A stretch of 64,000 nucleotides of DNA, taken from positions 28,220 to 92,219 of the forward strand of contig JBDRKE010000005.1 of the NCBI GenBank assembly GCA_043814315.1, given 5' to 3'. A program made the translations under genes and the position numbers. Under the pieces are notes generated by a model. It had not been told where the DNA came from and did no database searches. It was given only the letters and a program-made list of their open reading frames with translations. Numbering within the stretch: position 1 is the first letter of the stretch; every line of letters begins with the position of its first letter. This DNA comes from Candidatus Omnitrophota bacterium (GTDB lineage: Bacteria > Omnitrophota > Gorgyraeia > Gygaellales > Profunditerraquicolaceae). This document shows, piece after piece, positions 1-64,000 of this stretch.

Positions 1-3000
1 TACAAAACATTATGCCCTATTTCATGAAATAGTACCTCGAAGAGCAATTTTATGTCTTTGGCATCTTTTATTTCTTTGAGAAAATCCTTCCCTGCCTTGT
101 ATCCGCTGCTCATTCCTCCTCGATATTGGTCTATTATCTGTCCTTCTTCTCTAGCTAATCGAGCCAAGCCTAACTGAATATCTGTATCAACTCGATTTGC
201 ATTAAGGATATCGCCAATGAGTTTTAAATTTTCTGTATTTTTTAGAAACGGATAGTGTTGTATTGTGATTATGCCGGCAGCCCTAACATAGACCTTAAGA
301 ACAAACAGAGAAAACTGATTATCGCTCAGCAAGAGGTCTACCAAATCGAGAGAAGTATTATCCAATAGCTCCTTTGCAAGAGGGTATACTATTGCAAGAC
401 CTTCCTTCCTGGTTTCTTTAGATTGAATATCAAATTTGTAATAGAAGTGAGTATAGATGAAATCGATAAACCTCTTGTAAGCTTTATTATTTCCCATCTC
501 CGGCAAGACTTTATCTATTATCTGTTCTATCGCTTCTTTTACCAGCTGTTCTTTAGTTTCATCTTTATCTCTTCTGACCTTATTAACTAAATTCGATAGG
601 AGCCGGATGAGAAAGCTTTCATCTTGAGCTTTGAGGGTTTCTGCGGGTAAGCCGTTTAGAACACCCATTACGTACTCTAGCGAGTTATTTCTGTAAAACT
701 GGGAATAGCTCATTTCATCGATATCAAGTTCTTTTGGCTTCTGCTCCATCGGCGAGCCGGCGGCTCCTATCACCTGCAGCCAATTTTTATCCTGCGGCCC
801 TGTAAAATATCCTCCATATTCTTTTTCTAGATTATTAGTAATTCGTCTCACATGAGCTTTCTGGTCATACGAACCACCAAGCTTTCCAGAGAATCTCGCA
901 TCTGCTGCTTCCCTATCAAAAGGCACTCCGCTAGAACCATAATAAACAAAATCTCTCTTTCCAAATCTAGTCGAACTTATATCAAATCTTCCGGCGATTT
1001 TATCAGTGAATAACCTATCTTCGGAACCGGCATTTGACGGCTCCAAAAGATTATCAATTTTATCCCGGGCTATTCTTTGGATCAAAAGAGTGACGTCATC
1101 TCTGCTTCCTACATAAACGGTGAAGTCTTTTTCTCCTGGGTCTCCTCCAGCAAGCAATTTATATTGGCCTTTATGGTTATTCCAAAGCCATTCGTCTATT
1201 TTAGGATAACTTTCAGGCTGTACCGTTAAGTGCAATTTCCAGCCACCTTTCTTTATATATTCATCATGTGCTGCTCTATCCGTAACTCTGTAACCGGGTT
1301 TGCCAGGCCAAAGTTCATCTTTCTCCTTAACCAAGATTCTTGTTAAAGCATCTATTCCTTCTTGAGCGTCATCTATTGCCTCTTGGATACCTTTAACTTG
1401 TCCTGATGCTTTGCTTAGTAAATTCCAAATCTGCTCTGATTTTTCTCCTATCCTGACAAGCTGCATACACATTACAAATAAAGTAACTACTTTTTCTCTT
1501 TCTTCGGCAACCGAAGCCGTTGTCCACCATGGAGATGCGTGCTGAATCGCTGCTTGGCGAGAAACTCTCCCCTCCTGAAACGTTATATTCCAACGAGATG
1601 GATTTCGGCTTTCTGCAATCTTAAGCGATACGTTTTTCTCTACTATTTTATAAGCATACTCTGTCCCTTTTGCAAGATAGCCACTTATTTGAGAAAGATA
1701 CATATTGGAATCGAGAGGGGAGGGAATGTGAATCGGCGAGCCGGCGGCGCCTTCTGCCTGCTCCATCGGCGAGCCGGCGGATGCCATAAAATATGTTTCG
1801 GTTACTGGGCTGGAAGAGACTGGTTTTACTAATAAATCAAACAAGCCGGTTGTTATCGAAGCATCAGTCTGTCTATATAAACCTGTGTTTATCTTCCCGG
1901 GGACAGAATTCCCGTATAGATCAGAGTAATCAAATTCTGACCGCCCCTGGAACAATTCTATTTTGTATTTCTTATTAACCCCTTGCTGAACCTTGGTTGT
2001 TTGAACAGGCCTGTATAGCGAAGCCACAACAGGAAGGCCTGTCTTTTGCGACACAATATCCAACACCCCATATAGTTCATCGATGCCCTTTGACCCAAAC
2101 TGGCTGCTTTCTTCAACGAAGATGGCCGGCTGCCTAATGCCTTGTTCGTCTTCCAGTATTCTTAATCTTACTATCCTTCTGGTGATAACTCTTCTATTAG
2201 CGTCCAATAAGGCTACGACCTTATTTGTTCCGTTAACCAAATATCCCGTAAGCCCCCTGTTCAAGTCGTTGCCATATGCGCAGCTCTGGCAGGCTGTTGA
2301 GCCGGGGTAATTACCAATATTAAATAAAGTATAAAAGTCCCCGGTAAACTCGGCGGTCAGGCCCTCTTCTAATCGACGCTGAATTGTTTGTTGCCAATTA
2401 CCTATCTTTTCAATCCTTTCTTTGAGATCCTTAAGACCATCTATGTTTTTTAATTCTTCATACAAAGATGTATTTTCTTTTTTAGCTTTTCCCTTGGCTT
2501 CTTTAATTAGGGCTTGCTCTTCCTGAGGAAGGTTTTCGGCTTCAATGTTGATAATCTCATCTATTGTTGCGCCATAGTCGTTACTTGCATATTTCCATTG
2601 TTTAAAATCATTGCCTACCTCTGTTCTTAATGCTTCAAATATATTATTGTAGATTTCCCCATTTTCTGCTCCCGAGATTGTACGTAAGTAAATATCAATT
2701 AACCTATAAATATTCCTTCCCTGGTGGTCTGTCCACTTGAATCTGGAATTATGCGCGGCATATTGTTTTAGTTTTTCCAGAAACTCACCTTCGTTTTCTA
2801 TTGTCTTTATTTGAGTCTTGAACCGCGCAAGTAAAACATCCGCTTCAATCAAGGCTAATTTCTCTGCTAATCCATTTATCTTGCTATCGTTATTTTGTCC
2901 GGTTGACAGCAGATCATCAATTATTGCTTTGCTAAGCTCTCCAAACTCATTGTTTATGTGTTCTGGAAATAGCTTTGCCTGCGCTTTTAAATATGTGTCA

Positions 3001-6000
3001 ATTGCTTTTGAGTATTGCTCCAGATAAAACATTAACTTATCATAGAACTTATCGGAATTGTCTATCTGGGATGGGTCAAATTCGGCGCTGATAGCTTTCA
3101 AAAGTTTAGAGAGCAGCTCGCCTTTTTGGTCGTATGAATATCCCGAGAAAAAAACCAATTGTTCGTACAGTTTATTTTTAAGAGTAGCTAGCTGGTCGCG
3201 AAACCCCTTGTTCGCATTCATGGATGCTATCAATTGCCTTATTGTATTTAAGGAGCCCATTTCCGGGCTTATCCTTAGTAATGCTTCAAAGAAAATATGG
3301 GGCATTTGCACTGCGGGCTTCGGGAGCTCTATCTGTTTAAATAGTTCGGCTATTGTCCTTGTTATGCTCTCCGGATAATAACTTAATTTAGTTGTTGCAT
3401 ATTGTCTGTCCTGATAAAGGCTCCTTAGCTGCTTCCAGGCTTCTTTTTTCTGTTGATTGTCATCCAATAATGTTTTTATTGCTTCTAAATATTGGAAAAT
3501 TAATGTATTTGAAACCAATGTGTCACGGCTGTCTGATAGAAATTTATTGGCAAACACCGCCTTTTTGGGCCCTTCTATCTTTCCAGCACCTTTTAAACTA
3601 TCGATTAATTTTAAGATTACTGAATTGTCTGTGCTCTGGTTGAATAAAATTTTAAGATAGATCCTATTTTTGCTCTCAGAGGGTTGGTACCTATATTGAA
3701 CTGATAACTCCGTAAATAATTCCTCTTTTTGCTGTTCGTTAATTGACAGCATATCCAATGTAATTATTGCGTCTGTCAGGAAGCTCTCTCTTGCTTCTTG
3801 CAATATACTTTCTAACTTGAGCTTTAAAATATCAATCAAATTAAGCTTATTGTCTGAGGCGATATTGTTGAGTTCGGCGAGCTTGTTTGCCTTATCTATT
3901 TCCTGGAGCACGCGTCTCAGCTCGTATGTATTCTTACCCTGAAGTTGCATGGCTTGCGAGATTGGCTCAAGCTCGTCTATTTTCTGCTGCAAAACAAAAA
4001 GGTTTGACAATATCCATTCGATTCTTCTTAAGACAAATTCAGCGTTTGGGTACCCCTGTAATTTTTGTTTAATGTTTCTAGTCATTTCATCCAAGGAGAG
4101 CTTGGGATCATCCCCTATAGTTCTGATAAGCTCCTTGATTTTGTCAATGCTGACATATTCTAGCAATGCATTTAAATCCGGGATCGGAACATAATACTGG
4201 TTTGGTTCATTTCTAAAATATTTATCAAATGTCTCCTTTACTATCCCAATTGTATCTTTCGCTGCAAATAAAACATCAAGTAAGCTGGTTTTTTCGTCCT
4301 CCCCAAGCCTTTTTTCAGCCGGATGAAGCGTAATCTCTCTATTAAGATTATAGGCAATTTCGTTAATCGCTGATTTAAACGAAGGATTAGATAACCTTTC
4401 CAGCGGCTTTTCGCAATTGTTCGCTTTTTCTTTAAGATAGCGCGCAAGTTTAATATTTATCTCAAGCGCCCTTGTAATCATTACACTGGGTGATTGTTTC
4501 AAAAGCTGCGCCTTAAGCTTTACGTCAATTTTATTGTCTTCTAAAACATTTCTCAGGAACCGATGAGTCTTACCTTTAGCATTGATAAATGCGGCATTCA
4601 AGGAGCCGTTGATCATCCCCGGTATCAGAAGAGTAGCTGGTTTCTCTATCGAAGAATAAATGGCTTTTACTCTCTCTATGTCTGAATAAAGCAGAGGGTT
4701 AACCACTTTGAGGATGCTCTCGATTCCATTGAAAAATATCGCTGGCTTTTGATTGAGGTATGAAATAAGCTCGCTAAGCCTGTTGGGTTGAGATTTAACC
4801 GCCTCCAAAAGGCTGCCATTTGAGCTGTTAAGGGCATCGTTCAAGCTGCGATTAAGCAGCTTCTCTATCAAAAAAGCAGGATCATCTAAGAGCCCGAATG
4901 CTCGCGATATCTCTTCGGTATACGGAGCTATCTCTGGATTAAACACCTCGAGTGTTGTTCTTAACGTATTAGTAAAATGTTCTGGTGACTGCCACCAATA
5001 ATTAATAAGCGATTTGCTAAGCGTCGGGTCGGATTGTATTGCCGACAGGATGGTTTTGTTAGTGCAAAAATAGCTAAAATATTTTTCAGTAAATCGCTGT
5101 TTAAGCTCTAGGCCTATCTCTTTGCTTATGAATACATTTTCAATAAATTTAGATATATCCCCACCGGATTCTTTAAAAGCTTTATTTAAAGTGCCGTTGA
5201 CTGTTTCTTCAATGAAAAGAGCGGGGTCTCCCATAGAAGAATATATCCTCTTGACAGCCGGTAAATAAGGAATTAGCTCCTTATTGAATGCTTGGAATAA
5301 TGCTAAATTGGACAGAAATTCAGATTGATTACTGTGTTTTATCAAATATGTTATAAAAATTATGCTAAGCCTGGTATCAAGACGTATTGCGCGCAGCAGA
5401 CCTTCTTTGAATAAATAAATTGGCATTTCAGCTAAAAGATAACTAAGCAGCTGTTCTTTAATGCCGGGGTCTATTTTTTCATTCTTTAAGACTTCTTCGG
5501 AAAACTTATTGATGAATTCTTCTGTCGTGAGTTTGCTTTTGTCCAATTCTGGGCTTCTAAAGATATCATTAAAAACTCCATTAAGAATGGGCTCGATAAG
5601 GAAATCGGGATGCGAAAAATAACGGTAAAGAATTGTTATTTCCGCTACATAATAGGCAAGGGCGGGGTTCAGTTGTTTTAAGATTGCTTCTAGATTTTTT
5701 ACCAAAAACCCCGACTGTTTTGACAAAGATGTTATTATGCCTTTCCGGATATCTTTTTCTTCCTGGGGTGCATTTTCAAAAGCGCCCAGTATCAGTTGGA
5801 ATAAATCAGGTTTATTTGCAATAAGAGTGCCCAGCGCTTTTTTTACTTGGGAATAGATGTTGTAATATTTAGCTACCGCGGCTTTAGTCACCAGTTGTTC
5901 GATAAGCTCCTTTTCTTTACCAGCATAACGCTTAATCAGCCCTTCAGTATTGTTGTCATAGAGAAATAGGTAGAGGGCTACCTCTTCAGAGGCATCGCTA

Positions 6001-8414
6001 AATTTACGTAATTCCTCTATGGCTGCTCTATGGCTAGAATCTCCGACGTCGTAAAATAATGTTTTAATGAGCATACTTTCCAAGGTTATCGCATTAATAT
6101 CACTCTTAGAAATAACCTTAACGAACGCCATTGGAAGCAAGTCTTTATTTTCATCACTTAGCTGCTCTTTTAGCGCCTTAAGCGTTTTTTGCTGTTCTTC
6201 ATTCAGCAAATGCTTTGCAGCCGCATCTCTGATTGTTTCAGAATAACGCTGATAATTTTTTGCATCATCGCCATAGTCTTCATTAATCTCTCCGAGTCTG
6301 TCTTTTCCTTTCGTTATTTCAATTTTTGATTCACTTAAATAAAATTTGTAATTATAGGGGAAATTTTTGGGAGAGGTAAGGTAAATATCAGAATCGTACA
6401 AGGTCACCTGCTCTACTTTTAATTTACCTTCCAGCAAGTTTTTGGCTCGATTGAAATGATATTTCCTGATAAGCTCTTTCCTGTTTGCTATCGTTAAAGA
6501 AAGAGTGACTATAACCGCAATAAGCCCCAGCATGCCGCTTAGCATTTTTGCCATAAGCAGATAATTTTCTTTCTTTTGTGTTTTATGATACTCTGCTTTT
6601 TGTAGAAGCGCATCCTCGATGGCTTGTCTATTTCTAATTTCTCTGCCGTCGTAAACATGCTTCGCATCTACAAACATCGCCCTATGCCTTCCCCAGATAA
6701 AACTGCCCCTCCAATCGGTTTGAAAACCTGCTTTATCATAGAGGTCTTTAACCGGCACTAGATAGACCTTTTCCGAATGTGCCTCATAGAGCGTATATTT
6801 TTCTGCCAGTAGGCTATGGCGTGTTTTTCGCAATGCCTCGTATTCTTTCTCCCCTTCTTCTTTATCCTTCTTGTCTTTGCCTTTGCGCGACTTCTGCCAG
6901 GATTGCTCTTGTTTAATGTATATTTCTTTTAAATCTTGGGGAAGGTTTTCAATTACAAAACTCTCGTAAGCTTCGTAATTTTGAAATTTTCCATATGTTT
7001 TCTTGGCTTTCGTTGTCTCTTCGGAAGCTTGGACTTTTTGAGGATTTATATTGACGGTGGCTAGTGCTGCAACTGTGCCCAGCCCCCACTTAAGAAAACC
7101 CCTGCGGCTGATTTCTTTGTCAACAATACCAGATTGATCTTTGCCTTGCATTGCCGAAGAGGCGGCTTTTTTCTCCATCGGCGAGCCAACAGTTTCTTGT
7201 TTTTCCAGAGGTATATGTTCTATAACTATGTCTCCTATCTCTGAGGGGCTGCCTATGTCTCCACCTTTAAACGAAATACCGATTATCCTCTCACTATATA
7301 GCGGAGGTTCTGGCCTGGCGGGACTGCCGGCTATAGTTCCGTTCTTGATAGCTCCCATTATCCCCCCTTCGCCTCCAGCTAATGGACTAAACGCAATCCC
7401 CCCTGAAAAATAACTCCTTATGGTCTGGCCAAAGGGAGTAGAAACTGGAACCTTCAGGTCGTACTCCCCCTCTTTGAAGGATCTCTGGTACTCTTTAAAA
7501 TACGTGCTCTTTGACCAAGGCGTCTTTGAAGTCAGGCCGTTGAGGTTACCTTTATCAATAAGATAGGAATAGAGGCCACCCTTGCCATAGAGCCTGGCCT
7601 TAAACCACTGGGCTAAGATTAAAGAGTAGTAAACCTGTCTTAGGGGAGCGTACCTTTTGGCGATGTTAACGTCTTTGGTTAATTTGGGGATAATGGATTC
7701 GCGAATAAGTTCGGATGCGTATTCATTAAGCTCTTTTAGCCGCGGGTCATCAAAGTTGTAAACAGCTGAGCCCTTCAAATAATCCTGCTCCAGCATGACT
7801 TTAAGGGTGGCCTTGTAAATATAGGCATTGTCCTGTGACTCCCGGATAATAATCTCACCCGGCACAATCCAGGGCCTGGTTAAGGTAGGAATCGTGATAT
7901 TACTTGTGCCAAAAAGCTCCTCTGCCTTTTGATAAAGCTTCTCCCAATAAACCTTGCCTTCGGGTGTTTGCGGCGAAGTGAACTTAGCCGTGTCTTTCTT
8001 AAGCTGCAGGTCTGCCTCCAGGAGGATTTTACCCGCATCCGTCCTGGCTAAGGCGTCGTCAATGACCTGGTCTTCTGAGTCAGGCCGAAGATTCACCCAG
8101 AAGCTGTCATTGGGAAGATTTATTCCCACAAAGAAATAGTTAAGCAGGGTGCGCGTTGAAACTTCAACATCTTGCTCTTTAATATTTTTTAAGTCTCCCC
8201 TGTCCAGGAGGAGCTTGAAATTATTATTGAGATTATCGTAGGAAAGGTAGCGTAAATGCAGGGGCCGAAATTTATCCGGGATGAAGGAACTACGCAGCTG
8301 CGCGATATGGCCTGAGATATCCAATTGCCCGGCAACCTGGGCAAAACCCGATTGCTCAAAGACAAAACAGAAACAAAGCAGAAGTGAAAAAAACCTTAGA
8401 ATCTTCTTCGACAT
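1..8414 (-). CDS. Giant secreted or membrane-associated protein, at least 2804 codons, C-terminus beyond window start
   Basis: Minus-strand frame starts at ATG 8414 (MSKKILRFFSLLLCFCFVFEQSGFAQ, a Sec-type signal peptide) and stays open to position 3. The ORF track lists no complete minus-strand ORF of at least 60 aa in this frame over 8.4 kb, consistent with one open frame reaching the edge. Hand translation shows an internal SRRGFLKWGLGTVAALATV segment near aa 430, a TM-like segment near aa 620, a long helical low-complexity region, and an HEIGH (HExxH) motif at nt 12-26. Confidence 0.8.
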   Translation of the reverse strand, partial: MSKKILRFFSLLLCFCFVFEQSGFAQVAGQLDISGHIAQLRSSFIPDKFRPLHLRYLSYDNLNNNFKLLLDRGDLKNIKEQDVEVSTRTLLNYFFVGINLPNDSFWVNLRPDSEDQVIDDALARTDAGKILLEADLQLKKDTAKFTSPQTPEGKVYWEKLYQKAEELFGTSNITIPTLTRPWIVPGEIIIRESQDNAYIYKATLKVMLEQDYLKGSAVYNFDDPRLKELNEYASELIRESIIPKLTKDVNIAKRYAPLRQVYYSLILAQWFKARLYGKGGLYSYLIDKGNLNGLTSKTPWSKSTYFKEYQRSFKEGEYDLKVPVSTPFGQTIRSYFSGGIAFSPLAGGEGGIMGAIKNGTIAGSPARPEPPLYSERIIGISFKGGDIGSPSEIGDIVIEHIPLEKQETVGSPMEKKAASSAMQGKDQSGIVDKEISRRGFLKWGLGTVAALATVNINPQKVQASEETTKAKKTYGKFQNYEAYESFVIENLPQDLKEIYIKQEQSWQKSRKGKDKKDKEEGEKEYEALRKTRHSLLAEKYTLYEAHSEKVYLVPVKDLYDKAGFQTDWRGSFIWGRHRAMFVDAKHVYDGREIRNRQAIEDALLQKAEYHKTQKKENYLLMAKMLSGMLGLIAVIVTLSLTIANRKELIRKYHFNRAKNLLEGKLKVEQVTLYDSDIYLTSPKNFPYNYKFYLSESKIEITKGKDRLGEINEDYGDDAKNYQRYSETIRDAAAKHLLNEEQQKTLKALKEQLSDENKDLLPMAFVKVISKSDINAITLESMLIKTLFYDVGDSSHRAAIEELRKFSDASEEVALYLFLYDNNTEGLIKRYAGKEKELIEQLVTKAAVAKYYNIYSQVKKALGTLIANKPDLFQLILGAFENAPQEEKDIRKGIITSLSKQSGFLVKNLEAILKQLNPALAYYVAEITILYRYFSHPDFLIEPILNGVFNDIFRSPELDKSKLTTEEFINKFSEEVLKNEKIDPGIKEQLLSYLLAEMPIYLFKEGLLRAIRLDTRLSIIFITYLIKHSNQSEFLSNLALFQAFNKELIPYLPAVKRIYSSMGDPALFIEETVNGTLNKAFKESGGDISKFIENVFISKEIGLELKQRFTEKYFSYFCTNKTILSAIQSDPTLSKSLINYWWQSPEHFTNTLRTTLEVFNPEIAPYTEEISRAFGLLDDPAFLIEKLLNRSLNDALNSSNGSLLEAVKSQPNRLSELISYLNQKPAIFFNGIESILKVVNPLLYSDIERVKAIYSSIEKPATLLIPGMINGSLNAAFINAKGKTHRFLRNVLEDNKIDVKLKAQLLKQSPSVMITRALEINIKLARYLKEKANNCEKPLERLSNPSFKSAINEIAYNLNREITLHPAEKRLGEDEKTSLLDVLFAAKDTIGIVKETFDKYFRNEPNQYYVPIPDLNALLEYVSIDKIKELIRTIGDDPKLSLDEMTRNIKQKLQGYPNAEFVLRRIEWILSNLFVLQQKIDELEPISQAMQLQGKNTYELRRVLQEIDKANKLAELNNIASDNKLNLIDILKLKLESILQEARESFLTDAIITLDMLSINEQQKEELFTELSVQYRYQPSESKNRIYLKILFNQSTDNSVILKLIDSLKGAGKIEGPKKAVFANKFLSDSRDTLVSNTLIFQYLEAIKTLLDDNQQKKEAWKQLRSLYQDRQYATTKLSYYPESITRTIAELFKQIELPKPAVQMPHIFFEALLRISPEMGSLNTIRQLIASMNANKGFRDQLATLKNKLYEQLVFFSGYSYDQKGELLSKLLKAISAEFDPSQIDNSDKFYDKLMFYLEQYSKAIDTYLKAQAKLFPEHINNEFGELSKAIIDDLLSTGQNNDSKINGLAEKLALIEADVLLARFKTQIKTIENEGEFLEKLKQYAAHNSRFKWTDHQGRNIYRLIDIYLRTISGAENGEIYNNIFEALRTEVGNDFKQWKYASNDYGATIDEIINIEAENLPQEEQALIKEAKGKAKKENTSLYEELKNIDGLKDLKERIEKIGNWQQTIQRRLEEGLTAEFTGDFYTLFNIGNYPGSTACQSCAYGNDLNRGLTGYLVNGTNKVVALLDANRRVITRRIVRLRILEDEQGIRQPAIFVEESSQFGSKGIDELYGVLDIVSQKTGLPVVASLYRPVQTTKVQQGVNKKYKIELFQGRSEFDYSDLYGNSVPGKINTGLYRQTDASITTGLFDLLVKPVSSSPVTETYFMASAGSPMEQAEGAAGSPIHIPSPLDSNMYLSQISGYLAKGTEYAYKIVEKNVSLKIAESRNPSRWNITFQEGRVSRQAAIQHASPWWTTASVAEEREKVVTLFVMCMQLVRIGEKSEQIWNLLSKASGQVKGIQEAIDDAQEGIDALTRILVKEKDELWPGKPGYRVTDRAAHDEYIKKGGWKLHLTVQPESYPKIDEWLWNNHKGQYKLLAGGDPGEKDFTVYVGSRDDVTLLIQRIARDKIDNLLEPSNAGSEDRLFTDKIAGRFDISSTRFGKRDFVYYGSSGVPFDREAADARFSGKLGGSYDQKAHVRRITNNLEKEYGGYFTGPQDKNWLQVIGAAGSPMEQKPKELDIDEMSYSQFYRNNSLEYVMGVLNGLPAETLKAQDESFLIRLLSNLVNKVRRDKDETKEQLVKEAIEQIIDKVLPEMGNNKAYKRFIDFIYTHFYYKFDIQSKETRKEGLAIVYPLAKELLDNTSLDLVDLLLSDNQFSLFVLKVYVRAAGIITIQHYPFLKNTENLKLIGDILNANRVDTDIQLGLARLAREEGQIIDQYRGGMSSGYKAGKDFLKEIKDAKDIKLLFEVLFHEIGHNVL

Positions 8415-8574
8415 ACTTTGATTAGGTGGAGATTGCGGTCTATCAGCCTTATTGCTTTAAGTTTACTATATAGGTAAGGAATTTCAAGGTTTATATGGGG
8501 ATTTTAGGAAAGCGCTTTCAAGCCTTAAGGATTCTTTAAGGTGGGGTCGTGGTGCTGGGTTGTTTCAGCAAGAC

Positions 8575-8811
8575 CTATTTCTTCACCCATTTCATAAATT
8601 CTAACTTCTTCCAGCAGGCTTCACAGAAATCCAGGTCTGCATAGTTAACCCAAGATTCCTTTCTTGTTTCCTTGGTCCTAAAATTCTTGCCTTTATAAAC
8701 CACTAATCTACTAAAAGAAGCGCCTGGGACAGTGTAGTCAATTTCACCAATTGAATAATAAGGCTCTTTTTCTAATATCTTTTTGCAGCTATCGCATTTT
8801 CTAGTAGTCAT
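8575..8811 (-). CDS. Small zinc-ribbon protein with two CxxC pairs
   Basis: 78 aa with CDSC...CEAC. Overlaps the HEPN gene stop by 11 nt, so probably co-transcribed. Confidence 0.5.
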   Translation of the reverse strand: MTTRKCDSCKKILEKEPYYSIGEIDYTVPGASFSRLVVYKGKNFRTKETRKESWVNYADLDFCEACWKKLEFMKWVKK

Positions 8812-9253
8812 GATTTTCTCCTTGCTCTTTTAAAAGTATCTGTTTTGCGGCCTTGAGGAACCTCTTTGCGCTTTCGATAACCGCCTGAGCCCCTTCCTGG
8901 GAAAATTTTCGTCGGTAATCAGCGTCTTCTCGCAGGATCATAGAATTGTTGAAATCTTCGGCTAACTTAGGGTCTAATTTCTTCTCCCGGACAAAAAAGG
9001 CCCTTATCGCAAGGTAAAGACAGTAATGGCCCTTTTCGCGGTAGCCACGAGAATAAAGTAATGCCCTGGCAGAATGAAACATAGAGTAGTAACCTTTGAT
9101 GGTAGCCCATTTAAAGTTTCCTTGATCATAATCTTCCTCAGCTGATTTAAGGTCTTCTTTAGCATCTTCGAGTTCAAGGCTCACCAATTGCCTTGCTGGT
9201 TCAAAAGGAAAGATTTTCTTTTTTTCAATGCACTCTTTAAAGGATAGCTTCAT
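8801..9253 (-). CDS. HEPN domain protein, toxin of a HEPN/MNT pair
   Basis: 150 aa, helical, with an Rx6H-type motif (RGYREKGH). Overlaps the upstream MNT gene by 17 nt. Confidence 0.6.
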   Translation of the reverse strand: MKLSFKECIEKKKIFPFEPARQLVSLELEDAKEDLKSAEEDYDQGNFKWATIKGYYSMFHSARALLYSRGYREKGHYCLYLAIRAFFVREKKLDPKLAEDFNNSMILREDADYRRKFSQEGAQAVIESAKRFLKAAKQILLKEQGENHDY

Positions 9254-9803
9254 TTATCTCCCTTTCCCAAAGGACCTTGCCCTTTTCTACCTGCTCAAGA
9301 AACACCTTGCCTTGCCTATCTCTTTTTAAAAGCTCCTCTGGACTGTTTATGATCGGCTGTATCTTGCGTTTGTAGAGTTTAGTAGAATAGGAGAATTTAT
9401 TGGCTAGGAACAGCACCTTTTCTTTTTCAGAGCTAACAATAAAGAGGTCAATGTCGCTATCTTCGACATCATTCCCTTGAGCCCAGCTGCCAAAGAGGAC
9501 TATTTTGTAACTTAACCTTTTGAGCTTCTCTACTAAAGGCTCAATCAAGAGTAGATTAGCAAGAATCTTGAATTCTTTAAGATAAGGATCGGCCTTATTA
9601 ATAGAATAGAAATACATCCGGCCATTTTGCTTGCGGTTGATAAGGCTAGCTCGATACAGACGAACTAAGGTGTAGTGGGTCGAACTCGGACTTAAGCCTA
9701 TCTTTCGACTAATCTCTCTCTCATAGAAAGACTGACTCGGATTAAGAACGAAGAATCTTAAAATCTTCTGATAATTAGTGGAAATAAGATATGTGTTAAT
9801 CAT
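9237..9803 (-). CDS. Minimal nucleotidyltransferase (MNT) with N-terminal winged-helix domain, antitoxin partner of HEPN
   Basis: GSWAQGNDVEDSDIDLFIV matches the GSx9-13DxD nucleotidyltransferase signature. The N-terminal 70 aa are wHTH-like. Confidence 0.7.
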   Translation of the reverse strand: MINTYLISTNYQKILRFFVLNPSQSFYEREISRKIGLSPSSTHYTLVRLYRASLINRKQNGRMYFYSINKADPYLKEFKILANLLLIEPLVEKLKRLSYKIVLFGSWAQGNDVEDSDIDLFIVSSEKEKVLFLANKFSYSTKLYKRKIQPIINSPEELLKRDRQGKVFLEQVEKGKVLWEREINEAIL

Positions 9804-9844
9804 TGCTCAATGGTTTGAACTCATGCTCTTTTTATTGAGCAATG
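9801..9844. promoter_or_regulatory. 11-bp inverted repeat (CATTGCTCAAT...ATTGAGCAATG) overlapping the MNT start; putative autoregulatory operator
   Basis: Perfect inverted repeat read directly, positioned at the start codon and immediately upstream of the TA operon. Confidence 0.4.
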
Positions 9845-9900
9845 TAACATAATTAAGGTCACTTGTCAACAATTTTCTAAACTCAAATTTTTCTATCCGT

Positions 9901-10554
9901 TTAAATTATAACTACAAACTCTCCGCGAACTTTTTGATTCTTTAGCTGCGCTAGTATGTCCCTGGCGCTGCCGCGTTTTACCTCTTCAAATTTTTTGGTC
10001 AACTCCCTGGCGCAGACGACGGGCTTATCCCCAAAAACCTCCTGGATATCCTCCAGGGTCTTTATAATGCGGTGGCAGGATTCATAAAACACAAGCGTGG
10101 ATTTGAGGCCGGCTAATGCCTTAAGGCGGTTTTTTCTCGCCAAAGGCCTGTTGGGCAAAAACCCTTCAAAGATAAATTCGTGCGCGGGCTTACCTGAAAG
10201 CACCAAAGCATTTACAAAAGCAGTAGCCCCGGGGATCACGGTCATTCCGATATTGTTCTTTATAGCTAAATTAATGAGATTGTAGCCGGGGTCCAGGATC
10301 CCGGGAGTGCCGGCATCCGAAACCAGGGCAATGTCTTTGCCTTCCTTTAAAAGGCCAAGCAGATACTCACCCTTGGTAAATCTATTGTGCTGAAAGAAAC
10401 TGGTGGTAGGGGTTTTTATCCCGTAGTGACCAAGCAGGATCTTCGTGTGGCGCGTATCCTCGCAGGCAATCAAATCAACGGATTCTAACACCTCAATAGC
10501 GCGAAAAGTTATATCCTTTAGGTTGCCTATGGGGGTGGAGACGATGTATAACAT
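9901..10554 (-). CDS. rsmI: 16S rRNA (cytidine1402-2'-O)-methyltransferase RsmI
   Basis: MLYIVSTPIGNLKDITFRAIEVL...CEDTRHT is the tetrapyrrole-methylase-family RsmI signature. The track ORF extends to 10611, but the first 19 codons lie in a repeat element and are probably not translated. Confidence 0.85.
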   Translation of the reverse strand: MLYIVSTPIGNLKDITFRAIEVLESVDLIACEDTRHTKILLGHYGIKTPTTSFFQHNRFTKGEYLLGLLKEGKDIALVSDAGTPGILDPGYNLINLAIKNNIGMTVIPGATAFVNALVLSGKPAHEFIFEGFLPNRPLARKNRLKALAGLKSTLVFYESCHRIIKTLEDIQEVFGDKPVVCARELTKKFEEVKRGSARDILAQLKNQKVRGEFVVII

Positions 10555-10643
10555 AATAAATCCAAATATCAAAGCACAAAATTCAAAATAACCACAAAAT
10601 CCAAAATCCAAAACAGGAAATCTTTTGTTTTGAAATTTGAATT
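10555..10643. repeat. CAAAAT/CCAAAAT-type intergenic repeat element (family A), partial copy
   Basis: tcaaagcacaaaattcaaaataaccacaaaatccaaaatccaaaa...ttttgaaatttgaatttta, imperfect inverted arms. Confidence 0.5.
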
Positions 10644-12482
10644 TTATTCCACCGTTACTGACTTAGCCAAATTACGCGGCTGGTCCACATCACAGCCTCG
10701 TTTTACGGCGATATGGTAGGCCAAGAGCTGCAGGGGCAGCACAACTGTCAAAGGAGAAAAGAACTCATCTATTTTGGGTATATAGATAACCTCGGGCGTC
10801 AATTCTTTTATGGTCTTATCGCCCTCGTTGGCGATAGCGATGATCTTGCCCCGGCGGCTATGAATCTCCTGGATATTAGAAATCATCTTTTCGTAAATCC
10901 TGGATTCTACGGCAATGCACACCACGGCCCGGTATTCATCGATAAGGGCGATAGGCCCGTGCTTCATCTCTCCGGCGGCATAACCCTCGGCGGGGATATA
11001 GGAAATCTCTTTGAGTTTCAACGCCCCCTCTAACGCCGAGGGGTAATTGACATTCCTTCCTAAGAACAGAAATGAACCGAAGTGCGAATGCCGATGGGCC
11101 AGCCTTGCGATAGCGCCTTGCCCCTTTAAGATCTCCTCCTGCAACTTAGGAATCTTTCTTAATTCCCTGATGTATTTGCTTATTTTATCCTGGGGCAAGG
11201 CCTTTTTTATGCCGCTTAAATAAAACGCAAAGATGTAAAGCGCAATAAGCTGGGCGGTATAAGCCTTGGTGGAGGCCACGCCGATTTCAGGGCCTGCGTG
11301 CGTGTAGATGATACCGTCGGATTCCCTTGTAAGGGTGGAGCCCAGGACATTGCAGATGGAAAGTATGGGCGCCCCGCGCTTCTTGGCCTCCCTAACCCCG
11401 GCCAGGGTATCTGCTGTCTCTCCGGACTGGCTGATGGCAATCACCAGGGTGTCTTTATCAATTAAAAGGTCGCGGTATCTAAATTCGCTTGAGACCTCAA
11501 CCGCTGTTGGTATAGCACAGATGGATTCCAAAATATATTTTCCCACTAATCCTGCGTGATAAGCGGTGCCGCAGGCCACAATAGAGATATTTTTTATATC
11601 CTTGAGCCTGCTTTCAGGGATATGCTGCTCTTCAAAGGCTATTGCATGAGTATCTTTTTGTATCCTTTGGCGTAAGAGGTTTTCTATGATGGCGGGCTGC
11701 TCATTGATCTCCTTAAGCATAAAGTGCTTGTAGCCCTGTTTCTGGGCTGAGGCAATATCCCAATGAATGCGCGTGCTCTTTTTCTGCAGCTGCTTGCCAC
11801 CCAGATCGCTGATTTTAACGCCACCGCGCGTTAAAACAACCATTTCGCATTCATCCAAGAATATAATGTCCTTGGTGCATTCTAAAATGGCAGGAACGTC
11901 TGAGGCAATGAAATTTTCTCCTTTTCCCAGGCCGACAATGAGAGGGCTGCCTAATCGGGCGCCCACGAGTTTATCCGGTTCTCTTTTGGAGATAACCCCT
12001 ATAGCAAAGGAGCCTTCTAATTTAGAAACCGCCTTTCTAACTGCTTCTTCTAAACTGCAATTCTTAAAAAACTTCTCAATAAGATGCACAATAACCTCAG
12101 TATCAGTTTGACTGACAAATTTATGGCCTTCTTTAATCAGGCCCTCTTTCAACTTAGCGTAATTCTCGATGATTCCGTTGTGCACAACCGCGATTTCGCC
12201 TTTACAATCAAGGTGAGGGTGGGCATTTATTTGATTAGGAGCTCCGTGTGTAGCCCATCTATTATGTGAAATCCCTAATCTTCCTACAAGGGGGTTTTTC
12301 TCTAAGATATGCTCTAGGTCTTTTATTTTCCCCGGAAGCTTACGGACTGAAAGCGCGTTTTTATTTGCTGACAGAACACACATTCCGCTAGAATCATAAC
12401 CGCGATACTCCAGGCGCCTGAGCCCATTTAAAAGAATGGGCTGCGCTTCCTTCTCGCCAATATAACCAATTATTCCGCACAT
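10644..12482 (-). CDS. glmS: Glutamine--fructose-6-phosphate aminotransferase
   Basis: MCGIIGYIG N-terminal nucleophile Cys, two SIS domains, 612 aa. Confidence 0.95.
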   Translation of the reverse strand: MCGIIGYIGEKEAQPILLNGLRRLEYRGYDSSGMCVLSANKNALSVRKLPGKIKDLEHILEKNPLVGRLGISHNRWATHGAPNQINAHPHLDCKGEIAVVHNGIIENYAKLKEGLIKEGHKFVSQTDTEVIVHLIEKFFKNCSLEEAVRKAVSKLEGSFAIGVISKREPDKLVGARLGSPLIVGLGKGENFIASDVPAILECTKDIIFLDECEMVVLTRGGVKISDLGGKQLQKKSTRIHWDIASAQKQGYKHFMLKEINEQPAIIENLLRQRIQKDTHAIAFEEQHIPESRLKDIKNISIVACGTAYHAGLVGKYILESICAIPTAVEVSSEFRYRDLLIDKDTLVIAISQSGETADTLAGVREAKKRGAPILSICNVLGSTLTRESDGIIYTHAGPEIGVASTKAYTAQLIALYIFAFYLSGIKKALPQDKISKYIRELRKIPKLQEEILKGQGAIARLAHRHSHFGSFLFLGRNVNYPSALEGALKLKEISYIPAEGYAAGEMKHGPIALIDEYRAVVCIAVESRIYEKMISNIQEIHSRRGKIIAIANEGDKTIKELTPEVIYIPKIDEFFSPLTVVLPLQLLAYHIAVKRGCDVDQPRNLAKSVTVE

Positions 12483-12523
12483 AGCTTCATCATGGTAAGG
12501 TTTACCCCGGAAAGGACGAGGGC

Positions 12524-14005
12524 TTACTTTAATCTAAAAATTAATCCCAGGCCGTCTTCCGCCATTACTTCAAATCGAGGATCAGGCCTGATCTGATGAA
12601 TCAACCCCGAAAAATAATTCTTTCCCACGTAGCCGTAGCGCGTGTCAAACTCATCCCGGAGCGCCGCATAAGGATCAGGACTCCTTCCAAAGGCAATATC
12701 CCGATACAGATTATATTTCTTAGAATTCCAGTAATACATGTAAATAGGGTCAAGCGTCACAAAATAGTCGTTTTGAGGATTGACGCCGATTAAGTATTGG
12801 GAATCAGACCAGTTGGAATGAAAAATCGTCTCCCCTGCCGGAATATTTTGCGCCATCCATGCCCCTACCGCCTGGAAGTGCCCGTTGTAAACCGCTTCTA
12901 CCTGGGCAAGCTTAGAAAAAGCGCGATAGGTGCGCGCCCCCATCAAGGCTAACAGCAAGACAACTCCTATCCCTAAACTCCACCTTAACCCCCTGCTTCT
13001 CTTCAACGCAGGCAGGCGCCCTTCCCCTTGCCACCAGTCAGACACATAAGAAGCCAGCGCAATTAATATTAGGGGATAGCCGTGGGTAATGTAGCGCTGA
13101 GAAAAAAATGAAAACACAAAGAAAAAGGCGGCAACAGACATCCAGATGGCTGTTGAGGGCCTCACCTTACTTTTCTGGCTCGCCCCTAAGGATATGAAAA
13201 GAATCACTGCGATGATAATAAAAGGGTGCTCCAGGATATAGTCCCTCGTGCTGATGGGGAAAAACTCTGCTCCCAGCTCCAGGCCCCATTTCAGCGCAAA
13301 GACGGGCACCAGAATGCCATTTAAATAAAAGATGAGCAGATTGTTAGGAAAGTTGGGGTGTATTAAAAATCCCAATACAAGACCGAGGGCAACCGCCCGT
13401 AAAGAACGCCAGTAAAATTCTTTGCTGTTAGCAAAGCGCGCCGATTCCGCGAGCACCGCAAACACAAGCAGATAAGGGCTGGAAACATGGCTGAGCGCGT
13501 AAACAACCGTAATAATAAATAGCGCTACTTGCTTTTTCAGTATTAAAAAATGGATGAAGAGCAGGGTGAGCCCCATGACCAGAACCATGTTTCTGGCCTG
13601 GCTTATAGCCTGCACAAATGGAGCCGAACACAAGAACATGAACAAAAAAACAGGAATTAGGTTTTTTGTCGGACAGTAGCGCCTGAGCATCCAAAAATAC
13701 ACCAGATACAAAAAAACAGTCCACAGGCAGGCACTTATCTTGCCTGCCATAATCATATTGGGCAAAAGAGTGAAAGGGATAAGCGCTACGTGATAGAGAA
13801 GGTCTTTATCGGCGAAGTTTTTGGCAAAGGTAGAGTAGCGGGCCCAGTGGAAATCGTATCTTAGGCCCTTTTCGCGGATGAACTGGGCCATGCGCATATG
13901 CAGATACCCGTCTGCTCCGAAAAGCGTAGCAATCGAAAACTGCGCAACGACCAAAACAGCGATGCTTAACAAAAGAACGGCGGTGAGCGTTATTTTATAT
14001 GGCAT
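12524..14005 (-). CDS. Polytopic membrane protein, GT-C fold glycosyltransferase-like (GT39/GT83 ArnT/PMT-like)
   Basis: 493 aa with many hydrophobic helices. The N-terminal loop FADKDLLYH is an acidic motif typical of GT-C enzymes. Confidence 0.4.
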   Translation of the reverse strand: MPYKITLTAVLLLSIAVLVVAQFSIATLFGADGYLHMRMAQFIREKGLRYDFHWARYSTFAKNFADKDLLYHVALIPFTLLPNMIMAGKISACLWTVFLYLVYFWMLRRYCPTKNLIPVFLFMFLCSAPFVQAISQARNMVLVMGLTLLFIHFLILKKQVALFIITVVYALSHVSSPYLLVFAVLAESARFANSKEFYWRSLRAVALGLVLGFLIHPNFPNNLLIFYLNGILVPVFALKWGLELGAEFFPISTRDYILEHPFIIIAVILFISLGASQKSKVRPSTAIWMSVAAFFFVFSFFSQRYITHGYPLILIALASYVSDWWQGEGRLPALKRSRGLRWSLGIGVVLLLALMGARTYRAFSKLAQVEAVYNGHFQAVGAWMAQNIPAGETIFHSNWSDSQYLIGVNPQNDYFVTLDPIYMYYWNSKKYNLYRDIAFGRSPDPYAALRDEFDTRYGYVGKNYFSGLIHQIRPDPRFEVMAEDGLGLIFRLK

Positions 14006-14013
14006 ATATTTAA

Positions 14014-14088
14014 TGACCCCGACGGGATTTGAACCCGTGTCGAGAGCTTGAAAAGCTCTTGTCCTAGACCGGGCTAGACGACGGGGTC
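14014..14088 (-). tRNA. tRNA-Glu (anticodon TTC)
   Basis: Cloverleaf read by hand: acceptor GACCCCG/CGGGGTC, anticodon loop TTTTCAA, T-loop TTCAAAT. Confidence 0.85.
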
Positions 14089-14091
14089 ATA

Positions 14092-17000
14092 TTATTCTTC
14101 TTCTATAATGACGGGGGCCACGCAGGAAACCCGGTCTTTAGGCTGCAACCTGATAAGGCGCACCCCCTGCGCAGACCTGCCGGTGGTGCGGATATCTTTT
14201 ATGGCGCAGCGCAGGAAAATGCCGTTTTGCGTAATGGCCATCAACTCGTCATTATCGCCAACCGACTTAAGGCTGATCGCTTCACCATTTTTCGCGGTCA
14301 CCTTCATATTAATAACGCCCTTGCCTCCCCTGCTGGTGAGACGGTACTCTTTGATGGGCGAGCGCTTGGCAAAACCTAATTCTGTCACGGTTAAAACGGT
14401 AGAGTCTTTTTGGGGGACCACCATACCGATCACTTCATCCTTCTTGGCCAAAGAAATGGCGCGCACGCCGTGCGCCCCCCTTCCCATGTCCCGCACCTTG
14501 CTTTCTGAGAATCTCAAGGCCTTGCCCTGACGCGTGCCAATGAGCAGCTCCTGTTTTCCGTCGGTCAACTCGACACCGATCAACTCGTCATTCTTATCCA
14601 AAGTGATTCCGATAATGCCGGCCTTGCGCGGGTTGCCGTAGGCGTCCAGTTTCGTCTTTTTGATCTGGCCGAGTTTCGTCACCATCACCAGGTACTTGTC
14701 CTCGGAAAATTCCTTTACGGGGATAGTCTTGCTTATTTTAACGCCTGGCTCCATCTGCACCAGATTCACAATGGCCTTTCCTTTAGTGGTGCGGCTAGAC
14801 TGGGGGATCTCGTAAACCTTAAGCCAGTGCACCTGGCCTTTGTCCGTAAAAATCAAAAGGTAGTCTCGGGTTGAGGCGATAAACAGATGCTCCACGAAAT
14901 CCTCTTCTTTAACCTCCGCGCCCGTCACGCCTGATCCGCCGCGCCTCTGTTTGCGGTAGGCACTGACCGGCAAACGCTTGATGTAGCCACCGTGGCTGAT
15001 GGTGACAACCACGTCCTCTTCGGCGATTAAATCTTCTATCTCCAGCTCTTCTACCTCAGCCACGATATCGGTCCTGCGATCATCTGCGTATTGCTTTTTT
15101 AGGCCCTCCAGTTCCTCCTTGATGATGCCTTCGATTTTTTTCTCGGAGGCAAGGATCGCCTTGCAGAGCTCTATCTTCTTAAGGAGCTCGGCGTATTCAG
15201 CGTCAATCTTGTCCCTCTCAAGGGCGGTTAGGCGCTGCAGCTGCATCTCCAAGATCGCCTGCGCCTGAATCTCGGAAAGGCCAAACTCCTTCATCAAGCG
15301 CTCTTTAGCCGCTTCAACGCTCTTAGAGGCTTTAATCACCTTAATGATCCTATCAATAAATTTCAAGGCGATCTTTAAGCCCTCTAAAATATGGGCGCGC
15401 TTTAAGGCCTTGTCCAGCTCAAACTGGGTGCGCCTGCGGACAATCACCTTGCGATGCTCAACATAAGCATCCAGCACCTGCTTTAAATTCAAAACCCGCG
15501 GCCGGTTTTCCACCAGAGCGAGCATGATCACGCCAAACGTTGTTTTAAGCTGCGTGTGCTTAAAGAGTTGGTTCAAGACAATCTGCGATTCGGCATCCCG
15601 CTTAAGCTCGACGACCACGCGCATACCTTCCTTGTCAGACTCATCTCGAATATCAGAAATGCCCTCGATCTTCTTCTCATCCACCAGGCCTGCTATGGCC
15701 TCGATGAGGCCTGCCTTTTGAACCTGATAAGGGATCTCTGTAATCACGATAAAGTCCTTGCCGTTTTTCTGATGCTCAACGGTTGCCCGGGCACGCACCG
15801 TAAGCTTGCCCTTGCCTGTGGTGTAGGCATCCTTGATGCCGGCTTTCCCGCAGATGACTCCCCCCGTCGGAAAATCAGGGCCCTTGATATAGCGCATCAG
15901 GTCTTTGAGTTCTGCCTCAGGATGGTCCAGCAGATAAATGATGGCATCCGCCACTTCCTTCAAGTTGTGCGGCGGGATATTAGTAGCCATGCCTACGGCA
16001 ATACCGCTTGAGCCGTTCACTAATAAATTGGGAAGAGCCGCAGGCAATAAAAGGGGTTCTTGCAGGGAGGCATCAAAGTTCGGGCCGAAATTTACAGTAT
16101 CCTTGTCAATATCAGCCAGCATCTCGTCGGAGATTGCAGCGAGCCGCGCCTCCGTGTTATGGCTTATAAAGCCATTTGACACAAAGGAGTGACAAGGACT
16201 ATCAACTTTTATTGAATAAACCCTCTGCTTGCCAGAATCTTCAACAAAAGCAACTCTATCAAATATGTACTTATTTTCCCTCAAGGTCTCAAATAACCCT
16301 AGGTCTTCTTTATCAAGAGCTCTGGTTAGTCTCGGCCAATACTTCTCTATTTTTACATATCTGTCGATATTGTGTTTCTTAAGCCATTCTATGTGTCCAC
16401 GGTATTTTTTGTTGCACCTACTACTTTTTCTGCGGATATAATCAGCTATAAAGGGTATAAAATCCGTTTTCGACATATTCCATCCATCGCTGTTGCGATT
16501 ACAGATATTTGTTATCTTCTGGCGGCTTTCCTTTGTGCTAAAATTTATTTCATTTTTGAATAGCCCGAGGTTGACGTGCCCCCTAATATACAATCTAAAA
16601 TAGCGTTTCTGTTTATGAAACCTGAGCCAAGAATCAATCCCAAATCTTAATAGTAAAATCTGTAATTCTTGGAGCAATTTTTCACTGGTTGATATAAAAC
16701 TAATATCGGGATTTCTTTTACCAATACAAACGCTGCCATCTCCTTCCGCATATCCTTTTATAAATGAGCTTACCGATTTTCGTGAAGATTTAAAAATGAT
16801 AGGGGGCACCTTTTTCTTTTGAGCACGAGACTGTAGCAGACCGATATTTTTTAAAAATTCCCTAACTTGGCTTGAATGAATTTCCAAGTAAACACAGTTC
16901 TTTTTACCGAAACCAGGCGGCTTCCTCACGAATTCATGCAGTCGGCAATCAGGAAATACTTTTTTAAAGCTTAGCTTAAATTTATCTATAAACTCTTTAT

Positions 17001-17844
17001 CGCCATTGCAGAAATCAATGTGCTTTTTGCTTATAGACCCCTCCGCAATTATTGCCCCCAAAATAAAAGCGAGGTCTTTATTCATGGCACGAGGGAGCCT
17101 GTGCTTCTGCGCCCGATTTTTAATCTCTGGATAATATTGTTTTAGCGAAAGCTCTTCTTTAGGAAATAATACACTGCTCCTACTTATCACAGTACAGTCA
17201 CCAATTTTTACCTGGCTTAATAATTTCCAGACAAATTTTGGCTTGAAACTATTTCTCTCCCATACAAGAATGGGATGATTAAGGCTGCCGCATAAACTAA
17301 AACCTCTAAAAGTGGTAATTTTCTTAGTTGGGTGCTCTCCAGAATCAAACCACCTTGATACATGATTTATTTTATTATTTAGAGAGAGCGTGTGAAAATT
17401 GGCTTTTGAATGATGGGATATATCATTTATTCTTTGCAGCCCTTGCTCCGTAATAATGAAAGTGTCCCCCGAGACGCAGTAGCGCATCGCGGCAGCGGCG
17501 TCCCCGTCGATTGATCCAAAATTTCCTTGGCCCTCTACCAGTGGATAACGCAAAGAAAAATCCTGCGCCATGCGCACTAAGGTATCATAGACTGCTACAT
17601 CTCCGTGAGGGTGATATCGGCCAAGCGTATCTCCAACGATGCGCGCGCATTTTTTATAAGGCTTATCATGCTCGAGATTCAAATCTTTCATCGCAAATAA
17701 GATTCTGCGATGCACCGGCTTTAAGCCGTCGCGCACATCCGGAAGGGCGCGGCCTACAATTACGCTCATGGCGTAATTTAGATATGAGTCCTTTACCTCT
17801 TCTTCAATATAAACAGGAATTATTTTTTCGTTGCGGGTATACAT
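14092..17844 (-). CDS. gyrA: DNA gyrase subunit A containing a 441-aa intein
   Basis: N-terminus has the AAAMRY active-site Tyr followed directly by Cys. The extein resumes as ...HN|[13 protein letters not shown]. Extein length 809 aa. Confidence 0.95.
16156..17478 (-). mobile_element. GyrA intein with LAGLIDADG homing endonuclease domain
   Basis: Starts with Cys immediately after the catalytic Tyr (MRY|C) and ends in HN before Thr. Two LAGLIDADG-like motifs: [15 protein letters not shown] and [12 protein letters not shown]. Confidence 0.85.
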
Positions 17845-17879
17845 TTCTTGCCTCGTAAGTGGTTCTGAAAAATCTAAAT

Positions 17880-18010
17880 ACTACCAATACTACCCAACAA
17901 ATCCCTGCCTTGCCGGCAGGCAGCCAAAATCCCAAATCCAAAAAGTAAGTTTGGGATTTGGAAACTGGGGATTGTTTTTGGTTTTGGATTTTGACATTTG
18001 AATTTTAATA
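17880..18010. repeat. Family A repeat element between gyrA and gyrB
   Basis: GC palindrome ctgccttgccggcaggcag followed by ccaaaatcccaaatccaaaa...tttgggatttgg...ttttggttttggattttg inverted arms. Confidence 0.6.
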
Positions 18011-22047
<4,037 letters not shown>

Positions 22048-23139
22048 TTAACTGAGCCGCATAGGCAAAACAATATAAACGTAGCCGTCGCTACGTATCA
22101 CCCCGGGCTGCTCGCTGTCTGTCAACTCAAGACTTATCTTATCGTCGGTGAGATTTTTTAAAACATCTATCAGGTAGTTGGGGTTAAACCCTATAACCAT
22201 CTCTTTCCCCTGATAATCTACAGGCACTTCTTCCCGTGACTCACCCACATCAGGAGTCGATTTAGAAAGAACAAGCTTGTTTTTAAAAACCTCCAACTTG
22301 ACAGCTTGGTAGTCTGGCGTGGAAAGCAAGGAGGCTCTTTTGACAGCTAATAAAAACTCGGTTCGCTCCGCTTTTAAAAGATTATCCGACGCCGGGGGAA
22401 TAACTTGCCGGTAATCCGGAAACTCTCCCTCAATAAGACGCGAAATAATAATAATATCCCCCAGGTCAAACATGGCCTGGTTTGTGCCGAGCACAAGTGA
22501 TAGCTCTCCTTGATCCTGGAGGTTACGATTTAACTCATGAATGGTTTTAATGGGCACAATAATATAAATATCTTTATCTATATTATGGTTTAGCTTTTTT
22601 TCTATAATAGCAAGCCTCTTACCGTCCGTAGCCACTAGAGAAAAAATATTTTTATTAATTTTAAATAGTATTCCATTTAAAATATAGCGTGTTTCATCAA
22701 AAGATACCGCGAAAGAAGTGAGATTTAACATTTGCTTGAGTAGGGATTGCTCAAGCTTAATAACCTCTTGATCTTTAAATTCTGGGAGTTTAGGAAACTC
22801 CTCTTTTCCTAACCCCATTATTTTAAACTGGCAAGACTTAACATCAATCGTCACTAGGTTGTTCTTTTTTGTGGTAACATCAATATTATCAGAAGGTAAC
22901 TCCCTGATAATATCTCCAAATCTTTTGGCGGGCACTGTAATGGACCCTGGCTCTTGGATATCCACAGGCACCACACAGCTTATTCCTATATCTAAATCCG
23001 TAGCGGTTAACTTTAACCCATTAGATTGAGCTTCTAATAAAACATTAGAAAGTATTGGTAAGGCTGCTTTTGTAGTAATAACGTTTTGCACGGTTTGTAT
23101 GCCGCTCAATAAAATATCTTTTTGTACTTTGAATTTCAT
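22048..23139 (-). CDS. dnaN: DNA polymerase III beta sliding clamp
   Basis: MKFKVQKDILLSGIQTVQNV...; 363 aa; dnaA-dnaN synteny. Confidence 0.95.
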   Translation of the reverse strand: MKFKVQKDILLSGIQTVQNVITTKAALPILSNVLLEAQSNGLKLTATDLDIGISCVVPVDIQEPGSITVPAKRFGDIIRELPSDNIDVTTKKNNLVTIDVKSCQFKIMGLGKEEFPKLPEFKDQEVIKLEQSLLKQMLNLTSFAVSFDETRYILNGILFKINKNIFSLVATDGKRLAIIEKKLNHNIDKDIYIIVPIKTIHELNRNLQDQGELSLVLGTNQAMFDLGDIIIISRLIEGEFPDYRQVIPPASDNLLKAERTEFLLAVKRASLLSTPDYQAVKLEVFKNKLVLSKSTPDVGESREEVPVDYQGKEMVIGFNPNYLIDVLKNLTDDKISLELTDSEQPGVIRSDGYVYIVLPMRLS

Positions 23140-23271
23140 CTTCTTCTCCTTTTAATTATAATATATTAAAATAGTAGTCGTAGTAATGGGTTTTGTTTGT
23201 GTTGAAAAGTTTCTAACCCTAAGAGCTTATGAAGAGATAGGGTTAGAATTTCATTGGGATAACCCTTGAAT

Positions 23272-24615
23272 TTATTGTTTAATAATTTGAATAACATGCT
23301 CTACTTTTTGTTTTAAGGCCTCATTCGTATTCAAGCCCCCCTTGATTTTATTATAAGAGTGTAAGACGGTCGTGTGATCTTTTCCCCCAAAATGGTCTCC
23401 TATCTCAGGCAAAGACAGCTCTGTCAACTCTCTGCTTAAATACATCGCAACCTGGCGCGGGAGAACAATGTTTTTGTGGCGGCGCTTGGTCTTAAGCTCA
23501 TGCAGTGATACCCCGAATTCTTCAGACACGCAACGCTGTATAAAATCTACCGTGATAAGCCTCTTGGGTTCTTTTAACAAGTCCTTTAAAACCTCTTTGG
23601 CCAGGCCCAACGTGATGGGCTCTTCTTCTAGTAAAGAATAGGCGATGGTGCGGATCAGCGCCCCCTCTAACTCCCTAACATTTGTTTTAATGAGTTGGGC
23701 GATGAAAAAAATCACTTCATCCGGAACGGTTACAGGCTCTCTTTCAATCTTTTTCTTTAAAATAGCCACGCGCGTTTCTAAATCAGGCGGCTGGATATCT
23801 GTGGTGAGCCCCCAACCAAAGCGCGAGACAAGCCTATCTTGCAAATTGGCAATTTCCTTAGGGGGTCGGTCAGAGGAAAAAACAATCTGTTTATGGGAGT
23901 CGTAAAGCGTATTAAAGGTATGGAAGAACTCTTCTTGGGTTGACTCTTTCCCTGCGATGAAATGGATATCGTCTATCATCAGGACATCCACATTTCTGTA
24001 TTTTTGCCGGAAGCGAGAAGTCGAATGATGCTGGATGGCGTCGATGAGTTCATTAGTAAATTTTTCCGACGATAGGTAGCAAATTTTAGGGTTGCCCGTA
24101 GATTTGCTGAGTATAAGGTTACAGATAGCCTGGATAAGATGGGTCTTGCCCAGGCCCACCCCCCCGTAAATAAATAAAGGATTGTACGCTTTAGCAGGAG
24201 AATCGGCAACCGCTAAAGAGTAAGCGTGAGCATGCCGGTTAGACGAACCCACAACAAAATTTTCGAACGTATAGCGCGCATTCAGGCTGGAGGTGTCGTG
24301 ATGCCCGGCAGCCTTGATGGTCAGGCCCGCCGGATTTAATGGGTCGCGCACTTCCCGTTTCTCTTTGATGCCGGATTCAAAAGATACGGCGATTTCTTGC
24401 TGGGAAGATACATGGCTCAGCGCCTGCTGGATGATGAGGCTATAATGTTTCTCGACCCACTCTCGAAAGAAATCATCCGGGGCCTCTAGAACTAAACCGT
24501 TCTTATTTTTTGTGCGCGGCGTTAAGGGCAAAATCCAGGTTTCAAAAACCGTATCCCCTAACCGTTCTTTTAAGAACCCATGTGCCTGCTGCCAGGCTTG
24601 GAGAATATCAGCCAT
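23272..24615 (-). CDS. dnaA: Chromosomal replication initiator DnaA
   Basis: AAA+ domain with GGVGLGKTHL Walker A, C-terminal DNA-binding domain, 447 aa. Confidence 0.95.
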   Translation of the reverse strand: MADILQAWQQAHGFLKERLGDTVFETWILPLTPRTKNKNGLVLEAPDDFFREWVEKHYSLIIQQALSHVSSQQEIAVSFESGIKEKREVRDPLNPAGLTIKAAGHHDTSSLNARYTFENFVVGSSNRHAHAYSLAVADSPAKAYNPLFIYGGVGLGKTHLIQAICNLILSKSTGNPKICYLSSEKFTNELIDAIQHHSTSRFRQKYRNVDVLMIDDIHFIAGKESTQEEFFHTFNTLYDSHKQIVFSSDRPPKEIANLQDRLVSRFGWGLTTDIQPPDLETRVAILKKKIEREPVTVPDEVIFFIAQLIKTNVRELEGALIRTIAYSLLEEEPITLGLAKEVLKDLLKEPKRLITVDFIQRCVSEEFGVSLHELKTKRRHKNIVLPRQVAMYLSRELTELSLPEIGDHFGGKDHTTVLHSYNKIKGGLNTNEALKQKVEHVIQIIKQ

Positions 24616-25045
24616 CTCAGGTTATGTACAGAATTAACAGCTTATTCACAACTTGTATAAATCTGTGGAAAACCAAAAACCATGCAAAAGCCAGTTTTAT
24701 TATACCCGCGCTAAGATAACCTGCAAGCCTCCCAAGAAATATACTTTAAAATACCATGGAATTTTAAACGAGGCAAGTAAAAAACATGTGTCCCTTTTTC
24801 ATGAGACGTTTAGCTATTATACATTAAATTTTTTTCCCGTCAACAAAAAAGGTAAATCATGAAAAAGCCTGGCCTGTTAACAATGCGCGGCCTCTTGTTT
24901 ATCTTGACCGCGACTTCTTTATTGATATAATAGGGCCTTCTACAACACGCAGCTTGGCCGGCTGGCTTTAACATACGAATGTGTTGACTTCAGGCGGCTT
25001 TGTGTTATAATTGGAAAACACATTTAAACCTATTGGGTAAAGCCG
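24616..25045. other. Putative oriC region between dnaA and rpmH
   Basis: 430 bp non-coding and AT-rich. DnaA-box-like nonamers are present (TTATTCACA at 24640, TGTGGAAAA, TGTGTTATAA), each with 1-2 mismatches to TTATCCACA. Location is the canonical rpmH-dnaA junction. Confidence 0.45.
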
Positions 25046-25177
25046 ATGAAAAAAAATTTAAATACTCCTACAAATATCGTCGGGAAACGTAGACACGGCT
25101 TTCGTAAGAAGATGGCCACTTCAGCCGGCCGCCGAACCCTGTCGCGTCGCCGCCGTAAGGGAAGAAAAAGACTTTAG
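25046..25177 (+). CDS. rpmH: 50S ribosomal protein L34
   Basis: [43 protein letters not shown]; 43 aa. Not in the ORF track because it is under 60 aa. Confidence 0.9.
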
Positions 25178-25183
25178 TGTTTT

Positions 25184-25399
25184 ATGTTGAGCAAAATCGC
25201 CGCTAAACTTATCCGCGGGTACCAGGTGTCCTTGCGGATCATTTTGCCAATTTCCTGTCGTTTTACGCCCGGCTGTTCCGAGTACGCCTTGCAAGCCATT
25301 ACAAAATACGGTTTTTTGCGAGGGAGCTTTAAGGCGGGCAAGAGGCTTTTGTCCTGCCACCCTTTTTCAGGACAATCAGGGTATGATCCGGTAGAATAA
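25184..25399 (+). CDS. yidD: Membrane protein insertion efficiency factor YidD
   Basis: 71 aa with the conserved Cys/His hemolytic-domain pattern. Lies immediately after rpmH; no rnpA lies between them. Confidence 0.8.
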   Translation: MLSKIAAKLIRGYQVSLRIILPISCRFTPGCSEYALQAITKYGFLRGSFKAGKRLLSCHPFSGQSGYDPVE

Positions 25400-25403
25400 A
25401 AGT

Positions 25404-26927
25404 ATGGAAAAACGCTTAATATTAGCCATGGCTTTGTCTTTATTGTTGTTGTTAGCATGGTCGGCCATGATGCCAAAGCAGCAACATATTGATAATAAAG
25501 AGGTTAGGGATGATGACTTACCTTTTGTTGATGCTCCTGAAAAGACCCTCTCCTCTCTCTCTGCTCGGCCAAGCATAAAAGACGCCAAAGTTATAGAGTT
25601 TCACCAGGACAGGTACACTATTTCTTTTATAGAATCACTGGCTGCTATTAAAGAGGTTATATTTAATGATTATCAGTCTGCCGCACTCACTTTACAAAAC
25701 GGACTTTTGCTGGATGACACATCCCTTTCTTTTAGCAAGCAGAATAGTAGCGCGAATGAAATCAGCTTTTTACATCTTGACCAAAGTAGAAAGGTTATAA
25801 AAAAATTTATTTTTTCTAAATCTCTCTACGACATACAGTTAGAGATTACCATTGAAAACCTGTCGGATGCTCCCCTTACCTCACTATCCCCCCTTGTATT
25901 AGGAACGCTTGATTTCTCTTCCAAAAATCCTGATGCCCGCTATCAGGATGTTACCGTGGCTACTAAAGAAAAAGTTAAACATGAGAGCCCCAAAAAAGAC
26001 TTAAATTTAAAAGACGTGGATTTCCTGGCTTTACGAGATAGGTATTTTTGCGCGATTATTGAGCCTGAGCTTGGCCCTCTTGAAGGCTATATAAAAAAGG
26101 CAGGTAACCACGATTCTGAAATTGGCCTGGGCCCCAGGGCCATTTTCTTGCCACCTGGCCAAGCAGTAAAAGAAATATTTCATATCTATTTGGGGCCACA
26201 AGACTTAAAGCTAATTCAAGGCGTAAATTCAAGGTGGGCCGCAGTTGTCCATTATGGCACATTTGATTTTATTTCTCAGATTCTCTTGCAACTATTACAG
26301 TTTTTTTATGGCTTAGTCCATAATTGGGGTTGGGCCATTATTATTCTTAGCATTGCTGTATATCTTGCGCTCTTCCCTCTTAGTTTAAAACAAATGCGTT
26401 CTATGAAAGAAATGCAAGCCTTACAGCCCCACATTGAGGAGTTAAAGAGGCTTTATAAAGATAACCCTCAGAGAATGCAGAAAGAACAAATGGAGCTATT
26501 TCGTAAGCATAAAGTTAATCCTTTCGGAGGATGCCTTCCCCTGCTCCTTCAGATGCCCATATTTTTTGCCTTATATCAAACATTGATGCGCTCCGTATTT
26601 TTGCGTGGTGCAACTTTCTTGTGGATAAAAGACTTATCAGGCCCAGACCGATTGTTTAGCCTGCCTTTTCCAAAACCTTTTGATGCCTTTAACCTGCTGC
26701 CCATTTTGATGACCATCGGAATGTTTATTCAACAAAAAATTACTACAGCGTCTGCTACCGGCGGTAGTTCAGCAGAGCAACAGAGAATCATGATGATTAT
26801 GATGCCCCTTTTGTTTGGGTTTATTTTTTATTCTATGCCCGCAGGATTGGTTTTATATTGGTTTATTAATAGCACGCTCATGTTGGCAAATCAATTTTAT
26901 CAGTTGAACACAGGCCGAATAAAATGA
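25404..26927 (+). CDS. yidC: Membrane protein insertase YidC
   Basis: Signal-anchor, periplasmic domain, and the conserved C-terminal 5-TM core (LPLLLQMPIFFALYQ...). Confidence 0.95.
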   Translation: MEKRLILAMALSLLLLLAWSAMMPKQQHIDNKEVRDDDLPFVDAPEKTLSSLSARPSIKDAKVIEFHQDRYTISFIESLAAIKEVIFNDYQSAALTLQNGLLLDDTSLSFSKQNSSANEISFLHLDQSRKVIKKFIFSKSLYDIQLEITIENLSDAPLTSLSPLVLGTLDFSSKNPDARYQDVTVATKEKVKHESPKKDLNLKDVDFLALRDRYFCAIIEPELGPLEGYIKKAGNHDSEIGLGPRAIFLPPGQAVKEIFHIYLGPQDLKLIQGVNSRWAAVVHYGTFDFISQILLQLLQFFYGLVHNWGWAIIILSIAVYLALFPLSLKQMRSMKEMQALQPHIEELKRLYKDNPQRMQKEQMELFRKHKVNPFGGCLPLLLQMPIFFALYQTLMRSVFLRGATFLWIKDLSGPDRLFSLPFPKPFDAFNLLPILMTIGMFIQQKITTASATGGSSAEQQRIMMIMMPLLFGFIFYSMPAGLVLYWFINSTLMLANQFYQLNTGRIK

Positions 26928-27124
26928 AACCAAAGACGGGCATCGAAGTCGAGGGCACATCAGTTGAAGAAGCAATTAAGAAGGCATTAGCGCAACTAAG
27001 ACTGGCTCGCGACAAGGTAAAGATAGAAATCCTCTCCGAAGGAGTCAAGGGCCTTTTTGGAATGCCAGGCGCAAAGCCGGCCAAGATTCGAGTTACCATT
27101 ATTAAAGATAAAGAAAAGGCTTGA
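26924..27124 (+). CDS. Jag N-terminal domain protein (truncated KhpB/Jag, lacking KH and R3H domains)
   Basis: EVEGTSVEEAIKKALAQLRL...GLFGMPGAKPAKIRV matches the Jag_N domain. Only 66 aa, whereas Jag proteins are normally 200-250 aa. Confidence 0.55.
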   Translation: MKPKTGIEVEGTSVEEAIKKALAQLRLARDKVKIEILSEGVKGLFGMPGAKPAKIRVTIIKDKEKA

Positions 27125-27167
27125 CAAATCATAAGAATTTGAAGATAATTAATATAGGTTTTATAAA

Positions 27168-27215
27168 ATGTTCCCCGTGAAAATATTCCAGTTGGAACAT
27201 TTTCACGGGGAACAT
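27168..27215. repeat. 48-bp near-perfect palindrome (two 22-bp arms, 4-bp centre AGTT)
   Basis: atgttccccgtgaaaatattcc-agtt-ggaacattttcacggggaacat, one mismatch between arms. Lies between the Jag_N gene and the LAGLIDADG gene. Could be a terminator or an endonuclease recognition site. Confidence 0.6.
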
Positions 27216-27238
27216 TTGTATTAATTTCTTCAATCATT

Positions 27239-27688
27239 ATGTTGAATCCTTGGTATATAACTGGGTTTGCAGATGGAGAAGCAGCCTTTACTTACAGTAG
27301 GCAGGGAGGTACCTTCTCCATGTATTTTGCCATTAAACAAAGAGAAGACAATCAGCAAATAGTAGAGGAGATTCAAGGTTATTTTGATTATGTAGGGAAT
27401 ATTTATAAAGGAAAAGAATCAAAAAGTTATTTAAAAGGCGGCCTTACTAAACAATCTTCTTATTACCGGGTTACGAGAATTAATGAACTCAAGAGAATTG
27501 TAGAGCATTTTGATAGATATCCTTTGCAAAGTGGGAAAAAACAAGAAGTCTATAAGGCCTGGCGCGAGATGGTGATACACAAGCTTGAAAATTATCGAAG
27601 CATAGATTATGATAAACTTAGATATTTAGCAGAAAGACTTTCGCGCTTGAATACCCAAAGCCGAGCCTTTAAAGTGCATAAAAAATAA
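27239..27688 (+). CDS. Free-standing single-motif LAGLIDADG homing endonuclease
   Basis: N-terminal WYITGFADGEAAF is a canonical LAGLIDADG motif, present once, as in homodimeric I-CreI-like enzymes. 149 aa. Not within an intein or intron. Confidence 0.75.
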   Translation: MLNPWYITGFADGEAAFTYSRQGGTFSMYFAIKQREDNQQIVEEIQGYFDYVGNIYKGKESKSYLKGGLTKQSSYYRVTRINELKRIVEHFDRYPLQSGKKQEVYKAWREMVIHKLENYRSIDYDKLRYLAERLSRLNTQSRAFKVHKK

Positions 27689-28482
27689 TGGGTAAAATTA
27701 TCGCTATTTGCAATCAGAAGGGCGGGACAGGCAAAACGACCTCTGCTATTAACTTAGCTACCTATTTTGCCATCGGCGGAAAAAAAACGCTGCTTATTGA
27801 CTTAGATCCCCAGGCAAATGCCACCAGCGGCTTAGGGATAAACAAACATGATATTAAGAAAAGCACATACCACATTCTTCTAGAAGAATGTGGTCTTCAG
27901 GAGATTTTACAATCCACAGCTATAGCCAATTTAGTTTTAGCGCCATCCAATTTAGATTTAACTGGAGCTGAAATAGAGCTCGTAGGAGCTTTGGGCAGAG
28001 AGTATAGATTGAAGAGAGCGCTCTCAAAAGAAAAAGATAATTTTGATATATTGATTATAGACTCGCCACCCTCATTGGGGTTGTTAACTATAAATGCCTT
28101 ATGCGCTGCCAATAGTGTTCTCATACCGGTTCAATGCGAATATTATGCGTTAGAAGGATTAACGCAACTATCTAATACTATTAAGCTTGTGAAAGACAAT
28201 CTTAATCCGGCCCTTGCGATAGAAGGCGTGCTTCTTACCATGGCTGATTTTCGTACTAATTTAACCAAAGAAGTAATTCATGAAGCCAGGACTAATTTTA
28301 AAGGAAGGGTTTATGAAACAGTGATTCCCCGCAGCATTAGGCTCACCGAGGCACCGAGCTTTGGGAAGCCAATAGCCTTGTATGATAAAGATTCGATAGG
28401 TGCCATAAAATATGAGGAGCTAACGAGAGAGATGCTGGGGATTCCTATCGTCGCTCAATCTATAAAAGAAGGAGACACATGA
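27688..28482 (+). CDS. parA: Chromosome partitioning ATPase ParA/Soj
   Basis: KGGTGKTT deviant Walker A; 264 aa. Confidence 0.95.
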   Translation: MGKIIAICNQKGGTGKTTSAINLATYFAIGGKKTLLIDLDPQANATSGLGINKHDIKKSTYHILLEECGLQEILQSTAIANLVLAPSNLDLTGAEIELVGALGREYRLKRALSKEKDNFDILIIDSPPSLGLLTINALCAANSVLIPVQCEYYALEGLTQLSNTIKLVKDNLNPALAIEGVLLTMADFRTNLTKEVIHEARTNFKGRVYETVIPRSIRLTEAPSFGKPIALYDKDSIGAIKYEELTREMLGIPIVAQSIKEGDT

Positions 28483-29336
28483 TGGAAAGAAAAGCTCTAG
28501 GTAAAGGAATTGGTGCCTTAATACCTGAAAAGGAAACAGGGCGCAAGAATGAGATTGTTTATGTCCAATCTGAAGAAATAAAACCAAATCCTTTCCAACC
28601 CAGAGAAGACTTTGATAACCAAAGCATAGAAGAATTGGCACAATCCATAAAAGAAAAAGGAGTGATTCAGCCTTTACTGGTTAGGCGTAAGGCTGACTTT
28701 TATGAGTTGATAGCAGGAGAAAGAAGGCTAAGGGCTGCTAAGCTTTTGAACCTTAATGAGTTACCAGTTATTGTCAAGGATGTTGAGGATAAAGACTCAT
28801 TAGAATTGGCATTGATAGAGAATATTCAAAGGCAAGGACTCAATCCTATTGAAGAAGCACGTGCTTATCAACACTTGATGGATAAATTTCAAGTAACGCA
28901 AGAAAAGATCAGCGATGCCATTGGCAAGTCAAGGTCGGGAATTGCTAACACATTGCGTTTATTGAAGTTACCGCAAGAAATACAGGAGGAACTGAAAAAA
29001 GGGCGTATTTCTTATGCCCATGGCCGAACCCTGTTAGAAATAGAGGATGCTAATCAGCAGAGAAAACTGGCACAGATGGTTATCGCTAACGGCCTTTCCG
29101 TGCGTGAGCTGGAGAATTTAATCAAATCGCGCCGTATCAAAGGGGCAAAAAGAAGGATGGGGCCATCTGTGCATGATCCTCTTGTCGCCGCTCTAGAAGA
29201 AGAGTTGCAGCATATTCTGGCGACTAAGGTGAGGATCAGCAAGAGGAAGAAGCGCGGCCATATTCAAATTGAGTTTTATTCTCATGAAGATCTGGAAAGG
29301 ATCGTGAAAGTATTAAAAGGGAGCGTGAAAAGATGA
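28479..29336 (+). CDS. parB: Chromosome partitioning protein ParB/Spo0J
   Basis: ParB N-terminal box (LIAGERRLRAAKLL) and HTH; 285 aa; overlaps parA. Confidence 0.95.
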   Translation: MMERKALGKGIGALIPEKETGRKNEIVYVQSEEIKPNPFQPREDFDNQSIEELAQSIKEKGVIQPLLVRRKADFYELIAGERRLRAAKLLNLNELPVIVKDVEDKDSLELALIENIQRQGLNPIEEARAYQHLMDKFQVTQEKISDAIGKSRSGIANTLRLLKLPQEIQEELKKGRISYAHGRTLLEIEDANQQRKLAQMVIANGLSVRELENLIKSRRIKGAKRRMGPSVHDPLVAALEEELQHILATKVRISKRKKRGHIQIEFYSHEDLERIVKVLKGSVKR

Positions 29337-29836
29337 ATCAGGCGGCATTAATTCTTATAAAACCCGATGGGCTGAAAAAATCTTTGACCGGAAACATTTT
29401 GACGCGCCTATCCGAAACCAAATTAGAGATTGTGGCCGCAAAGATGGCGCGCGTTCCCAGGGAGCTGGCAGTCAGGCACTATGACCATTTGAAAGATAAG
29501 CCCTTTTTTGAAGACATTATACGTTATTTGCGCGGGGAGCTGCACGACAGGCGCAAAGTAATGGCCCTGGTGTATTGGGGAGAGCAGGCTATCAAAAAAT
29601 GCAGGGAACTGGCAGGCGCCACTAACCCCGAAGAAGCAGACCCGACATCCATACGCGGTTCTTACGGAAGAATCACCACGAGCGGCGTTTACGAAAATGT
29701 TATCCACGTCTCATCCAATGAGCTTGAGGCCGAAAGAGAAATAAAGTTGTGGTTCTCGCCCGAGGAGATTATTGTGGATTTATACCCAGCCCAAGAGGCA
29801 ACGGAAAAAGAACAAAAAAGAATAGTGTGGGCTTAA
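29333..29836 (+). CDS. ndk: Nucleoside diphosphate kinase
   Basis: LIKPD, KPFF, GATNP, IRG, NVIHVS and REIKLWF motifs align with Ndk. Confidence 0.8.
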   Translation: MNQAALILIKPDGLKKSLTGNILTRLSETKLEIVAAKMARVPRELAVRHYDHLKDKPFFEDIIRYLRGELHDRRKVMALVYWGEQAIKKCRELAGATNPEEADPTSIRGSYGRITTSGVYENVIHVSSNELEAEREIKLWFSPEEIIVDLYPAQEATEKEQKRIVWA

Positions 29837-29957
29837 AAATAAGGCATCCTATAACGGAAAAATAGAGGATGTCTCAAGGTGCATAGCCAGGACAAAAGTT
29901 GCCAAGTCAGGAGATTAATGGTTTAATCTCTGTAATTTGTATTAACAATCTGTGTCT

Positions 29958-29985
29958 TCAGGCATAATCAATGATTATGCCTGAT
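29958..29985. promoter_or_regulatory. 13-bp perfect inverted repeat (TCAGGCATAATCA-A-TGATTATGCCTGA) upstream of yicC; candidate operator
   Basis: Read directly. Lies 20-47 nt upstream of the likely yicC start at 30005. Confidence 0.35.
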
Positions 29986-30004
29986 GATTATACCGGGAGC
30001 TAGA

Positions 30005-30832
30005 ATGATAAAAAGCATGACGGGCTTTGGGAGCCAAGAGGCGGATGTTTCGCCCCTGGGCAAAGTCAACGTAGAGCTAAAGAGTTCCAACCATAAATTT
30101 CTTGAGGTCGTCTTTCACTTGCCAGAGGAACTCTTTTTTTTAGAAGACAAGATTAAAAAAATCATTGAGGCCAAGGTTAAAAGAGGGCGCTTGACGTGCG
30201 TCATAACCGTGATGGGCGTTAAATCCTCCAGCGTCTATATCAATAGGGATTTGTTGCAAAGCTACATTTCGAAAATTAGGGGTATCAAAGAGCAATTTAA
30301 GATCAGGGATGAGGTTGGCATCAACACATTAATACATCTGCCGGGGGTTTTATCTTTGGGGGCCAGCAAGGTCCCAAGGGGCAATCTTTGGCCGAAGATG
30401 AAAACCGTGGTTTCTGGCGCCCTAGATGGTCTCGTCAAGATGCGTCAGAAGGAGGGGCGCTCGACCTTTGGTTTTTTAAAAACAAGAGCCGAGGCCCTCT
30501 CGAACAACTTGAATTATATAAAGTCCAGGTTCAGAAAAGTTTTAAAGGAAAAGCTGGCCCAGATTCCAACAGACGAGGAGCGCTCTGCTTTCATAAAAGA
30601 TACGGATATTGCAGAAGAGATCGAAAGGCTGGCCTTCCATATCCGTAACTTCAAGAGTAAGATTGTAAAAAACGGCTCTGTGGGAAAAGAATTAGATTTC
30701 ATTGCTCAAGAGATGCAGCGCGAGGCCAATACGCTGGCTGCCAAATCTTTTTTGGCCAGCATCTCATCCAGGGTCGTGCAGATGAAAAGCCAGATCGAAA
30801 AGATCCGGGAACAGGTGCAGAACATAGAATAA
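30005..30832 (+). CDS. yicC: YicC family protein (DUF1732)
   Basis: MIKSMTGFG N-terminus is the YicC hallmark. The track ORF starts at 29984, but the start is more likely 30005. Confidence 0.85.
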   Translation: MIKSMTGFGSQEADVSPLGKVNVELKSSNHKFLEVVFHLPEELFFLEDKIKKIIEAKVKRGRLTCVITVMGVKSSSVYINRDLLQSYISKIRGIKEQFKIRDEVGINTLIHLPGVLSLGASKVPRGNLWPKMKTVVSGALDGLVKMRQKEGRSTFGFLKTRAEALSNNLNYIKSRFRKVLKEKLAQIPTDEERSAFIKDTDIAEEIERLAFHIRNFKSKIVKNGSVGKELDFIAQEMQREANTLAAKSFLASISSRVVQMKSQIEKIREQVQNIE

Positions 30833-31447
30833 GTGGCGCTAAAAAAGAATAAAATCAGGGGGCTCGTTTTTGTGGTTTCCGGGCCATCGGGTTCAGGCAA
30901 AACCACTCTCCTGAAGCAGCTGCTTCAGGATAAGCCGCTCAGCAAGAAACTGGTAAAGTCCATTTCTTTGACCACCCGGCCTCAAAGGTCAAACGAAAAG
31001 AGCGGCCATGACTATTTTTTTGTTTCGCAGGAGGATTTCAGGAGAGCTCGCAAAGCAAAAAAAATCCTTGAATGGACCAAGTATTTGGGCTATTATTACG
31101 CCACGCCGAAAGACTTTGTGGATAAGCAGTTAGGCCAAGGTAAACACATAGTTTTGTGTTTGGAGCTAAAGGGGGCCCTTGCCGTCAAAAGGCTTTATCC
31201 AGAAAATACGGTTACGGTTTTTGTGACTCCACCTTCCTTAAAGACGTTACAGCACAGGATCGGCAAGCGTTGCTATAAAACCAAAAAAGAAGAGATCAGG
31301 GAACGGTTGAAATTGGCCCGGCAGGAGATACTGGATTCTTGCAGGTATGATTATTGCTTGGTGAATAATAATTTGGTCCGGGCTGTTAAGTCGTTTAAAG
31401 ACATTATTATTAACGAAATAAGCGCAAAGGAGCAAAGGAGCTTATGA
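30833..31447 (+). CDS. gmk: Guanylate kinase
   Basis: GPSGSGKTTL P-loop; 204 aa; yicC-gmk-rpoZ synteny. Confidence 0.9.
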   Translation: MALKKNKIRGLVFVVSGPSGSGKTTLLKQLLQDKPLSKKLVKSISLTTRPQRSNEKSGHDYFFVSQEDFRRARKAKKILEWTKYLGYYYATPKDFVDKQLGQGKHIVLCLELKGALAVKRLYPENTVTVFVTPPSLKTLQHRIGKRCYKTKKEEIRERLKLARQEILDSCRYDYCLVNNNLVRAVKSFKDIIINEISAKEQRSL

Positions 31448-31653
31448 CTTACGTAGTCTTGGAAAAGCTTTTGGACAAGAGTTGTGATTCCATTTATAAG
31501 TTGGTGATCCTGGCCTCTAAGAGGGCCCTTGAGATTGCCGAAGGCCAGCCGAAACTCGTGGAGGCAGCCGCAGCTACCAAGCCCTCGACCATAGCCTTGC
31601 AGGAGGTTGCTGAGGAGAAGATCAAGTGCAAAAAAATAAAACCGAAAGATTAG
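31444..31653 (+). CDS. rpoZ: DNA-directed RNA polymerase subunit omega
   Basis: 69 aa; KLVILASKRALEI motif; follows gmk. Confidence 0.85.
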   Translation: MTYVVLEKLLDKSCDSIYKLVILASKRALEIAEGQPKLVEAAAATKPSTIALQEVAEEKIKCKKIKPKD

Positions 31654-31657
31654 AGAC

Positions 31658-32197
31658 GTGAAACCAGAGAAAAACATTATCTTGGGGGTGACGGCAAGCA
31701 TTTCTATTTACAAGGCCTGCGAGATCGTGCGTCGGTTAAGAGACCAGCCTTTTTCTGTAACGGTGGTTATGACCGAGGAAGCGAAGGAGTTGATCAAGCC
31801 TATTGTGTTTCAGGGCCTTTCGGGTAACCGCGTTTATGACAGCTTATTTGGCGACACGCAGGCCCCGGAGATAGGGCATGTATCCCTGGCAGAAAGGGGA
31901 GACTTGATATTAGTGGCGCCGGCAACCGCCAATATTATTGGCAAGATCTCAGGGGGCATCTGCGACGATTTGTTGACATGCGTTATCAGCGCCACGCGGG
32001 CTCCGGTCGTGATTTGTCCGGCGATGAATGAGAATATGTATAGGAACAAAATCGTTCAGGAGAACATCAAGAAGCTCAAGAGCCATGGGTATAAATTCGT
32101 TGAGCCGATCAAGGGAAGGCTGGCTTGCGGAAAGTTCGGCATCGGCTGCTTGGCCGAGGTGGAGACGATAGTTAAAGAGGTCAAACGAATTATTTGA
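31658..32197 (+). CDS. coaC: Phosphopantothenoylcysteine decarboxylase (flavoprotein, CoaC domain only)
   Basis: 179-aa flavoprotein domain (ILGVTASISIYKA...). No CoaB ligase domain is fused. Confidence 0.75.
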   Translation: MKPEKNIILGVTASISIYKACEIVRRLRDQPFSVTVVMTEEAKELIKPIVFQGLSGNRVYDSLFGDTQAPEIGHVSLAERGDLILVAPATANIIGKISGGICDDLLTCVISATRAPVVICPAMNENMYRNKIVQENIKKLKSHGYKFVEPIKGRLACGKFGIGCLAEVETIVKEVKRII

Positions 32198-32254
32198 TGC
32201 CTCGGCTTCGCATGAGTATTAATGATGAGGGTAATCGAACCATAGATTAATTAT

Positions 32255-32327
32255 GGCGTGGTACCCAAGTGGTCAAGGGAGTTGTCTGCAAAACAACTAT
32301 TCACCGGTTCGAGTCCGGTCCACGCCT
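32255..32327 (+). tRNA. tRNA-Cys (anticodon GCA)
   Basis: Acceptor GGCGTGG/CCACGCC, anticodon loop CTGCAAA, T-loop TTCGAGT, discriminator U. Confidence 0.85.
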
Positions 32328-32459
32328 TAAATTTTGCGTAGCAAAATTTACTCCTCGCGATACATCAAGTTTTTATTTAGGTTTGAGCGAGGAGCTAAGA
32401 ATGCGCAGCACCGCGCAGCGCGCGGTGTAATTCGCTGACAAGAAATAGCGGGCGAATTA

Positions 32460-32542
32460 GGGCAAGTGGTGGAATGGCTTACACGATGGACTTAAAATCC
32501 ATTGGCCGCAAGGTCGTGAGGGTTCGACTCCCTCCTTGCCCA
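32460..32542 (+). tRNA. tRNA-Leu (anticodon TAA), type II with long variable arm
   Basis: Acceptor GGGCAAG/CTTGCCC, anticodon loop CTTAAAA, long variable arm, T-loop TTCGACT. Confidence 0.85.
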
Positions 32543-32619
32543 TGAAATTTTGCAAGGCAAAATTTCATCCCGAGCAGCGACAGGGAAACATATAGGCTGC
32601 GAGGGATTACCTTTTTTGC

Positions 32620-32697
32620 GGGCGCTTAGCTCAGTTGGTTTAGAGCGTTTCCTTGACATGGAAAAGGCCACGGGTTCGAATCCTGTAGCGCCCACCA
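32620..32697 (+). tRNA. tRNA-Val (anticodon GAC) with encoded CCA
   Basis: Acceptor GGGCGCT/AGCGCCC, D-arm GCTCAGTTGGTTTAGAGC, anticodon loop TTGACAT, T-loop TTCGAAT. Confidence 0.85.
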
Positions 32698-32705
32698 TAT
32701 TAAAA

Positions 32706-33305
32706 ATGTTAAAGAAAAAGCTACTGCAGAAACTGTATTACGATAAAAAACTTTCTATGTGGGATATCGCAAGAGTTATTTCAGTGACCCCTCCGACTGT
32801 TATATATTGGATGAAAAAGCATGGTTTAAAAAGACGCTCAAATAGCGAATGCGCTTATGTAAAGCAAAATCCAAACGGAGACCCATTTAGGATCAAAATT
32901 AAATTAACAAAAAATGATAAAGAACTTTTATTATGTGGCTTTATGTTGTATTGGGCAGAAGGAAGCAGGAAAAATAAACATACGATACAAATGGCTAATT
33001 TAGACCACAGGCTAATTTCGTTATTTATAAAATTTTTAAAGAGAATCTGCAGAGTTAAAGAAGAAAAGGTTTGCCTTAACATACAACTTTATAGAAGATT
33101 TGATAAAGAAATCACTAGGAATTACTGGTCAAGAATCTTAAAAGTTCCAAGGCGGTTTATCTCAGTCAACATACATTCTGATACAAGAAGCAAGCCTAAC
33201 AGTCAATGGTCGAAATATGGTATTGCCAGAATAGAAATTCGCAATGTGAAATTGAAACGGTGGATCGATAGTGCATTAGAGAACTATTTAGCTAAATGGG
33301 TTTAA
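32706..33305 (+). CDS. HTH-containing protein with a degenerate LAGLIDADG-like segment, inserted after tRNA-Val
   Basis: The track ORF 32550..33305 overlaps tRNA-Leu and tRNA-Val, so the realistic start is MLKKKL at 32706. The N-terminus has an HTH (SMWDIARVISVTPPTVIYWMKKHGL). LLCGFMLYWAEGS loosely resembles a LAGLIDADG motif. Followed by a tRNA 3'-end-like remnant. Confidence 0.35.
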   Translation: MLKKKLLQKLYYDKKLSMWDIARVISVTPPTVIYWMKKHGLKRRSNSECAYVKQNPNGDPFRIKIKLTKNDKELLLCGFMLYWAEGSRKNKHTIQMANLDHRLISLFIKFLKRICRVKEEKVCLNIQLYRRFDKEITRNYWSRILKVPRRFISVNIHSDTRSKPNSQWSKYGIARIEIRNVKLKRWIDSALENYLAKWV

Positions 33306-33335
33306 GAGGTCCGAATCCTCTTGGGCCCACCACCA
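33306..33335 (+). other. tRNA 3'-end-like fragment (T-arm plus acceptor plus CCA), candidate att-like remnant
   Basis: GAGGTCCGAATCCTCTTGGGCCCACCACCA resembles the tRNA-Val 3' end ACGGGTTCGAATCCTGTAGCGCCCACCA. No matching 5' half was found. Confidence 0.35.
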
Positions 33336-33491
33336 TTTGAATTTTTCTTGTCGAAAAATTCAAATGGCACTCAAGCGAGCGTAGCGAGGCAGTCCTGTGG
33401 CTTTCGGCCTTAGGATAATTCGCCGATAAGAAATAGAGGACGAATTAACAAGCCGAGCAGCGAGCGGAGTGCCTAAGAAACAAATTACACG

Positions 33492-35210
33492 ATGGACTTA
33501 GATACTTTAAGACATTCCTGTTCACATATTATGGCTCAGGCCGTAAAAGAGTTATGGCCACAAGTCAAATTAGGCATCGGCCCGTCCATCGAAGATGGTT
33601 TTTACTACGACTTTGACAAAAAAGAGCCGTTTAGTGACGAGGATCTGGGGTGCATTGAACAGAAGATGCGCGAGATCATTGCGAAGAACGAACCGTTTGT
33701 CAGGGAGGAACTGGATAAAGATAAGGCGAGCGTACTTTTTACGAAGCTAGGGGAGAGCTTTAAGTTAGAGTTGCTCCGGGATATCCCCGAAAATAAAGTT
33801 TCCATCTATAAAACCGGAGACCCTTTTCTGGATTTGTGCCGCGGCCCGCACGTCAAATCAACGGGCGACATCAAGGCCTTTAAGTTGCTCTCCGTGGCCG
33901 GCGCCTATTGGCACGGAATCGAAACCAACCCTATGCTCCAAAGGATTTACGGAACCTGTTTTTCCACCCAAAAAGAATTAGATGAGTATTTAAAGAATTT
34001 AGAGGAAGCCAAAAAACGCGACCACAGAAAATTGGGGCCCGGCTTGGAATTCTTTGATATTTATTACGAAGAGGCAGGGGCGGGCCTAGTCTTTTACCAT
34101 CCTAAAGGAGCGCTGCTGCGCACCCTGATAGAGAATTACGAAAAAGAAGAGCATTTAAAGCGCGGTTATCAGCTTGTCATCACCCCGCATATCATGCAGG
34201 CGGACCTTTGGAAAACCTCCGGGCATTATGATTACTACAGAGAGAATATGTACACCCTAAAAATAGAGAACAGGGAATTTGTTCTAAAGCCCATGAACTG
34301 TCCGGGCCATATGTTGATTTATAAGTCCAAAACAAGAAGTTACAAAGACCTGCCCATACGTTTTTTTGAGTTAGGCACGGTTTACCGCCACGAGAAAGCG
34401 GGGGTTTTGCATGGGTTGTTGCGCGTGCGGGGGTTTACTCAGGATGATGCGCATATATTTTGCCTGCCGGGGCAATTAAAGACAGAGATAAAAGGCATCA
34501 TAGATTTTGTTTTTGACACGATGAGGGTCTTTGGCTTTAAGGACGTGAGCATTGAATTAAGCACGCGCCCGGAAAAATCCATCGGCTCAGACGAAGACTG
34601 GGAGCGTGCCACAGCAGCCCTTGAAGAGGCCCTAAAAGAAAAAGGCCTTCCCTTTGAGATTAATGCCGCAGAAGGCGCTTTCTACGGCCCGAAAATCGAT
34701 ATCAAATTAAAAGACGCCCTCAAAAGAAAATGGCAGTGCGCCACCATCCAATGCGATTTTGCGCTTCCCAAAAGATTTGATCTGGCCTATGTGGATGCCG
34801 AAGGCAAAGAGCAGCAGCCGATCATGCTGCATAGGGTTTTATTGGGCAGCCTCGAACGTTTTATCGGCGCCCTGTTAGAGCATTATAACGCCGAATTGCC
34901 TTTATGGCTGGCGCCGACGCAGGCGTTAGTGATCCCCATCAAGGATTCAAGTTTTGCCTATGGCCAAAAAATTAAGGAGGCCCTGGAGGCTCATTCCATC
35001 CGCGTTGATTTGGACAGCCGTAGCGAGACATTAGACAAAAGGATACGCAGCGCCGAGCTCAAAAAAATCCCTTATTGTTTGGTTGTAGGAGAACGAGAAG
35101 CAAAATCGCAGAGTGTTTCCGTAAGGAAAAAAGGGAAAGGCGATCTGGGGAGCATGGCCTTAGATGAGTTTATAAAGAGGATAAAAGAGGAGATAGATAA
35201 CAAAAAATAA
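33492..35210 (+). CDS. thrS: Threonyl-tRNA synthetase (lacks N-terminal TGS domain)
   Basis: Starts at the editing domain (HSCSHIMAQAV), then class II catalytic core and anticodon-binding domain; 572 aa. Confidence 0.95.
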   Translation: MDLDTLRHSCSHIMAQAVKELWPQVKLGIGPSIEDGFYYDFDKKEPFSDEDLGCIEQKMREIIAKNEPFVREELDKDKASVLFTKLGESFKLELLRDIPENKVSIYKTGDPFLDLCRGPHVKSTGDIKAFKLLSVAGAYWHGIETNPMLQRIYGTCFSTQKELDEYLKNLEEAKKRDHRKLGPGLEFFDIYYEEAGAGLVFYHPKGALLRTLIENYEKEEHLKRGYQLVITPHIMQADLWKTSGHYDYYRENMYTLKIENREFVLKPMNCPGHMLIYKSKTRSYKDLPIRFFELGTVYRHEKAGVLHGLLRVRGFTQDDAHIFCLPGQLKTEIKGIIDFVFDTMRVFGFKDVSIELSTRPEKSIGSDEDWERATAALEEALKEKGLPFEINAAEGAFYGPKIDIKLKDALKRKWQCATIQCDFALPKRFDLAYVDAEGKEQQPIMLHRVLLGSLERFIGALLEHYNAELPLWLAPTQALVIPIKDSSFAYGQKIKEALEAHSIRVDLDSRSETLDKRIRSAELKKIPYCLVVGEREAKSQSVSVRKKGKGDLGSMALDEFIKRIKEEIDNKK

Positions 35211-35214
35211 AAAA

Positions 35215-35345
35215 ACGACATGAGAAATCCCAATTTCCAAATAAATTCCAAATCCCAAATCTCAATGTTCGAAACTTGCATGTTTGGAATTTGGAAAATT
35301 GGAATTTGATGCTTGCCCCGTTAAAAATCTTCGATTTTTATACGG
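35215..35345. repeat. Family A repeat element downstream of thrS
   Basis: aaatcccaatttccaaataaattccaaatcccaaatctcaa...ttggaatttggaaaattggaatttga, plus hairpin ccccgttaaaaatc...gatttttatacgggg. Confidence 0.55.
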
Positions 35346-35395
35346 GGCTTGGAGCTTGGAATTTAAAGGGTCGTAAAACTTATTAGCCAAGGGAG

Positions 35396-35911
35396 GTGGT
35401 TCATATAAAAAAGTTTATTCGTATTAACGAACGTATCCGCGTGCCGCAGGTGCGGCTTATTGGTCCGGACAGCAGCCAGCTGGGTATTATGTCCACGGCA
35501 AGGGCCCAGGAGCTAGCCGATCAATACGAATTGGACTTAGTGGAGGTGGCGCCCAGCGCTAACCCCCCTGTTTGCCGCATCATCGATTTTAGTAAATTTA
35601 AATATGACCAGGAAAAGAAGGAGCGCGAGGCCAAAAAGCATCAGAAACAGGGAAAATTCAAAGAGATCCGCCTTAAACCCAACATTGACGACCATGACTT
35701 TGATACAAAAGTCAAGCAGGTCATTGCCTTCTTGAAGAAAAAAGACAAAGTTAAAATAAACCTTTTTTTTAGGGGCAGGCAAATGGAGCACGTGGACCTG
35801 GGAAGAAAGATCCTGGACAAATTTATCATAGACACTCAGAATGACGGTCAGGTAGAAAAAAAGCCGGCCATGGAAGGGCGCGTCATGTCTTTTGTGATTG
35901 CTCCTAAATAA
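35396..35911 (+). CDS. infC: Translation initiation factor IF-3
   Basis: Aligns with IF3 N- and C-domains. The track start GTG at 35396 directly abuts the AGGGAGG RBS. The true start is more likely a non-AUG codon (ATA at 35404 or ATT at 35418), as is typical for infC autoregulation. Confidence 0.85.
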   Translation: MVHIKKFIRINERIRVPQVRLIGPDSSQLGIMSTARAQELADQYELDLVEVAPSANPPVCRIIDFSKFKYDQEKKEREAKKHQKQGKFKEIRLKPNIDDHDFDTKVKQVIAFLKKKDKVKINLFFRGRQMEHVDLGRKILDKFIIDTQNDGQVEKKPAMEGRVMSFVIAPK

Positions 35912-35957
35912 AATTCATTGATAGATAAAAAGCCTATTTATTAACAGCGGAGCCCAG

Positions 35958-36158
35958 ATGCCTAAATTAAAAAACAAAAAGGGAGTTTCGAAAAGATTTA
36001 AGTTGACGAAAAAAGGCAAGGTCAAGTATTTTACCGGTGGCAAGAGTCATCTTTTGTCCAGCAAGACACGCAAGAGATTAAGGGGCATGAGAAAATCCAA
36101 GACGCTTGGCCCGGGGAAGGAGACCAAATACATTAAAAGAATGTTGCCTTACGGTTAA
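35958..36158 (+). CDS. rpmI: 50S ribosomal protein L35
   Basis: MPKLKNKKGVSKRFKLTKKGKV...; 66 aa. Confidence 0.95.
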   Translation: MPKLKNKKGVSKRFKLTKKGKVKYFTGGKSHLLSSKTRKRLRGMRKSKTLGPGKETKYIKRMLPYG

Positions 36159-36259
36159 AAGTTTACCCCGCAGCTGTGCACGGGTGCGGGGTTTGCAGCA
36201 TCATGCGGGTAACGGTAAATAGTCAGCGGTGAACCTCGAACGACGAAGGAGTAAATGTT

Positions 36260-36607
36260 ATGGCAAAGATTAAGCATAGTGTAGCCACGCGTAAAAGAAA
36301 GAAAAGGACCCTGAAAAAAGCCAAAGGTTTTTGGGGGGATAGAAGTAAGCAGTACCAACAGGCGCGCCGTGTCCTGATGCACGCCAAGGCGTATGCGTAT
36401 CGCGATAGGCGCGTGAAAAAAAGAGAGATGCGCCGGCTTTGGATCGCACGCATCAATGCAGCCTGCCGTGCCGAAGGTTTGACTTACAGCGTTTTTATCA
36501 AGGGTCTTAAAAAAGCCAAAGTCAGCCTGGACAGAAAGGTGCTGGCGGACCTGGCGGTCAGAGACGCAAAGGCGTTTGGAAAGCTGGTAGAAATAGCCAA
36601 AGCTTAA
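36260..36607 (+). CDS. rplT: 50S ribosomal protein L20
   Basis: [26 protein letters not shown]...; 115 aa. The hairpin ccccgcagctgtgcacgggtgcgggg at 36170-36196 in the rpmI-rplT spacer may be the L20 regulatory site. Confidence 0.95.
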
Positions 36608-36735
36608 TTTCAAATGACAAAATTCAAAGCACAAAATAAATCCAAAATCCCAAACAAAAACTTTTTTGATTTGAATTTTGTGCTTTGAGCTTATTTTAAA
36701 TTTTGTGCTTTGTCATTTGAATTTTCAGAAAGAGC
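36608..36735. repeat. Family A repeat element (long imperfect hairpin)
   Basis: tcaaatgacaaaattcaaagcacaaaataaatccaaaatcccaaa...tttgatttgaattttgtgctttgagc...attttgtgctttgtcatttgaatttt. Confidence 0.7.
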
Positions 36736-36739
36736 TAAC

Positions 36740-37384
36740 ATGTATATAATCATAGTGGGTTGCGGCAGGGTGGGTTCTGAATTAGCGAAGCTGCTTTCCA
36801 ACGAAGGGCACAACATCGTCATTATCGATAGAAGCCAGTCCTCCTTTGACCGCTTGGGCCAGACATTCAACGGCCTGACCATGGTGGGCAATGGCTTTGA
36901 CCTGGAGTTGCTGCGTCAGGTAGGCATTGAAAAAGCGGATGCCTTTTGTGCCGTGACAAACGGAGACAATACCAATCTTATCTCGGCCCAGGTTGCCAAA
37001 AAAATATTTAAGGTCCCTAAGGTGCTGGCGCGCGTCTATGATCCCCAGAGGGCCTACATCTATACGTCTTTGGGCCTGGATATTATCAGCGGAACGATCC
37101 TTTTTGCGTCGATGCTAAGAGACAAAATCATCGAAAGCCGCTTTTCCAGTTATCTCATTGAAACCAAGGAATTAGGGGTTATCGAGATAGAGGTCAAACA
37201 CAACCTCGCCGGCAGGACAATTCAAGATATCAATGTTCCTGGAGAATTTTTGGTCGTTGCCATCCGAAGGCCGGATGGCGTGGCTATCCCCGAAGAAAAA
37301 ACCGCGCTGAAAGAAAAAGACAAATTGATGGCCGTCGTTAAGGTTGCAAGCCTCGAAAAAATAAGGAAAAGATTTCAATTGTAG
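36740..37384 (+). CDS. trkA: K+ uptake protein TrkA, NAD-binding (first of two)
   Basis: MYIIIVGCGRVG Rossmann motif plus TrkA_C. The track start at 36710 lies inside the repeat element; start at 36740 preferred. Confidence 0.85.
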   Translation: MYIIIVGCGRVGSELAKLLSNEGHNIVIIDRSQSSFDRLGQTFNGLTMVGNGFDLELLRQVGIEKADAFCAVTNGDNTNLISAQVAKKIFKVPKVLARVYDPQRAYIYTSLGLDIISGTILFASMLRDKIIESRFSSYLIETKELGVIEIEVKHNLAGRTIQDINVPGEFLVVAIRRPDGVAIPEEKTALKEKDKLMAVVKVASLEKIRKRFQL

Positions 37385-37396
37385 CGAGGAGTGAAA

Positions 37397-38059
37397 ATGC
37401 ACATTATCGTCGTAGGCGCTGGCAAGGTGGGTTATTTCTTGGCCAAAAGGCTTTGTCAGAGCAAGCACAGGATAACCATTGTGGAGCGAGATAAGCCTAC
37501 CTGTGAGCAGATAGCTAAGGAACTGGAAGCCTTGGTGATGAATGGGGATGGATGCGACCCACGCATCTTGGAAGAGGCAGGCATAGCGCAGGCGGATGTG
37601 GTTGCGGCTGTCACCGGTGATGACGAAGACAACCTGATCGTCTGCCAATTAGCCAAAGAAAGATTCGGTATCCAGCGCACCGTTGGAAGAGTGAACAACC
37701 CGGATAACGAACATACCTTTGCGGAATTAGGGGTGGATGTGCCGGTTGATTCCACCAAAATCATCGCTAAGGTTATCGAAGAAGAGGTGTCTTTCTCGGA
37801 TTTTGTGAATCTGATGAGTTTTAAGCGCGGCAAGCTTGCCATCGTTCGCGTGGACTTGCCCAAGGATTCCCCTGCGATCAACAAAGAGGTTAAAGACATC
37901 CAGTTGCCCCCTGATTCAGTTTTGGTTTCCTTGGTAAGAGGGGAAGAGGTTATCGTGCCAAAAGGCAATACCGTCTTAAAGCCCGGTGACGATGTGATTG
38001 CCCTGACGCTTGTTGGCAATGAACCGCAACTACTCAATTTATTAGTCGGCAAGCTTTAA
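37397..38059 (+). CDS. trkA: K+ uptake protein TrkA, NAD-binding (second of two)
   Basis: MHIIVVGAGKVG preceded by GAGGAG RBS; 220 aa. Confidence 0.85.
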   Translation: MHIIVVGAGKVGYFLAKRLCQSKHRITIVERDKPTCEQIAKELEALVMNGDGCDPRILEEAGIAQADVVAAVTGDDEDNLIVCQLAKERFGIQRTVGRVNNPDNEHTFAELGVDVPVDSTKIIAKVIEEEVSFSDFVNLMSFKRGKLAIVRVDLPKDSPAINKEVKDIQLPPDSVLVSLVRGEEVIVPKGNTVLKPGDDVIALTLVGNEPQLLNLLVGKL

Positions 38060-38193
38060 AAACACAAAAGGTAAATGCGATTGAAGACAAAATCTTTTAT
38101 AGATACCGCCCTGGGCATAACGACGGAAATCCTTTATGCCCTGGCTATCATGACGCTCGCCCTTTTAGCCAGTTTTTTAATCACGCTTAAAAA

Positions 38194-39696
38194 ATGATCT
38201 TGAAGCCCCGGCTGGAAGACGTTAAAATTATCGGTTACTATTTAGGAAAGATTATCATGGGCATAGCCATCACTATGCTGATACCGATAGGGGTAGGATT
38301 GGGCTTTGGCGAATTAAACCCCGTCCTGGATTTCGTCATAACCCTTGAGATCGCCCTTTTATCGGGTTTCATTTTTACCAAATTGTGCTTTACGCAGAAG
38401 GACCTGAATTGGATGCAGGGCATGATTGTTGTGAGCCTTTCATGGCTGGCAGCCATGTTTTTAGGTGCGATACCGTTATATTTAAGCGGGCACTGGAATT
38501 CATACCTTGATGCCTGCTTTGACGCTATGTCGGGTTTTGCGACTACAGGTTTAACTTTAATCCAGGATCTCGACCATCTCTCCTACACGCACAATATCTG
38601 GCGCCACCTTATGATGTTTATCGGCGGCCAGGGGATCGTTATTGTTGCTCTTTCTCTTTTTATCAAAGGATATTCCGGGGCTTTTAGAATGTATGTCGGA
38701 GAAGCGCGCGACGAAAGAATCCTGCCGAATGTTATTTATACGGCCAGGTTCATCTGGCTGGTCAGTATCGTGTACCTAGTCTTAGGCACCCTGGCCTTAG
38801 GTATAACCGGCCTCTTGGGCGGCATGAAGCCTATCAATGCTTTTTTCCATGGCGTATGTATTTTTATGGCAGCTTTTGATACGGGAGGCTTTGCCCCTCA
38901 ATCCCAGAACATTCTTTTTTATCACAGTTTCCCCCTTGAGGTAGTTACAATGGTCATCATGATTTTAGGGGCCATCAATTTTAAATTGCACTACCATATA
39001 TGGACAGGCAACCGCAGAGAGATCATCAAAAACATAGAAATCCACACCTTTTTAGTCACCGTTATGTTGGCTTTTCTTGTGACCGGGATAGGTTTAGCCC
39101 AATCAGGCATTTACCCTAACGCCCTCATGTTCTTCCGCAAGGGTTTCTATCAACTCATTTCTGGCCACACCGGCACCGGATATCAGACTATTTACGCCAG
39201 CCAGTTTATGAATGACTGGAACCCCCTGGCCTTGGTGGGTGTTATGGGCGCCATGGCCCTGGGAGGCGCAGTATCTTCAACTACAGGAGCCATCAAGATG
39301 CTGCGTATCGGCGTGATCTTTAAGGCGCTTTTAGAAGATATCAAAAGAATCATTTTACCGGAGAGAGCGGTTGTGGTCCAAAAGTTCCACCACATTAAAG
39401 ACATGTTTTTAGAAGATAAACTCGCCAGGTCCGCCCTGTTGATAACGCTGGCATATCTGGCGCTTTATGGTTTTGGCGCTATCGTGGGCATGTTCTTTGG
39501 TTACCCCTTTCTGAATTCTTTATTTGAATCAACCTCAGCAGCAGCCAACGTAGGATTATCGTGCGGCCTGACCCAGGCAACCATGCCCCCTTTGTTAAAA
39601 ATCACTTACATATTTCAGATGTGGGCCGGCCGCCTGGAATTCATGTCGGTGTTTACCTTAATAGGCGTCTTTGTGGCGGTCTTTAAAGGGAAGTGA
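38194..39696 (+). CDS. trkH: Trk/Ktr-family K+ transporter membrane subunit
   Basis: 500 aa polytopic with the repeated GGxG-like selectivity segments of TrkH/KtrB. Confidence 0.85.
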   Translation: MILKPRLEDVKIIGYYLGKIIMGIAITMLIPIGVGLGFGELNPVLDFVITLEIALLSGFIFTKLCFTQKDLNWMQGMIVVSLSWLAAMFLGAIPLYLSGHWNSYLDACFDAMSGFATTGLTLIQDLDHLSYTHNIWRHLMMFIGGQGIVIVALSLFIKGYSGAFRMYVGEARDERILPNVIYTARFIWLVSIVYLVLGTLALGITGLLGGMKPINAFFHGVCIFMAAFDTGGFAPQSQNILFYHSFPLEVVTMVIMILGAINFKLHYHIWTGNRREIIKNIEIHTFLVTVMLAFLVTGIGLAQSGIYPNALMFFRKGFYQLISGHTGTGYQTIYASQFMNDWNPLALVGVMGAMALGGAVSSTTGAIKMLRIGVIFKALLEDIKRIILPERAVVVQKFHHIKDMFLEDKLARSALLITLAYLALYGFGAIVGMFFGYPFLNSLFESTSAAANVGLSCGLTQATMPPLLKITYIFQMWAGRLEFMSVFTLIGVFVAVFKGK

Positions 39697-40199
39697 TGTT
39701 TAAACATTGGGATTTGGAAATTGGGATTTATTTGGTATTATGGGTATTATTTGTAGTATTTGGATTTACCTTGAGCGGCTATGCTCAGCCTGTCTCAAGT
39801 GAAGAGCTTATCAAGAACGCTAAGGAGTACGACGGTAAAACCGTGGTTTACGAAGGGGAAGTCATAGGAGACATTATGAGGCGCGCAGATTACGCCTGGG
39901 CCAATGTTAAAGACGGTTCACGTGCCATCGGCATCTGGATTCATTCCTCCTTGCTTAAGGATGTGGCGTATAGCGGCAGCTATAAATCCAAGGGGGATGC
40001 CGTGGAGATTACGGGAATCTTCCGGCGGGCCTGTCCTGAACACGGCGGAGATTTAGATATTCACGCCGAAGCGCTGCGCGTCACAAGCGGCGGAAGAATG
40101 ATTACGGAAAGACTGAAAACGGATAAAAGAAATATGGCGGCTGTATTGCTAGGAGCCTTGTGTTTCGTATGGATATTGACTCTATTTATTCGCAAATAG
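39693..40199 (+). CDS. Hypothetical membrane-anchored protein with N- and C-terminal TM helices
   Basis: 168 aa; hydrophobic helices at both ends. The central domain has no recognised family. Confidence 0.4.
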   Translation: MMFKHWDLEIGIYLVLWVLFVVFGFTLSGYAQPVSSEELIKNAKEYDGKTVVYEGEVIGDIMRRADYAWANVKDGSRAIGIWIHSSLLKDVAYSGSYKSKGDAVEITGIFRRACPEHGGDLDIHAEALRVTSGGRMITERLKTDKRNMAAVLLGALCFVWILTLFIRK

Positions 40200-41290
40200 A
40201 AGCCGAGATTCAAAGGGTTAATACGCCTCTGGCCTGGGAGGAATTTCGCACCAAGCATCTGGGGAGAAAAGGCGTTATTGCACAGCTGACCAGTTCCATA
40301 TCCAGCCTGCCTCCGCAAGAACGCGCTGGTTTTGGTCAACAGGTCAATGCCTTAAAAACAAAAATCCTCTCTTTGCTTGAAGAGAAAGAAAGAGCCTTAG
40401 CGCAAGACAGCCAGCCGCCAGAGGTCGTTTCATGCGATATGGCGATGCCAGGCATGGCCCAGGAAATCGGGCATATCCATCCCGTTACGCAAGTCATGGA
40501 TGCCATCTGCACGATATTTGACCGCATGGGTTTTTCGGTGGTTGAAGGCCCTGAAATAGAGACGGAGTACAATAATTTTACGGGCTTGAATATCCCCCTG
40601 GAGCATCCTTCCCGCGACGCGTTTGATACCTTCTATTTAAAGTTAGCCGGTTCTCCTGTTAGCCAATTAGCCGGTTCAACCGGCAAACCGGCAAATGGTT
40701 CGACAGGCTCACCATCTCTCGAACCATCCCGAGCGAAGTCGAGGGACCGGCAAACCGGAAAACTATTGTTGCGCAGCCATACCTCTCCGGTCCAGATCCG
40801 GGTCATGAAATCGCGTAAGCCGCCTTTGGCTGTAGTGGTCCCCGGCCGGGTTTATCGGCCTGATGCCGTTGATGCCAGCCACTCTTTTATGTTCCATCAG
40901 ATCGAGGGATTTATGGTAGACACAGACATTAGGTTCTCGGATTTAAAAGGCGTATTAGAATTATTTGCCAAGGCGGTTTTCGGGAAAGATATAAAGATGC
41001 GTTTCAGGCCGCATTTTTTTCCTTTCACCGAGCCATCGGCAGAGGTTGACATCTCCTGTATCATCTGTCAGGGAAAAGGGTGTTCTGTATGCGGCAGGAA
41101 AGGGTGGCTTGAGATTTTGGGCTCAGGCATGATTCACCCCAACGTCTTCAAACAGGTGGGCTACGATCCCAAAAAGTATTCGGGTTTTGCCTTCGGCATG
41201 GGCGTTGAAAGAATCGCCATGCTTAAATACGGGATTAATGATATTCGTTTATTTTTCGAGAACGATTTAAGATTTTTGAAGCAGTTCTAG
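40169..41290 (+). CDS. pheS: Phenylalanyl-tRNA synthetase alpha subunit, with an in-frame repeat insertion
   Basis: Class II motifs present. About 40 aa (LKLAGSPVSQLAGSTGKPANGSTGSPSLEPSRAKSRDRQTGK) lie between DTFY and LLRSHTSPVQIR, where E. coli has none. Confidence 0.9.
   Translation: MDIDSIYSQIEAEIQRVNTPLAWEEFRTKHLGRKGVIAQLTSSISSLPPQERAGFGQQVNALKTKILSLLEEKERALAQDSQPPEVVSCDMAMPGMAQEIGHIHPVTQVMDAICTIFDRMGFSVVEGPEIETEYNNFTGLNIPLEHPSRDAFDTFYLKLAGSPVSQLAGSTGKPANGSTGSPSLEPSRAKSRDRQTGKLLLRSHTSPVQIRVMKSRKPPLAVVVPGRVYRPDAVDASHSFMFHQIEGFMVDTDIRFSDLKGVLELFAKAVFGKDIKMRFRPHFFPFTEPSAEVDISCIICQGKGCSVCGRKGWLEILGSGMIHPNVFKQVGYDPKKYSGFAFGMGVERIAMLKYGINDIRLFFENDLRFLKQF
40640..40765 (+). repeat. Family B repeat (GTTAGCCGGTT / AACCGGCAAACCGG units) inserted in-frame in pheS
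   Basis: gttagccggttctcctgttagccaattagccggttcaaccggcaaaccggcaaatgg...gaccggcaaaccggaaaac read directly. Confidence 0.7.
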
Positions 41291-41297
41291 AAGGAAT

Positions 41298-43409
41298 ATG
41301 AAAGTTACCTTTAGTTGGCTTAGGGATTTTGTAGATATCAGGCTATCGCCGGAAGCGCTGGCTGAAAAGCTCACCATGGCAGGCCTCGAGGTGACTTCTT
41401 TAGAGAGGAAGGAAGGGGATGTCGTTTTTGAGATTGAGGTAACCTCGAACCGTCCGGATTGGTTAAGCGTAGTCGGTATCGCCAGGGAAGTAGCGGCGAT
41501 TACTGGAAAAAAGTTAGCCAGTATGCCAGTTATCCAGTTAACCAGTTCTAACCGGCTAACCGGCAAACCGGCTAACCGGCTAACAATAAATATTCAGGAC
41601 AAAAAGGATTGTCCTTTATATACCGCAAAGATTATAAAAGACGTCAAGGTTGGGCCTTCACCGGAGTGGTTAAGGAAACGGTTAGAAGGGGTGGGTTGCC
41701 GCAGCATCAACAATATCGTGGATATCACGAATTATTGTTTATTCGCGTGGGGAGAGCCGCTTCACGCCTTTGATTTAGATAAAGTTGTTGGCCAGTTGGC
41801 CAGTACGCCAGTTAGTCAGTTAAATGTGATTATAAGAAGAGCGAAAAAGGGAGAAGAAATAGTAACCATTGACGGAATCAAGAGAATATTGAACGAAGAA
41901 ATCCTTGTTATTGCTTCGGAGGATAAAGAAAAATCCGGCAAACCGGAAAACCAGCAAATTGGCAAACCAATAGCGATAGCCGGCATCATGGGTGGTAAAG
42001 ATACACAGGTAACAGAGGGGACAAAAAATATTCTCCTGGAAGCTGCCGTATTCAATCCGATTATCGTCAGGCGCGGCAGGCAGGCTCTCGGCTTGCAGAC
42101 GGATTCTTCTTATCGTTTTGAGCGGGGCGTGGATTTTGAAACGGCCAAGAGTGCTTCTTGGCAGGCCGTTGAATTGATTCGTGTCCTAGCTAAAGGAAGG
42201 TGTCTATCAGCCAAGAACGCAGGCGTGACTAAAACGAGGAACAAGACGGTTGATTTAAGCGTTGCCGCCGCCCATAAGATTTTGAATGTTTCTATTACAG
42301 CTTTGCAGATAAAGAGCATTTTGTATCACCTGGGTTTTAGCGTAAAGGTAATATCAAAAGATAGGTTTTGCGTAACCGTTCCCAGCTTCAGGCCTGATGT
42401 ACATTTGGAAATAGACCTGATAGAAGAGATAGCCAGAATTTTTGGTTTTGAGCAGATCCCCAAGACCTTGCCCCGGGTTATGCCTGAGCCCCTTATAGGT
42501 AGACAAAGAGACCTCGTTTCTGTAACAAAGAATTTCTTAACAGGTTTAGGATTGCATGAAGTAGTCACCTACAGTCTTATTGACAAAGATCTGCTGAGCC
42601 ACCTTGGCTTGTCCCGGCAGCAGGAAGCTATCGGGATTCTTAATCCCTTAAGCAAAGAACAGGAGATCTTAAGGCCGACTCTTTTGGCAAGCCTCGCGCA
42701 ATGCGTTGCCCATAACCTCAACCAGAAACAGGAGTATGTTGCGATTTTTGAAGTCGCACAAGTTTTTTTGAAACATCGGGAGGAGCCCAAAGAGGAATTG
42801 AGGTTAGGTTTAGCCCTGTGCGGCAGTAAATCATTTATGCTGAATGGGGGATTTGTCCAAGACCCGGCGGATTTTCTGCATTTAAAAGGTATCCTCGAGG
42901 TGCTTTTTGGGAGGATAGGCGTGGCGGAGTATCATTTTTCTGGTTCCGCCGCTCCTTCTACTATGGATATCCGCGTGGGCAAAGAAAAAATCGGCCTGAT
43001 GACGATGTTGACAAAAAGAGCCTTAGATAAGTTTGATATAAAGAATAAAGAAGTATTTCTGCTGGAACTTTCTTTAGAAAAGCTTTTGTCACTAGCGTTA
43101 CCGCAGAAGAAATTTACGGCTCTCCCTAAATATCCCGGCATAGCCAGGGATATAAGTTTTTACCTTAAAGATACGGTTTCCATCAAGGAATTATTGGAAA
43201 CGCTTAAAGCCCAAGGCCAACCGTGGCTTGGCAGCATCAAAATAGCGGATTGCTATAAAGGTAAACAGATTCCAGTCGGCTATAAAGGGTTAACGATCTC
43301 CTGTTTATACCGCAGCGATGAAAGGACCCTGACAGAAACAGAGATAACCCCTTTGCATGCCCTCCTGGTCAGCACCCTGACAGAACGCTTTGGCGGCAAG
43401 ATTCGCTGA
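41298..43409 (+). CDS. pheT: Phenylalanyl-tRNA synthetase beta subunit with three in-frame repeat insertions
   Basis: MKVTFSWLRDFVDIRLSPEALAEKLTMAGLEV matches the PheT N-terminus. B3/B4, B5 and FDX-ACB domains follow; 703 aa. Confidence 0.9.
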   Translation: MKVTFSWLRDFVDIRLSPEALAEKLTMAGLEVTSLERKEGDVVFEIEVTSNRPDWLSVVGIAREVAAITGKKLASMPVIQLTSSNRLTGKPANRLTINIQDKKDCPLYTAKIIKDVKVGPSPEWLRKRLEGVGCRSINNIVDITNYCLFAWGEPLHAFDLDKVVGQLASTPVSQLNVIIRRAKKGEEIVTIDGIKRILNEEILVIASEDKEKSGKPENQQIGKPIAIAGIMGGKDTQVTEGTKNILLEAAVFNPIIVRRGRQALGLQTDSSYRFERGVDFETAKSASWQAVELIRVLAKGRCLSAKNAGVTKTRNKTVDLSVAAAHKILNVSITALQIKSILYHLGFSVKVISKDRFCVTVPSFRPDVHLEIDLIEEIARIFGFEQIPKTLPRVMPEPLIGRQRDLVSVTKNFLTGLGLHEVVTYSLIDKDLLSHLGLSRQQEAIGILNPLSKEQEILRPTLLASLAQCVAHNLNQKQEYVAIFEVAQVFLKHREEPKEELRLGLALCGSKSFMLNGGFVQDPADFLHLKGILEVLFGRIGVAEYHFSGSAAPSTMDIRVGKEKIGLMTMLTKRALDKFDIKNKEVFLLELSLEKLLSLALPQKKFTALPKYPGIARDISFYLKDTVSIKELLETLKAQGQPWLGSIKIADCYKGKQIPVGYKGLTISCLYRSDERTLTETEITPLHALLVSTLTERFGGKIR
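41515..41590 (+). repeat. Family B repeat insertion 1 in pheT
   Basis: gccagttatccagttaaccagttctaaccggctaaccggcaaaccggctaaccggctaac encodes MPVIQLTSSNRLTGKPANRLT. Left and right halves are near reverse complements. Confidence 0.7.
41789..41823 (+). repeat. Family B repeat insertion 2 in pheT
   Basis: ttggccagttggccagtacgccagttagtcagtta encodes GQLASTPVSQL. Confidence 0.55.
41931..41975 (+). repeat. Family B repeat insertion 3 in pheT
   Basis: aaatccggcaaaccggaaaaccagcaaattggcaaacc encodes KSGKPENQQIGKP. Confidence 0.5.
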
Positions 43410-43580
43410 CGCCCTGTTAATGTATTAATTTCAATAGTTCCACTAGCTATATGCACAGATGACCGCTGATGAAAAACCACTGATGATCGCAGATATTCTC
43501 TTTATGCGGACTTTATCTGTGATCATCTGTGCTTAATGAAACGAATCAGTTTAAATTGTACGATCCCCATTAAACAAATG

Positions 43581-43609
43581 TTGACTTACGGCGTAATATG
43601 TGTTATACT
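43581..43609 (+). promoter_or_regulatory. Consensus sigma70-type promoter (TTGACT-17 nt-TATACT)
   Basis: -35 TTGACT at 43581-43586, 17-nt spacer, -10 TATACT at 43604-43609. Confidence 0.6.
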
Positions 43610-43615
43610 ACTTTC

Positions 43616-43900
43616 GTAATGCGAGTTCTTTTAAAATCCCTGCGGTGCGCGTTGGAATTCTGATAATTGTTGAACCAACAATAATCTAATGGGAGCTTGG
43701 AACTTCCTTGGCGCTTTGGCGCTAAGGAGAGAGCACCCACCTGAAACGAAATCGGTTCAGACTGTCACTCCAACGGCACGCTGCGGGGATTTTTTTATTG
43801 AGCCCCGCGGCATTCTTGCATTCGTAAGAATGCAAGAAGCGGGGCGAAATAATCCCGAGCCTGCGCAGTCAATTTCGAAGAAATTGACAAGCGTTTAGGC
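43616..43900 (+). ncRNA. Candidate structured leader or small RNA upstream of rarA (riboswitch-like alternative pairing)
   Basis: Begins downstream of the consensus promoter. Contains hairpins ccttggcgc-tttg-gcgctaagg and GCGGGG-U7-...-CCCCGC (43784-43808), a long hairpin with GNRA loop cattcttgcattc-GTAA-gaatgcaagaa (43811-43838), and a second GCGGGG (43839-43844) that could pair alternatively with CCCCGC. No convincing CDS: the 69-aa track ORF is low-complexity. Confidence 0.35.
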
Positions 43901-43921
43901 GAGGGGTAATCCATTCTTAGC

Positions 43922-45259
43922 ATGCCCAATCAAGCTGCCGATTTATTCAATCTCGATCAACCCCTCGACTCTAAAACCTTCCCTTTAGCTGTGCGCATGC
44001 GGCCCTGTGCCTTAGAGGAGTTTGTAGGACAGGCCCATCTCCTGGGCAAGGGAAAACTTTTACGCCGCGCCATTGAAGCGGATCGTTTAAGCTCTGTCAT
44101 TTTATACGGCCCGCCGGGCACAGGGAAAACTTCCCTGGCCTGGTGCATTGCCCACGTCACTAAGGCCTACTACGAAGCCATCAATGCCACGACCTCTAAC
44201 GTCGAAGAATTGAGGCGGCTGATGGCCTCGGCAAAAATAAAATACGCCAACACAGGCCGTAAGACCACGCTTTTTATTGACGAGATCCACCGTTTTAATA
44301 AAGCTCAGCAGGATGTGCTTTTGCCTGATGTCGAAGACGGCAATCCCATTTTAATCGGCGCCACTGTCCACAACCCCTTTTTTTCTCTTGTCTCGCCCCT
44401 TTTGTCGCGCTCCCTGGTTTGCGAATTAAAGGCTTTAAAAGTAAACGAACTCATGTCGATCCTCCAGTCCGCCTTAAAGGATAAAACCCGGGGACTGGGG
44501 AATCAAAAGATAAAGATGGACAAAAAGGCGCTTGTCTTTTTAGCCAAGACGTGTGAAGGGGATGCCAGGCGCTGTCTGAGCGCCCTTGAGATAGGTTCTC
44601 TTACCACCTCCAAGTCTAAAGACGGTACCATCCATTTCACTTTAGAGGTTGCCAGCGAATCCATCCAGAAAAAAGCCCTGCTTTACGATAGGGATGAAGA
44701 CGGTCATTATGACACGGCCTCAGCCTTTATAAAAGCCATGCGTGGCTCTGATCCCGATGCGGCTTTGTACTGGATGGCCAAGATGCTTTATGCCGGAGAA
44801 GACCCGCGCTTCATTGCTCGTCGGATTTGCATCCTGGCTGCAGAGGACGTGGGTAACGCTGACCCCCTGGCCCTTGTTTTAGCCAACGCCTCCCTGCAGA
44901 TATCGGAGTTTGTGGGGATGCCTGAGGCAAGAATCCCTCTGGCCCAGGCAGTGATCTATGTCTCCTGTGCGCCTAAATCCAATGCCAGCTACCTGGCGAT
45001 AGAGAAGGCGGCCCAGGATATCGAACAAAAAAAGGTCCAGGAGGTGCCGGACCATCTCAAAGAGGCCTCTTATTCAGGAGCTGAAAAGCTTGGCCATGGC
45101 AAGGATTATAAATACGCGCACGACTATCCCGAACATTTTGTAGGCCAGAAATATACACGTAAGCGCGTGCGTTATTATGAGCCTACCGAGATGGGATTTG
45201 AAGCCAAGATCAAGCAGCGTCTTGAAAAGCTGCGCGCCAGCCAGAACCCCAAGAAATAA
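43922..45259 (+). CDS. rarA: Replication-associated recombination protein A (RarA/MgsA AAA+ ATPase)
   Basis: GPPGTGKTSLA Walker A, MgsA-specific C-terminal domains, 445 aa. Confidence 0.9.
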   Translation: MPNQAADLFNLDQPLDSKTFPLAVRMRPCALEEFVGQAHLLGKGKLLRRAIEADRLSSVILYGPPGTGKTSLAWCIAHVTKAYYEAINATTSNVEELRRLMASAKIKYANTGRKTTLFIDEIHRFNKAQQDVLLPDVEDGNPILIGATVHNPFFSLVSPLLSRSLVCELKALKVNELMSILQSALKDKTRGLGNQKIKMDKKALVFLAKTCEGDARRCLSALEIGSLTTSKSKDGTIHFTLEVASESIQKKALLYDRDEDGHYDTASAFIKAMRGSDPDAALYWMAKMLYAGEDPRFIARRICILAAEDVGNADPLALVLANASLQISEFVGMPEARIPLAQAVIYVSCAPKSNASYLAIEKAAQDIEQKKVQEVPDHLKEASYSGAEKLGHGKDYKYAHDYPEHFVGQKYTRKRVRYYEPTEMGFEAKIKQRLEKLRASQNPKK

Positions 45260-45461
45260 CCTGCCACACATATCATTTCAAGATCGGGTCTTGAAACAAT
45301 CCCCCAGACCGTTTCTAAATAACCTCTTGTAAAATAAGGCCTTTTGGCAGAAGTGTCCCGTACCACAAATCTCCCGTTAGATTTTAGTTTACTAACGGAG
45401 AAATTGATGGTTCGGCTTCGCTCACCATCAATTTCAAACGGCTTCTATCGGTAGAAATTGA

Positions 45462-45490
45462 TTGCATGCCTTCATGTTTCGCTGTAGAAT
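45462..45490 (+). promoter_or_regulatory. Sigma70-type promoter (TTGCAT-17 nt-TAGAAT) upstream of the EF-G fusion ORF
   Basis: -35 TTGCAT at 45462-45467, 17-nt spacer, -10 TAGAAT at 45485-45490. About 85 nt upstream of ATG 45574, with a GGTGCC-TCAC-GGCACC hairpin in the 5' UTR. Confidence 0.5.
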
Positions 45491-45573
45491 AATGAATCGT
45501 AATTAAAAAGGCGAACTATTTGCTGTGCAGCGGTGCCTCACGGCACCTGCTTGAGTAACCTATTGCAGTTAAG

Positions 45574-48500
45574 ATGCTCACGATACTTTATATAGCTTTG
45601 TTGGCAGCTATCAGCATGATAGCTTACGCTATCTACGGGATGGCAACGGCAGATTCTGCGGCCCGACCCAGGCCAAGAAGAGTGCCGGAAGGGAAAAATC
45701 AAAATTACGGGAAAGAAAAGACCGAAAAACTACAGATGCAAGTGTCAGCCCTGCAGGGAGAACTGGAAAAGGTAAAAACGGATTATGCCCATAGCCGGCA
45801 AGAAGTTGAGGTTTCCGGAAAATCCCAGGCGCAGTTAGAGGAGGAGCTCGTCCGTAGGCAGGATTGGGTGGTTAAAGCGGAAGAGGCATTGAATAAAACC
45901 AAGGAAGAGCATGGTGGCCTGCAGAAGAAATTTGCGGAAAAAGAAAAAGAGCTGGAAAAGGAGTTTGCCAAGAATGTCAATAGCAGCAAGGAAATTCGGG
46001 AATTAAACGAGAGGCTGGCCTTGCAAGAAGCAGCTATCAAGGACAGCTCGGATAAGATTGAGGCCCAGAAACATAAAATCGAGAAAGTTAATAAAGAACT
46101 TAAAAGCCAGCAGGAAACAATTGAGGAATTCAAAAAGAAAGAACAGATAAGCGAATGGATTCCTAAGCAGGAATTCAATAAGCTTAATGAAGAATACACG
46201 GAACTGGAAAAGGAATTAGAGACTAAGGAAGAGCGGTCAAGGATTTTGATGCAGGAGTTAGGCCATCTGAAGAGCCAGGTGGCCCAGAAGGAGAAAGCCG
46301 TCCCAGTCCTCCAGGAACAGAAAGAGGTGCCTGAAGAAGAGGAGCCCATCAAAGAAGAAGAACCTCCTAAAGAGCAGTTACCGCAAGAGCCCTCTAAGGA
46401 AGAGCCCCCTACTAAGCCCGAAGCACCCTTTGCGCCAGAAGAACCCTCCAAGCCCGAAGAGCCCCTAAAGCCCGAGGAGCCCCTAAAGCCCGAGGAGCCC
46501 CCTAAGTCCGAAGAAATGCAGCTCGGAGAAATGCAGAAGAAGGCTCCTGAGGTTAAGCCAGAGGAGATCCCTCGTGAAGCAGCCAAGAGAGCAAAGAAAA
46601 AAGAGCCAACGCCAGTTCCCCGCACAGAGTTAAAGATGGTCAGAAACATCGGGATTATGGCGCACATCGATGCCGGAAAGACGACTCTGACGGAGAGGAT
46701 TTTGTTTTATACGGGCAAGTCTTATAAAATCGGGGAGGTCCACGAAGGCGCTACACAGATGGATTGGATGAAGCAGGAGCGGGAACGAGGCATTACTATT
46801 ACATCGGCAGCAACGACATGCTTCTGGAAGGACCACAGGATCAATCTTATTGACACCCCTGGCCACGTTGATTTTACGGTTGAGGTGGAAAGGAGCCTTA
46901 GGGTTCTTGATGGCGCGGTGGCTGTTTTTTGCGCGGTAGGAGGGGTTGAGCCTCAATCGGAAACAGTGTGGCATCAATCCGATAAATACAACGTTCCCAA
47001 GATTGCCTTCGTGAACAAGATGGACCGGACAGGTGCTGACTTTCTTAGTGTGTTGAAGGGGATTGAAGAGATCCTGGGTGCCAATGTTGTTGCGCTAGTC
47101 ATTCCGATTGGCAGCGAAGACAGCTTTCGCGGGGTGGTGGATTTGATGGAGATGAAGTCCTATCTCTATCAGGAAGAGTCTCAGGGCAAGGATTTTCTTA
47201 TTGAGGATATCCCCGAAGAGCTTAAGGAAGATGCGCTCAAGTATCGCCATCTCTTAGTGGAGAAAATCTCAGCGCTTGACGAAACTTTAACCAAAAAGTA
47301 CCTGGAGGCTCCGGAGCAAATAACCCGGGAAGAACTCGCGCAGGTTTTGCGTAAGGGCACCATTTCTAATAAAATCGTGCCTCTTCTTTGCGGATCCGCT
47401 TTTAAAAACAAAGGGGTCCAGAAGCTCCTTGATGCGATAACGCTTTACCTGCCTTCTCCGTCGGATACCCCTGAGGTCAAGGGGCACAGCCTTCTTGATG
47501 CCGAAAAAACCGTCCTAAGAAAACCTGATTATCAAGAGCCATTAACGGGCCTTGCCTTTAAGATTCAGGCTGATCCGCATATGGGCAAGCTTGTGTATGT
47601 GAGGATTTATTCCGGCATCTTAGAGACGGGTTCCTATGTGCTTAATGCCACCAAGAACAAAAAGGAAAGAATCGGAAGGATTGTGCAGATGCATGCCAAC
47701 CAGCGGGAGAATGTCGAGTGCGCCTTTGCCGGCGATATCGTAGCCGTGGTAGGCCTTTCGCATACAACCACAGGAGATACCCTGTGCGATAAAGAAGAGC
47801 CCGTGGTCTTGGAGACAATAGAGTTTCCTGTGCCTGTGGTGTCGTTGAGCATCGCCCCAAAGAGCCGCTCGGATCAGGATAAGCTTGGAAAGGGTCTGTC
47901 CAAACTTATGGAGGAGGACCCCACCTTTTTAGTGCAAAGCGACGAAGAAACGAAAGAAACGGTCCTCACGGGCATGGGAGAGCTGCACCTTGAGATCATC
48001 GTGGATAGGCTTAAGGAGGAGTTTGACGTAGAGGCTGTGGTCGGTCAGCCAAAAGTCGCTTACAGGGAAACGATTCTGAAATCATCACACGCCGAAGGAA
48101 AATACATTAAGCAGTCCGGCGGCAGGGGTCAGTATGGCCATGTGGTCATGGAGATTTCGCCGGCTGCGGCTGGAGAGGGCTTCGAGTTTATTGACAGCAT
48201 TAAGGGAGGCGCTATCCCTAAATCCTTTATCCCTGCCGTAGAAAAGGGCGTGATAGAAGCTATGAAGAAAGGGGTCTATGCAGGATTTCCTGTCGTGGAT
48301 GTCAAGGTCAATCTTGTGGATGGATCTTTTCACGAGGTCGATTCGTCTGAACTGGCCTTTAGAATAGCGGCCATTCTGGGATTTAAACAGGCCTTTATGC
48401 AGGCAGAGCCGGCCCTGCTTGAACCCTATATGTCCCTTGAGGCCACCACGCCCGAAGAGTATGTGAATGCCGTCGTGGGATATTTAGGCTCCCGTCGGGG

Positions 48501-48726
48501 GAAAATCTTAAACATGGACAGCAAGGGAAAACAGAAAATAATCTCTGCGGAAGTTCCTCTCTCTGAAATGTTTGGTTATGCGACGGCCCTGCGCTCTTTA
48601 AGCAGCGGCCGTTGCAATGCCTCTATGGAGTTCCTCAGATACGCACATGTCCCCGGTGAAATCGCGCAAAAAGTCAAAGAGGAGCAGAAAAAGAAGGAAG
48701 GGGAGAAGGCGAAAGCGAAATCCTAA
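45574..48726 (+). CDS. Elongation factor G paralog with a 350-aa N-terminal extension (TM helix, coiled coil, Pro/Glu-rich linker)
   Basis: The C-terminal 700 aa is a complete EF-G: G domain [26 protein letters not shown]; G' insert; domain [14 protein letters not shown]; domain V. The N-terminus [24 protein letters not shown] is a TM helix, followed by about 230 aa of heptad-like E/K/L/Q-rich sequence and [25 protein letters not shown] single frame with no stop. An internal Met ([12 protein letters not shown], nt 46627) would give a canonical 700-aa EF-G on its own. Confidence 0.8.
46435..46515 (+). repeat. 18-nt tandem repeat (CCCGARGAGCCCCTAAAG, three copies) encoding a PEEPLK linker
   Basis: cccgaagagcccctaaag cccgaggagcccctaaag cccgaggagccccctaag read directly. 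Confidence 0.8.
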
Positions 48727-48776
48727 AATAAGCCAATAGAAAAGAGACAAAAGACAGGAAAGGAAAGGATAGGGCC

Positions 48777-49331
48777 ATGAAGAGACTGCCTATTTACTTA
48801 TTATCGGCGATTTTTATGAGCAGCGTTTATACGGGAGGGTTTGCGATGGAGGCGACAGTCGTGGTCTTAGAGACCAATCAAGGAGTCATAGAAGTTAAGT
48901 TGATGCCGGAGGTGGCGCCCAAGGCCTGCGAGAATTTTACAAAACTCGTGGAAAAAGGTTATTACAATGGGATAACCTTTCACAGGGTGATTAAAGGTTT
49001 TATGATTCAGGGAGGGGATCCCACGGGCACAGGCATGGGGGGCGAGTCCATCTGGGGTGAGCCTTTTGAAGATGAGGTTACGCCGCAAGTTACATTTGAT
49101 AGGCCGGGCCTGCTGGCCATGGCCAATGCCGGGCCTAACACCAACGGCAGCCAGTTCTTTATCGCTACGGCTAAGACGCCCTGGCTCCATATGCGCCACA
49201 CCATATTCGGGGAAGTTATTTCCGGGCACGATGCGTTGCAAAAAATAGAAAACACGCCAACCGGGCCCTCGGATAAGCCTGTCGAGGAACAAAAGATTAT
49301 CAGGGCGTATTTAAAGACAGGCTCTCAATAG
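48777..49331 (+). CDS. ppiA: Peptidyl-prolyl cis-trans isomerase, cyclophilin type, secreted
   Basis: Signal peptide plus [26 protein letters not shown] cyclophilin signature. Confidence 0.9.
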
Positions 49332-49413
49332 AATTTCCCTTGAGCCTCCCCTTAAAATGTGTTAAAATTTTGTATTGAGCATTTAATCTTTTAAGCCATA
49401 AGGAATAACGGAA

Positions 49414-50070
49414 ATGATCATCACAGAACAGAAGCCATTAGAGAAAATATTAGAATGCCTCAAGGAGTATAAGAAAGTATTCCTTGTAGGGTGCGGAGAG
49501 TGCGCCACGACTTGTAAGACCGGCGGAAAAGATGAGGCCGCCAAGATGCAGCAGGATCTGGAAAATCAGGGGAAGGTTGTTTTAGGCTCCTGCATCCCGG
49601 GCGCACCCTGCGTGGCCAGCCAAATAAAGGCCGAATTAGCAAAAAACATAAAGGCCCTCAGAGAAGCTGAAGCGATTCTGGTTCTGGCGTGCGGGTTAGG
49701 GGTGCAATCCGTCAAGGACAATGATCGCTTAGAGTTGACGGTATTGCCTGCGTGTAACACCTTATTTGGAGCCGTGATGGACGGCCGGGGAAACTTCTAT
49801 GAAAAATGTTCTATGTGCGCCGAGTGCGTTTTAGATATAACAGGGGGGATCTGTCCGATCACCCTCTGTGCCAAAGGGCTTTTAAACGGTCCTTGCGGCG
49901 GGATGGATAAAGGTAAATGCGAGGTAGATAAGGATCAGGATTGCGCCTGGGTTCTAATCTACAAAGAATTAGAGAAGACAAAAAAACTGCAGCGCCTTAA
50001 GGAGATTCGGCAGCCCAAGGATTTTAAAAAGACGAACAAGCCCCATAAATTGGTAGTTACAAAACCCTAG
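49414..50070 (+). CDS. Cysteine-rich metal-binding protein; C-terminal CPITLCAKGLLNGPCGG resembles the MTHFR C-terminal (MetV-type) domain
   Basis: 218 aa with many CxxC pairs and an NGPCGG motif. Family assignment is from memory of a motif, so low confidence. Confidence 0.3.
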   Translation: MIITEQKPLEKILECLKEYKKVFLVGCGECATTCKTGGKDEAAKMQQDLENQGKVVLGSCIPGAPCVASQIKAELAKNIKALREAEAILVLACGLGVQSVKDNDRLELTVLPACNTLFGAVMDGRGNFYEKCSMCAECVLDITGGICPITLCAKGLLNGPCGGMDKGKCEVDKDQDCAWVLIYKELEKTKKLQRLKEIRQPKDFKKTNKPHKLVVTKP

Positions 50071-50079
50071 ACAAGCAGG

Positions 50080-50505
50080 ATGACAGAGCAACCTTATTCA
50101 GATAAAGTCATGGATCATTTCATGAATCCGCGCAACGTCGGCGAGATTCCGGATGCCAGCGGCATTGGCAGCGTCGGTAACCCGATATGTGGCGACGTAA
50201 TGAGAATGTACCTGAAGATAGAAAAAAACGTTATTACAGACGCGAAGTTTAAGACGTTCGGATGTGGCGCGGCTATAAGTACCAGCTCCATGGTGACCGA
50301 GATGGTCAAGGGCAAACCCATTGAGGAGGCCTTAAAGATTACGAATAAAGCCGTAGCCGAAGCGCTGGGAGGATTACCTCCCATCAAGATGCACTGTTCT
50401 GTATTAGCCGAGGAGGCTTTGCGCTCTGCTTTAAAAGACTACTATAGAAAACAAGGCAAGGAGCCCCCTTTTAAAGACAGAGAACATGCTTCCCACGAAC
50501 ATTGA
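50080..50505 (+). CDS. iscU: Fe-S cluster assembly scaffold IscU/NifU-like
   Basis: Three conserved Cys (GNPICGD, FGCGAAI, MHCSVLA) in IscU spacing; 141 aa. Confidence 0.85.
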   Translation: MTEQPYSDKVMDHFMNPRNVGEIPDASGIGSVGNPICGDVMRMYLKIEKNVITDAKFKTFGCGAAISTSSMVTEMVKGKPIEEALKITNKAVAEALGGLPPIKMHCSVLAEEALRSALKDYYRKQGKEPPFKDREHASHEH

Positions 50506-51058
50506 TCAGGTGATGTTGACAAAACGCCAGATACGTAGTAGAATCATCTGCAGACTAAAAACACAGAAGGAGGCAGATCGGGACCGAAAAAGCAAAATCA
50601 TTAGAAATAAGCTTTTGAGGACACAGATTTTCAGGAAAGCAAAGATTGTGATGTTTTATATAGCGTTTGGCGATGAAGTAGAGACGCAAGACATGATAAA
50701 GGCAGCTATTAAATTAGGCAAGATTGTAACTGTGCCGGTGTGCATTCACAGAAAAGTGGCTTTGAGGCCAGGTATATTAGATGAAAGTATCAAGTTGCAA
50801 AGAGGGCCTTATGGAGTATGCGAGCCCTCGACCAAACGGTTCATCCCGCTTAAAGATCTGGATATCGTCATTGTGCCGGGTTTGGCCTTTGATAAAAAAG
50901 GCAATCGTTTGGGCCGGGGCAAGGGTTATTACGACCGATTCTTAAAGATGCTCCCTAAGAAAATCCCCACTATTGGCCTGGCCTTCGACTTCCAAATCTT
51001 ACCTAAAGTCCCCGCCAAAACGCACGATATCAACGTCAACAGAATCATCTTTGCATAA
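50486..51058 (+). CDS. 5-formyltetrahydrofolate cyclo-ligase
   Basis: LDIVIVPGLAFDKKGNRLGRGKGYYDRFL matches the 5-FCL C-terminal motif. A start at Met 50513 would avoid the overlap with iscU. Confidence 0.8.
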   Translation: MLPTNIDQVMLTKRQIRSRIICRLKTQKEADRDRKSKIIRNKLLRTQIFRKAKIVMFYIAFGDEVETQDMIKAAIKLGKIVTVPVCIHRKVALRPGILDESIKLQRGPYGVCEPSTKRFIPLKDLDIVIVPGLAFDKKGNRLGRGKGYYDRFLKMLPKKIPTIGLAFDFQILPKVPAKTHDINVNRIIFA

Positions 51059-51202
51059 CCGCAAAAGCGCAAAGGCATCTTAAGAATATTCACCAATAAA
51101 TACAGCAAAGCCGCAAAAGGTATTATTGCGGTTTAGCGGTGAAGATATTGCTGCGGGGGTTGAGTTTTGCGTTTTTGCGATAAAAGGAGGCTGGTTATAC
51201 TT

Positions 51203-52756
51203 ATGCTAAACATTATCCTATTTGCGGGGATTGCGATAGGGGCAATAATCCTTGGATATTCCGTAAGAAAATATGTAGCTGAAAAAAAGATTCAGAACGC
51301 AGAAGCAAGGGCACAGCACATTTTAGAACAGGTAAAGAAAGAGGCCCAGGACAGGCGTCGAGAAGTGGAGTTAGAAGCCAAAGACCTTCTCTACAGAATG
51401 CGGCAGGATTTTGAACGTGAGACCAAAGATCGGCGTCAGGAAATATTCAGCTTAGAAAAAAGGCTGACCCAGAAAGAGGAAAACATTGACCGCAGGCTTG
51501 ATTTGTTAGAAAAGAAAGAGAGGGAAATCGAGGCCAGAAGCGAAAGCTTCAAAAGACAGGAAGAGGCGATCAGGACGAAAGATGCTCAATTGCATTCGCT
51601 CATCGCGGAAGAGAAGGAACGATTGCAGAAGATTTCTTCCTTGTCGGCCGAAGAGGCAAAGCAGATACTGCTGAGCAGGCTCAATGAAGAGCTGAATAAT
51701 GAAAAGGCGGTACTTATTAAAAGACAAGAAGAAGAATTACGCGGCATCGCGGATAAAAAGGCCCGCGAGATCGTAAGTCTGGCTATACAAAGATGTGCGG
51801 CCGAGCACACGGTGGAGTCCACGGTCAGCGTCGTGACATTGCCTAATGATGAAATGAAAGGGCGGGTGATCGGGAGGGAAGGCCGTAACATCCGCGCTTT
51901 AGAAATGGCGACGGGCGTCGATGTTATCATCGACGATACGCCGGAGGCCGTAACCTTATCGGCCTTTGATACGGTGCGTCGAGAAATCGCGCGCCTGAGC
52001 CTCGAGAAACTTATCGCCGATGGCAGGATTCACCCGGGGCGAATCGAAGAGATCGTGGAGAAAACAAAAAAAGAAATGGAAGACAAGATTCGCGAAGAGG
52101 GGGAGAAGGCGGCTTTTGAGGCCGGGGTCAACGGCCTGCATCCGGAGCTTATCAAGCTGTTAGGCCGCTTAAAATATAGAACCAGTTTTGGTCAAAACGC
52201 CCTCCAGCATTCTAAGGAAGTATCTTTTCTTTTAGGGATCATGGCCTCGGAGTTGGGCCTGGATTTTAAATTAGCCAAGAGAGTGGGCCTTCTGCACGAC
52301 ATAGGAAAAGCGGTAGATCATCAAGTGGAAGGCACGCACGCAAAGCTTGGCGCTGAATTATGCAAGAAGTACAATGAATCCGTTGAGCTTATTTCCGCCG
52401 TGGAGGCGCACCACGAAGAAACTGCAGCTTCGAGTCTTTATGGGGTTCTGGCGATAGCTGCCGATGCGATTAGCGCAGCCAGGCCAGGCGCAAGACGAGA
52501 GACCCTGGAGACCTATATCAAGCGGCTGGAAAAATTGGAATCCATCGCGAATCTCTTTAAAGGCGTTGAAAAGTCTTTTGCGATTCAGGCAGGGCGGGAG
52601 ATCCGCGTCATTGTGCAACCAGAAAAAATTTCGGATGGAGAGGCTATAAACTTGTCACGCGAAATCCGGAAAAAGATTGAAGAGGGGATGGAGTATCCCG
52701 GCCAGATCAAGGTCACCGTGATTCGCGAGACCAGGGCGATCGAATACGCGAAGTAA
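51203..52756 (+). CDS. rny: Ribonuclease Y
   Basis: N-terminal TM helix, coiled coil, KH domain ([15 protein letters not shown]) and HD domain (LLHDIGK). The track start at 51167 is probably too early. Confidence 0.9.
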
Positions 52757-52838
52757 TGTTCGTTGCGCGTCGCGTACAGCGCATTGCGCGCAATACGCAA
52801 TACGCAATACGCGGTACGCATGACGTAAAAATAGCGCT

Positions 52839-53624
52839 ATGAAAATATTGTTTATCGGAGACATCGTGGGCAGTCCCGGCCGAGAGGCGATAGCCAGGAG
52901 CCTAGCGGAATTAAAGAAAGAATACAAATTGCAGTTTATCATCGCCAATGCCGAGAACGCCGCCGGCGGTTCCGGCATTACGCTTAAAGTTGCGGATGAA
53001 CTGTTTGGGCATGGAATCGATTGCTTGACCTCCGGAGACCATATCTGGAAAAAAAGGGATATTTTTGGGCTTATTAATCAAGAGGAGCGAATCTTGAGGC
53101 CTTTGAATTTTCCTTTCGGAGCACCCGGCAAAGGCGCAAGCTTATTTAAAACAAAGGAAGGGCTCTCTGTCGGGGTCATCAATGTTTGTGGTAGAGTGTT
53201 CATGGAGCCCTTGGAATGTCCTTTTAGGACAAGCCGGCAAGCGGTAGAAGAGTTATCTAAGCAGACGAGCGTCATTGTGGTGGATGTGCACGCAGAGGCC
53301 ACCTCAGAAAAGATAGCCCTGGGGTGGTATCTCGACGGAAAGGTCTCTGCGGTTTTGGGAACGCATACACACATACAAACGGCAGACGAGAGGATTTTGC
53401 CCCAAGGAACAGCCTATGTAACGGATGTGGGCATGACCGGGCCTTATGATTCTGTGATCGGCAGAAGAATCGAAGATGTGTTGGAAAGATTTGTCACGTC
53501 AATCCCCACCCGGCTCGAAGTCGCTAGCGATAATATCCAACTGCATGCGGTGGTTTTAGATATCGATGAAAACACAGGGAAGGCTAGATCCATAGAGAGG
53601 ATTCAGAAAAAGCTCCTAGGTTAA
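52839..53624 (+). CDS. ymdB: YmdB-family metallophosphoesterase (2',3'-cyclic-nucleotide 2'-phosphodiesterase, TIGR00282-like)
   Basis: MKILFIGDIVGSPGR...IANAENAAGG; conserved rny-ymdB synteny. Confidence 0.85.
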   Translation: MKILFIGDIVGSPGREAIARSLAELKKEYKLQFIIANAENAAGGSGITLKVADELFGHGIDCLTSGDHIWKKRDIFGLINQEERILRPLNFPFGAPGKGASLFKTKEGLSVGVINVCGRVFMEPLECPFRTSRQAVEELSKQTSVIVVDVHAEATSEKIALGWYLDGKVSAVLGTHTHIQTADERILPQGTAYVTDVGMTGPYDSVIGRRIEDVLERFVTSIPTRLEVASDNIQLHAVVLDIDENTGKARSIERIQKKLLG

Positions 53625-53625
53625 T

Positions 53626-53760
53626 GTCAAATGTCAAAATCCAAAATTCAAAATAAATCCCAAATCCAAAATCCAAAAAGAAGAATTCTCCATTTTGCAT
53701 GCTGCGTTTTGTGTTTATCTTGGATTTTGTGCTTTGTGCTTTGTCATCCAACTTTTGCCC
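53626..53760. repeat. Family A repeat element; its right arm overlaps the start of the next CDS
   Basis: tgtcaaatgtcaaaatccaaaattcaaaataaatcccaaatccaaaatccaaaa...ttggattttgtgctttgtgctttgtcat. Confidence 0.7.
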
Positions 53761-55583
53761 AGCAGGATGAAGAGTTGGAATTTAATTTGGATGTGACGGC
53801 AAGCACAACTCCCCTCCCGAAGATATTTCAGCCTAATATAGACTTAAGCGGCCGCGGATTCCATCGTGACCCCACCTGGCCGCAGACAGTAGCCGCTAAA
53901 GAGTCATTAGGCATTTGGCGCAGGGATTTGGGTTTTGGGGGCATGTATCGGTTGCAGTATAATCTTTGGGAGATCGGTCAGCTTTCCGAAGAGAAAGAGC
54001 TGCAGGAATCACTCCTGGCTCATTATGAAGAGATTATTAAGAATATCAGCGACGCCGGGGGCACTGTGATGCTGAATCTGTTTGGTACACCGGCCAACTT
54101 TGGCAGGGTTCTGGACAAGAAAAGCCCTCCGCGGGACTTAAAGGCCTTTAAGGCTCTGGTCAAAAGCATCATCCGAGATTTAAGTTGCAATAAAAGATAC
54201 AATATTTGGTATGAGGTTTGGACGGCGCCGGACTTGGACGACTTCTATATCGGCAGGGAACAGGAATACCTGAATTTATATCGGGTGGTTGCAGAAAGCG
54301 CCAGGGAATTACGACAGGAAACCAAGATCCATATCCCCGTGGGAGCCCCAAGCGTCAGCTGGTGGTTTCAGAATCTTAAAGGTAACACGATTGTCACCCC
54401 GGAAAGAAGCCTCATCTACACCCTCATTAAATTCTGCTACCGCTATCGCCTGCCTTTGGATTTTATCAGCTGGCATGGTTTCTCTACGGATCCCGGCGTA
54501 GAAAAAGAAAGCACCGTTTATAAAAAGACGGCGGTCACCCTTATAAGGGACTGGCTCTCTTATTTTGATTTTGACAAAAACACGCCCCTGATCGTTGACG
54601 AATGGAATTTTGACAGTGACGCCAATGTGTTGGCGGCACGGGGGGAAAAATCTTTTATCGCCGCCAGCTACATCCCCAGCCGCATAAAGAACATGCAGGC
54701 CGCCGGCATCGATTATCAAATCTACTATTGCCTTGAAGATTTTCGGCGCAACAAAGAAGGAGTGGTAAGAAACATTGGCATTTTTTCTTTTGATCCGGAA
54801 GAATCCGAATACAAAGGCGCGCGTAAGGCCACCTACAATGTGCTGAGAATGCTCTCGGCCCTTGGCCGTGATGAGTTTTTGCACAAAAATAACGATGATT
54901 TTGCAGGGGCGATAGCCACGAAAACCAGTGACGGCTATGCCCTGCTTTTTTATAATTATATTGATCCGCAGGTGGTCACCAACTACTTCACCAAAAACAT
55001 CGCCGGGCTTAGAGCCAAGGAAAGAAAAATTATTTTAACTCTCATAAGCTCCGAAAAGCTAGAAAAAATCATGCTGCATCAATTGGAGGTTTCTAAGTTA
55101 CGCGCGAGTAACAGGATCAAGAATTTCTTAAAGAAAGCGCAGGAATTAAATGATAAAGCCAAAAAATATGAATATAATGCGCGCCGCATCAAAATAAACA
55201 TTAAGAACCTAAAGCCTTCCAAGCCCGCCGACCGTAAAAACGGCAATGCGCAAAGGCCCAAAGATACACAAACGTATTATCTCTATGAAAAATACACGGT
55301 GGACGCTTCCTGCAGCTTCAACTGTGAATTTGTGCCCGTGGAAACAAAAGAGATTGAACCCGCAACCGAACCTTACCAGGAGACACTCGCCCTGAATCCT
55401 TATTCTGTGCACTTGATTCTGTTGAAGAAGAAGGTCAGAGAAATTAAGGAACCTGAAAAAGAACCTGAAAGCATACTTCCTTCACCTGATACCGCGCAAA
55501 TTCCGATAGAGAAAGAAGAAGCTCCCAAAGAGACCCCTAAGGAAGCTCCCAAAGAGACCCCTAGACAAGAAGACTCAAAGTGA
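53631..55583 (+). CDS. Secreted TIM-barrel glycoside-hydrolase-like protein with low-complexity C-terminal tail
   Basis: Signal peptide (ILHFACCVLCLSWILCFVLCHPTFA|QQ) is encoded partly by the repeat element. WYEVWTAPD and LIVDEWNF resemble GH clan-A acid/base and nucleophile strands, but NEP is replaced by TAP. The C-terminus has APKETPKEAPKETP tandem repeats (24-nt x2 at 55519-55566). Confidence 0.35.
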   Translation: MSKSKIQNKSQIQNPKRRILHFACCVLCLSWILCFVLCHPTFAQQDEELEFNLDVTASTTPLPKIFQPNIDLSGRGFHRDPTWPQTVAAKESLGIWRRDLGFGGMYRLQYNLWEIGQLSEEKELQESLLAHYEEIIKNISDAGGTVMLNLFGTPANFGRVLDKKSPPRDLKAFKALVKSIIRDLSCNKRYNIWYEVWTAPDLDDFYIGREQEYLNLYRVVAESARELRQETKIHIPVGAPSVSWWFQNLKGNTIVTPERSLIYTLIKFCYRYRLPLDFISWHGFSTDPGVEKESTVYKKTAVTLIRDWLSYFDFDKNTPLIVDEWNFDSDANVLAARGEKSFIAASYIPSRIKNMQAAGIDYQIYYCLEDFRRNKEGVVRNIGIFSFDPEESEYKGARKATYNVLRMLSALGRDEFLHKNNDDFAGAIATKTSDGYALLFYNYIDPQVVTNYFTKNIAGLRAKERKIILTLISSEKLEKIMLHQLEVSKLRASNRIKNFLKKAQELNDKAKKYEYNARRIKINIKNLKPSKPADRKNGNAQRPKDTQTYYLYEKYTVDASCSFNCEFVPVETKEIEPATEPYQETLALNPYSVHLILLKKKVREIKEPEKEPESILPSPDTAQIPIEKEEAPKETPKEAPKETPRQEDSK

Positions 55584-56884
55584 TGTTAAAAGATACGGCT
55601 GATAGGCACATTTACACCGTTTCGGAAATCACTCACAATATAAAAGCCATACTGCAGAATGCCTTTGGCGATAACGTCTGGGTGGAAGGGGAGATTTCTA
55701 ATTTCAATCATCATTCCTCAGGACATTTCTACTTTTCTTTAAAGGATCCCTCAAGCGTGGTTGCTGCCGTCATGTTTGCTTGGGCCAATAAGGGCGTTAA
55801 ATTTAAGATGGAAGACGGATTAAAGGTCATCTGTTTTGGCAGAATTGATTGCTACATACCGCGCAGTCAATATCAAATCATCGTAGAGAAGATCGAACCA
55901 AAGGGTATCGGGAGCCTCCAGTTGGCCCTGGAACAACTGAAAGTCAAACTGGAGAAAGAAGGCCTTTTTAGGCCGGAACGAAAAAAACCCATACCTTATT
56001 TACCGTCTCGCATTGGAGTGGTGACTTCTTTGTCAGGGGCGGCCATTCGGGATATGCTAAAAGTATTGGACAGGCGTTTCCGGGATGTGCATATTATTAT
56101 TAGTCCGGCCCAGGTGCAGGGGGAAGCGGCTAAAGAAGAGATTGCCCTGGCCATCAAAGAGCTCAATGCCTTTAACGAAAGCTCGCCCAGCGATGAGAGA
56201 ATAGAGGTTATGATTGTCGGCCGCGGAGGAGGCAGCATCGAAGACCTTTGGGCCTTCAATGAAGAAATCGTGGCTAAAGCCATTTATAACTCTAAAATAC
56301 CGGTGATTTCTGCTGTGGGCCATGAGCGGGATTGGACGATTGCGGATCTGGTGGCGGATTTGCGCGCGCCAACGCCGTCTGTGGCCGCAGAACTGGTTAT
56401 CCCTAAGAAAGAAGATTTGAAAAAGCAGGTCAAAGATGTATCCGAAGACCTAAAGGCGGCCTTTCAAGCGACGTTATCGCATTTGCAGGACACCGTAGAA
56501 GATTGTGCCTATCGCCTCAATTTAAGCATGCAAAACGTATTAAAATTAAGCACGTCTGAACTTGAGAATGCCAGGAAAAAGCTTGATCTCTTGAGTCCGC
56601 TGGCAGCTATCCAGCAGGCCAGGACCAGGATAGCCGATTTAACCAAGCAGTTCCATGTGTTCCTGCAGCACCTTTTGGAGTTAAAGCAGGCAGATTTTAA
56701 CAAGGCGGCAGAAAAGCTCTCAAACCTTAGCCCTCTTAATATTTTAGCCAGAGGATACAGCATTACGTTCAAGATGCCGCAAGAGGCGGTTGTTAAAGAC
56801 GCTTCACTCATGAAGGCAGGCGACATGATAAAAACCAAAGTTCATCGGGGTGAGATTTTAAGCACCATTACGGAGGTCGAATAA
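55580..56884 (+). CDS. xseA: Exodeoxyribonuclease VII large subunit
   Basis: N-terminal OB fold and GRGGGSIEDLWAFNEE motif; 434 aa. Confidence 0.9.
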   Translation: MMLKDTADRHIYTVSEITHNIKAILQNAFGDNVWVEGEISNFNHHSSGHFYFSLKDPSSVVAAVMFAWANKGVKFKMEDGLKVICFGRIDCYIPRSQYQIIVEKIEPKGIGSLQLALEQLKVKLEKEGLFRPERKKPIPYLPSRIGVVTSLSGAAIRDMLKVLDRRFRDVHIIISPAQVQGEAAKEEIALAIKELNAFNESSPSDERIEVMIVGRGGGSIEDLWAFNEEIVAKAIYNSKIPVISAVGHERDWTIADLVADLRAPTPSVAAELVIPKKEDLKKQVKDVSEDLKAAFQATLSHLQDTVEDCAYRLNLSMQNVLKLSTSELENARKKLDLLSPLAAIQQARTRIADLTKQFHVFLQHLLELKQADFNKAAEKLSNLSPLNILARGYSITFKMPQEAVVKDASLMKAGDMIKTKVHRGEILSTITEVE

Positions 56885-56885
56885 A

Positions 56886-57119
56886 ATGGCAGAGATAAAG
56901 TTTGAAGAGGCATTAAAAAAACTTGAGAAAATCGTAGAGGATCTAGAAAAAGGGGATTTGTCTCTGGATGAGGCCTTAAAAAAATACCAGGAGGGCATTG
57001 AATTGTCCCGGCTGTGTAATCAGCGATTGGAGAGCGCCAAGAAAAAAATAGATATCCTGGTAAAGAATAAAAAAGGGGATTTTGAATTAAAGCCCCTGGA
57101 TCAGGATAAAGAGAAATAA
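56886..57119 (+). CDS. xseB: Exodeoxyribonuclease VII small subunit
   Basis: 77 aa, helical, FEEALKKLEKIVEDLEKGDLSLDEAL; follows xseA. Confidence 0.9.
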   Translation: MAEIKFEEALKKLEKIVEDLEKGDLSLDEALKKYQEGIELSRLCNQRLESAKKKIDILVKNKKGDFELKPLDQDKEK

Positions 57120-59017
57120 TGTTATTAGAGAAAATCCATTCTCCGCAGGATTTAAAGAAACTTTCTCCTGATAAGCTGCCGAGGCTTGCGCAGGAAATAA
57201 GGCAGAGGATTATTGAGGTTGTTGCATCTTGCGGCGGGCACCTCGCTTCGAGCCTGGGTGCTGTCGAGCTCATTTTAGCCTTACACTATTGTCTGGATGC
57301 CAGGCGTGACAAAATCATCTTTGATGTTGGGCATCAGGCCTATGCCCACAAGATACTGACCGGCAGAAACAAGGATTTTCATACGCTGCGTCAATATCAG
57401 GGCCTCAGCGGTTTTCCTTCCAAAGAGGAATCCGTTTGCGATATATTTACGACAGGCCACAGTTCCAGCGCCGTATCGCTGGCACTAGGTTTAGCCTGCG
57501 CAAGGGATTTCTTACCCCAAGAGCCATCTTTTAAAGTGGTAGCCGTTATCGGTGACGGTTCATTAAGCGGGGGGCTGTGTTTTGAGGGGCTGAATAATGC
57601 CGGCCACCTCAAAAAAGATATTTTAGTTATTTTAAATACCAATGAATTAAGCATTGCGCCGAATACGGGCGCCATAAGCACTTACCTTAATAAGATTATA
57701 TCGTTGCCTATATACAATCGCTTCAAAGGCTCTTTAGAAAGTTTTGTAAAATCGCGCATGCCCAAGGGGAGCCGTATCATCAAAATAGCCAATAAGTTCG
57801 AAGAGGGGCTTAAAGGGTTATTCATTCCCGGCATGCTTTTTGAAGAGTTGGGATTTCGGTATTTTGGCCCTTTCGACGGACACGATGTAAGCCTTCTGAT
57901 TAAGACATTGAAAAACATAAACAACCTAAGGGGCCCGCTCTTGCTGCATGTGGTTACCAAAAAAGGGAAAGGTTATGTTCCTGCAGAGCTCGATCCCGTC
58001 CGTTTTCACGGCACAGGGCCTTTTGATATCCTGTCAGGACAAAGGCAAGGCACAGCGTTTAAAACCTATACGGAGGTTTTCAGCGAAAAGCTATTAGATT
58101 TAGCCGCTCGCGATAAAAGAATCGTCGCTATCACAGCTGCCATGCCGGAAGGCACAGGTTTGGATAAATTTCGCGATCGTTTCCCGCAGAGGTTTTTTGA
58201 CGTAGGCATTGCAGAAACTCATGCCGTCTGCTTTTCCGCAGGCCTTGCTAAAGCAGGACTCAAACCGGTCGTGGCCATATATTCCACTTTTTTGCAAAGG
58301 GCTTATGATCAGATTATTGAAGATATCGCGTTGCAGAATTTACCCGTCGTCTTTATGCTTGACCGCTCAGGCATCGTGGGAGAGGATGGAGTAACCCACC
58401 AGGGCATTTTTGACATCGGATACTTAAGAAATATTCCTCATTTAGTGGTGATGGCACCCAAGGATGGGGGGGAGTTAGAAGCGATGCTTGAATTCGCTAT
58501 TGGCTTAGATAGGCCTTGCGTTATCAGGTACCCCAGGGATAAAATCCCAAATCCAATGGTTCGACTCCGTTCTCCATTGGCACCGAGCGAATCCGAGGTG
58601 CCCAAATCCCAAATTCCAAATGAGAAAATAGAACTAGGAAAGGCCGAGGTATTAATGGAAGGAAAAGACTTTATGCTTTTAACGCTGGGAAGCATGGTTT
58701 GCCCGGGTTTTGAGGCCATGGAATTGTTGCGCAAGGAGGGCCTATCCGGAACTTTGATAAATGCCCGCTTTGTAAAACCCTTGGACACTGAGCTATTTAA
58801 ACAGATAGCTTCAAAGGCCAAATTTATTTTTTCGGTTGAAGAGGGAATCGTAGAAGGAGGTTTTGGCAGCGCGGTAGCCGAGGCTCTGGATGGCGTTGTG
58901 ACCAAGATAGGGTTGCCTTGCGCCTTTATCCCGCACGGAAAAAGAGCTTTAATGTTGGATAAATACAGATTAACGGCCCAAGGGATTGCTGATAAAATCA
59001 AATCCGTATTGCGTTAA
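57119..59017 (+). CDS. dxs: 1-deoxy-D-xylulose-5-phosphate synthase with an in-frame repeat insertion near the C-terminal domain
   Basis: TPP-binding GDG motif and transketolase-like domains; 632 aa. Between RYPRD and EKIELGKAEV lies an extra KIPNPMVRLRSPLAPSESEVPKSQIPN. Confidence 0.9.
   Translation: MLLEKIHSPQDLKKLSPDKLPRLAQEIRQRIIEVVASCGGHLASSLGAVELILALHYCLDARRDKIIFDVGHQAYAHKILTGRNKDFHTLRQYQGLSGFPSKEESVCDIFTTGHSSSAVSLALGLACARDFLPQEPSFKVVAVIGDGSLSGGLCFEGLNNAGHLKKDILVILNTNELSIAPNTGAISTYLNKIISLPIYNRFKGSLESFVKSRMPKGSRIIKIANKFEEGLKGLFIPGMLFEELGFRYFGPFDGHDVSLLIKTLKNINNLRGPLLLHVVTKKGKGYVPAELDPVRFHGTGPFDILSGQRQGTAFKTYTEVFSEKLLDLAARDKRIVAITAAMPEGTGLDKFRDRFPQRFFDVGIAETHAVCFSAGLAKAGLKPVVAIYSTFLQRAYDQIIEDIALQNLPVVFMLDRSGIVGEDGVTHQGIFDIGYLRNIPHLVVMAPKDGGELEAMLEFAIGLDRPCVIRYPRDKIPNPMVRLRSPLAPSESEVPKSQIPNEKIELGKAEVLMEGKDFMLLTLGSMVCPGFEAMELLRKEGLSGTLINARFVKPLDTELFKQIASKAKFIFSVEEGIVEGGFGSAVAEALDGVVTKIGLPCAFIPHGKRALMLDKYRLTAQGIADKIKSVLR
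58540..58635 (+). repeat. Family A-related repeat inserted in-frame in dxs
   Basis: aaaatcccaaatcc + palindrome ccaatggttcgactccgttctccattgg + cccaaatcccaaattccaaat. Confidence 0.6.
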
Positions 59018-59029
59018 GCTTTTTATAGA

Positions 59030-59233
59030 ATGGCCAGGATTAAGATCGATCAAGACAAATGCAAAGGATGCCTCTTGTGTATAAAGTTTTGTCCCAAAGG
59101 CTCCCTGAGCCTAGACAATAAATTAAACCGATGGGGGGTAAAGCCGGTTAAATCTCAGAAGAGCAAGGCTTGCATAGGCTGTAGTATCTGTGCGATTGTT
59201 TGTCCGGATTGCTGTATCGAAGTGTATAAATAA
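59030..59233 (+). CDS. porD: 2x[4Fe-4S] ferredoxin, delta subunit of a 2-oxoacid:ferredoxin oxidoreductase
   Basis: 67 aa with CKGCLLCIKFCP and CIGCSICAIVCP motifs, immediately upstream of the alpha subunit. Confidence 0.8.
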   Translation: MARIKIDQDKCKGCLLCIKFCPKGSLSLDNKLNRWGVKPVKSQKSKACIGCSICAIVCPDCCIEVYK

Positions 59234-59325
59234 AATTCAAATGACAAAATCCAAAATTCAAAACAAAACCTTTTTAGTTTTGGATTTTGTGCTTTGTGCT
59301 TTGTCATTTGAATTTATGCCTTTTG
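59234..59325. repeat. Family A repeat element
   Basis: aaattcaaatgacaaaatccaaaattcaaaacaaaacc...ttttggattttgtgctttgtgctttgtcatttgaattt, near-perfect long hairpin. Confidence 0.75.
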
Positions 59326-59329
59326 GATT

Positions 59330-60412
59330 ATGTCTCAAAAAAAAGTCTTGATGACAGGTAATGAGGCCATGGCCGAAGGCGCCATACAGGCAGGATGTTC
59401 GTTTTATGCGGGTTACCCGATTACTCCGCAGAATGAGATACCTGCTTATATGGCACGCCGCATGCCTGAAGCAGGAGGCGTATTTATTCAGGCGGAATCA
59501 GAACTGGCAGCCGTCAATATGGTGTTTGGAGCAGCAGCCGCAGGGGCTCGCGCTTTGACCAGTTCCTCCAGCCCCGGGATCAGCCTTAAGCAGGAGGGAA
59601 TTTCTTATTTGGCTGGGGCCCAATTGCCGGCTGTGATTATTAATGTGATGCGCGGCGGCCCGGGATTGGGCAACATCTGGCCAGCGCAATCAGATTATTT
59701 TCAGGCCACGCGTAGCGGCGGCCACGGAGATTACCATTCTATAGTGCTTGCGCCTTCCTCTGTTCAGGAGTCTTATGATCTGGCGGGCCGTGCGTTTGAC
59801 CTTGCCGAGAGGTATCGTACCCCGGTTATCATTCTGGGGGACGGAACACTCGGGCAGATGATGGAACCCCTCGTTATCAAATCCAAAATTCCTTCCTGCC
59901 CCGAGGGCAGGAAGGATCCAAAATCCAAAATAAAGAAACCCTGGGCGCTGACGGGCTGTCAAAGAAGAAAGCCGAATGTCGTAAAATCTTTTTATCTGAA
60001 GGAAGGAGATTTAGAAAAGTTTAACCTCACTTTACAAAAGAAATACAATTCCATTAAACAAAAAGTTCAGTGTTATGAGGGGTCATTTTTAGATAAGGCC
60101 CGGGTGGTTGTTGTGGCTTATGGAACGATGAGCCGGATTGCCAAAAGCGCGGTCAGTCAACTGCGCAAAAACGGCAAAAGAATCGGCTTGATACGGCCCG
60201 TCACCCTTTGGCCGTTTCCTCAACAGGCCTTCCAGAGATTCAGCCGACCGGAGAGAAAAGTTAAGTTTCTGGTTGTGGAGATGTCTTACGGCCAGATGTT
60301 AGAAGATGTGAAATTGGCGCTGGATGGCCGATGCCCCGTTGGCTTTCTGGGCCGTTCCGGCGGAGGAGTACCGACGGAGGAAGAGATTATATCCAAGATA
60401 AGTGAACTATAG
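59330..60412 (+). CDS. porA: 2-oxoacid:ferredoxin oxidoreductase alpha subunit (POR/KOR/VOR family) with an in-frame repeat insertion
   Basis: MSQKKVLMTGNEAMAEGAIQAGCSFYAGYPITPQNEI matches the N-terminus of the family. An extra IKSKIPSCPEGRKDPKSKIKKP segment sits near residue 185. Confidence 0.85.
   Translation: MSQKKVLMTGNEAMAEGAIQAGCSFYAGYPITPQNEIPAYMARRMPEAGGVFIQAESELAAVNMVFGAAAAGARALTSSSSPGISLKQEGISYLAGAQLPAVIINVMRGGPGLGNIWPAQSDYFQATRSGGHGDYHSIVLAPSSVQESYDLAGRAFDLAERYRTPVIILGDGTLGQMMEPLVIKSKIPSCPEGRKDPKSKIKKPWALTGCQRRKPNVVKSFYLKEGDLEKFNLTLQKKYNSIKQKVQCYEGSFLDKARVVVVAYGTMSRIAKSAVSQLRKNGKRIGLIRPVTLWPFPQQAFQRFSRPERKVKFLVVEMSYGQMLEDVKLALDGRCPVGFLGRSGGGVPTEEEIISKISEL
59878..59936 (+). repeat. 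Family A-related repeat inserted in-frame in porA
   Basis: aaatccaaaattcc + palindrome ttcctgccccgagggcaggaagg + atccaaaatccaaaat. Confidence 0.6.
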
Positions 60413-60540
60413 TGTTAAATTCCAATTTCCAAATCCCAATATACAAACAAATCACAATACACAAATGTCTTTGTGATTTGTGTATTCGGTATTGTGGCTT
60501 GTTTGTAATTTGTGTATTGCGATTTGTGATTTAAAATATC
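60413..60540. repeat. Variant repeat element (CACAAATCACAATACACAAA hairpin)
   Basis: ccaatttccaaatcccaat...caaatcacaatacacaaatg-tctt-tgtgatttgtgtattcggtattgtg...tgtgtattgcgatttgtgatt. Confidence 0.6.
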
Positions 60541-60543
60541 ATT

Positions 60544-61272
60544 ATGGATAAATTATTTAGTCACCCTAAATCTTTACGCGATGTTTCTACGCACTACTGC
60601 CCGGGTTGCGGTCACGGTATCGCGCACAGGCTCATTGCCGAAGTCGTGGATGAATTAGGGATTAGGCAACGGGTTATTGGCGTGGCTCCGGTGGGTTGCG
60701 CCGTGGTTGCCTACGATTACTGGGATTTTGATTGCAGTGAGGCTGCGCACGGCAGGGCCTTGGCTGTGGCAACCGGAATAAAAAGGGTGAGGCCGCAAAA
60801 TATTGTTTTTACATATCAGGGGGATGGAGACCTGGCAGCCATTGGAACAAGCGAAACGCTGCATGCGGCGAATCGCGGAGAAAACCTCACCGTGATATTT
60901 ATCAATAATGCCGTTTACGGGATGACGGGCGGCCAGATGGCGCCCACGACTCTTTTGGGGCAGAAAACCGCCACCACCCCCCGAGGAAGGAAAGCCCGCT
61001 CAGAAGGCTATCCCTTAAAGGTCTCTGAAATGTTGAGCTTGTTATCTGGAGTCCAATATATAGAAAGGACAGCGCTCTATTCTCCGCAAGAGATTATAAA
61101 AACCAAAAAAGCCATCAAGCTGGCATTTCAAAACCAGATGGGCCATATAGGTTTTTCGTTAGTTGAAATACTTTCTCCTTGTCCAACCTACCTGGGGCTT
61201 TCTCCCGGCCAGGCCTTGGATTGGATAAGGGATGTGATGCAAAAAGAGTTTCCCTTGGGGAGAATCAAATGA
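60544..61272 (+). CDS. porB: 2-oxoacid:ferredoxin oxidoreductase beta subunit (TPP-binding)
   Basis: CPGCGHG N-terminal Cys motif and GDG TPP motif; 242 aa. Confidence 0.85.
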
Positions 61273-61796
61273 CAGAGCGTATTATTATAGCCGGCTCAGG
61301 CGGGCAGGGCGTGATGTTATTAGGCAAGATGCTGGCAGAGGCAGGGATGCGGGAAGACAGGTTTGTTACGTGGCTGCCTTCTTACGGAGCCGAGGTGCGC
61401 GGCGGAACGAGCCACTGCATGGTGATTATCTCCGATAAAGAAATCGGTTCTCCCTATATTGAGAAAGCAGATACCTTGATTGTCATGAACCAGCCGTCCC
61501 TGAAGAAATTTAAAGAAAGATTGGCAGCTAAAGGCTTGCTCATCATCAATAGCTCTTTGGTCCCCTCTTATGCCGGGAAAAATGCAGAGATATTGCAGCG
61601 CCCCTTTACGGACATAGCCATAAAAATCGGAAATATCAAGGTGGCTAATACGGTGGCGCTGGGCTGTTATCTTGCCAAGAAAAAAACAGTAAGCCTCAAA
61701 ACGGCCAGACGCATCATTGCGGACAGGGGCTCAATGGTCAATGCGGACTTGGCCCGTATCAACCAAGAGGCCTTGCAGGCAGGAGTAAAAGTTTAA
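61269..61796 (+). CDS. porG: 2-oxoacid:ferredoxin oxidoreductase gamma subunit
   Basis: [27 protein letters not shown]. The ATGA overlap with the porB stop makes 61269 the likely start; the track ORF 61179 is an upstream extension. Confidence 0.85.
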
Positions 61797-61806
61797 GGAG
61801 GCAGTT

Positions 61807-63168
61807 ATGGTTAGAGTTCGCTTCGCCCCTTCTCCGACGGGGAATCTCCATATAGGGGGCGCACGTACCGCATTGTTTAATTGGCTTTACGCCAGAGCCA
61901 GGCAGGGAAAATTTATCTTAAGGATAGAGGACACGGATCAGGCCCGTTCACAAAAAGAGTATCTGGACGAAATATTGTTTAGCCTCAAGTGGCTGGGGCT
62001 TGTCTGGGATGAGCTTTATCACCAGAGCCAGAGGCTTGAGATTTATAGAGACTATGCCGATAAATTGCTAAAACAAGGTAAGGCATATTCTGTTAGCCCG
62101 TTAGCCAATTCGCCAGTTCGCCAGTTCGAACCGGAAAACCGGAAAACCGGAAAACCGGCAAACCAAGAAGCCATTATCTTCAAGGTGACCCCTCAAAAGA
62201 TAAAGATCCATGATTTGGTCCGCGGCCCGATTGAATTCGATGCCGAGGATCTCAAGAATCAGGTCTTGATAAAATCCGACGGTACGCCTACCTACAATTT
62301 TGCCTGCGTCGTGGATGACGCTTTGATGGATATAACCCACGTGATCAGAGGCGATGATCACATCTCCAATACGCCCAAGCAGGTTCTTCTTTACCATGCC
62401 TTGGGATTGAGGATTCCTGAGTTTGCCCACCTGCCTTTGATTTTGGGCAAGGAGGGGGGCCGGCTTTCTAAAAGAACGGGCGCCACCGCCATCAGCGAAT
62501 ATCGCAGCCTGGGATATTTGCCGCAGGCCCTCATTAACTACCTGTTGCTTTTGAGCTGGTCACCGGGTGAAAACCGGGAGGTCATCGATTTAACAGAAGC
62601 GATTTCCTTATTTGATATCAAAGACGTGAATAAGACGGCAGCCACCTTTGACAGGGATAAGCTTAACTGGATGAATAATCAGTATCTAAAGTCCGCAGAC
62701 ACGCAAGGCTTAACCGATAGGCTTATCCCTATGCTGATCGAAAAGAAATTACTCCCGGAAGATAATTTTGATAGAAATGCCATCGTTTCTTTAGTGAAAT
62801 TATTTCAAGCCAGGCTCACCACGCTTAATGATTTTGTTAATTGGGCTGACTTCTTCTTCGTCAAAGATATTCAAATAGATCCCGCGGCCCAAGAGAAGCA
62901 TTTAAGCAAAGATCTTTCGGAGCCCTTCCTTCTTTTTATTCAAAGGCTGGAGGCCCTGGAGACATTTGATATCGCCTCCATCGAGAAAAGCTTTCGCGAT
63001 TTAGTCAAGGAACTGGGCACAGAATCCAAATCGCTTATCCATCCTATCAGGGTGGCTTTAACAGGCAAGACCGTTGGGCCCGGGTTGTTTGAGGTGATAT
63101 ATTATTTGGGTAAGGAGCGCACCAAAGAGAGACTCATGAAATGGGCGAAAGAAAGGAGTCAGAAATGA
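61807..63168 (+). CDS. gltX: Glutamyl-tRNA synthetase with an in-frame repeat insertion
   Basis: Class I HIGH (PSPTGNLHIGGART) and KMSKS-like (RLSKR) motifs; 453 aa. An extra PLANSPVRQFEPENRKTGKPANQEA segment follows KAYSVS. Confidence 0.9.
   Translation: MVRVRFAPSPTGNLHIGGARTALFNWLYARARQGKFILRIEDTDQARSQKEYLDEILFSLKWLGLVWDELYHQSQRLEIYRDYADKLLKQGKAYSVSPLANSPVRQFEPENRKTGKPANQEAIIFKVTPQKIKIHDLVRGPIEFDAEDLKNQVLIKSDGTPTYNFACVVDDALMDITHVIRGDDHISNTPKQVLLYHALGLRIPEFAHLPLILGKEGGRLSKRTGATAISEYRSLGYLPQALINYLLLLSWSPGENREVIDLTEAISLFDIKDVNKTAATFDRDKLNWMNNQYLKSADTQGLTDRLIPMLIEKKLLPEDNFDRNAIVSLVKLFQARLTTLNDFVNWADFFFVKDIQIDPAAQEKHLSKDLSEPFLLFIQRLEALETFDIASIEKSFRDLVKELGTESKSLIHPIRVALTGKTVGPGLFEVIYYLGKERTKERLMKWAKERSQK
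62098..62168 (+). repeat. Family B repeat inserted in-frame in gltX
   Basis: gttagccaattcgccagttcgccagttcgaaccggaaaaccggaaaaccggaaaaccggcaaacc; left CCAGTTCG units and right AACCGGAA units are near reverse complements. Confidence 0.7.
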
Positions 63169-63368
63169 TTTTACGCAACAGGCAGATTCTGCTGGGGGTA
63201 TTATTGTTAAGCCTCGTCTTAGGGGCTGGCTGTGAGACAACCAAAGGATTCGCCACGGGAGTCGCCACGGGAGTCGCCTCTACCGCTACTGGGGCAGCTA
63301 AGGATGCGACAGAGATTTGGCAAGGTTTTTTGCGAATCGATAGCTGGATGCGGGAAAATCTCTGGTAG
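63165..63368 (+). CDS. Small lipoprotein, entericidin (EcnA/B)-like
   Basis: MILRNRQILLGVLLLSLVLGAGC|ETTKGF has a lipobox plus GC-x-T-x-K-GF like entericidins. Start ATG overlaps the gltX stop (ATGA). Contains a 12-nt tandem gccacgggagtc x2. Confidence 0.45.
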   Translation: MILRNRQILLGVLLLSLVLGAGCETTKGFATGVATGVASTATGAAKDATEIWQGFLRIDSWMRENLW

Positions 63369-63389
63369 GGCTTCAAGGAAAGGCCCATC

Positions 63390-63914
63390 ATGAAACTTAA
63401 ACTAGCCACTTTCGTTTTGGTTTTAATCTTGGCGTGCGGTTCTGTGGCTTTTGCCGAAGAAAGCCAAAGATTATATGTATCAGGCGTTAAGGCCGCTAAA
63501 AGAGGCGATTTGGCTTATGCCTTTATGTTTTTTCGTTCGCTGTCTGAGAATTTCCCCGAATCTAGAGTCGCGCAGGAAGCCCTATTTGCCAGCGCAGAGT
63601 ATTATTTTTTGATAGGGGCCTTTACGGATGCGCGGCCGGCGTTTATCCGGTTCATAACAGAATATCCTGATTCCAAAGCAAGGCCATTCGCGCTTCTCTA
63701 TCTTTCCAAGATCGCCGAGGCGCAAGGGCAAGAGGCCTTAGCCGAAAGCCTGCAAAAGGAAATCATCACGTCTCAACAATTGGTGCTTCTGTTCAGGGAT
63801 TTTAAAAAATTTCAATACCTTTCCCCGTTGAATAAAAATCATAGGGCCGTTCATTTTATCGACCGGATAGAATTTTATATCGATGGCGAGCTATTTGCGC
63901 AGATTTCTTACTAG
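63390..63914 (+). CDS. Secreted TPR-like protein (BamD/YbgF-like fold guess)
   Basis: Signal peptide MKLKLATFVLVLILACGSVAFA, then helical repeats rich in A/L/Y/F typical of TPR proteins. Confidence 0.3.
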   Translation: MKLKLATFVLVLILACGSVAFAEESQRLYVSGVKAAKRGDLAYAFMFFRSLSENFPESRVAQEALFASAEYYFLIGAFTDARPAFIRFITEYPDSKARPFALLYLSKIAEAQGQEALAESLQKEIITSQQLVLLFRDFKKFQYLSPLNKNHRAVHFIDRIEFYIDGELFAQISY

Positions 63915-64000
63915 TCTCAAAAGGCTGCTCTTGATCGGCCTTATCTTGACGGCCCTCTCTACCGTTATCTGTAATTTCATTTTTGCCCCGGGAAAACAGG

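Follow-up and report, generated by a model that had tools for sequence, protein, structure and literature searches.

The Omnitrophota are marked by giant proteins that mostly lack annotation, and the available parts of the published work do not settle if these function as intact chains or undergo cleavage, or at which points (West-Roberts et al. 2023, 10.1101/2023.11.21.568195). The same report named very long multi-enzyme proteins of this phylum "Archaeovorins", giant open reading frames (ORFs) in the Omnitrophota were also reported by Seymour et al. 2023 (PMC10066038), and a "multi-enzyme metabolic cluster" class was described by Nielsen and Lui 2026 (10.64898/2026.06.07.730766). As far as the accessible text of these sources goes, the published giants reach at least 10 kaa or are encoded by ORFs of over 20 kb, they commonly carry a signal peptide at the N-terminus, and their cargo includes methyltransferases, HATPase_c, GNAT, HAD, HD, PGM/PMM, glycosyltransferases, and HEAT repeats. 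Archaeovorins, defined in part by a length of tens of kaa, carry many transmembrane helices, a C39 or S8 peptidase near the N-terminus, SecA-like domains, HEAT repeats, and glycosyltransferases, and their genes adjoin a T2SS/T4P-like secretion locus with pilZ downstream. Posttranslational cleavage has been proposed for Omnitrophota giants, with the cleavage points given as unknown in the portions available to us (10.1101/2023.11.21.568195). The accessible portions of this literature do not mention a shared head, tail, or linker motif, and the head/linker/tail layout described below was not found in the searchable literature. Omnitrophota giant proteins are suspected to underlie a predatory or episymbiotic lifestyle.

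Outside this phylum, viral polyproteins consist of one long ORF whose protein-sized units are split by a short motif, an arrangement that would give stoichiometric coexpression and sorting after cleavage. In the MARTX toxins of Vibrio and its relatives, conserved ends enclose a variable effector array that is shuffled between strains and cleaved at linkers; these toxins carry a cysteine protease domain (Peptidase C80), glycine-rich A/B/C repeats, and a T1SS signal, are cut after Leu, and have no Sec signal. Giant T1SS adhesins such as LapA and MpIBP are likewise bookended, with constant handling modules (for retention at the N-terminus and for secretion at the C-terminus) around a long variable middle, and the secreted proteins of the T5SS and T9SS end in a beta-barrel and a beta-sandwich C-terminal domain, respectively.

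The gene considered here lies at one edge of a 64,000-nucleotide stretch of DNA (the window; contig JBDRKE010000005.1 of assembly GCA_043814315.1, positions 28,220 to 92,219) from a Candidatus Omnitrophota bacterium. A preliminary description made from the sequence had reported a giant ORF of at least 2,804 codons running off the window edge and had associated such proteins with uncultivated episymbiotic or predatory lineages and with possible roles in cell-cell attachment or toxin delivery; the frame proved real, and the Omnitrophota are such a lineage. Read on the minus strand, the frame that opens at ATG 8414 runs to base 3 through 2,804 codons without a stop, and the longest other ORF in positions 1 to 8414 has at most 106 aa. 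Since about 6% of random codons are stops at the GC content of the window (~40%), the chance of a stop-free run this long is, by our own calculation, ~1e-79. ATG 8414 is the earliest start in the open frame, and homologs start at the same Met; no obvious Shine-Dalgarno sequence precedes it in the upstream bases displayed. A database protein from a Candidatus Omnitrophota metagenome-assembled genome (P0001; NCBI ABIG31_00515, on a 97-kb contig) is 100% identical across all 2,804 window residues and supplies the complete protein of 4,210 aa, so that 1,406 further codons, conserved tail included, lie past the window edge. The 8.4-kb frame is the first two-thirds of a single genuine 4,210-codon gene. 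A metagenome-assembled source does invite the thought of a chimeric assembly or of adjacent genes joined through sequencing error, which we regard as extremely improbable given a stop-free 8.4 kb, a GC content that is uniform across the gene region (0.38 to 0.42), 45 complete head-to-tail ORFs of 0.8 to 3.2 kaa in independent assemblies, database members reaching 7.4 kaa, a gene in the same position in 24 other genomes, and a cargo module (M2) that is collinear with five other proteins across ~950 aa. The features of the gene are collected in Table 1. Searches of the whole protein and each module against Pfam, NCBIfam, PHROG, PADLOC, and PDB sequences gave no match above threshold, in line with its remark that no characterized family could be recognized.

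Table 1. Features of the giant gene and its upstream region (window coordinates; all on the minus strand)
Feature	Residues (aa)	Position	Strand	Basis
Codons 1-2804 of the 4,210-codon gene	1-2804	3..8414	-	Stop-free translation; identity to P0001
Promoter-like site TTGAAA-16-TAAACT		8460..8487	-	Consensus scan only, 9/12 matches; ~45 nt upstream of the start codon
Signal-peptide-like hydrophobic helix ending in nearly invariant FEQSGFA|Q	1-25	8340..8414	-	Sequence, conservation, AF2 helix 3-28
Head, alpha/beta, family-defining N-terminal module	26-340	7395..8339	-	~80 invariant positions in 38-sequence alignment
Low-confidence, probably disordered spacer closing with linker copy 1 (VGSPMEKKAASSAMQ)	341-425	7140..7394	-	pLDDT; repeat family D1; motif DNA 7170-7199
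Cargo module M2, ~1,790 aa, mostly helical, conserved globular part at end	426-2212	1779..7139	-	Repeats; collinear homologs
Putative internal Tat-type signal opening M2: SRRGFLK + hydrophobic stretch + VQA|S	434-462	7029..7115	-	Sub-cutoff Pfam match
Transmembrane-like segment	624-646	6477..6545	-	Kyte-Doolittle window score 2.25
M2 globular domain, GN..ACQSC..DLNRGLTGY.VNG	~2019-2200	1815..2360	-	29 invariant positions, 6 sequences
Linker copies 2a and 2b (AGSPMEQAEGAAGSPIH)	2213-2229	1728..1778	-	D1 repeats located at 1725-1754 and 1758-1787
Cargo module M3	2230-2551	762..1727	-	Bounded by linkers 2 and 3; C-terminal half has stand-alone homologs
M3 domain, GWKLHL...GEKDFTVY...RFD	2371-2545	780..1304	-	Stand-alone relatives
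Linker copy 3, AGSPMEQ	2552-2558	741..761	-	Motif; repeat family D1
Cargo module M4, first half (the module extends to aa 3055, past the window edge)	2559-2804	3..740	-	No homologs, no Pfam match

The N-terminus (MSKKILRFFSLLLCFCFVFEQSGFA|QV) has, judged by eye only, the n/h/c layout of a Sec signal, as had been described. Residues Q21, G23, F24, A25, and Q26 are conserved across the family, as is the G-F-A|Q site. The near-invariant head that follows (~310 aa) contains no invariant His or Cys in the 38-sequence alignment; its AF2 model is confident, has no fold neighbor in the PDB, and resembled nothing in a Foldseek comparison with viral structures. Residues 1 to ~380 are common to all 119 listed homologs at 34 to 78% identity. 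By phmmer the head occurs in 7,452 clusters at 50% identity; among the 150 listed, the host proteins have 444 to 7,391 aa, and in almost all the head starts no more than ~20 residues from the N-terminus. Species-representative genomes hold 443 head loci, and most of the 80 listed are labeled Omnitrophota. In the spacer behind the head, pLDDT falls below 50 at aa 327 to 375, 384 to 393, and 400 to 410 (AF2).

At the far end of the protein, beyond the window, a tail is formed by a GGIDFRxLP box, a Pro-rich spacer, and, at the exact C-terminus, a predicted all-alpha five-helix bundle (pLDDT >90, AF2). This part of P0001 (aa ~4060 to 4210) aligns to the homologs' own C-termini in ~110 of 119 cases, and by HMM search the median distance from tail end to C-terminus is 2 aa. 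Head and tail occur together in 180 of 215 proteins; those without the pair may be contig-end fragments. The family was defined operationally by an N-terminal head after a signal-like helix, linker-separated cargo, and an exact C-terminal tail, and by its sequence the present protein is a member, with all three parts in place. The family so defined is bookended and modular, very large, mostly Omnitrophota labeled, and apparently undescribed.

The cargo of P0001 is sequence-dark throughout, comprising M2, M3, M4, a degenerate GGDEF-like module, and one further module. The weakly repetitive helical region noted in M2 contains at least three units of ~120 aa, starting near aa 936, 1064, and 1179 by regular expression, and a probable fourth near aa 1265 by eye (repeat stretch, aa ~880 to 1330); they surfaced by motif search alone, as an M2 self-BLAST gave nothing at E ≤ 0.01. 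From aa 1260 to 2204, M2 is collinear with P0002 to P0005 and P0016 (26 to 43% identity), and the homology ends just before linker 2. A profile of the GN..ACQSC domain, which corresponds to the first globular-looking region of the preliminary description, had no match in the PDB or Pfam. The Tat-like S-R-R-G-F-L-K motif placed near aa 430 and the transmembrane-like segment near aa 620 were both located. The former, with its hydrophobic stretch (aa 434 to 453), scores 20.2 to 21.4 bits against Pfam TAT_signal, under the cutoff of 22.7; it is canonical but internal and would be N-terminal only if the chain were cut at linker 1. Among 215 family proteins, 18 have a Tat-type signal behind the head or behind a linker, and the copy in P0035 passes the Pfam cutoff. 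The domain in M3, the second globular-looking region described earlier, also exists as stand-alone proteins of 214 to 221 aa (P0213 and P0214, 46 to 47% identity) and has 25 invariant positions, with GWKLHL itself invariant in 5 sequences; it matched no PDB sequence. The Pfam model RamC_N (PF25816), which we take to describe an OspF/SpvC-type phospho-Ser/Thr lyase fold with catalytic Lys/His in a G-x-K-x-H context, matches the relative P0215 below its cutoff of 27 (22.8 bits, E = 7.2e-5) and the window copy only at E = 0.19. It may be that the GWKLHL domain is related to this lyase domain. For M4, no homologs and no Pfam or PDB matches were found. The HEIGH sequence described earlier as zinc-metalloprotease-like is present (aa 2797 to 2801, nt 12 to 26); it lies in this orphan module, and HExxH occurs by chance in 3.5% of shuffles.

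Compared with the published Omnitrophota giants as far as these are documented in the accessible text, the family shares the phylum and, in its relatives, the cargo types listed above, but it is smaller (0.45 to 7.4 kaa, with P0001 at 4,210 aa well short of tens of kaa). P0001 and its modules lack Pfam matches to the Archaeovorin domains, and P0001 has only one or two transmembrane-like segments; some relatives carry HEAT or glycosyltransferase domains. Instead of a secretion locus, HEPN/MNT, methylase, glmS, and gyrA/B lie upstream of the gene, and pyrR-pyrB-pyrC lie downstream at syntenic loci. The logic of MARTX toxins is repeated here by analogy rather than homology: Pfam, NCBIfam, and PDB searches found no glycine-rich repeats, Peptidase C80, RTX, or T1SS signal, and the family differs in its N-terminal Sec-like signal, its linker motif, and its largely housekeeping-type cargo. 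In contrast to viral polyproteins, this is a cellular chromosomal gene, and cleavage is hypothetical; family scans recognized no protease domain in the head, the tail, or adjacent genes. Unlike LapA and MpIBP, the protein has no RTX nonapeptide or Ig-like (BIg/Cadherin) repeats and combines a Sec-like signal with an enzyme-type middle and a helical tail, and the predicted all-alpha structure of that tail also sets it apart from T5SS and T9SS proteins.

The linker motif has the form [AS][SG]SP[VILM][EQD], here AGSPMEQ. P0001 contains 7 copies by the original regular expression, 3 of them in the window, and an extra AGSPI copy at aa ~2224 brings the DNA-core copies in the window to four. The strict form was observed 112 times against 9 expected in 120 proteins (~12 times chance) and the relaxed form 663 times against 59; roughly one family protein in two has no strict-form copy, although the relaxed form is widespread. 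Linker density is 0.39 per kaa in family genes and 0.015 per kaa in neighboring ORFs (273 kaa). In P0072 and P0039, the linker sits between recognizable Pfam domains. Homology breakpoints fall within 40 aa of a linker in 209 of 964 cases versus 73 expected, a 2.9-fold enrichment (the maximum of 200 randomizations was 95), and the median inter-linker spacing is 478 aa, which puts the median size of the cargo modules at ~480 aa. AF2 models the linker region at low confidence, and it is probably disordered. Internal translation starts at the linkers were rejected, the linker DNA having neither a Shine-Dalgarno sequence nor a suitably placed start codon.

The conserved dnaN-gyrB-gyrA-glmS-methylase locus of 24 related genomes holds a gene of this kind. 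The head is the same in each, the tail is also the same in all cases with a recovered 3' end, and the cargo is not shared. Between these positional orthologs, flanking genes are 73 to 83% identical (median), heads 55 to 78%, and tails 41 to 55%, and the median of alignable cargo is 0%. Head and tail distances correlate (r = 0.62; none of 200 permutations as high). The comparison of head identity with cargo suffers from a bias, as identity clustering was applied to the databases. A linker acting mainly at the DNA level, as junction microhomology for cassette exchange between paralogs, with the peptide motif as a by-product, would fit this replacement of cargo between conserved ends that are inherited together, the clustering of homology breakpoints at linkers, and the identity of the four copies in this gene over 15 to 24 nt (P ~1e-7 given the peptide). 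Such a role is nevertheless very unlikely: other genomes keep the peptide with freely varying codons, the exact 21-nt linker had 7 matches in metagenome contigs, all in unrelated high-GC DNA and none in related contigs, and 15 to 24 nt is short for homologous recombination.

We favor the interpretation, at a probability of roughly one in two, that the protein is a carrier or polyprotein that sends swappable modules to the cell envelope or past it and whose exposed linkers serve as hinges or as sites of processing. Head and tail would be the constant handling parts that target, anchor, or assemble the chain at the envelope, the cargo would be the variable payload, and cutting at the exposed linkers would most likely release separately sorted modules. 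The architecture, the linker statistics, the strict head-tail pairing, and the cargo turnover were observed directly; export, cleavage, and these roles of head and tail are our inference. Modules do behave as autonomous units, the M3 domain having stand-alone homologs and Tat-type signals opening modules in the 18 proteins mentioned. A Sec-type N-terminus together with an internal Tat-type signal is hard to reconcile without cleavage, although the two could instead be a signal-anchor or an evolutionary relic. The cargo of relatives comprises glycolytic enzymes, methyltransferases, GNATs, kinases, phosphoesterases, and others, as well as the peptidoglycan-acting M23 and transglycosylase domains, and periplasm-type and cytoplasm-type enzymes occur in one chain without a membrane helix between them, which is easier to explain if the modules separate. 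Against the carrier or polyprotein interpretation, the family scans of head, tail, and adjacent genes recognized no protease domain, no His or Cys is invariant in the head, the strict linker form is missing from about half of the members, much of this cargo needs ATP, SAM, or NAD, arguing against a purely extracytoplasmic site, and the DNA-level identity of the linkers in this gene could mean a role in recombination. Where family genes are split, the breaks lie at frameshift-like sites or in masked runs, not at linkers, which gives the cleavage model no support.

The same evidence bears on two arrangements without processing. The whole 4,210-aa chain could be exported intact as an envelope or "coat" protein that displays enzyme or binding modules at the surface, its ends anchored by head and tail and its linkers serving as flexible, possibly glycosylated hinges. 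The signal-peptide-like N-terminus kept across the family would suit this arrangement, and Ser/Pro-rich interdomain linkers are frequent in secreted multidomain proteins. Moreover, of 172 full-length members, 106 are free of internal hydrophobic segments past aa 60, as in the "SP-only" class described in the available text on longer Omnitrophota proteins (10.64898/2026.06.07.730766). We consider it doubtful all the same, since cofactor-dependent enzymes of cytoplasmic type (glycolysis, SAM methyltransferases, GGDEF, kinases) make up most of the relatives' cargo, internal Tat-type signals would be purposeless, a plain flexible hinge needs no conserved motif of six residues in which a hydrophobic and an acidic position are fixed, and Pfam and NCBIfam scans of the protein and its modules detected no adhesin-type domains or repeats. 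Conversely, the cytoplasmic character of the cargo would be expected of a membrane-tethered multi-enzyme scaffold in which the N-terminal helix is an anchor, head, cargo, and tail lie on the cytoplasmic face, and fusion serves coexpression or substrate channeling. The charges would fit the positive-inside rule if the head were cytoplasmic, RR preceding the Tat-like helix and an R/K cluster following the one at aa 624 to 646; the same genome encodes an apparently membrane-tethered EF-G, hinting at translation at the membrane; and ~46% of the longer Omnitrophota giants are predicted, in the accessible part of that report, to be membrane anchored with a cytoplasmic bulk (10.64898/2026.06.07.730766). 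A scaffold is unlikely, however, in that the n-h-c segment with its conserved G-F-A|Q resembles a cleavable signal and would leave the head on the outer side, the M23 and transglycosylase domains act on peptidoglycan, full replacement of cargo between close species is unlike core metabolic scaffolds, and the conserved linker and tail are left unexplained. A topology test on periplasm- versus cytoplasm-type domains between hydrophobic segments (P0013 and P0027) was contradictory.

The carrier or polyprotein interpretation can be taken further, tentatively and at well below even odds, to a bacterial polyprotein system in which thousands of head-[module-linker]n-tail genes are cut at ASSP[VIL][EQD], release swappable sets of enzymes or effectors, and exchange cassettes between their bookends. 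The cutting enzyme would possibly be the head or a protease dedicated to the task, and the released modules would be sorted apart to Sec, Tat, the cytoplasm, or prey reached via open cell-cell contact of the kind reported for V. archaeovorus (PMC13153191), while whole cassettes of cargo would be swapped at fixed chromosomal loci, the bookends staying invariant. If this is true, the family would be a cellular counterpart to viral polyproteins and MARTX toxins and would supply the previously unknown cleavage points. A large mid-size class of Omnitrophota proteins (0.5 to 7 kaa; 7,000 or more clusters at 50% identity) follows a simple, testable layout. It offers the linkers as candidate cleavage or hinge sites for seeking in existing metaproteomes, a rule for cutting proteins into units for structure prediction, head and tail as two new conserved domains deserving family models, and a natural setting in which cargo turns over rapidly at one fixed locus of the chromosome. 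Should the linkers be mere hinges, they would still give a useful annotation rule for thousands of "hypothetical" giants.

The surroundings of the gene had also drawn comment. The preliminary description called its position next to a HEPN/MNT module and the origin region notable; the pair (HEPN at 8801 to 9253 and MNT at 9237 to 9803) does adjoin the gene, but it is an insertion specific to this window that none of the 24 syntenic loci has, so the adjacency says nothing on function, and a functional link was rejected. A viral or mobile origin was likewise rejected, given the housekeeping neighborhood and the near absence of the family from viral contigs (3 weak or edge matches in 2.9 million, and no PHROG match). 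The gene does lie near the origin, and this placement is conserved, with gyrA-glmS-methylase upstream and pyrR-pyrB-pyrC downstream at the syntenic loci, but the neighborhood is one of housekeeping genes, not a secretion or toxin island. In the window, dnaA lies at 23272 to 24615, and the cumulative GC-skew minimum falls near 25 to 26 kb.

An open frame running off the window edge had been reported in the preliminary description, and this frame, from ATG 8414 to base 3 on the minus strand, comprises 2,804 codons without a stop. The longest ORF in the other five frames of 1-8414 is 106 aa, and the calculated chance of such an open run is ~1e-79 at ~40% GC, where ~6% of random codons are stops. 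ATG 8414 is the earliest start codon in the frame, the same methionine begins the homologs, and a weak promoter-like site lies ~45 nt upstream. Its full length, which the preliminary description had wished to see established, is given by P0001 (NCBI locus ABIG31_00515, from a 97-kb contig of a Candidatus Omnitrophota MAG), a database protein that is 100% identical across the whole stretch and extends to 4,210 aa, so that two-thirds of the 12.6-kb gene, from its start, are inside the window. The giant ORF is real, with more structure than was visible from the window.

A homolog search yielded over 525 giant proteins (1.5 to 4.9 kaa among those listed), and every homolog with a source name was labeled Omnitrophota or Omnitrophica. 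Each covers only 12 to 34% of the query, and their Pfam domains differ strongly. When P0001 was mapped by BLAST against 119 listed homologs, aa 1 to ~380 were aligned by all 119 and aa ~4060 to 4210 by ~110, at their own C termini, while the intervening 3.6 kaa showed patchy similarity to a few proteins only. In the conserved C-terminal module, the tail, a GGIDFRxLP box is followed by a disordered Pro-rich spacer and then by a five-helix bundle predicted with a pLDDT above 90. Structure searches gave generic matches only for the tail, whose end lies a median of 2 aa from the C terminus. Among the fetched loci, 45 ORFs carried both the conserved N-terminal head and the tail. Another 8 ORFs are complete and head bearing but have no tail, and 6 of these are followed by a tail-only ORF in the same locus. 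Some genomes have two tandem head-bearing genes or gene fragments (L077 8184-13410; L079 10001-17568), and frameshift-like breaks (homopolymer or masked N runs) interrupt several family genes; pseudogenes or sequencing errors could account for them. Many head-bearing contigs from TPA assemblies are labeled "uncultured Planctomycetales" (L003, L007-L009, L019-L021, and others) and one, L039, "Thermodesulfovibrionia"; their synteny and 60 to 77% head identity to Omnitrophota loci suggest mislabeling or misbinning.

Between head and tail, P0001 is divided by a short linker of the form [AG][GA]SP[MV]EQ, with copies at aa 410, 2214, (2224), 2553, 3056, 3066, and 3640 and a weaker copy at 4036. The family-wide consensus is A-S-S-P-[VIL]-[EQD], which occurs 112 times in 120 proteins versus 9 times in shuffles (663 versus 59 for a relaxed form). 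Family genes contain 0.39 linkers per kaa, versus 0.015 per kaa in neighboring ORFs (273 kaa; 4 matches, 2 of them in fragments of family genes themselves). In relatives with recognizable enzymes the linker lies between them, as in P0072 (aldolase, TIM, ... PMM, then tail) and P0039 (GNAT, methyltransferase, phosphoesterase, ...), and in about one-third of members it precedes the tail box by 7 to 37 aa. Successive linkers are a median of 478 aa apart, roughly the length of one protein, and homology breakpoints between paralogs fall within 40 aa of a linker in 209 of 964 cases, where 73 were expected (2.9-fold enrichment). We regard the head/linker/tail architecture as near certain.

Modules of the giant protein (aa of P0001; M2 to M6 are cargo modules) and features of the window (nt)
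Feature	Position	Strand	Description
Head	aa 1-410		Conserved family module
M2	aa 411-2213		Helical repeats and conserved globular end
M3	aa 2215-2552		Includes GWKLHL domain
M4	aa 2554-3055		Orphan; includes HEIGH
M5	aa 3067-3640		Start weakly GGDEF-like (E = 0.063)
M6	aa 3650-4036		No family assigned
Tail	aa 4037-4210		Conserved family module
HEIGH motif	nt 12-26		
Linker DNA, four copies	nt 741-770, 1725-1754, 1758-1787, 7170-7199		GC-rich GGCTCGCCGATGGAG common to all four
HEPN/MNT pair and 78-aa ORF	nt 8575-9803	-	
78-aa ORF	nt 8575-8811	-	CxxC...CxxC
HEPN	nt 8801-9253	-	
MNT nucleotidyltransferase	nt 9237-9803	-	
493-aa ORF	nt 12524-14005	-	No Pfam match; between glmS and tRNA-Glu
gyrA	nt 14092-17844	-	1,250 aa, intein-bearing
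gyrB	nt 18011-21763	-	1,250 aa, intein-bearing
6S RNA	nt 43634-43793	+	Rfam RF00013, 67.3 bits; between pheT and mgsA-like AAA+ gene
EF-G	nt 45574-48726	+	1,050 aa; canonical EF-G begins only at aa ~355

The four linker copies in the window share the codons GGC TCG CCG ATG GAG, are GC rich inside a gene of 40% GC, form the top direct-repeat family of the region, and in three of the four cases have GCCGCCGGC upstream of the core. Given the peptide, this DNA identity has P ~1e-7 and points to recent spreading of the linker inside the gene. A role for the linker in recombination at the DNA level, which would be compatible with the other readings, could also be considered here. In other genomes the linker codons vary and no such identity is seen, and the exact linker 21-mer was absent from the related metagenome contigs searched; the constraint thus acts in general on the peptide, and we think the DNA-level role very improbable.

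The GC-skew minimum, located between dnaA and yidC, is ~17 kb from the gene, which is transcribed in the direction of replication. A family gene occupies the same position, directly after dnaN-gyrB-gyrA-glmS-methylase, in 24 of the 80 closest loci; pyrR-pyrB-pyrC come next wherever the 3' side is available. Among these syntenic genomes the flanking housekeeping proteins are 73 to 83% identical (median), the heads 55 to 78%, and the tails 41 to 55%, and the cargo cannot be aligned (median aligned fraction 0; 90th percentile 5.5%). Across the family, distances between heads correlate with those between tails (r = 0.62; none of 200 permutations as high). Since the ends are conserved and correlated and the cargo is unalignable, head and tail have been inherited jointly while the middle was replaced. 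Beside these recurrences, the reading of the frame as an artifact of assembly is hardly credible. What the loci show is a single gene with head and tail as bookends, linker-bounded modules of protein size, and rapid exchange of cargo.

The modules have the appearance of independent units. For M3, the C-terminal half (GWKLHL...GEKDFTVY...RFD) also occurs as stand-alone proteins of 214 to 221 aa, and it resembles Pfam RamC_N below threshold (22.8 bits for a relative, cutoff 27; E = 0.19 for the window copy). RamC_N is the N-terminal domain of class III lanthipeptide synthetases, which we take to be an OspF/SpvC-like lyase; the possible link is a lead only. M4 had no detectable homologs in the homolog search, and its HEIGH motif, present as described and at most a putative zincin site, is of a form (HExxH) that appears in 3.5% of shuffles. 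A GN..ACQSC domain is kept in five relatives and matched nothing known in profile searches. Other features noted earlier were likewise found: a signal-peptide-like N terminus, a hydrophobic segment at aa ~624-646, and weak helical repeats of ~120 aa each around aa 900-1300. The absence of a characterized family also held, searches of Pfam, NCBIfam, PHROGs, PADLOC, and PDB sequences with the whole protein and each module all remaining below threshold.

We hypothesize that the gene encodes a carrier that works as a polyprotein, a reading to which as a whole we assign a probability of about 0.5. Head and tail are extremely conserved and the cargo is fully variable, which implies that both end modules would interact with constant cellular machinery. 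Targeting of the chain to the envelope, which we consider slightly favored, is suggested by the n/h/c segment at the N terminus and its conserved GFA|Q site. The chain would then be cut at the linkers and its products sorted separately. Cutting is the simplest account of three observations. First, the conserved six-residue motif sits between modules, in sequence predicted with low confidence and probably disordered. Second, Tat-type signals occur just behind a linker: in P0001 the SRRGFLK and hydrophobic stretch noted earlier (aa 434-453; Pfam TAT_signal 20.2 to 21.4 bits, cutoff 22.7) forms a canonical signal at the M2 start, 27 residues past linker 1, and 18 of 215 family proteins have an internal signal, mostly straight after the head and one above the Pfam cutoff. 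Third, relatives' chains mix periplasm-type domains (M23 peptidase, PBP transglycosylase) with cytoplasm-type ones (PRTase, LMW phosphatase, glycolytic enzymes, and SAM methyltransferases), and no membrane helix was found in between. Actual cleavage is nonetheless tentative, with the odds somewhat against it. Near the giant gene, the window contains neither a secretion system nor a protease gene. An exported "coat" of enzymes that stays uncut would share the envelope signal and leave the linkers intact; we consider it unlikely. A cytoplasmic scaffold tethered to the membrane, which would keep all the enzymes on one side, seems less probable still.

Giant Omnitrophota proteins, domain-poor or multi-enzyme, have been published (PMC10066038; 10.1101/2023.11.21.568195; 10.64898/2026.06.07.730766), with at least 10 kaa or ORFs of >20 kb, C39/S8 peptidase, SecA-like, HEAT, and GT domains, and many transmembrane helices; cleavage was deemed possible there, at unknown points. 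The family's cargo repertoire matches theirs. The listed domains and many transmembrane helices were not found in P0001, and, as far as the available parts of these studies go, no common head, tail, or linker is mentioned. A full-text literature search, whose coverage excluded many subscription papers, also found no other description of the layout. Giant modular proteins of Omnitrophota are known, and the family-wide head/linker/tail layout was not found described; the linkers are concrete candidate sites for the open question of whether these giants are processed. By logic, the closest analogs are MARTX toxins and viral polyproteins. MARTX toxins are defined by glycine-rich repeats, a C80 protease, and a T1SS signal, none of which was found when looked for in the giant protein, so the relation would be one of working alike and not of membership.

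As previously described, HEPN and MNT genes adjoin the giant gene; dnaA, dnaN, gyrB, and gyrA lie farther on. The HEPN/MNT pair and the 78-aa Cys-rich ORF form an insertion that separates the giant gene from the TP_methylase gene, and neither the 24 syntenic loci nor any other fetched locus gave a match to them. A second recurrent position of family genes is downstream of EF-G; the EF-G block is present in the window, but no family gene follows it. The window EF-G has an N-terminal extension with a hydrophobic, transmembrane-like helix (aa 1-25), RPRPRR, a K/E-rich probable coiled coil of ~230 aa, and PEEP-type Pro/Glu repeats, and is apparently membrane tethered. It is 61 to 63% identical over its full length to proteins of five other Omnitrophota loci (L007, L014, L020, L023, and L025), all with the hydrophobic helix and with a head-tail family gene just downstream; a tie to membrane-located translation of the giants is possible, if speculative. 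A 6S RNA gene also lies in the window. The gyrA intein has Intein_splicing and LAGLIDADG_3 domains and the gyrB intein Intein_splicing, and in most syntenic genomes both proteins are intein free (~810 to 820 aa). The 493-aa ORF has a homolog at L076 3562-5064, just downstream of a family gene.

Follow-up and report, generated by a model that had tools for sequence, protein, structure and literature searches.

MARTX toxins, the RtxA1 family of Vibrio, are giant secreted proteins in which conserved N- and C-terminal regions enclose a variable central array of effectors. Recombination among strains reshuffles these modules, and the unstructured linkers that separate them are cleaved after leucine by a built-in protease, so that each module is released. 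In the polymorphic toxins a short peptide, VENN in CdiA and PxxxxDPxGL in Rhs proteins, stands at the border between the constant and the variable part; it is conserved at the level of the DNA and acts as a joint for module swapping. The Omnitrophota are a widespread phylum of ultra-small bacteria, probably dependent on hosts, whose giant genes are exceptional. Two preprints (Nielsen & Lui 2026; West-Roberts et al. 2023) describe from this phylum giant 'multi-enzyme metabolic cluster' proteins that are at least 10,000-30,000 amino acids long. West-Roberts et al. (2023) raised cleavage of such proteins as a question and stated that the cleavage points are unknown, which blocks their analysis.

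The protein described here, P0001, is a member of a large and previously unannotated family of Omnitrophota giant proteins. A short peptide that recurs along it, AGSPME, is not private to its gene; it is the form taken in this gene by a peptide delimiter that is found across the whole family and has the consensus A-S-S-P-V. We are confident that this motif delimits the modules of the family. The full reading that we prefer, in which the motif delimits modular giants and the precursor is also processed proteolytically, has in our estimate a probability of about 45%.

A giant reading frame and its junction copies

The window (the whole 64,000-nucleotide stretch of DNA that was analysed) contains a minus-strand open reading frame that starts with ATG at position 8414 and runs past the window start. 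By its reading frame and by protein match, its in-window part (3..8414) represents the first 2804 codons of the 4210-amino-acid protein P0001 (MFH1457641.1, ABIG31_00515, Candidatus Omnitrophota); all of the features given below lie on the same strand. The protein opens with a Sec-type signal peptide, MSKKILRFFSLLLCFCFVFEQSGFAQ (8337..8414), that is kept across the family, and continues with the family N-domain (aa 27-342; 7389..8336), which is 56-79% identical among members. Signal and N-domain together (7389..8414) show the same 56-79% identity to 15 members and include the motifs FWVNLRPD, IPTLTRPWIVP and RSYFSGG. The linker after the N-domain holds a weak junction copy, AGSPA (aa 362-366; 7317..7331), detected by the motif scan, and the border with the first cargo block is marked by junction copy 1, VGSPME (GTTGGCTCGCCGATGGAG; 7173..7190). 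Cargo block A (aa ~415-2199; 1818..7172) aligns colinearly with P0124 and has no internal junction motif. Close to its start is a Tat-like signal segment, SRRGFLKWGLGTVAALATVNINPQKVQA (aa 434-460; 7035..7115), which is kept in P0006, in P0007 and in P0124. The block ends at the junction copy SSSPV (aa 2200-2204; 1803..1817), where the homology to P0124 stops and P0124 has MNTKT. Junction copies 2 (AGSPME; 1761..1778) and 3 (AGSPIH; 1728..1745) follow as a doublet, 11 codons apart. Copy 3 is the left arm of a 17-nt direct repeat, GCCGCCGGCTCGCCGAT, the right arm of which is copy 4 (AGSPME; 744..761); cargo block B (762..1727) lies between them. Cargo block C starts at 743 (3..743), carries an HEIGH (HExxH) motif at nt 12-26 and continues outside the window to a junction at aa 3055.

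The initial annotation had reported that this stretch is repeated at the nucleotide level, and the copies and their peptides (VGSPMEK, AGSPMEQAEGAAGSPIH and GAAGSPMEQ) are as it gave them. Exact copies of the minus-strand 18-mer GCCGGCTCGCCGATGGAG lie at 744-761 and 1761-1778, and 16 of its 18 positions are matched at 7173-7190. The 18-mer is matched in 14 of 18 at 1728-1745, where the first 14 nt are common (GCCGGCTCGCCGAT, then TCAC). GGCTCGCCGAT is common to all four copies, which are spaced by 984, 33 and 5412 nt and are all in frame within one stop-free frame (8456..3); 100 shuffles gave no match to GCCGGCTCGCCGATGGAG (mean 0.00). The 17 nt shared by the copies near 1745 and 761 bracket 984 nt, or 328 codons; block B, the domain of about 325 amino acids that had been placed there, lies within them. 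With AGSPA and SSSPV, two weaker peptide copies, the giant frame has six motif sites in the window, compared with two elsewhere in it. Four further peptide copies lie beyond the window start (aa 3055, 3065, 3639 and 4035), giving 10 sites in P0001 where 0.16 are expected (shuffle test; maximum of 3 in 2000 shuffles).

Relatives of the cargo bear out the proposal that the copies are module boundaries and that the modules occur elsewhere as separate genes. P0124, a stand-alone protein of 1852 amino acids that does not have the motif, is colinear with P0001 aa 434-2206, and the alignment ends exactly at the SSSPV junction. The C-terminal half of block B matches two stand-alone proteins, P0121 and P0122 (214 and 221 amino acids), and is also homologous to P0022 aa 419-595. 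The gene upstream of that for P0124 was considered as a possible N-domain protein and is not one. The full P0001 sequence (Pfam, E up to 0.1) and its in-window 2804 amino acids (Pfam, E up to 1) gave only sub-threshold matches to TAT_signal, Trns_repr_metal and APP1_cat; an NCBIfam scan of the whole protein found no family and a PDB sequence search gave no match.

The segment following copy 1 had been likened to an autonomous Tat signal peptide. Its consensus, S/T-R-R-x-F-L-K, is present in SRRGFLKWGLGTVAALATV together with a hydrophobic h-region, so the likeness stands; a formal match does not, since the segment (SRRGFLKWGLGTVAALATV...VQA/SE) scores 20.2 bits against Pfam TAT_signal (E 5.6e-4) and full-length P0001 scores 19.5 bits (PF10518), in both cases under the cut-off of 22.7 bits.

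The junction motif across the Omnitrophota family

Members of the family share one 'beads-on-a-string' architecture in one reading frame: a Sec signal, an N-domain of ~320-340 amino acids, cargo modules in a chain that varies from member to member, and a helical C-domain. The N-domain is common to more than 500 protein matches and is covered by all 119 of those listed; ~110 of the 119 also have the C-domain, and their Pfam cargo varies. In P0001 the C-domain, which opens with GGIDxR, occupies aa 4066-4210, outside the window, and aligns with 16 members. This newly defined family of more than 400 loci (415 in species-representative genomes, all of them Omnitrophota-type MAGs, with several paralogues per genome) has terminal domains for which there is no Pfam or NCBIfam family, and structure models of the two domains matched no solved fold in the PDB. 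Both terminal domains are found in one frame in 41 of 45 complete ORFs, and the proteins are 1,400-4,900 amino acids long. Candidates for stand-alone C-domain proteins proved to be contig fragments or one frameshifted family gene. The cargo consists of complete enzymes or of secreted or membrane proteins, of which some have signal peptides of their own; among the enzymes are housekeeping types (TPI, FBA, PGK, GAPDH, enolase and transketolase). The P0001 orthologue lies near oriC, downstream of dnaA-dnaN-gyrB-gyrA-glmS-TP_methylase; other paralogues are elsewhere.

When motifs were sought in the variable middles of these proteins with no prior pattern, the most enriched 4-mers were ASSP (41 times), SSPV (38), SSSP (22) and AGSP (16). 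The strict form of the motif, [A/S/G/V]-[S/G/A]-S-P-[V/L/I/A/M], has 444 sites compared with 15 in shuffles, an enrichment of about 30-fold. At least one site of the looser form, [ASGV][SGA]SP, occurs in 91 of 120 members; 29 of 120, about a quarter, have no strict site. Across genomes Ser-Pro is invariant and is followed by an aliphatic residue at about 90% of sites, while the flanks, which are short low-complexity linkers rich in Ser, Ala and Pro, vary. Gaps between motifs are bimodal, with doublets at 5-16 amino acids and modules at 100-500. BLAST homology blocks end within 30 amino acids of a motif in 29-31% of cases, peaking at +-10 amino acids; the value for random positions is 11%. The homology blocks of P0001 terminate at motifs. 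Pfam enzymes begin 10-25 amino acids past motifs, one enolase is bracketed by two of them, and a motif lies no more than 30 amino acids ahead of the C-domain in 47 of 105 proteins. Many long stretches contain several enzymes yet no motif. The motif is family-wide, specific to these proteins and coincident with module borders, and stand-alone homologues of the modules do not have it. Two narrower descriptions were set aside: genome-specific 'flavours' of the motif, as paralogues of one genome mix AGSP, ASSP and SSSP forms, and a LapG-type dialanine site (AAG in P0001), as the family consensus is not dialanine.

The motif also has a codon signature. Within its core TCG accounts for 44% compared with 10-15%, CCG for 54% compared with 29-34% and GCC for 54% compared with 26%, while codons of the flanking linker follow background usage; at least one TCG at the motif serine is found in 35 of 53 genes, where 15.7 are expected. 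Background usage in the flanks excludes a GC-rich linker composition as the source of the bias, and comparison with conserved sites and with SP dipeptides led us to reject a codon preference of either kind. TCN as well as AGY codons (the latter in 16%) encode the invariant serine, and synonymous differences are seen between orthologous junctions. Ser-Pro is kept by selection at the amino-acid level, with a motif-specific codon bias, GCC-xxx-TCG-CCG, on top. Homogenisation of junctions is clear only in some genes (P0001 and P0079, each with near-identical copies of 14-21 nt), because codon identity at junctions across the family is 0.35 within genes and barely lower, 0.31, between genes. An exact search of JGI metagenomes with the 21-mer found no strain variants of the P0001 gene; its seven matches were all in unrelated contigs of 58-73% GC, in unrelated proteins, and are due to chance.

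Proposed proteolytic processing and the alternatives to it

One reading frame in this family contains several complete proteins that are found as separate genes elsewhere, with a conserved short motif at their borders, as is characteristic of a polyprotein. As the most likely mechanism we propose that a trans-acting endoprotease would recognise the motif as a short linear site and cut the giant precursor there, freeing its modules; the precursor would then be a chromosomally encoded bacterial polyprotein. Serine proteases of the subtilisin and elastase types prefer Pro at P2 and an aliphatic residue at P1, which corresponds to cutting after S-P-V. AGSPME-type sites would be the first concrete candidate cut sites for Omnitrophota giants. 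Signal-like segments after the junctions suggest a free N-terminus there. Hydrophobic segments of this type occur in 5.6% of windows downstream of motifs, compared with 0.5% upstream and 1.3% at random. Family-wide there are 13 Tat-like RR signals 5-30 amino acids past motifs, and the Tat-like segment of P0001 is kept in homologous modules, with similar RR signals after junctions in other members. The RR segment at residue 434 would be N-terminal only if the precursor were cut at aa 409-413. Pfam, NCBIfam and structure-model comparison identified no protease family in the conserved domains; the HExxH of block C and the M48 peptidase modules of a few members are not universal.

The best of the alternatives is that the giant stays whole as a membrane-anchored multi-enzyme scaffold, in which the motif is a structural linker or hinge (Ser-Pro as a helix N-cap or rigid turn) and the signal-like segments are transmembrane helices. 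The strong retention of a single ORF and the lack of a protease in the conserved domains are both in keeping with it, as is the DeepTMHMM prediction of a signal peptide and many transmembrane helices in larger Omnitrophota multi-enzyme giants (bioRxiv 10.64898/2026.06.07.730766). In stand-alone P0124 the RR segment is also internal, at residue 63 behind another hydrophobic N-terminus, so the Tat-like segments may be no more than membrane helices. The P0001 form S-P-M-E is compatible with a capping box, but Glu is found at N3 in just 14% of sites. Passive linkers are normally not conserved in sequence, whereas here Ser-Pro is invariant and its neighbour predominantly aliphatic. Signal-like segments are also 10-fold commoner after junctions than before them, and an exported N-domain followed directly by an RR signal conflicts with positive-inside topology. 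An uncut scaffold is, on balance, somewhat unlikely.

The nucleotide data raise a further alternative, that the GC-rich joint GCC-NSY-TCG-CCG is a site of in-frame cassette exchange between paralogous giant genes and that the peptide is incidental. The restriction of the codon bias to the motif core is consistent with such a role, as are the near-identical copies in P0001 and P0079, the recurrence of the 12-mer GCCGGCTCGCCG in eight genes of different genomes, the direct repeats around block B, and the shuffling of modules with borders at motifs among paralogues that are several to a genome. Most copies, however, differ in their nucleotides and keep the peptide (Ser as TCG, TCT, TCA or AGC), which points to selection on amino acids, and codon identity within and between genes is nearly equal. 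The locus shows no linked recombinase. A Chi-like genome-wide role for the 8-mer was also rejected, since five of its five copies in the window are inside the giant ORF. We consider a primary role at the DNA level improbable. Under the processing model, the 14-21-nt identities of P0001 and the 17-nt repeats around the 984-nt block B would be the footprint of recombination or duplication from junction to junction, a route by which modules may have been gained and shuffled; ordinary RecA-dependent exchange, however, needs more than 12-17 nt.

It is harder still to see the motif as a site of post-translational modification, with O-glycosylation or phosphorylation of the A-x-S-P-Φ serine in exposed linkers serving, for example, to protect the linkers or to dock partners. 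The motif is short and linear, its Ser is invariant, it lies in low-complexity linkers, and the Sec signal means that the protein may be exposed outside the cell. Modification would leave unexplained the position at module borders, the doublets, the downstream signal peptides and the codon bias, and the locus has neither a glycosyltransferase nor a kinase linked to it; this is a poor candidate.

The modules might instead be separated during translation, by internal starts, which the initial annotation had suggested, here at an ATG or GTG after Ser-Pro, or by a 2A-like skip of the Ser-Pro bond. ATG directly follows Ser-Pro in three P0001 copies, P0079 favours GTG, and signal peptides follow the junctions. 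Family-wide there is no start-codon preference (GTG at 23% compared with a background of 19%, and Ala at 16% of sites) and no Shine-Dalgarno sequence at a working distance, so that internal starts are rejected family-wide. Neither RNA structure (z +0.5 to +1.6) nor an Rfam match was found. The TCG-CCG bias could mean a tRNA-dependent pause. The boldest form of the proposal is a bacterial counterpart of 2A 'stop-go', a dual-coded co-translational release of the finished module at A-x-S/P-Φ via this codon pair, after which the ribosome would continue with no stop codon involved. Such a mechanism would by itself cover the peptide conservation, the codon bias, the single frame and the post-junction signals, and would turn a stop-less 'operon' into many separate proteins, each with its own Sec or Tat signal. 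The motif logo has no NPGP, unlike the 2A consensus D(V/I)ExNPG/P, and 2A is not known to function on bacterial ribosomes. Both separation during translation in general and the stop-go version of it are very unlikely.

Chance, or the generic genomic repeat that the initial annotation had named as a refuting outcome, is refuted: the exact 21-mer does occur randomly in unrelated high-GC soil contigs, but no shuffle matched, the copies are in frame in one ORF, and the motif is 17-fold denser in family ORFs (1.51 per 1000 amino acids) than in the ORFs that neighbour them at these loci (0.09).

Comparison with known systems

The delimiter allows exact predictions of where mature products would begin and end, and with it the giants can be divided in silico into modules whose structures can then be predicted. 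If processing is real, the family would be a chromosomal bacterial polyprotein system in which complete enzymes, glycolytic and others, are strung together after a single export signal. This would be an unusual means of co-expressing or delivering a set of enzymes, and the delimiter would be usable as a tool for synthetic polyproteins. If it is not, the motif is still the grammar of module shuffling in these genes.

The post-junction segment of P0001 resembles Tat signal peptides in its S-R-R-x-F-L-K consensus, hydrophobic h-region and A-x-A-like end, and differs in its location at ORF residue 434 rather than at the N-terminus and in its sub-cut-off Pfam score. Like the demarcation motifs of polymorphic toxins, the junction motif is a short conserved peptide that marks a module border. 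In polymorphic toxins, however, each protein has a single border and the system includes a toxin/immunity pair, whereas a protein of the Omnitrophota family can have as many as 24 borders, carries enzymes as cargo and comes without immunity genes. Viral polyproteins (picornavirus 3C, flavivirus signalase sites) are alike in combining one ORF, many proteins, border motifs and some internal signals; the Omnitrophota family is chromosomal, has its P0001 orthologue near oriC and has no recognised encoded protease, and its cleavage is only predicted. The giants of the two preprints share with P0001's family the phylum, the cargo Pfams (methyltransferase, HATPase_c, GNAT, HAD, PGM/PMM and ROK) and the prediction of signal peptide and transmembrane segments; linker, junction and cleavage motifs go unmentioned in both preprints, as do the conserved N- and C-domains. 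MARTX toxins have the same plan of constant N- and C-terminal regions around a variable array of modules with linkers. By Pfam, P0001 has neither RTX/glycine-rich repeats nor a C80 cysteine protease domain. In place of the MARTX features the Omnitrophota family has an A-x-S-P-Φ delimiter, a Sec signal rather than T1SS architecture, and a cargo of housekeeping-type enzymes.

The giant gene and its chromosomal setting

The giant open reading frame of the window starts at ATG 8414 on the minus strand and runs off the window after 2804 codons, covering the N-terminal two thirds of P0001, a protein of 4210 aa (MFH1457641.1, 'hypothetical protein ABIG31_00515, Candidatus Omnitrophota bacterium') encoded on a 97-kb contig. 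Its database matches number more than 500 proteins, 1,500-4,900 aa long, nearly all of them confined to aa 1 to ~400 (55-79% identity) and the final ~150 aa; the middle is matched block by block, by few proteins per block. No Pfam or NCBIfam model covers the conserved terminal domains (N-domain and C-domain), and their AlphaFold2 models (pLDDT 63.6 and 73.4) matched no solved fold. A genome scan that used an N-domain alignment gave 415 loci, all in Omnitrophota-type MAGs and frequently several per genome, and 41 of 45 complete ORFs carried both domains in one frame. The middles of the relatives are highly diverse in Pfam content, including methyltransferases, HATPase_c, GNAT, metallophosphoesterases, UbiB kinases and M48 peptidases, together with entire glycolytic and pentose-phosphate enzymes (FBA, TIM, PGK, GAPDH, enolase, transaldolase, transketolase and PGM/PMM). 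Four family genes (L013, L017, L072 and L093) are broken by an in-frame stop or frameshift away from the junction motif; they represent assembly errors or else genes in decay. Immediately downstream of the gene for another member, P0079, lies an ABC exporter gene (ABC_membrane and ABC_tran; L001, 10754-12559), and no such neighbour was seen at the other inspected loci.

The gene order around P0001 is dnaA-dnaN-gyrB-gyrA-x-glmS-TP_methylase-giant, a position near the replication origin that is conserved at loci L002, L003 and L093. The origin is likely to lie at about 25 kb in the window, some 15 kb from the giant gene, because dnaA (23272-24615, minus), dnaN (22048-23139, minus) and yidC (25404-26927, plus) flank a GC-skew sign change there (22048-26927). 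The gyrA (14092-17844, minus) and gyrB (18011-21763, minus) products reach 1250 aa each because each holds an intein (Pfam Intein_splicing), that of gyrA with a LAGLIDADG homing-endonuclease domain. Between gyrA and glmS is a 493-aa ORF with no Pfam match (12524-14005, minus); L093 has a 494-aa ORF at the same place, so this is a conserved gene of no assigned function. An MNT-HEPN (nucleotidyltransferase/HEPN) toxin-antitoxin-like pair (8801-9253 and 9237-9803, minus) separates the TP_methylase and giant genes and is absent from this place in L002, L003 and L093. The window also holds a 6S RNA gene (43634-43793, plus) and four tRNA genes, three clustered (32255-32694, plus) and one just downstream of gyrA (14014-14088, minus).

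A family-specific delimiter between modules

The 18-mer GCCGGCTCGCCGATGGAG occurs exactly at 744-761 and 1761-1778 and with 16/18 matches at 7173-7190, all on the minus strand; a fourth copy (1728-1745, minus) shares its first 14 nt and encodes AGSPIH. The initial annotation had these peptides and coordinates right. The copies, 984, 33 and 5412 nt apart, are all in frame in a single stop-free minus-strand frame (8456..3), and 17 nt (GCCGCCGGCTCGCCGAT) common to the copies ending at ~1745 and 761 bracket 328 codons. The 8-mer was found nowhere in the window outside the giant ORF. Where the exact 21-mer turns up elsewhere, it is a chance occurrence in high-GC soil bacteria. P0001 has six further motif sites, two within the window (aa 362 and 2200) and four downstream of it (aa 3055, 3065, 3639 and 4035).

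Comparable peptides recur within other members, among them ASSPAP (five times), GAASPV (five) and ASSPVE (three), and an unbiased 4-mer count in the variable middles of 120 members ranked ASSP (41-fold), SSPV (38-fold), SSSP (22-fold) and AGSP (16-fold) highest. In the motif logo the search pattern fixes S-P and constrains the two preceding positions, S/G/A and, one earlier, mostly A/S; the residue directly after is V/L/I/A/M at ~90% of sites, in a flanking context rich in Ser, Ala, Gly and Pro. The 120 proteins contain 444 strict sites, against 15 in shuffles. The motif is no generic genome-wide repeat: per 1000 aa it occurs 1.51 times in family ORFs and 0.09 times in the remaining ORFs of those loci, and within the window the giant ORF accounts for 6 sites against 2 in the other long frames (~18,400 aa).

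Our findings show the repeat to be a family-specific delimiter that separates the modules of a bead-on-a-string protein, in agreement with the proposal that the AGSPME copies are module boundaries. The homology blocks that P0001 shares with other members (1260-2204, 2371-2544, 3044-3572 and 3667-3819) terminate at motif sites. For 29-31% of the BLAST block ends in the 120 proteins a motif is at most 30 aa away, compared with 11% for random positions, and the distances peak sharply at ±10 aa. The first motif usually comes after the N-domain, and in 47/105 proteins a motif lies no more than 30 aa ahead of the C-domain (e.g. SSSPLKKGGIDMR). Pfam enzymes start 10-25 aa past a motif, one enolase sitting between two, and inter-motif gaps are bimodal, at 5-16 aa in doublets and 100-500 aa across modules.

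Stand-alone counterparts and signal segments

Comparison of homologues indicates that the modules are former or parallel stand-alone proteins, and separate genes do exist for some of them. A separate protein of 1852 aa, P0124, which has neither terminal domain and no motif, aligns colinearly with P0001 aa 434-2206 (54% identity over 982 aa); the alignment halts exactly at KPVSSSPVTE, where P0124 reads KPMNTKTEQE. The C-terminal half of block B, the 328-aa cargo module (762-1300, minus), is a small domain of no assigned function (GGWKLHLTV…GGDPGEKDFTVYVG…NAGSED) with matches to two stand-alone proteins (214 and 221 aa), the former encoded at L091 (6001-6645) on a virus-like contig with PolB (with intein), SNF2 helicase and MT-A70; we presume that it may resemble OspF/SpvC-type lyase motifs. 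In block A (4500-5400, minus; aa ~1018-1307) there are diverged internal repeats of ~190 aa, and this region aligns twice by BLAST, in offset register, to the relatives P0006, P0009 and P0071. The cargo block that follows junction 744-761 has a HEIGH (HExxH zinc-protease-like) motif at 12-26 (minus); this block (aa ~2558-3054) has no Pfam match, and none of the 120 listed relatives contains a homologue.

Thirteen Tat-like S/T-R-R-x-F-L-K segments lie inside family proteins, usually 5-30 aa past a motif. The Tat-like signal reported after the first copy (SRRGFLKWGLGTVAALATV…VQA) is indeed consensus-like, but its Pfam TAT_signal score of 20.2 bits is below the cut-off of 22.7 bits. Of the 55-aa windows downstream of motifs, 5.6% contain a hydrophobic segment resembling a signal peptide; the figure is 0.5% upstream and 1.3% at random.

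Role of the junction and known systems

We favour endoproteolytic processing at the motif, to which we give a probability of about 0.45: the giant precursor would be cut there by an endoprotease. We prefer it because a five-residue motif of invariant Ser-Pro plus an aliphatic residue, set in variable linkers, resembles a recognition site, flanks complete proteins and often comes in doublets, and because signals of the Sec or Tat type, which depend on a free N-terminus, come after the motif and not before it. An exported N-domain directly followed by an RR-signal would also be topologically awkward in an uncut chain. Pro at P2 with an aliphatic P1 suits subtilisin- and elastase-type proteases, a further argument for processing. 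Against it, no protease was found in the N-domain or C-domain (Pfam, NCBIfam, solved folds), about a quarter of members lack the strict motif, and the RR segment of stand-alone P0124 also sits behind another hydrophobic N-terminus. That the motif is a structural linker which stays uncut is possible, if doubtful.

Signals are present at the motif at both the protein and the nucleotide level. The invariant Ser is encoded by both TCN and AGY (16% AGY) and orthologous junctions differ synonymously, which indicates selection on amino acids. The Ser codon is TCG in 44% of sites against a 10% background (15% in other SP dipeptides, 13-17% in conserved N-domain serines, 13% in linker flanks), with similar biases to Pro CCG (54% vs 29%), Ala GCC (54% vs 26%) and Gly GGC (55% vs 30%); at least one TCG was found at the motif Ser in 35/53 genes, 15.7 being expected. 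The commonest core is the 12-mer GCCGGCTCGCCG, at 14 sites in 8 genes of different genomes and with few exceptions on the coding strand. L011, L080 and L083 each have one minus-strand occurrence of the 12-mer GCCGSCTCGCCG as well, outside or antisense to the family gene. Nucleotide-level conservation, as first proposed, holds for the near-identical P0001 copies. Family-wide, codon identity within genes (0.35) is barely above that between genes (0.31); P0001 and P0079 have unusually homogeneous copies. Both the extra identity in P0001 and the 17-nt direct repeats on either side of block B are consistent with modules being gained by junction-to-junction recombination. That the motif is primarily a DNA-level recombination joint we think unlikely, and that it is a modification site less likely still. 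Co-translational separation or internal starts, the latter raised in the initial annotation, are very improbable, given no start-codon preference after Ser-Pro at family sites and no SD at working distance from junctions; neither RNA structure nor an Rfam match was found there. Chance is negligible, with no match to the 18-mer in 100 dinucleotide-preserving shuffles.

Larger Omnitrophota giants that share this cargo repertoire are the subject of two preprints (Nielsen & Lui 2026; West-Roberts et al. 2023); the latter raises the question of cleavage and states that the cleavage points are unknown, and neither mentions the junction motif or the terminal domains. In logic, MARTX toxins and viral polyproteins are the systems closest to the giant family. 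However, P0001 has no RTX repeats and no C80 domain (Pfam), and the family motif has no 2A consensus, so the family is not a member of the MARTX, viral polyprotein or VENN/Rhs systems. For the joint itself, the closest parallel is found in polymorphic toxins, with their VENN and Rhs demarcation motifs.

What the first reader, a model, noticed from the sequence alone, without database searches (positions are those of the whole stretch)
10555..60540. Dispersed CCAAAATCC-type hairpin repeat family occupying many intergenic spacers
At least seven intergenic spacers carry 90-135-bp elements made of CAAAAT / CCAAAT / CAAAGCACAAAAT motifs on one arm and the complementary TTTGGATTTTGTGCTTTG on the other. 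The sites are 10555-10643, 17880-18010, 35215-35345, 36608-36735, 53626-53760, 59234-59325 and the variant 60413-60540. They often sit beside a short GC palindrome (e.g. ctgccttgccggcaggcag). They form long imperfect stem-loops and lie between convergent or co-directional housekeeping genes, so they may act as terminators, RNA-processing sites or MITE-like mobile DNA. The density, about one per 8 kb, is high.
Basis: seen in the sequence. Interest (0 to 1): 0.65.

Follow-up and report, generated by a model that had tools for sequence, protein, structure and literature searches.

The report
Heptamer-built hairpin repeats in Omnitrophota genome
The seven spacers really do hold one family of about 90-165-base hairpin DNA repeats built from 7-base units, and it behaves like small selfish DNA that also sits, translated, inside essential genes of this uncultured Omnitrophota bacterium.

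Summary
All seven sites are imperfect hairpins. Their 5' arms are arrays of 7-nt units (CAAAATC, CCCAAAT, GCACAAA, GTCAAAT) and their 3' arms are the complements. The motifs are far above chance (22 matches vs 1.0 expected; 6 vs 0.01).

The window comes from a Candidatus Omnitrophota genome.
- at least nine further sites;
- a second family of 8-nt units (AACCGGCAAA / GTTAGCCGGTT) lying in frame inside pheS, pheT and gltX;
- 7-nt arrays inside dxs and porA;
- small GC-rich palindromes nested at unit boundaries.

The family's 19-nt terminus occurs in more than 120 metagenome contigs. Its ends are sharp, median length is 121 nt, there is no target-site duplication and no orientation bias. Most relatives have an empty rplT-trkA spacer.

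In pheT, two complementary arms flank a conserved coding segment. Six lineages show this with partly lineage-specific units, in at least four separate places on a rough tree.

Best reading: non-autonomous, hairpin-forming repeat DNA with an unknown mobilising enzyme. It is reshaped by slippage and intrastrand template switching, and tolerated after stop codons and in protein loops. A terminator role is unlikely. It is a new variant of known kinds (REP/MITE, cyanobacterial STRR/SDR, Rickettsia RPE).

The parts
10555..10646 (.). E1. Hairpin element filling the whole spacer between the glmS stop (TAA, 10644-10646, minus strand) and the rsmI-like start (10554).
   Evidence: (z -2.48).
17898..18007 (.). 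E2. Hairpin element between the gyrB stop (18011-18013) and the gyrA start (17844). It carries a nested 20-nt palindrome, CCTGCCTTGCCGGCAGGCAG, at 17904-17923.
35222..35365 (.). E3. Element between thrS and infC. The A-rich arm is 35225-35268 and the T-rich arm 35283-35312. A nested GC-rich stem-loop lies at 35315-35348. The terminal TTGGAATTTA resumes at 35356-35365.
   Evidence: z -5.35.
36606..36726 (.). E4. Element starting within the rplT stop codon (TAA, 36605-36607) and ending 14 nt before the likely trkA ATG (36741).
   Evidence: (z -5.26).
53623..53785 (.). E5. Element starting within the ymdB stop codon (TAA, 53622-53624). A roughly 30-nt hairpin insert (53748-53778) splits its right terminus: TTTGTCAT | insert | TTGGAATTTAA.
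59232..59316 (.). E6. The most regular copy. It lies between a small 4Fe-4S ORF (porD-like, stop TAA 59231-59233) and porA (59330).
   Evidence: (z -6.72).
60416..60535 (.). E7. Variant copy (units CACAAAT / CAATACA) between porA (stop 60410-12) and porB (60544). L047 has a similar element in its rplT-trkA spacer.
   Evidence: (z -3.23).
52757..52835 (.). Additional intergenic hairpin built of a different heptamer (CGCAATA x4.6), upstream of ymdB.
33333..33367 (.). Minimal 35-nt hairpin carrying only the terminal motif (CCATTTGAATTTTTC / GAAAAATTCAAATGG).
39697..39767 (+). T-rich arm-like array (TTGGGAT / TTGGAAA units) without a partner arm. It is read as the hydrophobic N-terminus of ORF 39693-40199.
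   Evidence: I3, I9, I14; no fold, z 0.0.
40640..40765 (+). In-frame 8-nt-unit hairpin insert in pheS (aa 161-202). It carries a nested ~50-nt insert at 40696-40745 (TGGTTCGACAGGCTCACC...CCGAGCGAAGTCGAGGG).
41508..41592 (+). In-frame 8-nt-unit hairpin in pheT (aa 71-99). The left arm is AGTTAGCC-type and the right arm AACCGGCT-type.
   Evidence: (z -4.30).
41784..41822 (+). Left arm of the split pair in pheT (aa 163-175).
   Evidence: (D7).
41935..41970 (+). Right arm of the split pair in pheT (aa 213-225). It is complementary to 41784-41822 across 112 nt of conserved coding sequence.
   Evidence: (D3).
62081..62174 (+). In-frame 8-nt-unit hairpin in gltX (aa 92-123), occupying a variable loop.
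58542..58625 (+). AAATCCC heptamer array in frame in dxs (aa 475-503). A nested 44-nt insert (58558-58601) related to the pheS nested insert splits it.
59877..59933 (+). CCAAAAT heptamer array in frame in porA (aa 183-202). A nested palindrome, CTTCCTGCCCCGAGGGCAGGAAGG (59892-59915), splits it.
   Evidence: D15; z -5.47.

Best explanation
These are copies of non-autonomous, hairpin-forming repeat DNA of a kind common in Candidatus Omnitrophota.

Anatomy: each element is a long imperfect palindrome. Its arms are short tandem arrays of 7-nt units (8-nt units in a second family), bounded by a conserved inverted terminus of about 20 nt (AATTTCAAATGTCAAAATCC ... TTTGACATTTGACATT).

Proposed mechanism:
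1. Copies are dispersed to new loci by a mechanism that leaves no target-site duplication and has no strand preference relative to genes. The enzyme is unknown. This step is inferred.
2. At each locus the arrays grow, shrink and homogenise unit by unit through replication slippage. The arms are kept complementary by intrastrand template switching (fold-back copying). This step is inferred from periodic mismatches and from arms that co-vary between lineages.
3. Copies survive only where they do little harm. That means directly after stop codons in co-directional or convergent spacers, and in frame in variable surface loops of proteins. In those loops they are translated, and in-frame stop codons have been mutated away. 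This step is shown.
4. The arrays are themselves targets for still smaller GC-rich palindromes, which insert at unit boundaries. The pattern is shown.

Any host benefit, for example protection of mRNA 3' ends as with REP elements, would be secondary and is untested.
For: Multi-copy family with sharp ends:
- In 117 metagenome copies anchored on the 19-mer, base -1 is A in 102, and bases further upstream are random. CAAA recurs every 7 nt for at least 50 nt downstream.
- In 52 copies with a clear right arm the median length is 121 nt (range 45-216) and the right end is ...TTTGACATT.
- Flanking sequences differ in nearly all copies, so these are different loci.
- 49 of 120 contigs carry at least 2 arm matches, up to 5 on contigs of 9.5-12.5 kb.

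Present or absent at orthologous sites:
- Most of the Omnitrophota relatives whose rplT-downstream sequence was read (about 45 visible rows; the output was cut) have a short spacer of a few to about 40 nt.
- About 12 lineages carry hairpins there, made of other heptamers.

DNA-level, symmetric behaviour:
- Orientation vs flanking genes is +E+ 18 vs -E- 19.
- Divergent spacers are rare (4, vs 11 convergent).
- Sense and antisense RNA fold equally well.

Slippage signature:
- Period-7 tandem arrays number 176 in the window plus 80 Omnitrophota loci, vs 28.8 in Markov simulations. Period 14 gives 48 vs 6.6.

Coding copies are translated:
- All of them are in frame and free of stops.
- They lie in loops that are short in relatives or homologues.
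- The sense strand folds much worse than the antisense (pheT -27.7 vs -49.7; gltX -24.4 vs -40.5 kcal/mol). This is because the TAG of the GTTAGCCA unit is altered where it would be in frame (reading).

Arms kept complementary:
- The two pheT inserts flank a conserved segment. In four of six lineages (L017, L052, L010, L060) the cognate arm is the best partner of that lineage's left arm.
- These lineages fall in at least 4 separate places on a PheS+PheT NJ tree.

Nested inserts at unit boundaries.
Against: - No mobilising enzyme was found. There is no IS200-like ORF in 2.09 Mb of fetched loci, but the query was recalled from memory, so this is a weak test. ORFs lying between neighbouring elements are ordinary genes.
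- No insertion or excision event has been observed. 'Empty' orthologous sites could reflect loss.
- A single palindromic insertion cannot produce the split pheT arms. At least some elements therefore arise or are remodelled in place.
- The specific CAAATGTCAAA sequence family is nearly absent from 80 other Omnitrophota loci. Its breadth among genomes, and the taxonomy of the metagenome contigs, are unknown.
- Five of the seven window copies start right at a TAA stop codon. That could mean a function at gene ends rather than mere tolerance.
Confidence: 0.55

Rival explanations
1. Functional intercistronic RNA hairpins. Once transcribed within polycistronic mRNAs, the elements would act as 3'-end protectors, RNase processing sites or weak terminators that tune the relative expression of neighbouring genes. 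REP and BIME elements do this in enterobacteria.
For: - All seven window copies lie between co-directional genes, and five start at the stop codon.
- Predicted RNA stems are stable, with a mean of about -31 kcal/mol for about 122 nt.
- In metagenome copies, divergent (promoter) spacers are avoided.
Against: - No orientation bias relative to transcription (18 vs 19).
- No stability advantage for the sense strand.
- The same spacers are empty, at a few to about 40 nt, in most relatives, so no conserved requirement exists.
- Related arrays lie inside coding regions, where the sense-strand structure has been weakened.
- The terminator scan did not flag E3 or E4, and the stems are A/U-rich.
- E6 and E7 lie inside an operon encoding subunits of one enzyme.
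- No Rfam family matches.
Confidence: 0.2
2. Purely local origin. There is no mobility at all. Each element arose where it sits, by slippage-driven growth of short A/T-rich units plus fold-back template switching, in a lineage with weak suppression of such events.
For: - Heptamer arrays of many different unit sequences are enriched across Omnitrophota.
- The pheS loop carries different in-frame arrays in many lineages.
- The split, co-varying pheT arms need a local copying process.
- Mismatches recur with the unit period.
Against: - Local growth cannot explain an identical 19-40-nt terminus and arm consensus with a sharp boundary at more than 100 unrelated loci.
- It also cannot explain the recurrence of the same 20-nt palindrome, CCTGCCTRCCGGYAGGCAGG, inside arrays of unrelated unit sequence.
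Confidence: 0.2
3. Arrays of binding sites for a single-strand nucleic-acid-binding protein that reads about 7 nt (for example a cold-shock-domain or S1-type protein). This was proposed for TAACTGA heptamer repeats in Beggiatoaceae. The hairpin would hide or expose the sites.
For: - Strict 7-nt periodicity with a conserved CAAA/TTTG core.
- A published proposal exists for another heptamer repeat (PMC4679880).
Against: - Unit sequences differ widely within and between genomes, from AT-rich to GC-rich, and include 8-nt units.
- There is no positional link to start codons.
- Copies occur in either orientation.
- Many copies lie inside coding sequence.
Confidence: 0.05

Closest known systems
Cyanobacterial STRR heptamer repeats and the small dispersed repeats (SDR) of Nostoc (Mazel 1990; Elhai et al. 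2008, Genome Res 18:1484). This entry is from my own knowledge: the Elhai paper was not held. Heptanucleotide LSSRs in general are covered via PMC4679880.
   Same: - Tandem 7-nt units dominate.
- The arrays occur in spacers and sometimes inside functional genes.
- Very small (about 20-27 nt) palindromic elements are found nested within the heptamer arrays.
   Different: - A different phylum (Omnitrophota) and different unit sequences.
- Here the arrays are organised as two complementary arms with a conserved, sharply bounded terminus.
- In-frame copies occur in essential protein genes.
- No sequence comparison with STRR or SDR consensus sequences was run.
Rickettsia palindromic elements (RPE) (Ogata et al. 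2000; summarised in PMC10969869).
   Same: - Palindromic repeats of about 100-150 bp.
- They insert in frame into unrelated housekeeping genes and are translated as extra loops.
- No transposase is known.
   Different: - RPEs are not built of tandem 7/8-nt units.
- They are confined to Rickettsia, and each family encodes a conserved peptide.
- Here most copies of the AT-rich family are intergenic.
- The coding copies change unit sequence between lineages.
REP/BIME/REPIN elements with RAYT transposases (PMC3116915).
   Same: - Extragenic palindromes at 3' ends of genes, in co-directional and convergent spacers.
- No target-site duplication.
- Within-genome homogeneity despite between-genome differences.
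- They are targets for further insertions.
   Different: - REPs are 20-40-nt GC-rich stem-loops with a conserved GTAG.
- The main elements here are about 120 nt, A/T-rich and periodic.
- Only the nested 20-nt palindrome (CCTGCCTACCGGTAGGCAGG) looks REP-like.
- No RAYT was found, but the whole genome is not available.
Bacterial MITEs such as Correia/NEMIS, ERIC and RUP (review PMC10969869).
   Same: - Size about 50-200 bp.
- Terminal inverted repeats.
- High copy number and no coding capacity.
- Able to fold as RNA hairpins.
- Occasional in-frame fusions.
   Different: - No target-site duplication.
- No related IS with the same ends was found.
- The whole element, not only its ends, is self-complementary and periodic.
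TAACTGA heptamer direct repeats of Beggiatoaceae, Cyanobacteria and Bacteroidetes (PMC4679880).
   Same: - Short arrays of one heptamer.
- Mostly intergenic and close to gene boundaries.
- Scattered phylogenetic distribution.
   Different: - Those are direct repeats just upstream of start codons, with a single unit sequence and almost never inverted.
- Here the arrays are paired as hairpins, follow stop codons and use many units.

Membership tests
MITE | Short (<~500 bp), non-coding, multi-copy and dispersed. | tested here: met
   Length is 45-216 nt, median 121. There are at least 7 copies in 64 kb. More than 120 metagenome contigs carry the terminus, with up to 5 arm matches on contigs of 9.5-12.5 kb.
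MITE | Terminal inverted repeats. | tested here: met
   The left end is AATTTCAAATGTCAAAATCC and the right end is ...TTTGACATTTGACATT, with sharp boundaries. Window copies E4 and E6 carry the motif at both ends.
MITE | Target-site duplication flanking the element. | tested here: not met
   The flanks of 52 full-length copies show no consistent direct repeat.
MITE | A parent insertion sequence or transposase with the same ends. | tested here: inconclusive
   Long-range inverted pairs of termini enclose ordinary genes only. No IS200-like ORF was found in 2.09 Mb, using a query recalled from memory. Whole genomes were not available.
REP/REPIN-RAYT | A 20-40-nt GC-rich imperfect palindrome with a conserved GTAG, in extragenic positions. 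| tested here: not met
   The main elements are about 120 nt, A/T-rich and periodic, and some are intragenic. Only the nested 20-nt palindrome resembles a REP.
REP/REPIN-RAYT | A cognate RAYT (Y1 HUH transposase) gene in the genome. | not testable with these tools
   Only a 64-kb window and fragments of other genomes are held. None was seen in them.
Cyanobacterial STRR | Tandem heptanucleotide units. | tested here: met
   TRF finds period-7 arrays at every site. Period 7 is enriched 6-fold across Omnitrophota loci.
Cyanobacterial STRR | The STRR unit sequences and the host group (heterocystous cyanobacteria). | tested here: not met
   The host is Candidatus Omnitrophota. The units are CAAAATC, CAAATGT and similar. 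The STRR unit sequences were recalled from memory and not aligned.
Rickettsia palindromic elements | A palindromic repeat inserted in frame in protein-coding genes and translated. | tested here: met
   The inserts in pheS, pheT, gltX, dxs and porA are in frame and stop-free, and lie in loops that are shorter or different in homologues. Translation itself is inferred.
Rickettsia palindromic elements | Sequence membership in one of the RPE families, with their conserved peptide. | not tested
   No RPE sequences were available for comparison. The tandem-unit architecture and the host differ.
Intrinsic (rho-independent) terminator | A short GC-rich stem followed by a U tract at the end of a transcription unit. 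| tested here: not met
   The consensus scan of 33-38 kb flags neither E3 nor E4. The stems are A/U-rich. E2, E6 and E7 lie between genes for subunits of one enzyme.
Any curated RNA family (Rfam 15) | A score at or above the family's gathering threshold. | tested here: not met
   The only hits at gathering score are 4 tRNAs and 6S RNA. In permissive mode there are only far-sub-threshold matches to plant miRNA precursor hairpins.

The most novel reading that the evidence does not exclude
The arms are not just tolerated palindromes. They would be written or maintained by a dedicated, so far unknown templated process, either a hairpin-directed copying enzyme or selection for long-range pairing. 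This process would place complementary short-unit arrays on both sides of pre-existing host sequence. The pheT case suggests this: two complementary arms with partly lineage-specific units bracket the same conserved 24-residue coding segment, at four or more separate places in the tree. In this window the 8-nt family is found only in aminoacyl-tRNA synthetase genes (pheS, pheT, gltX) and is always read as ...TGKPAN... This leaves room for a gene-class-specific role at the RNA or peptide level.
Probability: 0.12. Interest if true: 0.85.

Novelty: new variant of a known kind. Interest (0 to 1): 0.6.

Why it matters
Omnitrophota are an uncultured, widespread phylum of small cells with compact genomes. 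Even so, about a third of the longer spacers in this window, and loops of several essential enzymes, are occupied by one type of periodic hairpin DNA.

If the reading is right, the phylum holds a repeat ecosystem parallel to the STRR/SDR system of filamentous cyanobacteria and to Rickettsia RPEs. It has three nested layers: 7/8-nt unit arrays, 120-nt hairpins and 20-50-nt palindromes. That offers:
- a natural system for studying how palindromic DNA spreads without a recognisable transposase;
- a view of how slippage and template switching sculpt genes;
- a view of how proteins absorb repeat-encoded loops.

Practical consequences:
- The elements are useful strain markers.
- They are a likely cause of MAG assembly breaks and of mis-called start codons. 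For example, ORF calls start inside E1, E4 and E5.

Tried and rejected
- An ungapped hairpin scan was too strict and found only parts of E4, E6 and E7. Folding replaced it.
- An exact-protein look-up of L20 gave no record. The source genome is not in that index, and the closest pheS relatives are only 72-73% identical.
- Two regex attempts to extract the pheT insert sites failed before a corrected one worked.
- An nhmmer profile of the left arm hit only the window, plus weak hits in L047, L075 and L032, among 80 Omnitrophota loci. 'Family present throughout Omnitrophota' was therefore rejected. Only the architecture is widespread.
- The viral-contig scan gave 13 exact 19-mer hits, none with the hairpin architecture. 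These are chance matches and serve as a negative control. A phage vector is not supported.
- Search for a target-site duplication: none.
- Search for an autonomous element or transposase: none.
- Strand-specific RNA selection: not supported.
- A replication or mutational strand-bias explanation for the weak sense-strand folding of coding copies was considered and rejected by reasoning, with no computation. Deamination on the exposed strand would give G-T pairs on the sense strand, which is the opposite of what is seen. Removal of in-frame TAG codons explains the pattern instead.
- The taxonomy of the metagenome contigs could not be established. Only 12 of 120 share any gene with the Omnitrophota loci, at 27-61% identity.
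- The Elhai 2008 paper could not be read.
- A full-text search for the element sequences found no relevant paper.

Full report
**1. Checking the observation**

An A-rich left arm is made of CAAAATC, CCCAAAT, GCACAAA and GTCAAAT units. A short loop follows, and then a T-rich right arm made of the complements.

Tandem Repeats Finder reports period-7 arrays at every site. The repeat finder links the sites to each other both as direct and as inverted repeats. Motif counts are far above chance:
- AAATCCAAAATCCAAAA with up to 3 mismatches occurs 22 times, against 1.00 +/- 0.98 in shuffles.
- The terminal motif TAAAATTCAAATGACAAAAT occurs 6 times against 0.01.

As single strands, E3, E4, E6 and E7 fold far better than shuffles (z -5.35, -5.26, -6.72, -3.23). 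E1 is moderate (-2.48). E2 and E5 are weak (-1.26, -1.66), because inserts or a long loop interrupt their stems.

**2. Genomic setting**

The flanking genes are ordinary housekeeping genes. The pairs are glmS/rsmI-like, gyrB/gyrA, thrS/infC, rplT/trkA, ymdB/GH39-like, a small ferredoxin ORF/porA, and porA/porB.

Relatives of PheS in one genome per species are all Candidatus Omnitrophota (some records are titled 'uncultured Planctomycetales' or simply 'bacterium'). The best is 72-73% identical.

GC skew changes sign near 25 kb, and genes point away from that point on both sides. An rpmH-like ORF is readable at 25046-25180. The window therefore probably spans the replication origin.

All seven elements lie between co-directional genes. 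Five begin within or directly after the upstream TAA. E1 fills its spacer completely, and E4 and E6 stop about 14 nt before the next start codon.

**3.

Further spacer sites are 33333-33367 (a 35-nt minimal hairpin with only the terminal motif), 39697-39767 (a lone T-rich arm read as a hydrophobic N-terminus) and 52757-52835 (a hairpin of CGCAATA units).

More important, a second family is built of 8-nt units (AACCGGCAAA on one arm, GTTAGCCGGTT on the other). It is over-represented (11 matches vs 0.07) and lies entirely inside genes:
- pheS, 40640-40765;
- pheT, 41508-41592, and also 41784-41822 paired with 41935-41970;
- gltX, 62081-62174.

The 7-nt family also occurs inside dxs (58542-58625) and porA (59877-59933).

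All of these are in frame and free of stop codons. They sit in variable loops:
- The pheS site (FDTFYL | ... | LLRSHTS) is typically 5 residues long in relatives, against 42 here.
- The dxs insert adds 17 residues relative to E. coli Dxs.
- The gltX array occupies a loop that is of similar length, but unrelated in sequence, in Thermotoga GluRS.

**4. Nested small palindromes**

The 'GC palindrome beside the element' actually interrupts the unit array, and the array resumes on the far side. This holds for:
- E2 (CCTGCCTTGCCGGCAGGCAG, 17904-17923);
- porA (59892-59915);
- E3 (35315-35348);
- E5 (53748-53778, which splits the terminal motif);
- pheS (40696-40745);
- dxs (58558-58601).

The pheS and dxs inserts are related to each other. 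Both have the form TGGTTCGAC...CCGAGCGAA..CGAGG, and the flanking stem changes compensatorily (TCCC/GGGA vs CACC/GGTG). The same core sits between two GCGGTTT arrays in another Omnitrophota genome (L019) and in the rplT spacer element of L023.

Across all fetched DNA, about 30 copies of the 19-20-nt palindrome CCTGCCTRCCGGYAGGCAGG were found. Nearly all lie at unit boundaries of heptamer arrays, and those arrays have quite different unit sequences.

**5. The family outside the window**

Most hits have the same architecture as the window copies.

- Anchored on the 19-mer, the preceding base is A in 102 of 117 copies. Everything further upstream is random, so the end is sharp.
- Downstream, CAAA recurs every 7 nt for at least 50 nt. 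The consensus is AATTTCAAATGTCAAAATCCAAATGYCAAAT....
- For 52 copies with a clear right arm, the median length is 121 nt and the right end is ...TTTGACATTTGACATT. No consistent target-site duplication is seen.
- 49 of the 120 contigs carry two or more arm matches.
- As a control, the same pattern in viral contigs gave 13 hits, none followed by the hairpin architecture.

A profile of the arm finds the window copies but almost nothing in the 80 Omnitrophota pheS loci. This particular sequence family is therefore lineage-restricted.

Its sister in a PheS+PheT tree, L078, has a very similar element in the same rplT-trkA spacer. L047 has an E7-like element there.

I could not determine the taxonomy of the metagenome contigs.

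**6. The architecture is widespread in the phylum**

In the window plus 80 Omnitrophota loci (1.33 Mb in all), period-7 tandem arrays number 176, against 28.8 in first-order Markov simulations. Period 14 gives 48 against 6.6. Period 8 is only mildly raised (63 vs 40.2).

Units differ greatly between genomes (AGTTTAC, AGCGTAT/CTATCCG, GTCACAA, AAAATCA, CTAAACT and others) and are often paired with a nearby complementary array.

The pheS loop carries in-frame arrays in many lineages. Examples are AAACTCC x4.7 in L070 and L019, ACGCACA x4.4 in L067, and GGTGCGC.../AAAACCG x5 in L001.

The rplT-trkA spacer is a few to about 40 nt long in most of the roughly 45 relatives whose rows were visible. 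About a dozen lineages carry a hairpin there, each made of its own units.

**7. Tests that bear on mechanism**

- *Orientation.* Relative to flanking genes, anchored copies split +E+ 18 vs -E- 19. Convergent spacers number 11 and divergent spacers 4.
- *RNA strand.* In 39 intergenic copies with an assignable transcription direction, the sense RNA is more stable in 22 and the antisense in 17 (p = 0.26).
- *Coding copies.* These fold much worse in sense than in antisense (pheT -27.7 vs -49.7, gltX -24.4 vs -40.5, dxs -15.3 vs -22.5 kcal/mol). Reading the sequence explains this. A perfect GTTAGCCA array would put TAG in frame every third unit, and exactly those units are altered (for example AGT ATG in pheT). 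The copies are therefore under selection to be translated, not bypassed.
- *Transposase.* The ORFs that lie between neighbouring elements are ordinary genes. No IS200-like ORF was found in 2.09 Mb, although the query was recalled from memory and the test is weak.
- *RNA families.* No Rfam family matches.

**8. The split hairpin in pheT**

Two inserts, at aa 163-175 and 213-225, flank a segment that is conserved in all relatives (IIVRRAK..E.I.TIDG...L....LVIA). The inserts are complementary to each other.

The same two sites are occupied together in L078, L017, L052, L010 and L060. Units there are partly lineage-specific:
- GGTGAGCC vs CTCACCGG/CACACCCG in L052;
- CGCCGGT vs ACAGGCG in L010;
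- AGTTCTAN vs NAGAACCA in L017.

The duplexes are better than with shuffled partners in the four clearest cases (z -2.3 to -4.7), and weaker for L078 (z -1.6).

In a cross-lineage matrix, the cognate right arm is the best partner of the left arm for L017, L052, L010 and L060. The window and L078 share one unit type and cross-pair.

On an approximate NJ tree, these lineages fall in at least four places, each with insert-free neighbours.

A single palindromic insertion cannot bracket pre-existing sequence. Either one arm was copied in inverted orientation from the other (fold-back template switching), or pairing is selected.

**9. Interpretation**

The evidence best fits selfish, non-autonomous hairpin DNA with two layers of dynamics.

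Dispersal of discrete copies is supported by the sharp conserved termini at more than 100 unrelated loci and by the empty orthologous sites. It leaves no target duplication and has no strand preference, as with REP/REPIN or RPE elements. The agent is unknown.

Local remodelling by slippage in 7/8-nt steps and by arm-to-arm copying is supported by four observations:
- the period-7 excess;
- mismatches that recur with the unit period;
- lineage-specific units at orthologous sites;
- the split pheT arms.

Survival is limited to the stop-codon-proximal parts of co-directional or convergent spacers and to tolerant protein loops.

A primary role as terminators is unlikely, and an RNA-level role is neither needed nor excluded. 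I put 0.55 on this model, 0.2 on a primarily functional RNA hairpin, 0.2 on purely local origin and 0.05 on a protein-binding array.

**10. Comparison with known systems and novelty**

The resemblance to cyanobacterial STRR heptamers with nested SDR mini-elements is strong. This comparison rests on my own knowledge, because the Elhai 2008 paper was not held. The general excess of heptanucleotide repeats, and the slippage explanation, are summarised in PMC4679880.

The in-frame coding copies parallel Rickettsia RPEs (PMC10969869). The genomic placement and the absence of target duplications parallel REP/REPIN elements (PMC3116915).

The elements fail the MITE test on target-site duplication, and no parent IS was found. 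They fail the REP test on size and composition, and they fail STRR and RPE on host and sequence.

Full-text searches found nothing on such repeats in Omnitrophota and no paper containing the element sequences.

I therefore rate this as a new variant of a known kind, of moderate to good interest. The split, co-varying arms and the three-layer nesting are the unusual parts.

Noticed in passing
window 1-8456 (minus strand): A single open reading frame of at least 2818 codons runs off the left end of the window. It is a giant protein gene and was not characterised.
   Followed up: no
window 14092-17844 and 18011-21763 (minus strand): gyrA and gyrB are both 1250 aa, and each carries an intein (Intein_splicing; LAGLIDADG_3 in gyrA).
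   Followed up: no
window ~24600-25400: This is the probable replication origin region. Cumulative GC skew reaches its minimum here, genes diverge from it, and an rpmH-like ORF ([43 protein letters not shown]) is readable at 25046-25180. The neighbouring 447-aa and 363-aa minus-strand ORFs were not checked for dnaA/dnaN.
   Followed up: partly
window 43634-43793 (+): 6S RNA (Rfam RF00013, 67.3 bits), in the spacer after pheT.
   Followed up: no
window 45574-48726 (+), repeat at 46414-46515: An EF-G-like protein of 1050 aa has a roughly 350-residue N-terminal extension before the GTPase domain. The extension contains an 18-nt (6-codon) tandem repeat, AAGCCCGAAGAACCCCTA x5.7.
   Followed up: no
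window 27166-27217: A near-perfect 24-bp inverted repeat with a 4-nt loop (AAATGTTCCCCGTGAAAATATTCC / GGAACATTTTCACGGGGAACATTT). It is unrelated to the heptamer family and lies upstream of the ORF at 27239.
   Followed up: no
window 40696-40745, 58558-58601, ~45398-45432; L019:14865-14890; L023 rplT spacer; L112, L199: A separate small palindromic element recurs (GGTTCGAC..GCTCACC.. / ..CCGAGCGAAGNCGAGGG..). It is found nested in unit arrays in several genomes. The stem differs compensatorily between the pheS and dxs copies.
   Followed up: partly
window 40640-40765, 41508-41592, 41935-41970, 62081-62174: In this window the 8-nt family occurs only in aminoacyl-tRNA synthetase genes. It is read in the same way in three of them (STGKPANG in pheS, LTGKPANR in pheT, KTGKPANQ in gltX). 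This could be chance or a class-specific effect. Other genomes were sampled only around pheS, so it cannot be tested here.
   Followed up: partly
window 39697-39767: A lone T-rich arm of the heptamer family is translated as the hydrophobic N-terminal segment (WDLEIGIYLVLWVLFVVFGF) of ORF 39693-40199. That ORF has no Pfam match. This may be repeat-derived signal or transmembrane sequence.
   Followed up: no
window 9901-10611, 36710-37384, 53631-55583: The mechanical ORF calls for rsmI, trkA and the GH39-like gene start inside elements E1, E4 and E5. The likely true starts are 10554, 36741 and about 53787-53793. The elements can mislead start-codon calling.
   Followed up: partly
window 63246-63278 and 17877-17894: Other short tandem repeats were seen: GGAGTCGCCACG x2.8, in the 63168-63390 stretch between long ORFs, and AATACTACC x2, next to E2.
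   Followed up: no
L082:2130-2190: One metagenome copy carries Nostoc-like AGTCATT / AATGACT heptamers in its inner arms, behind the shared terminus. This shows that unit types can be mixed within one element.
   Followed up: no
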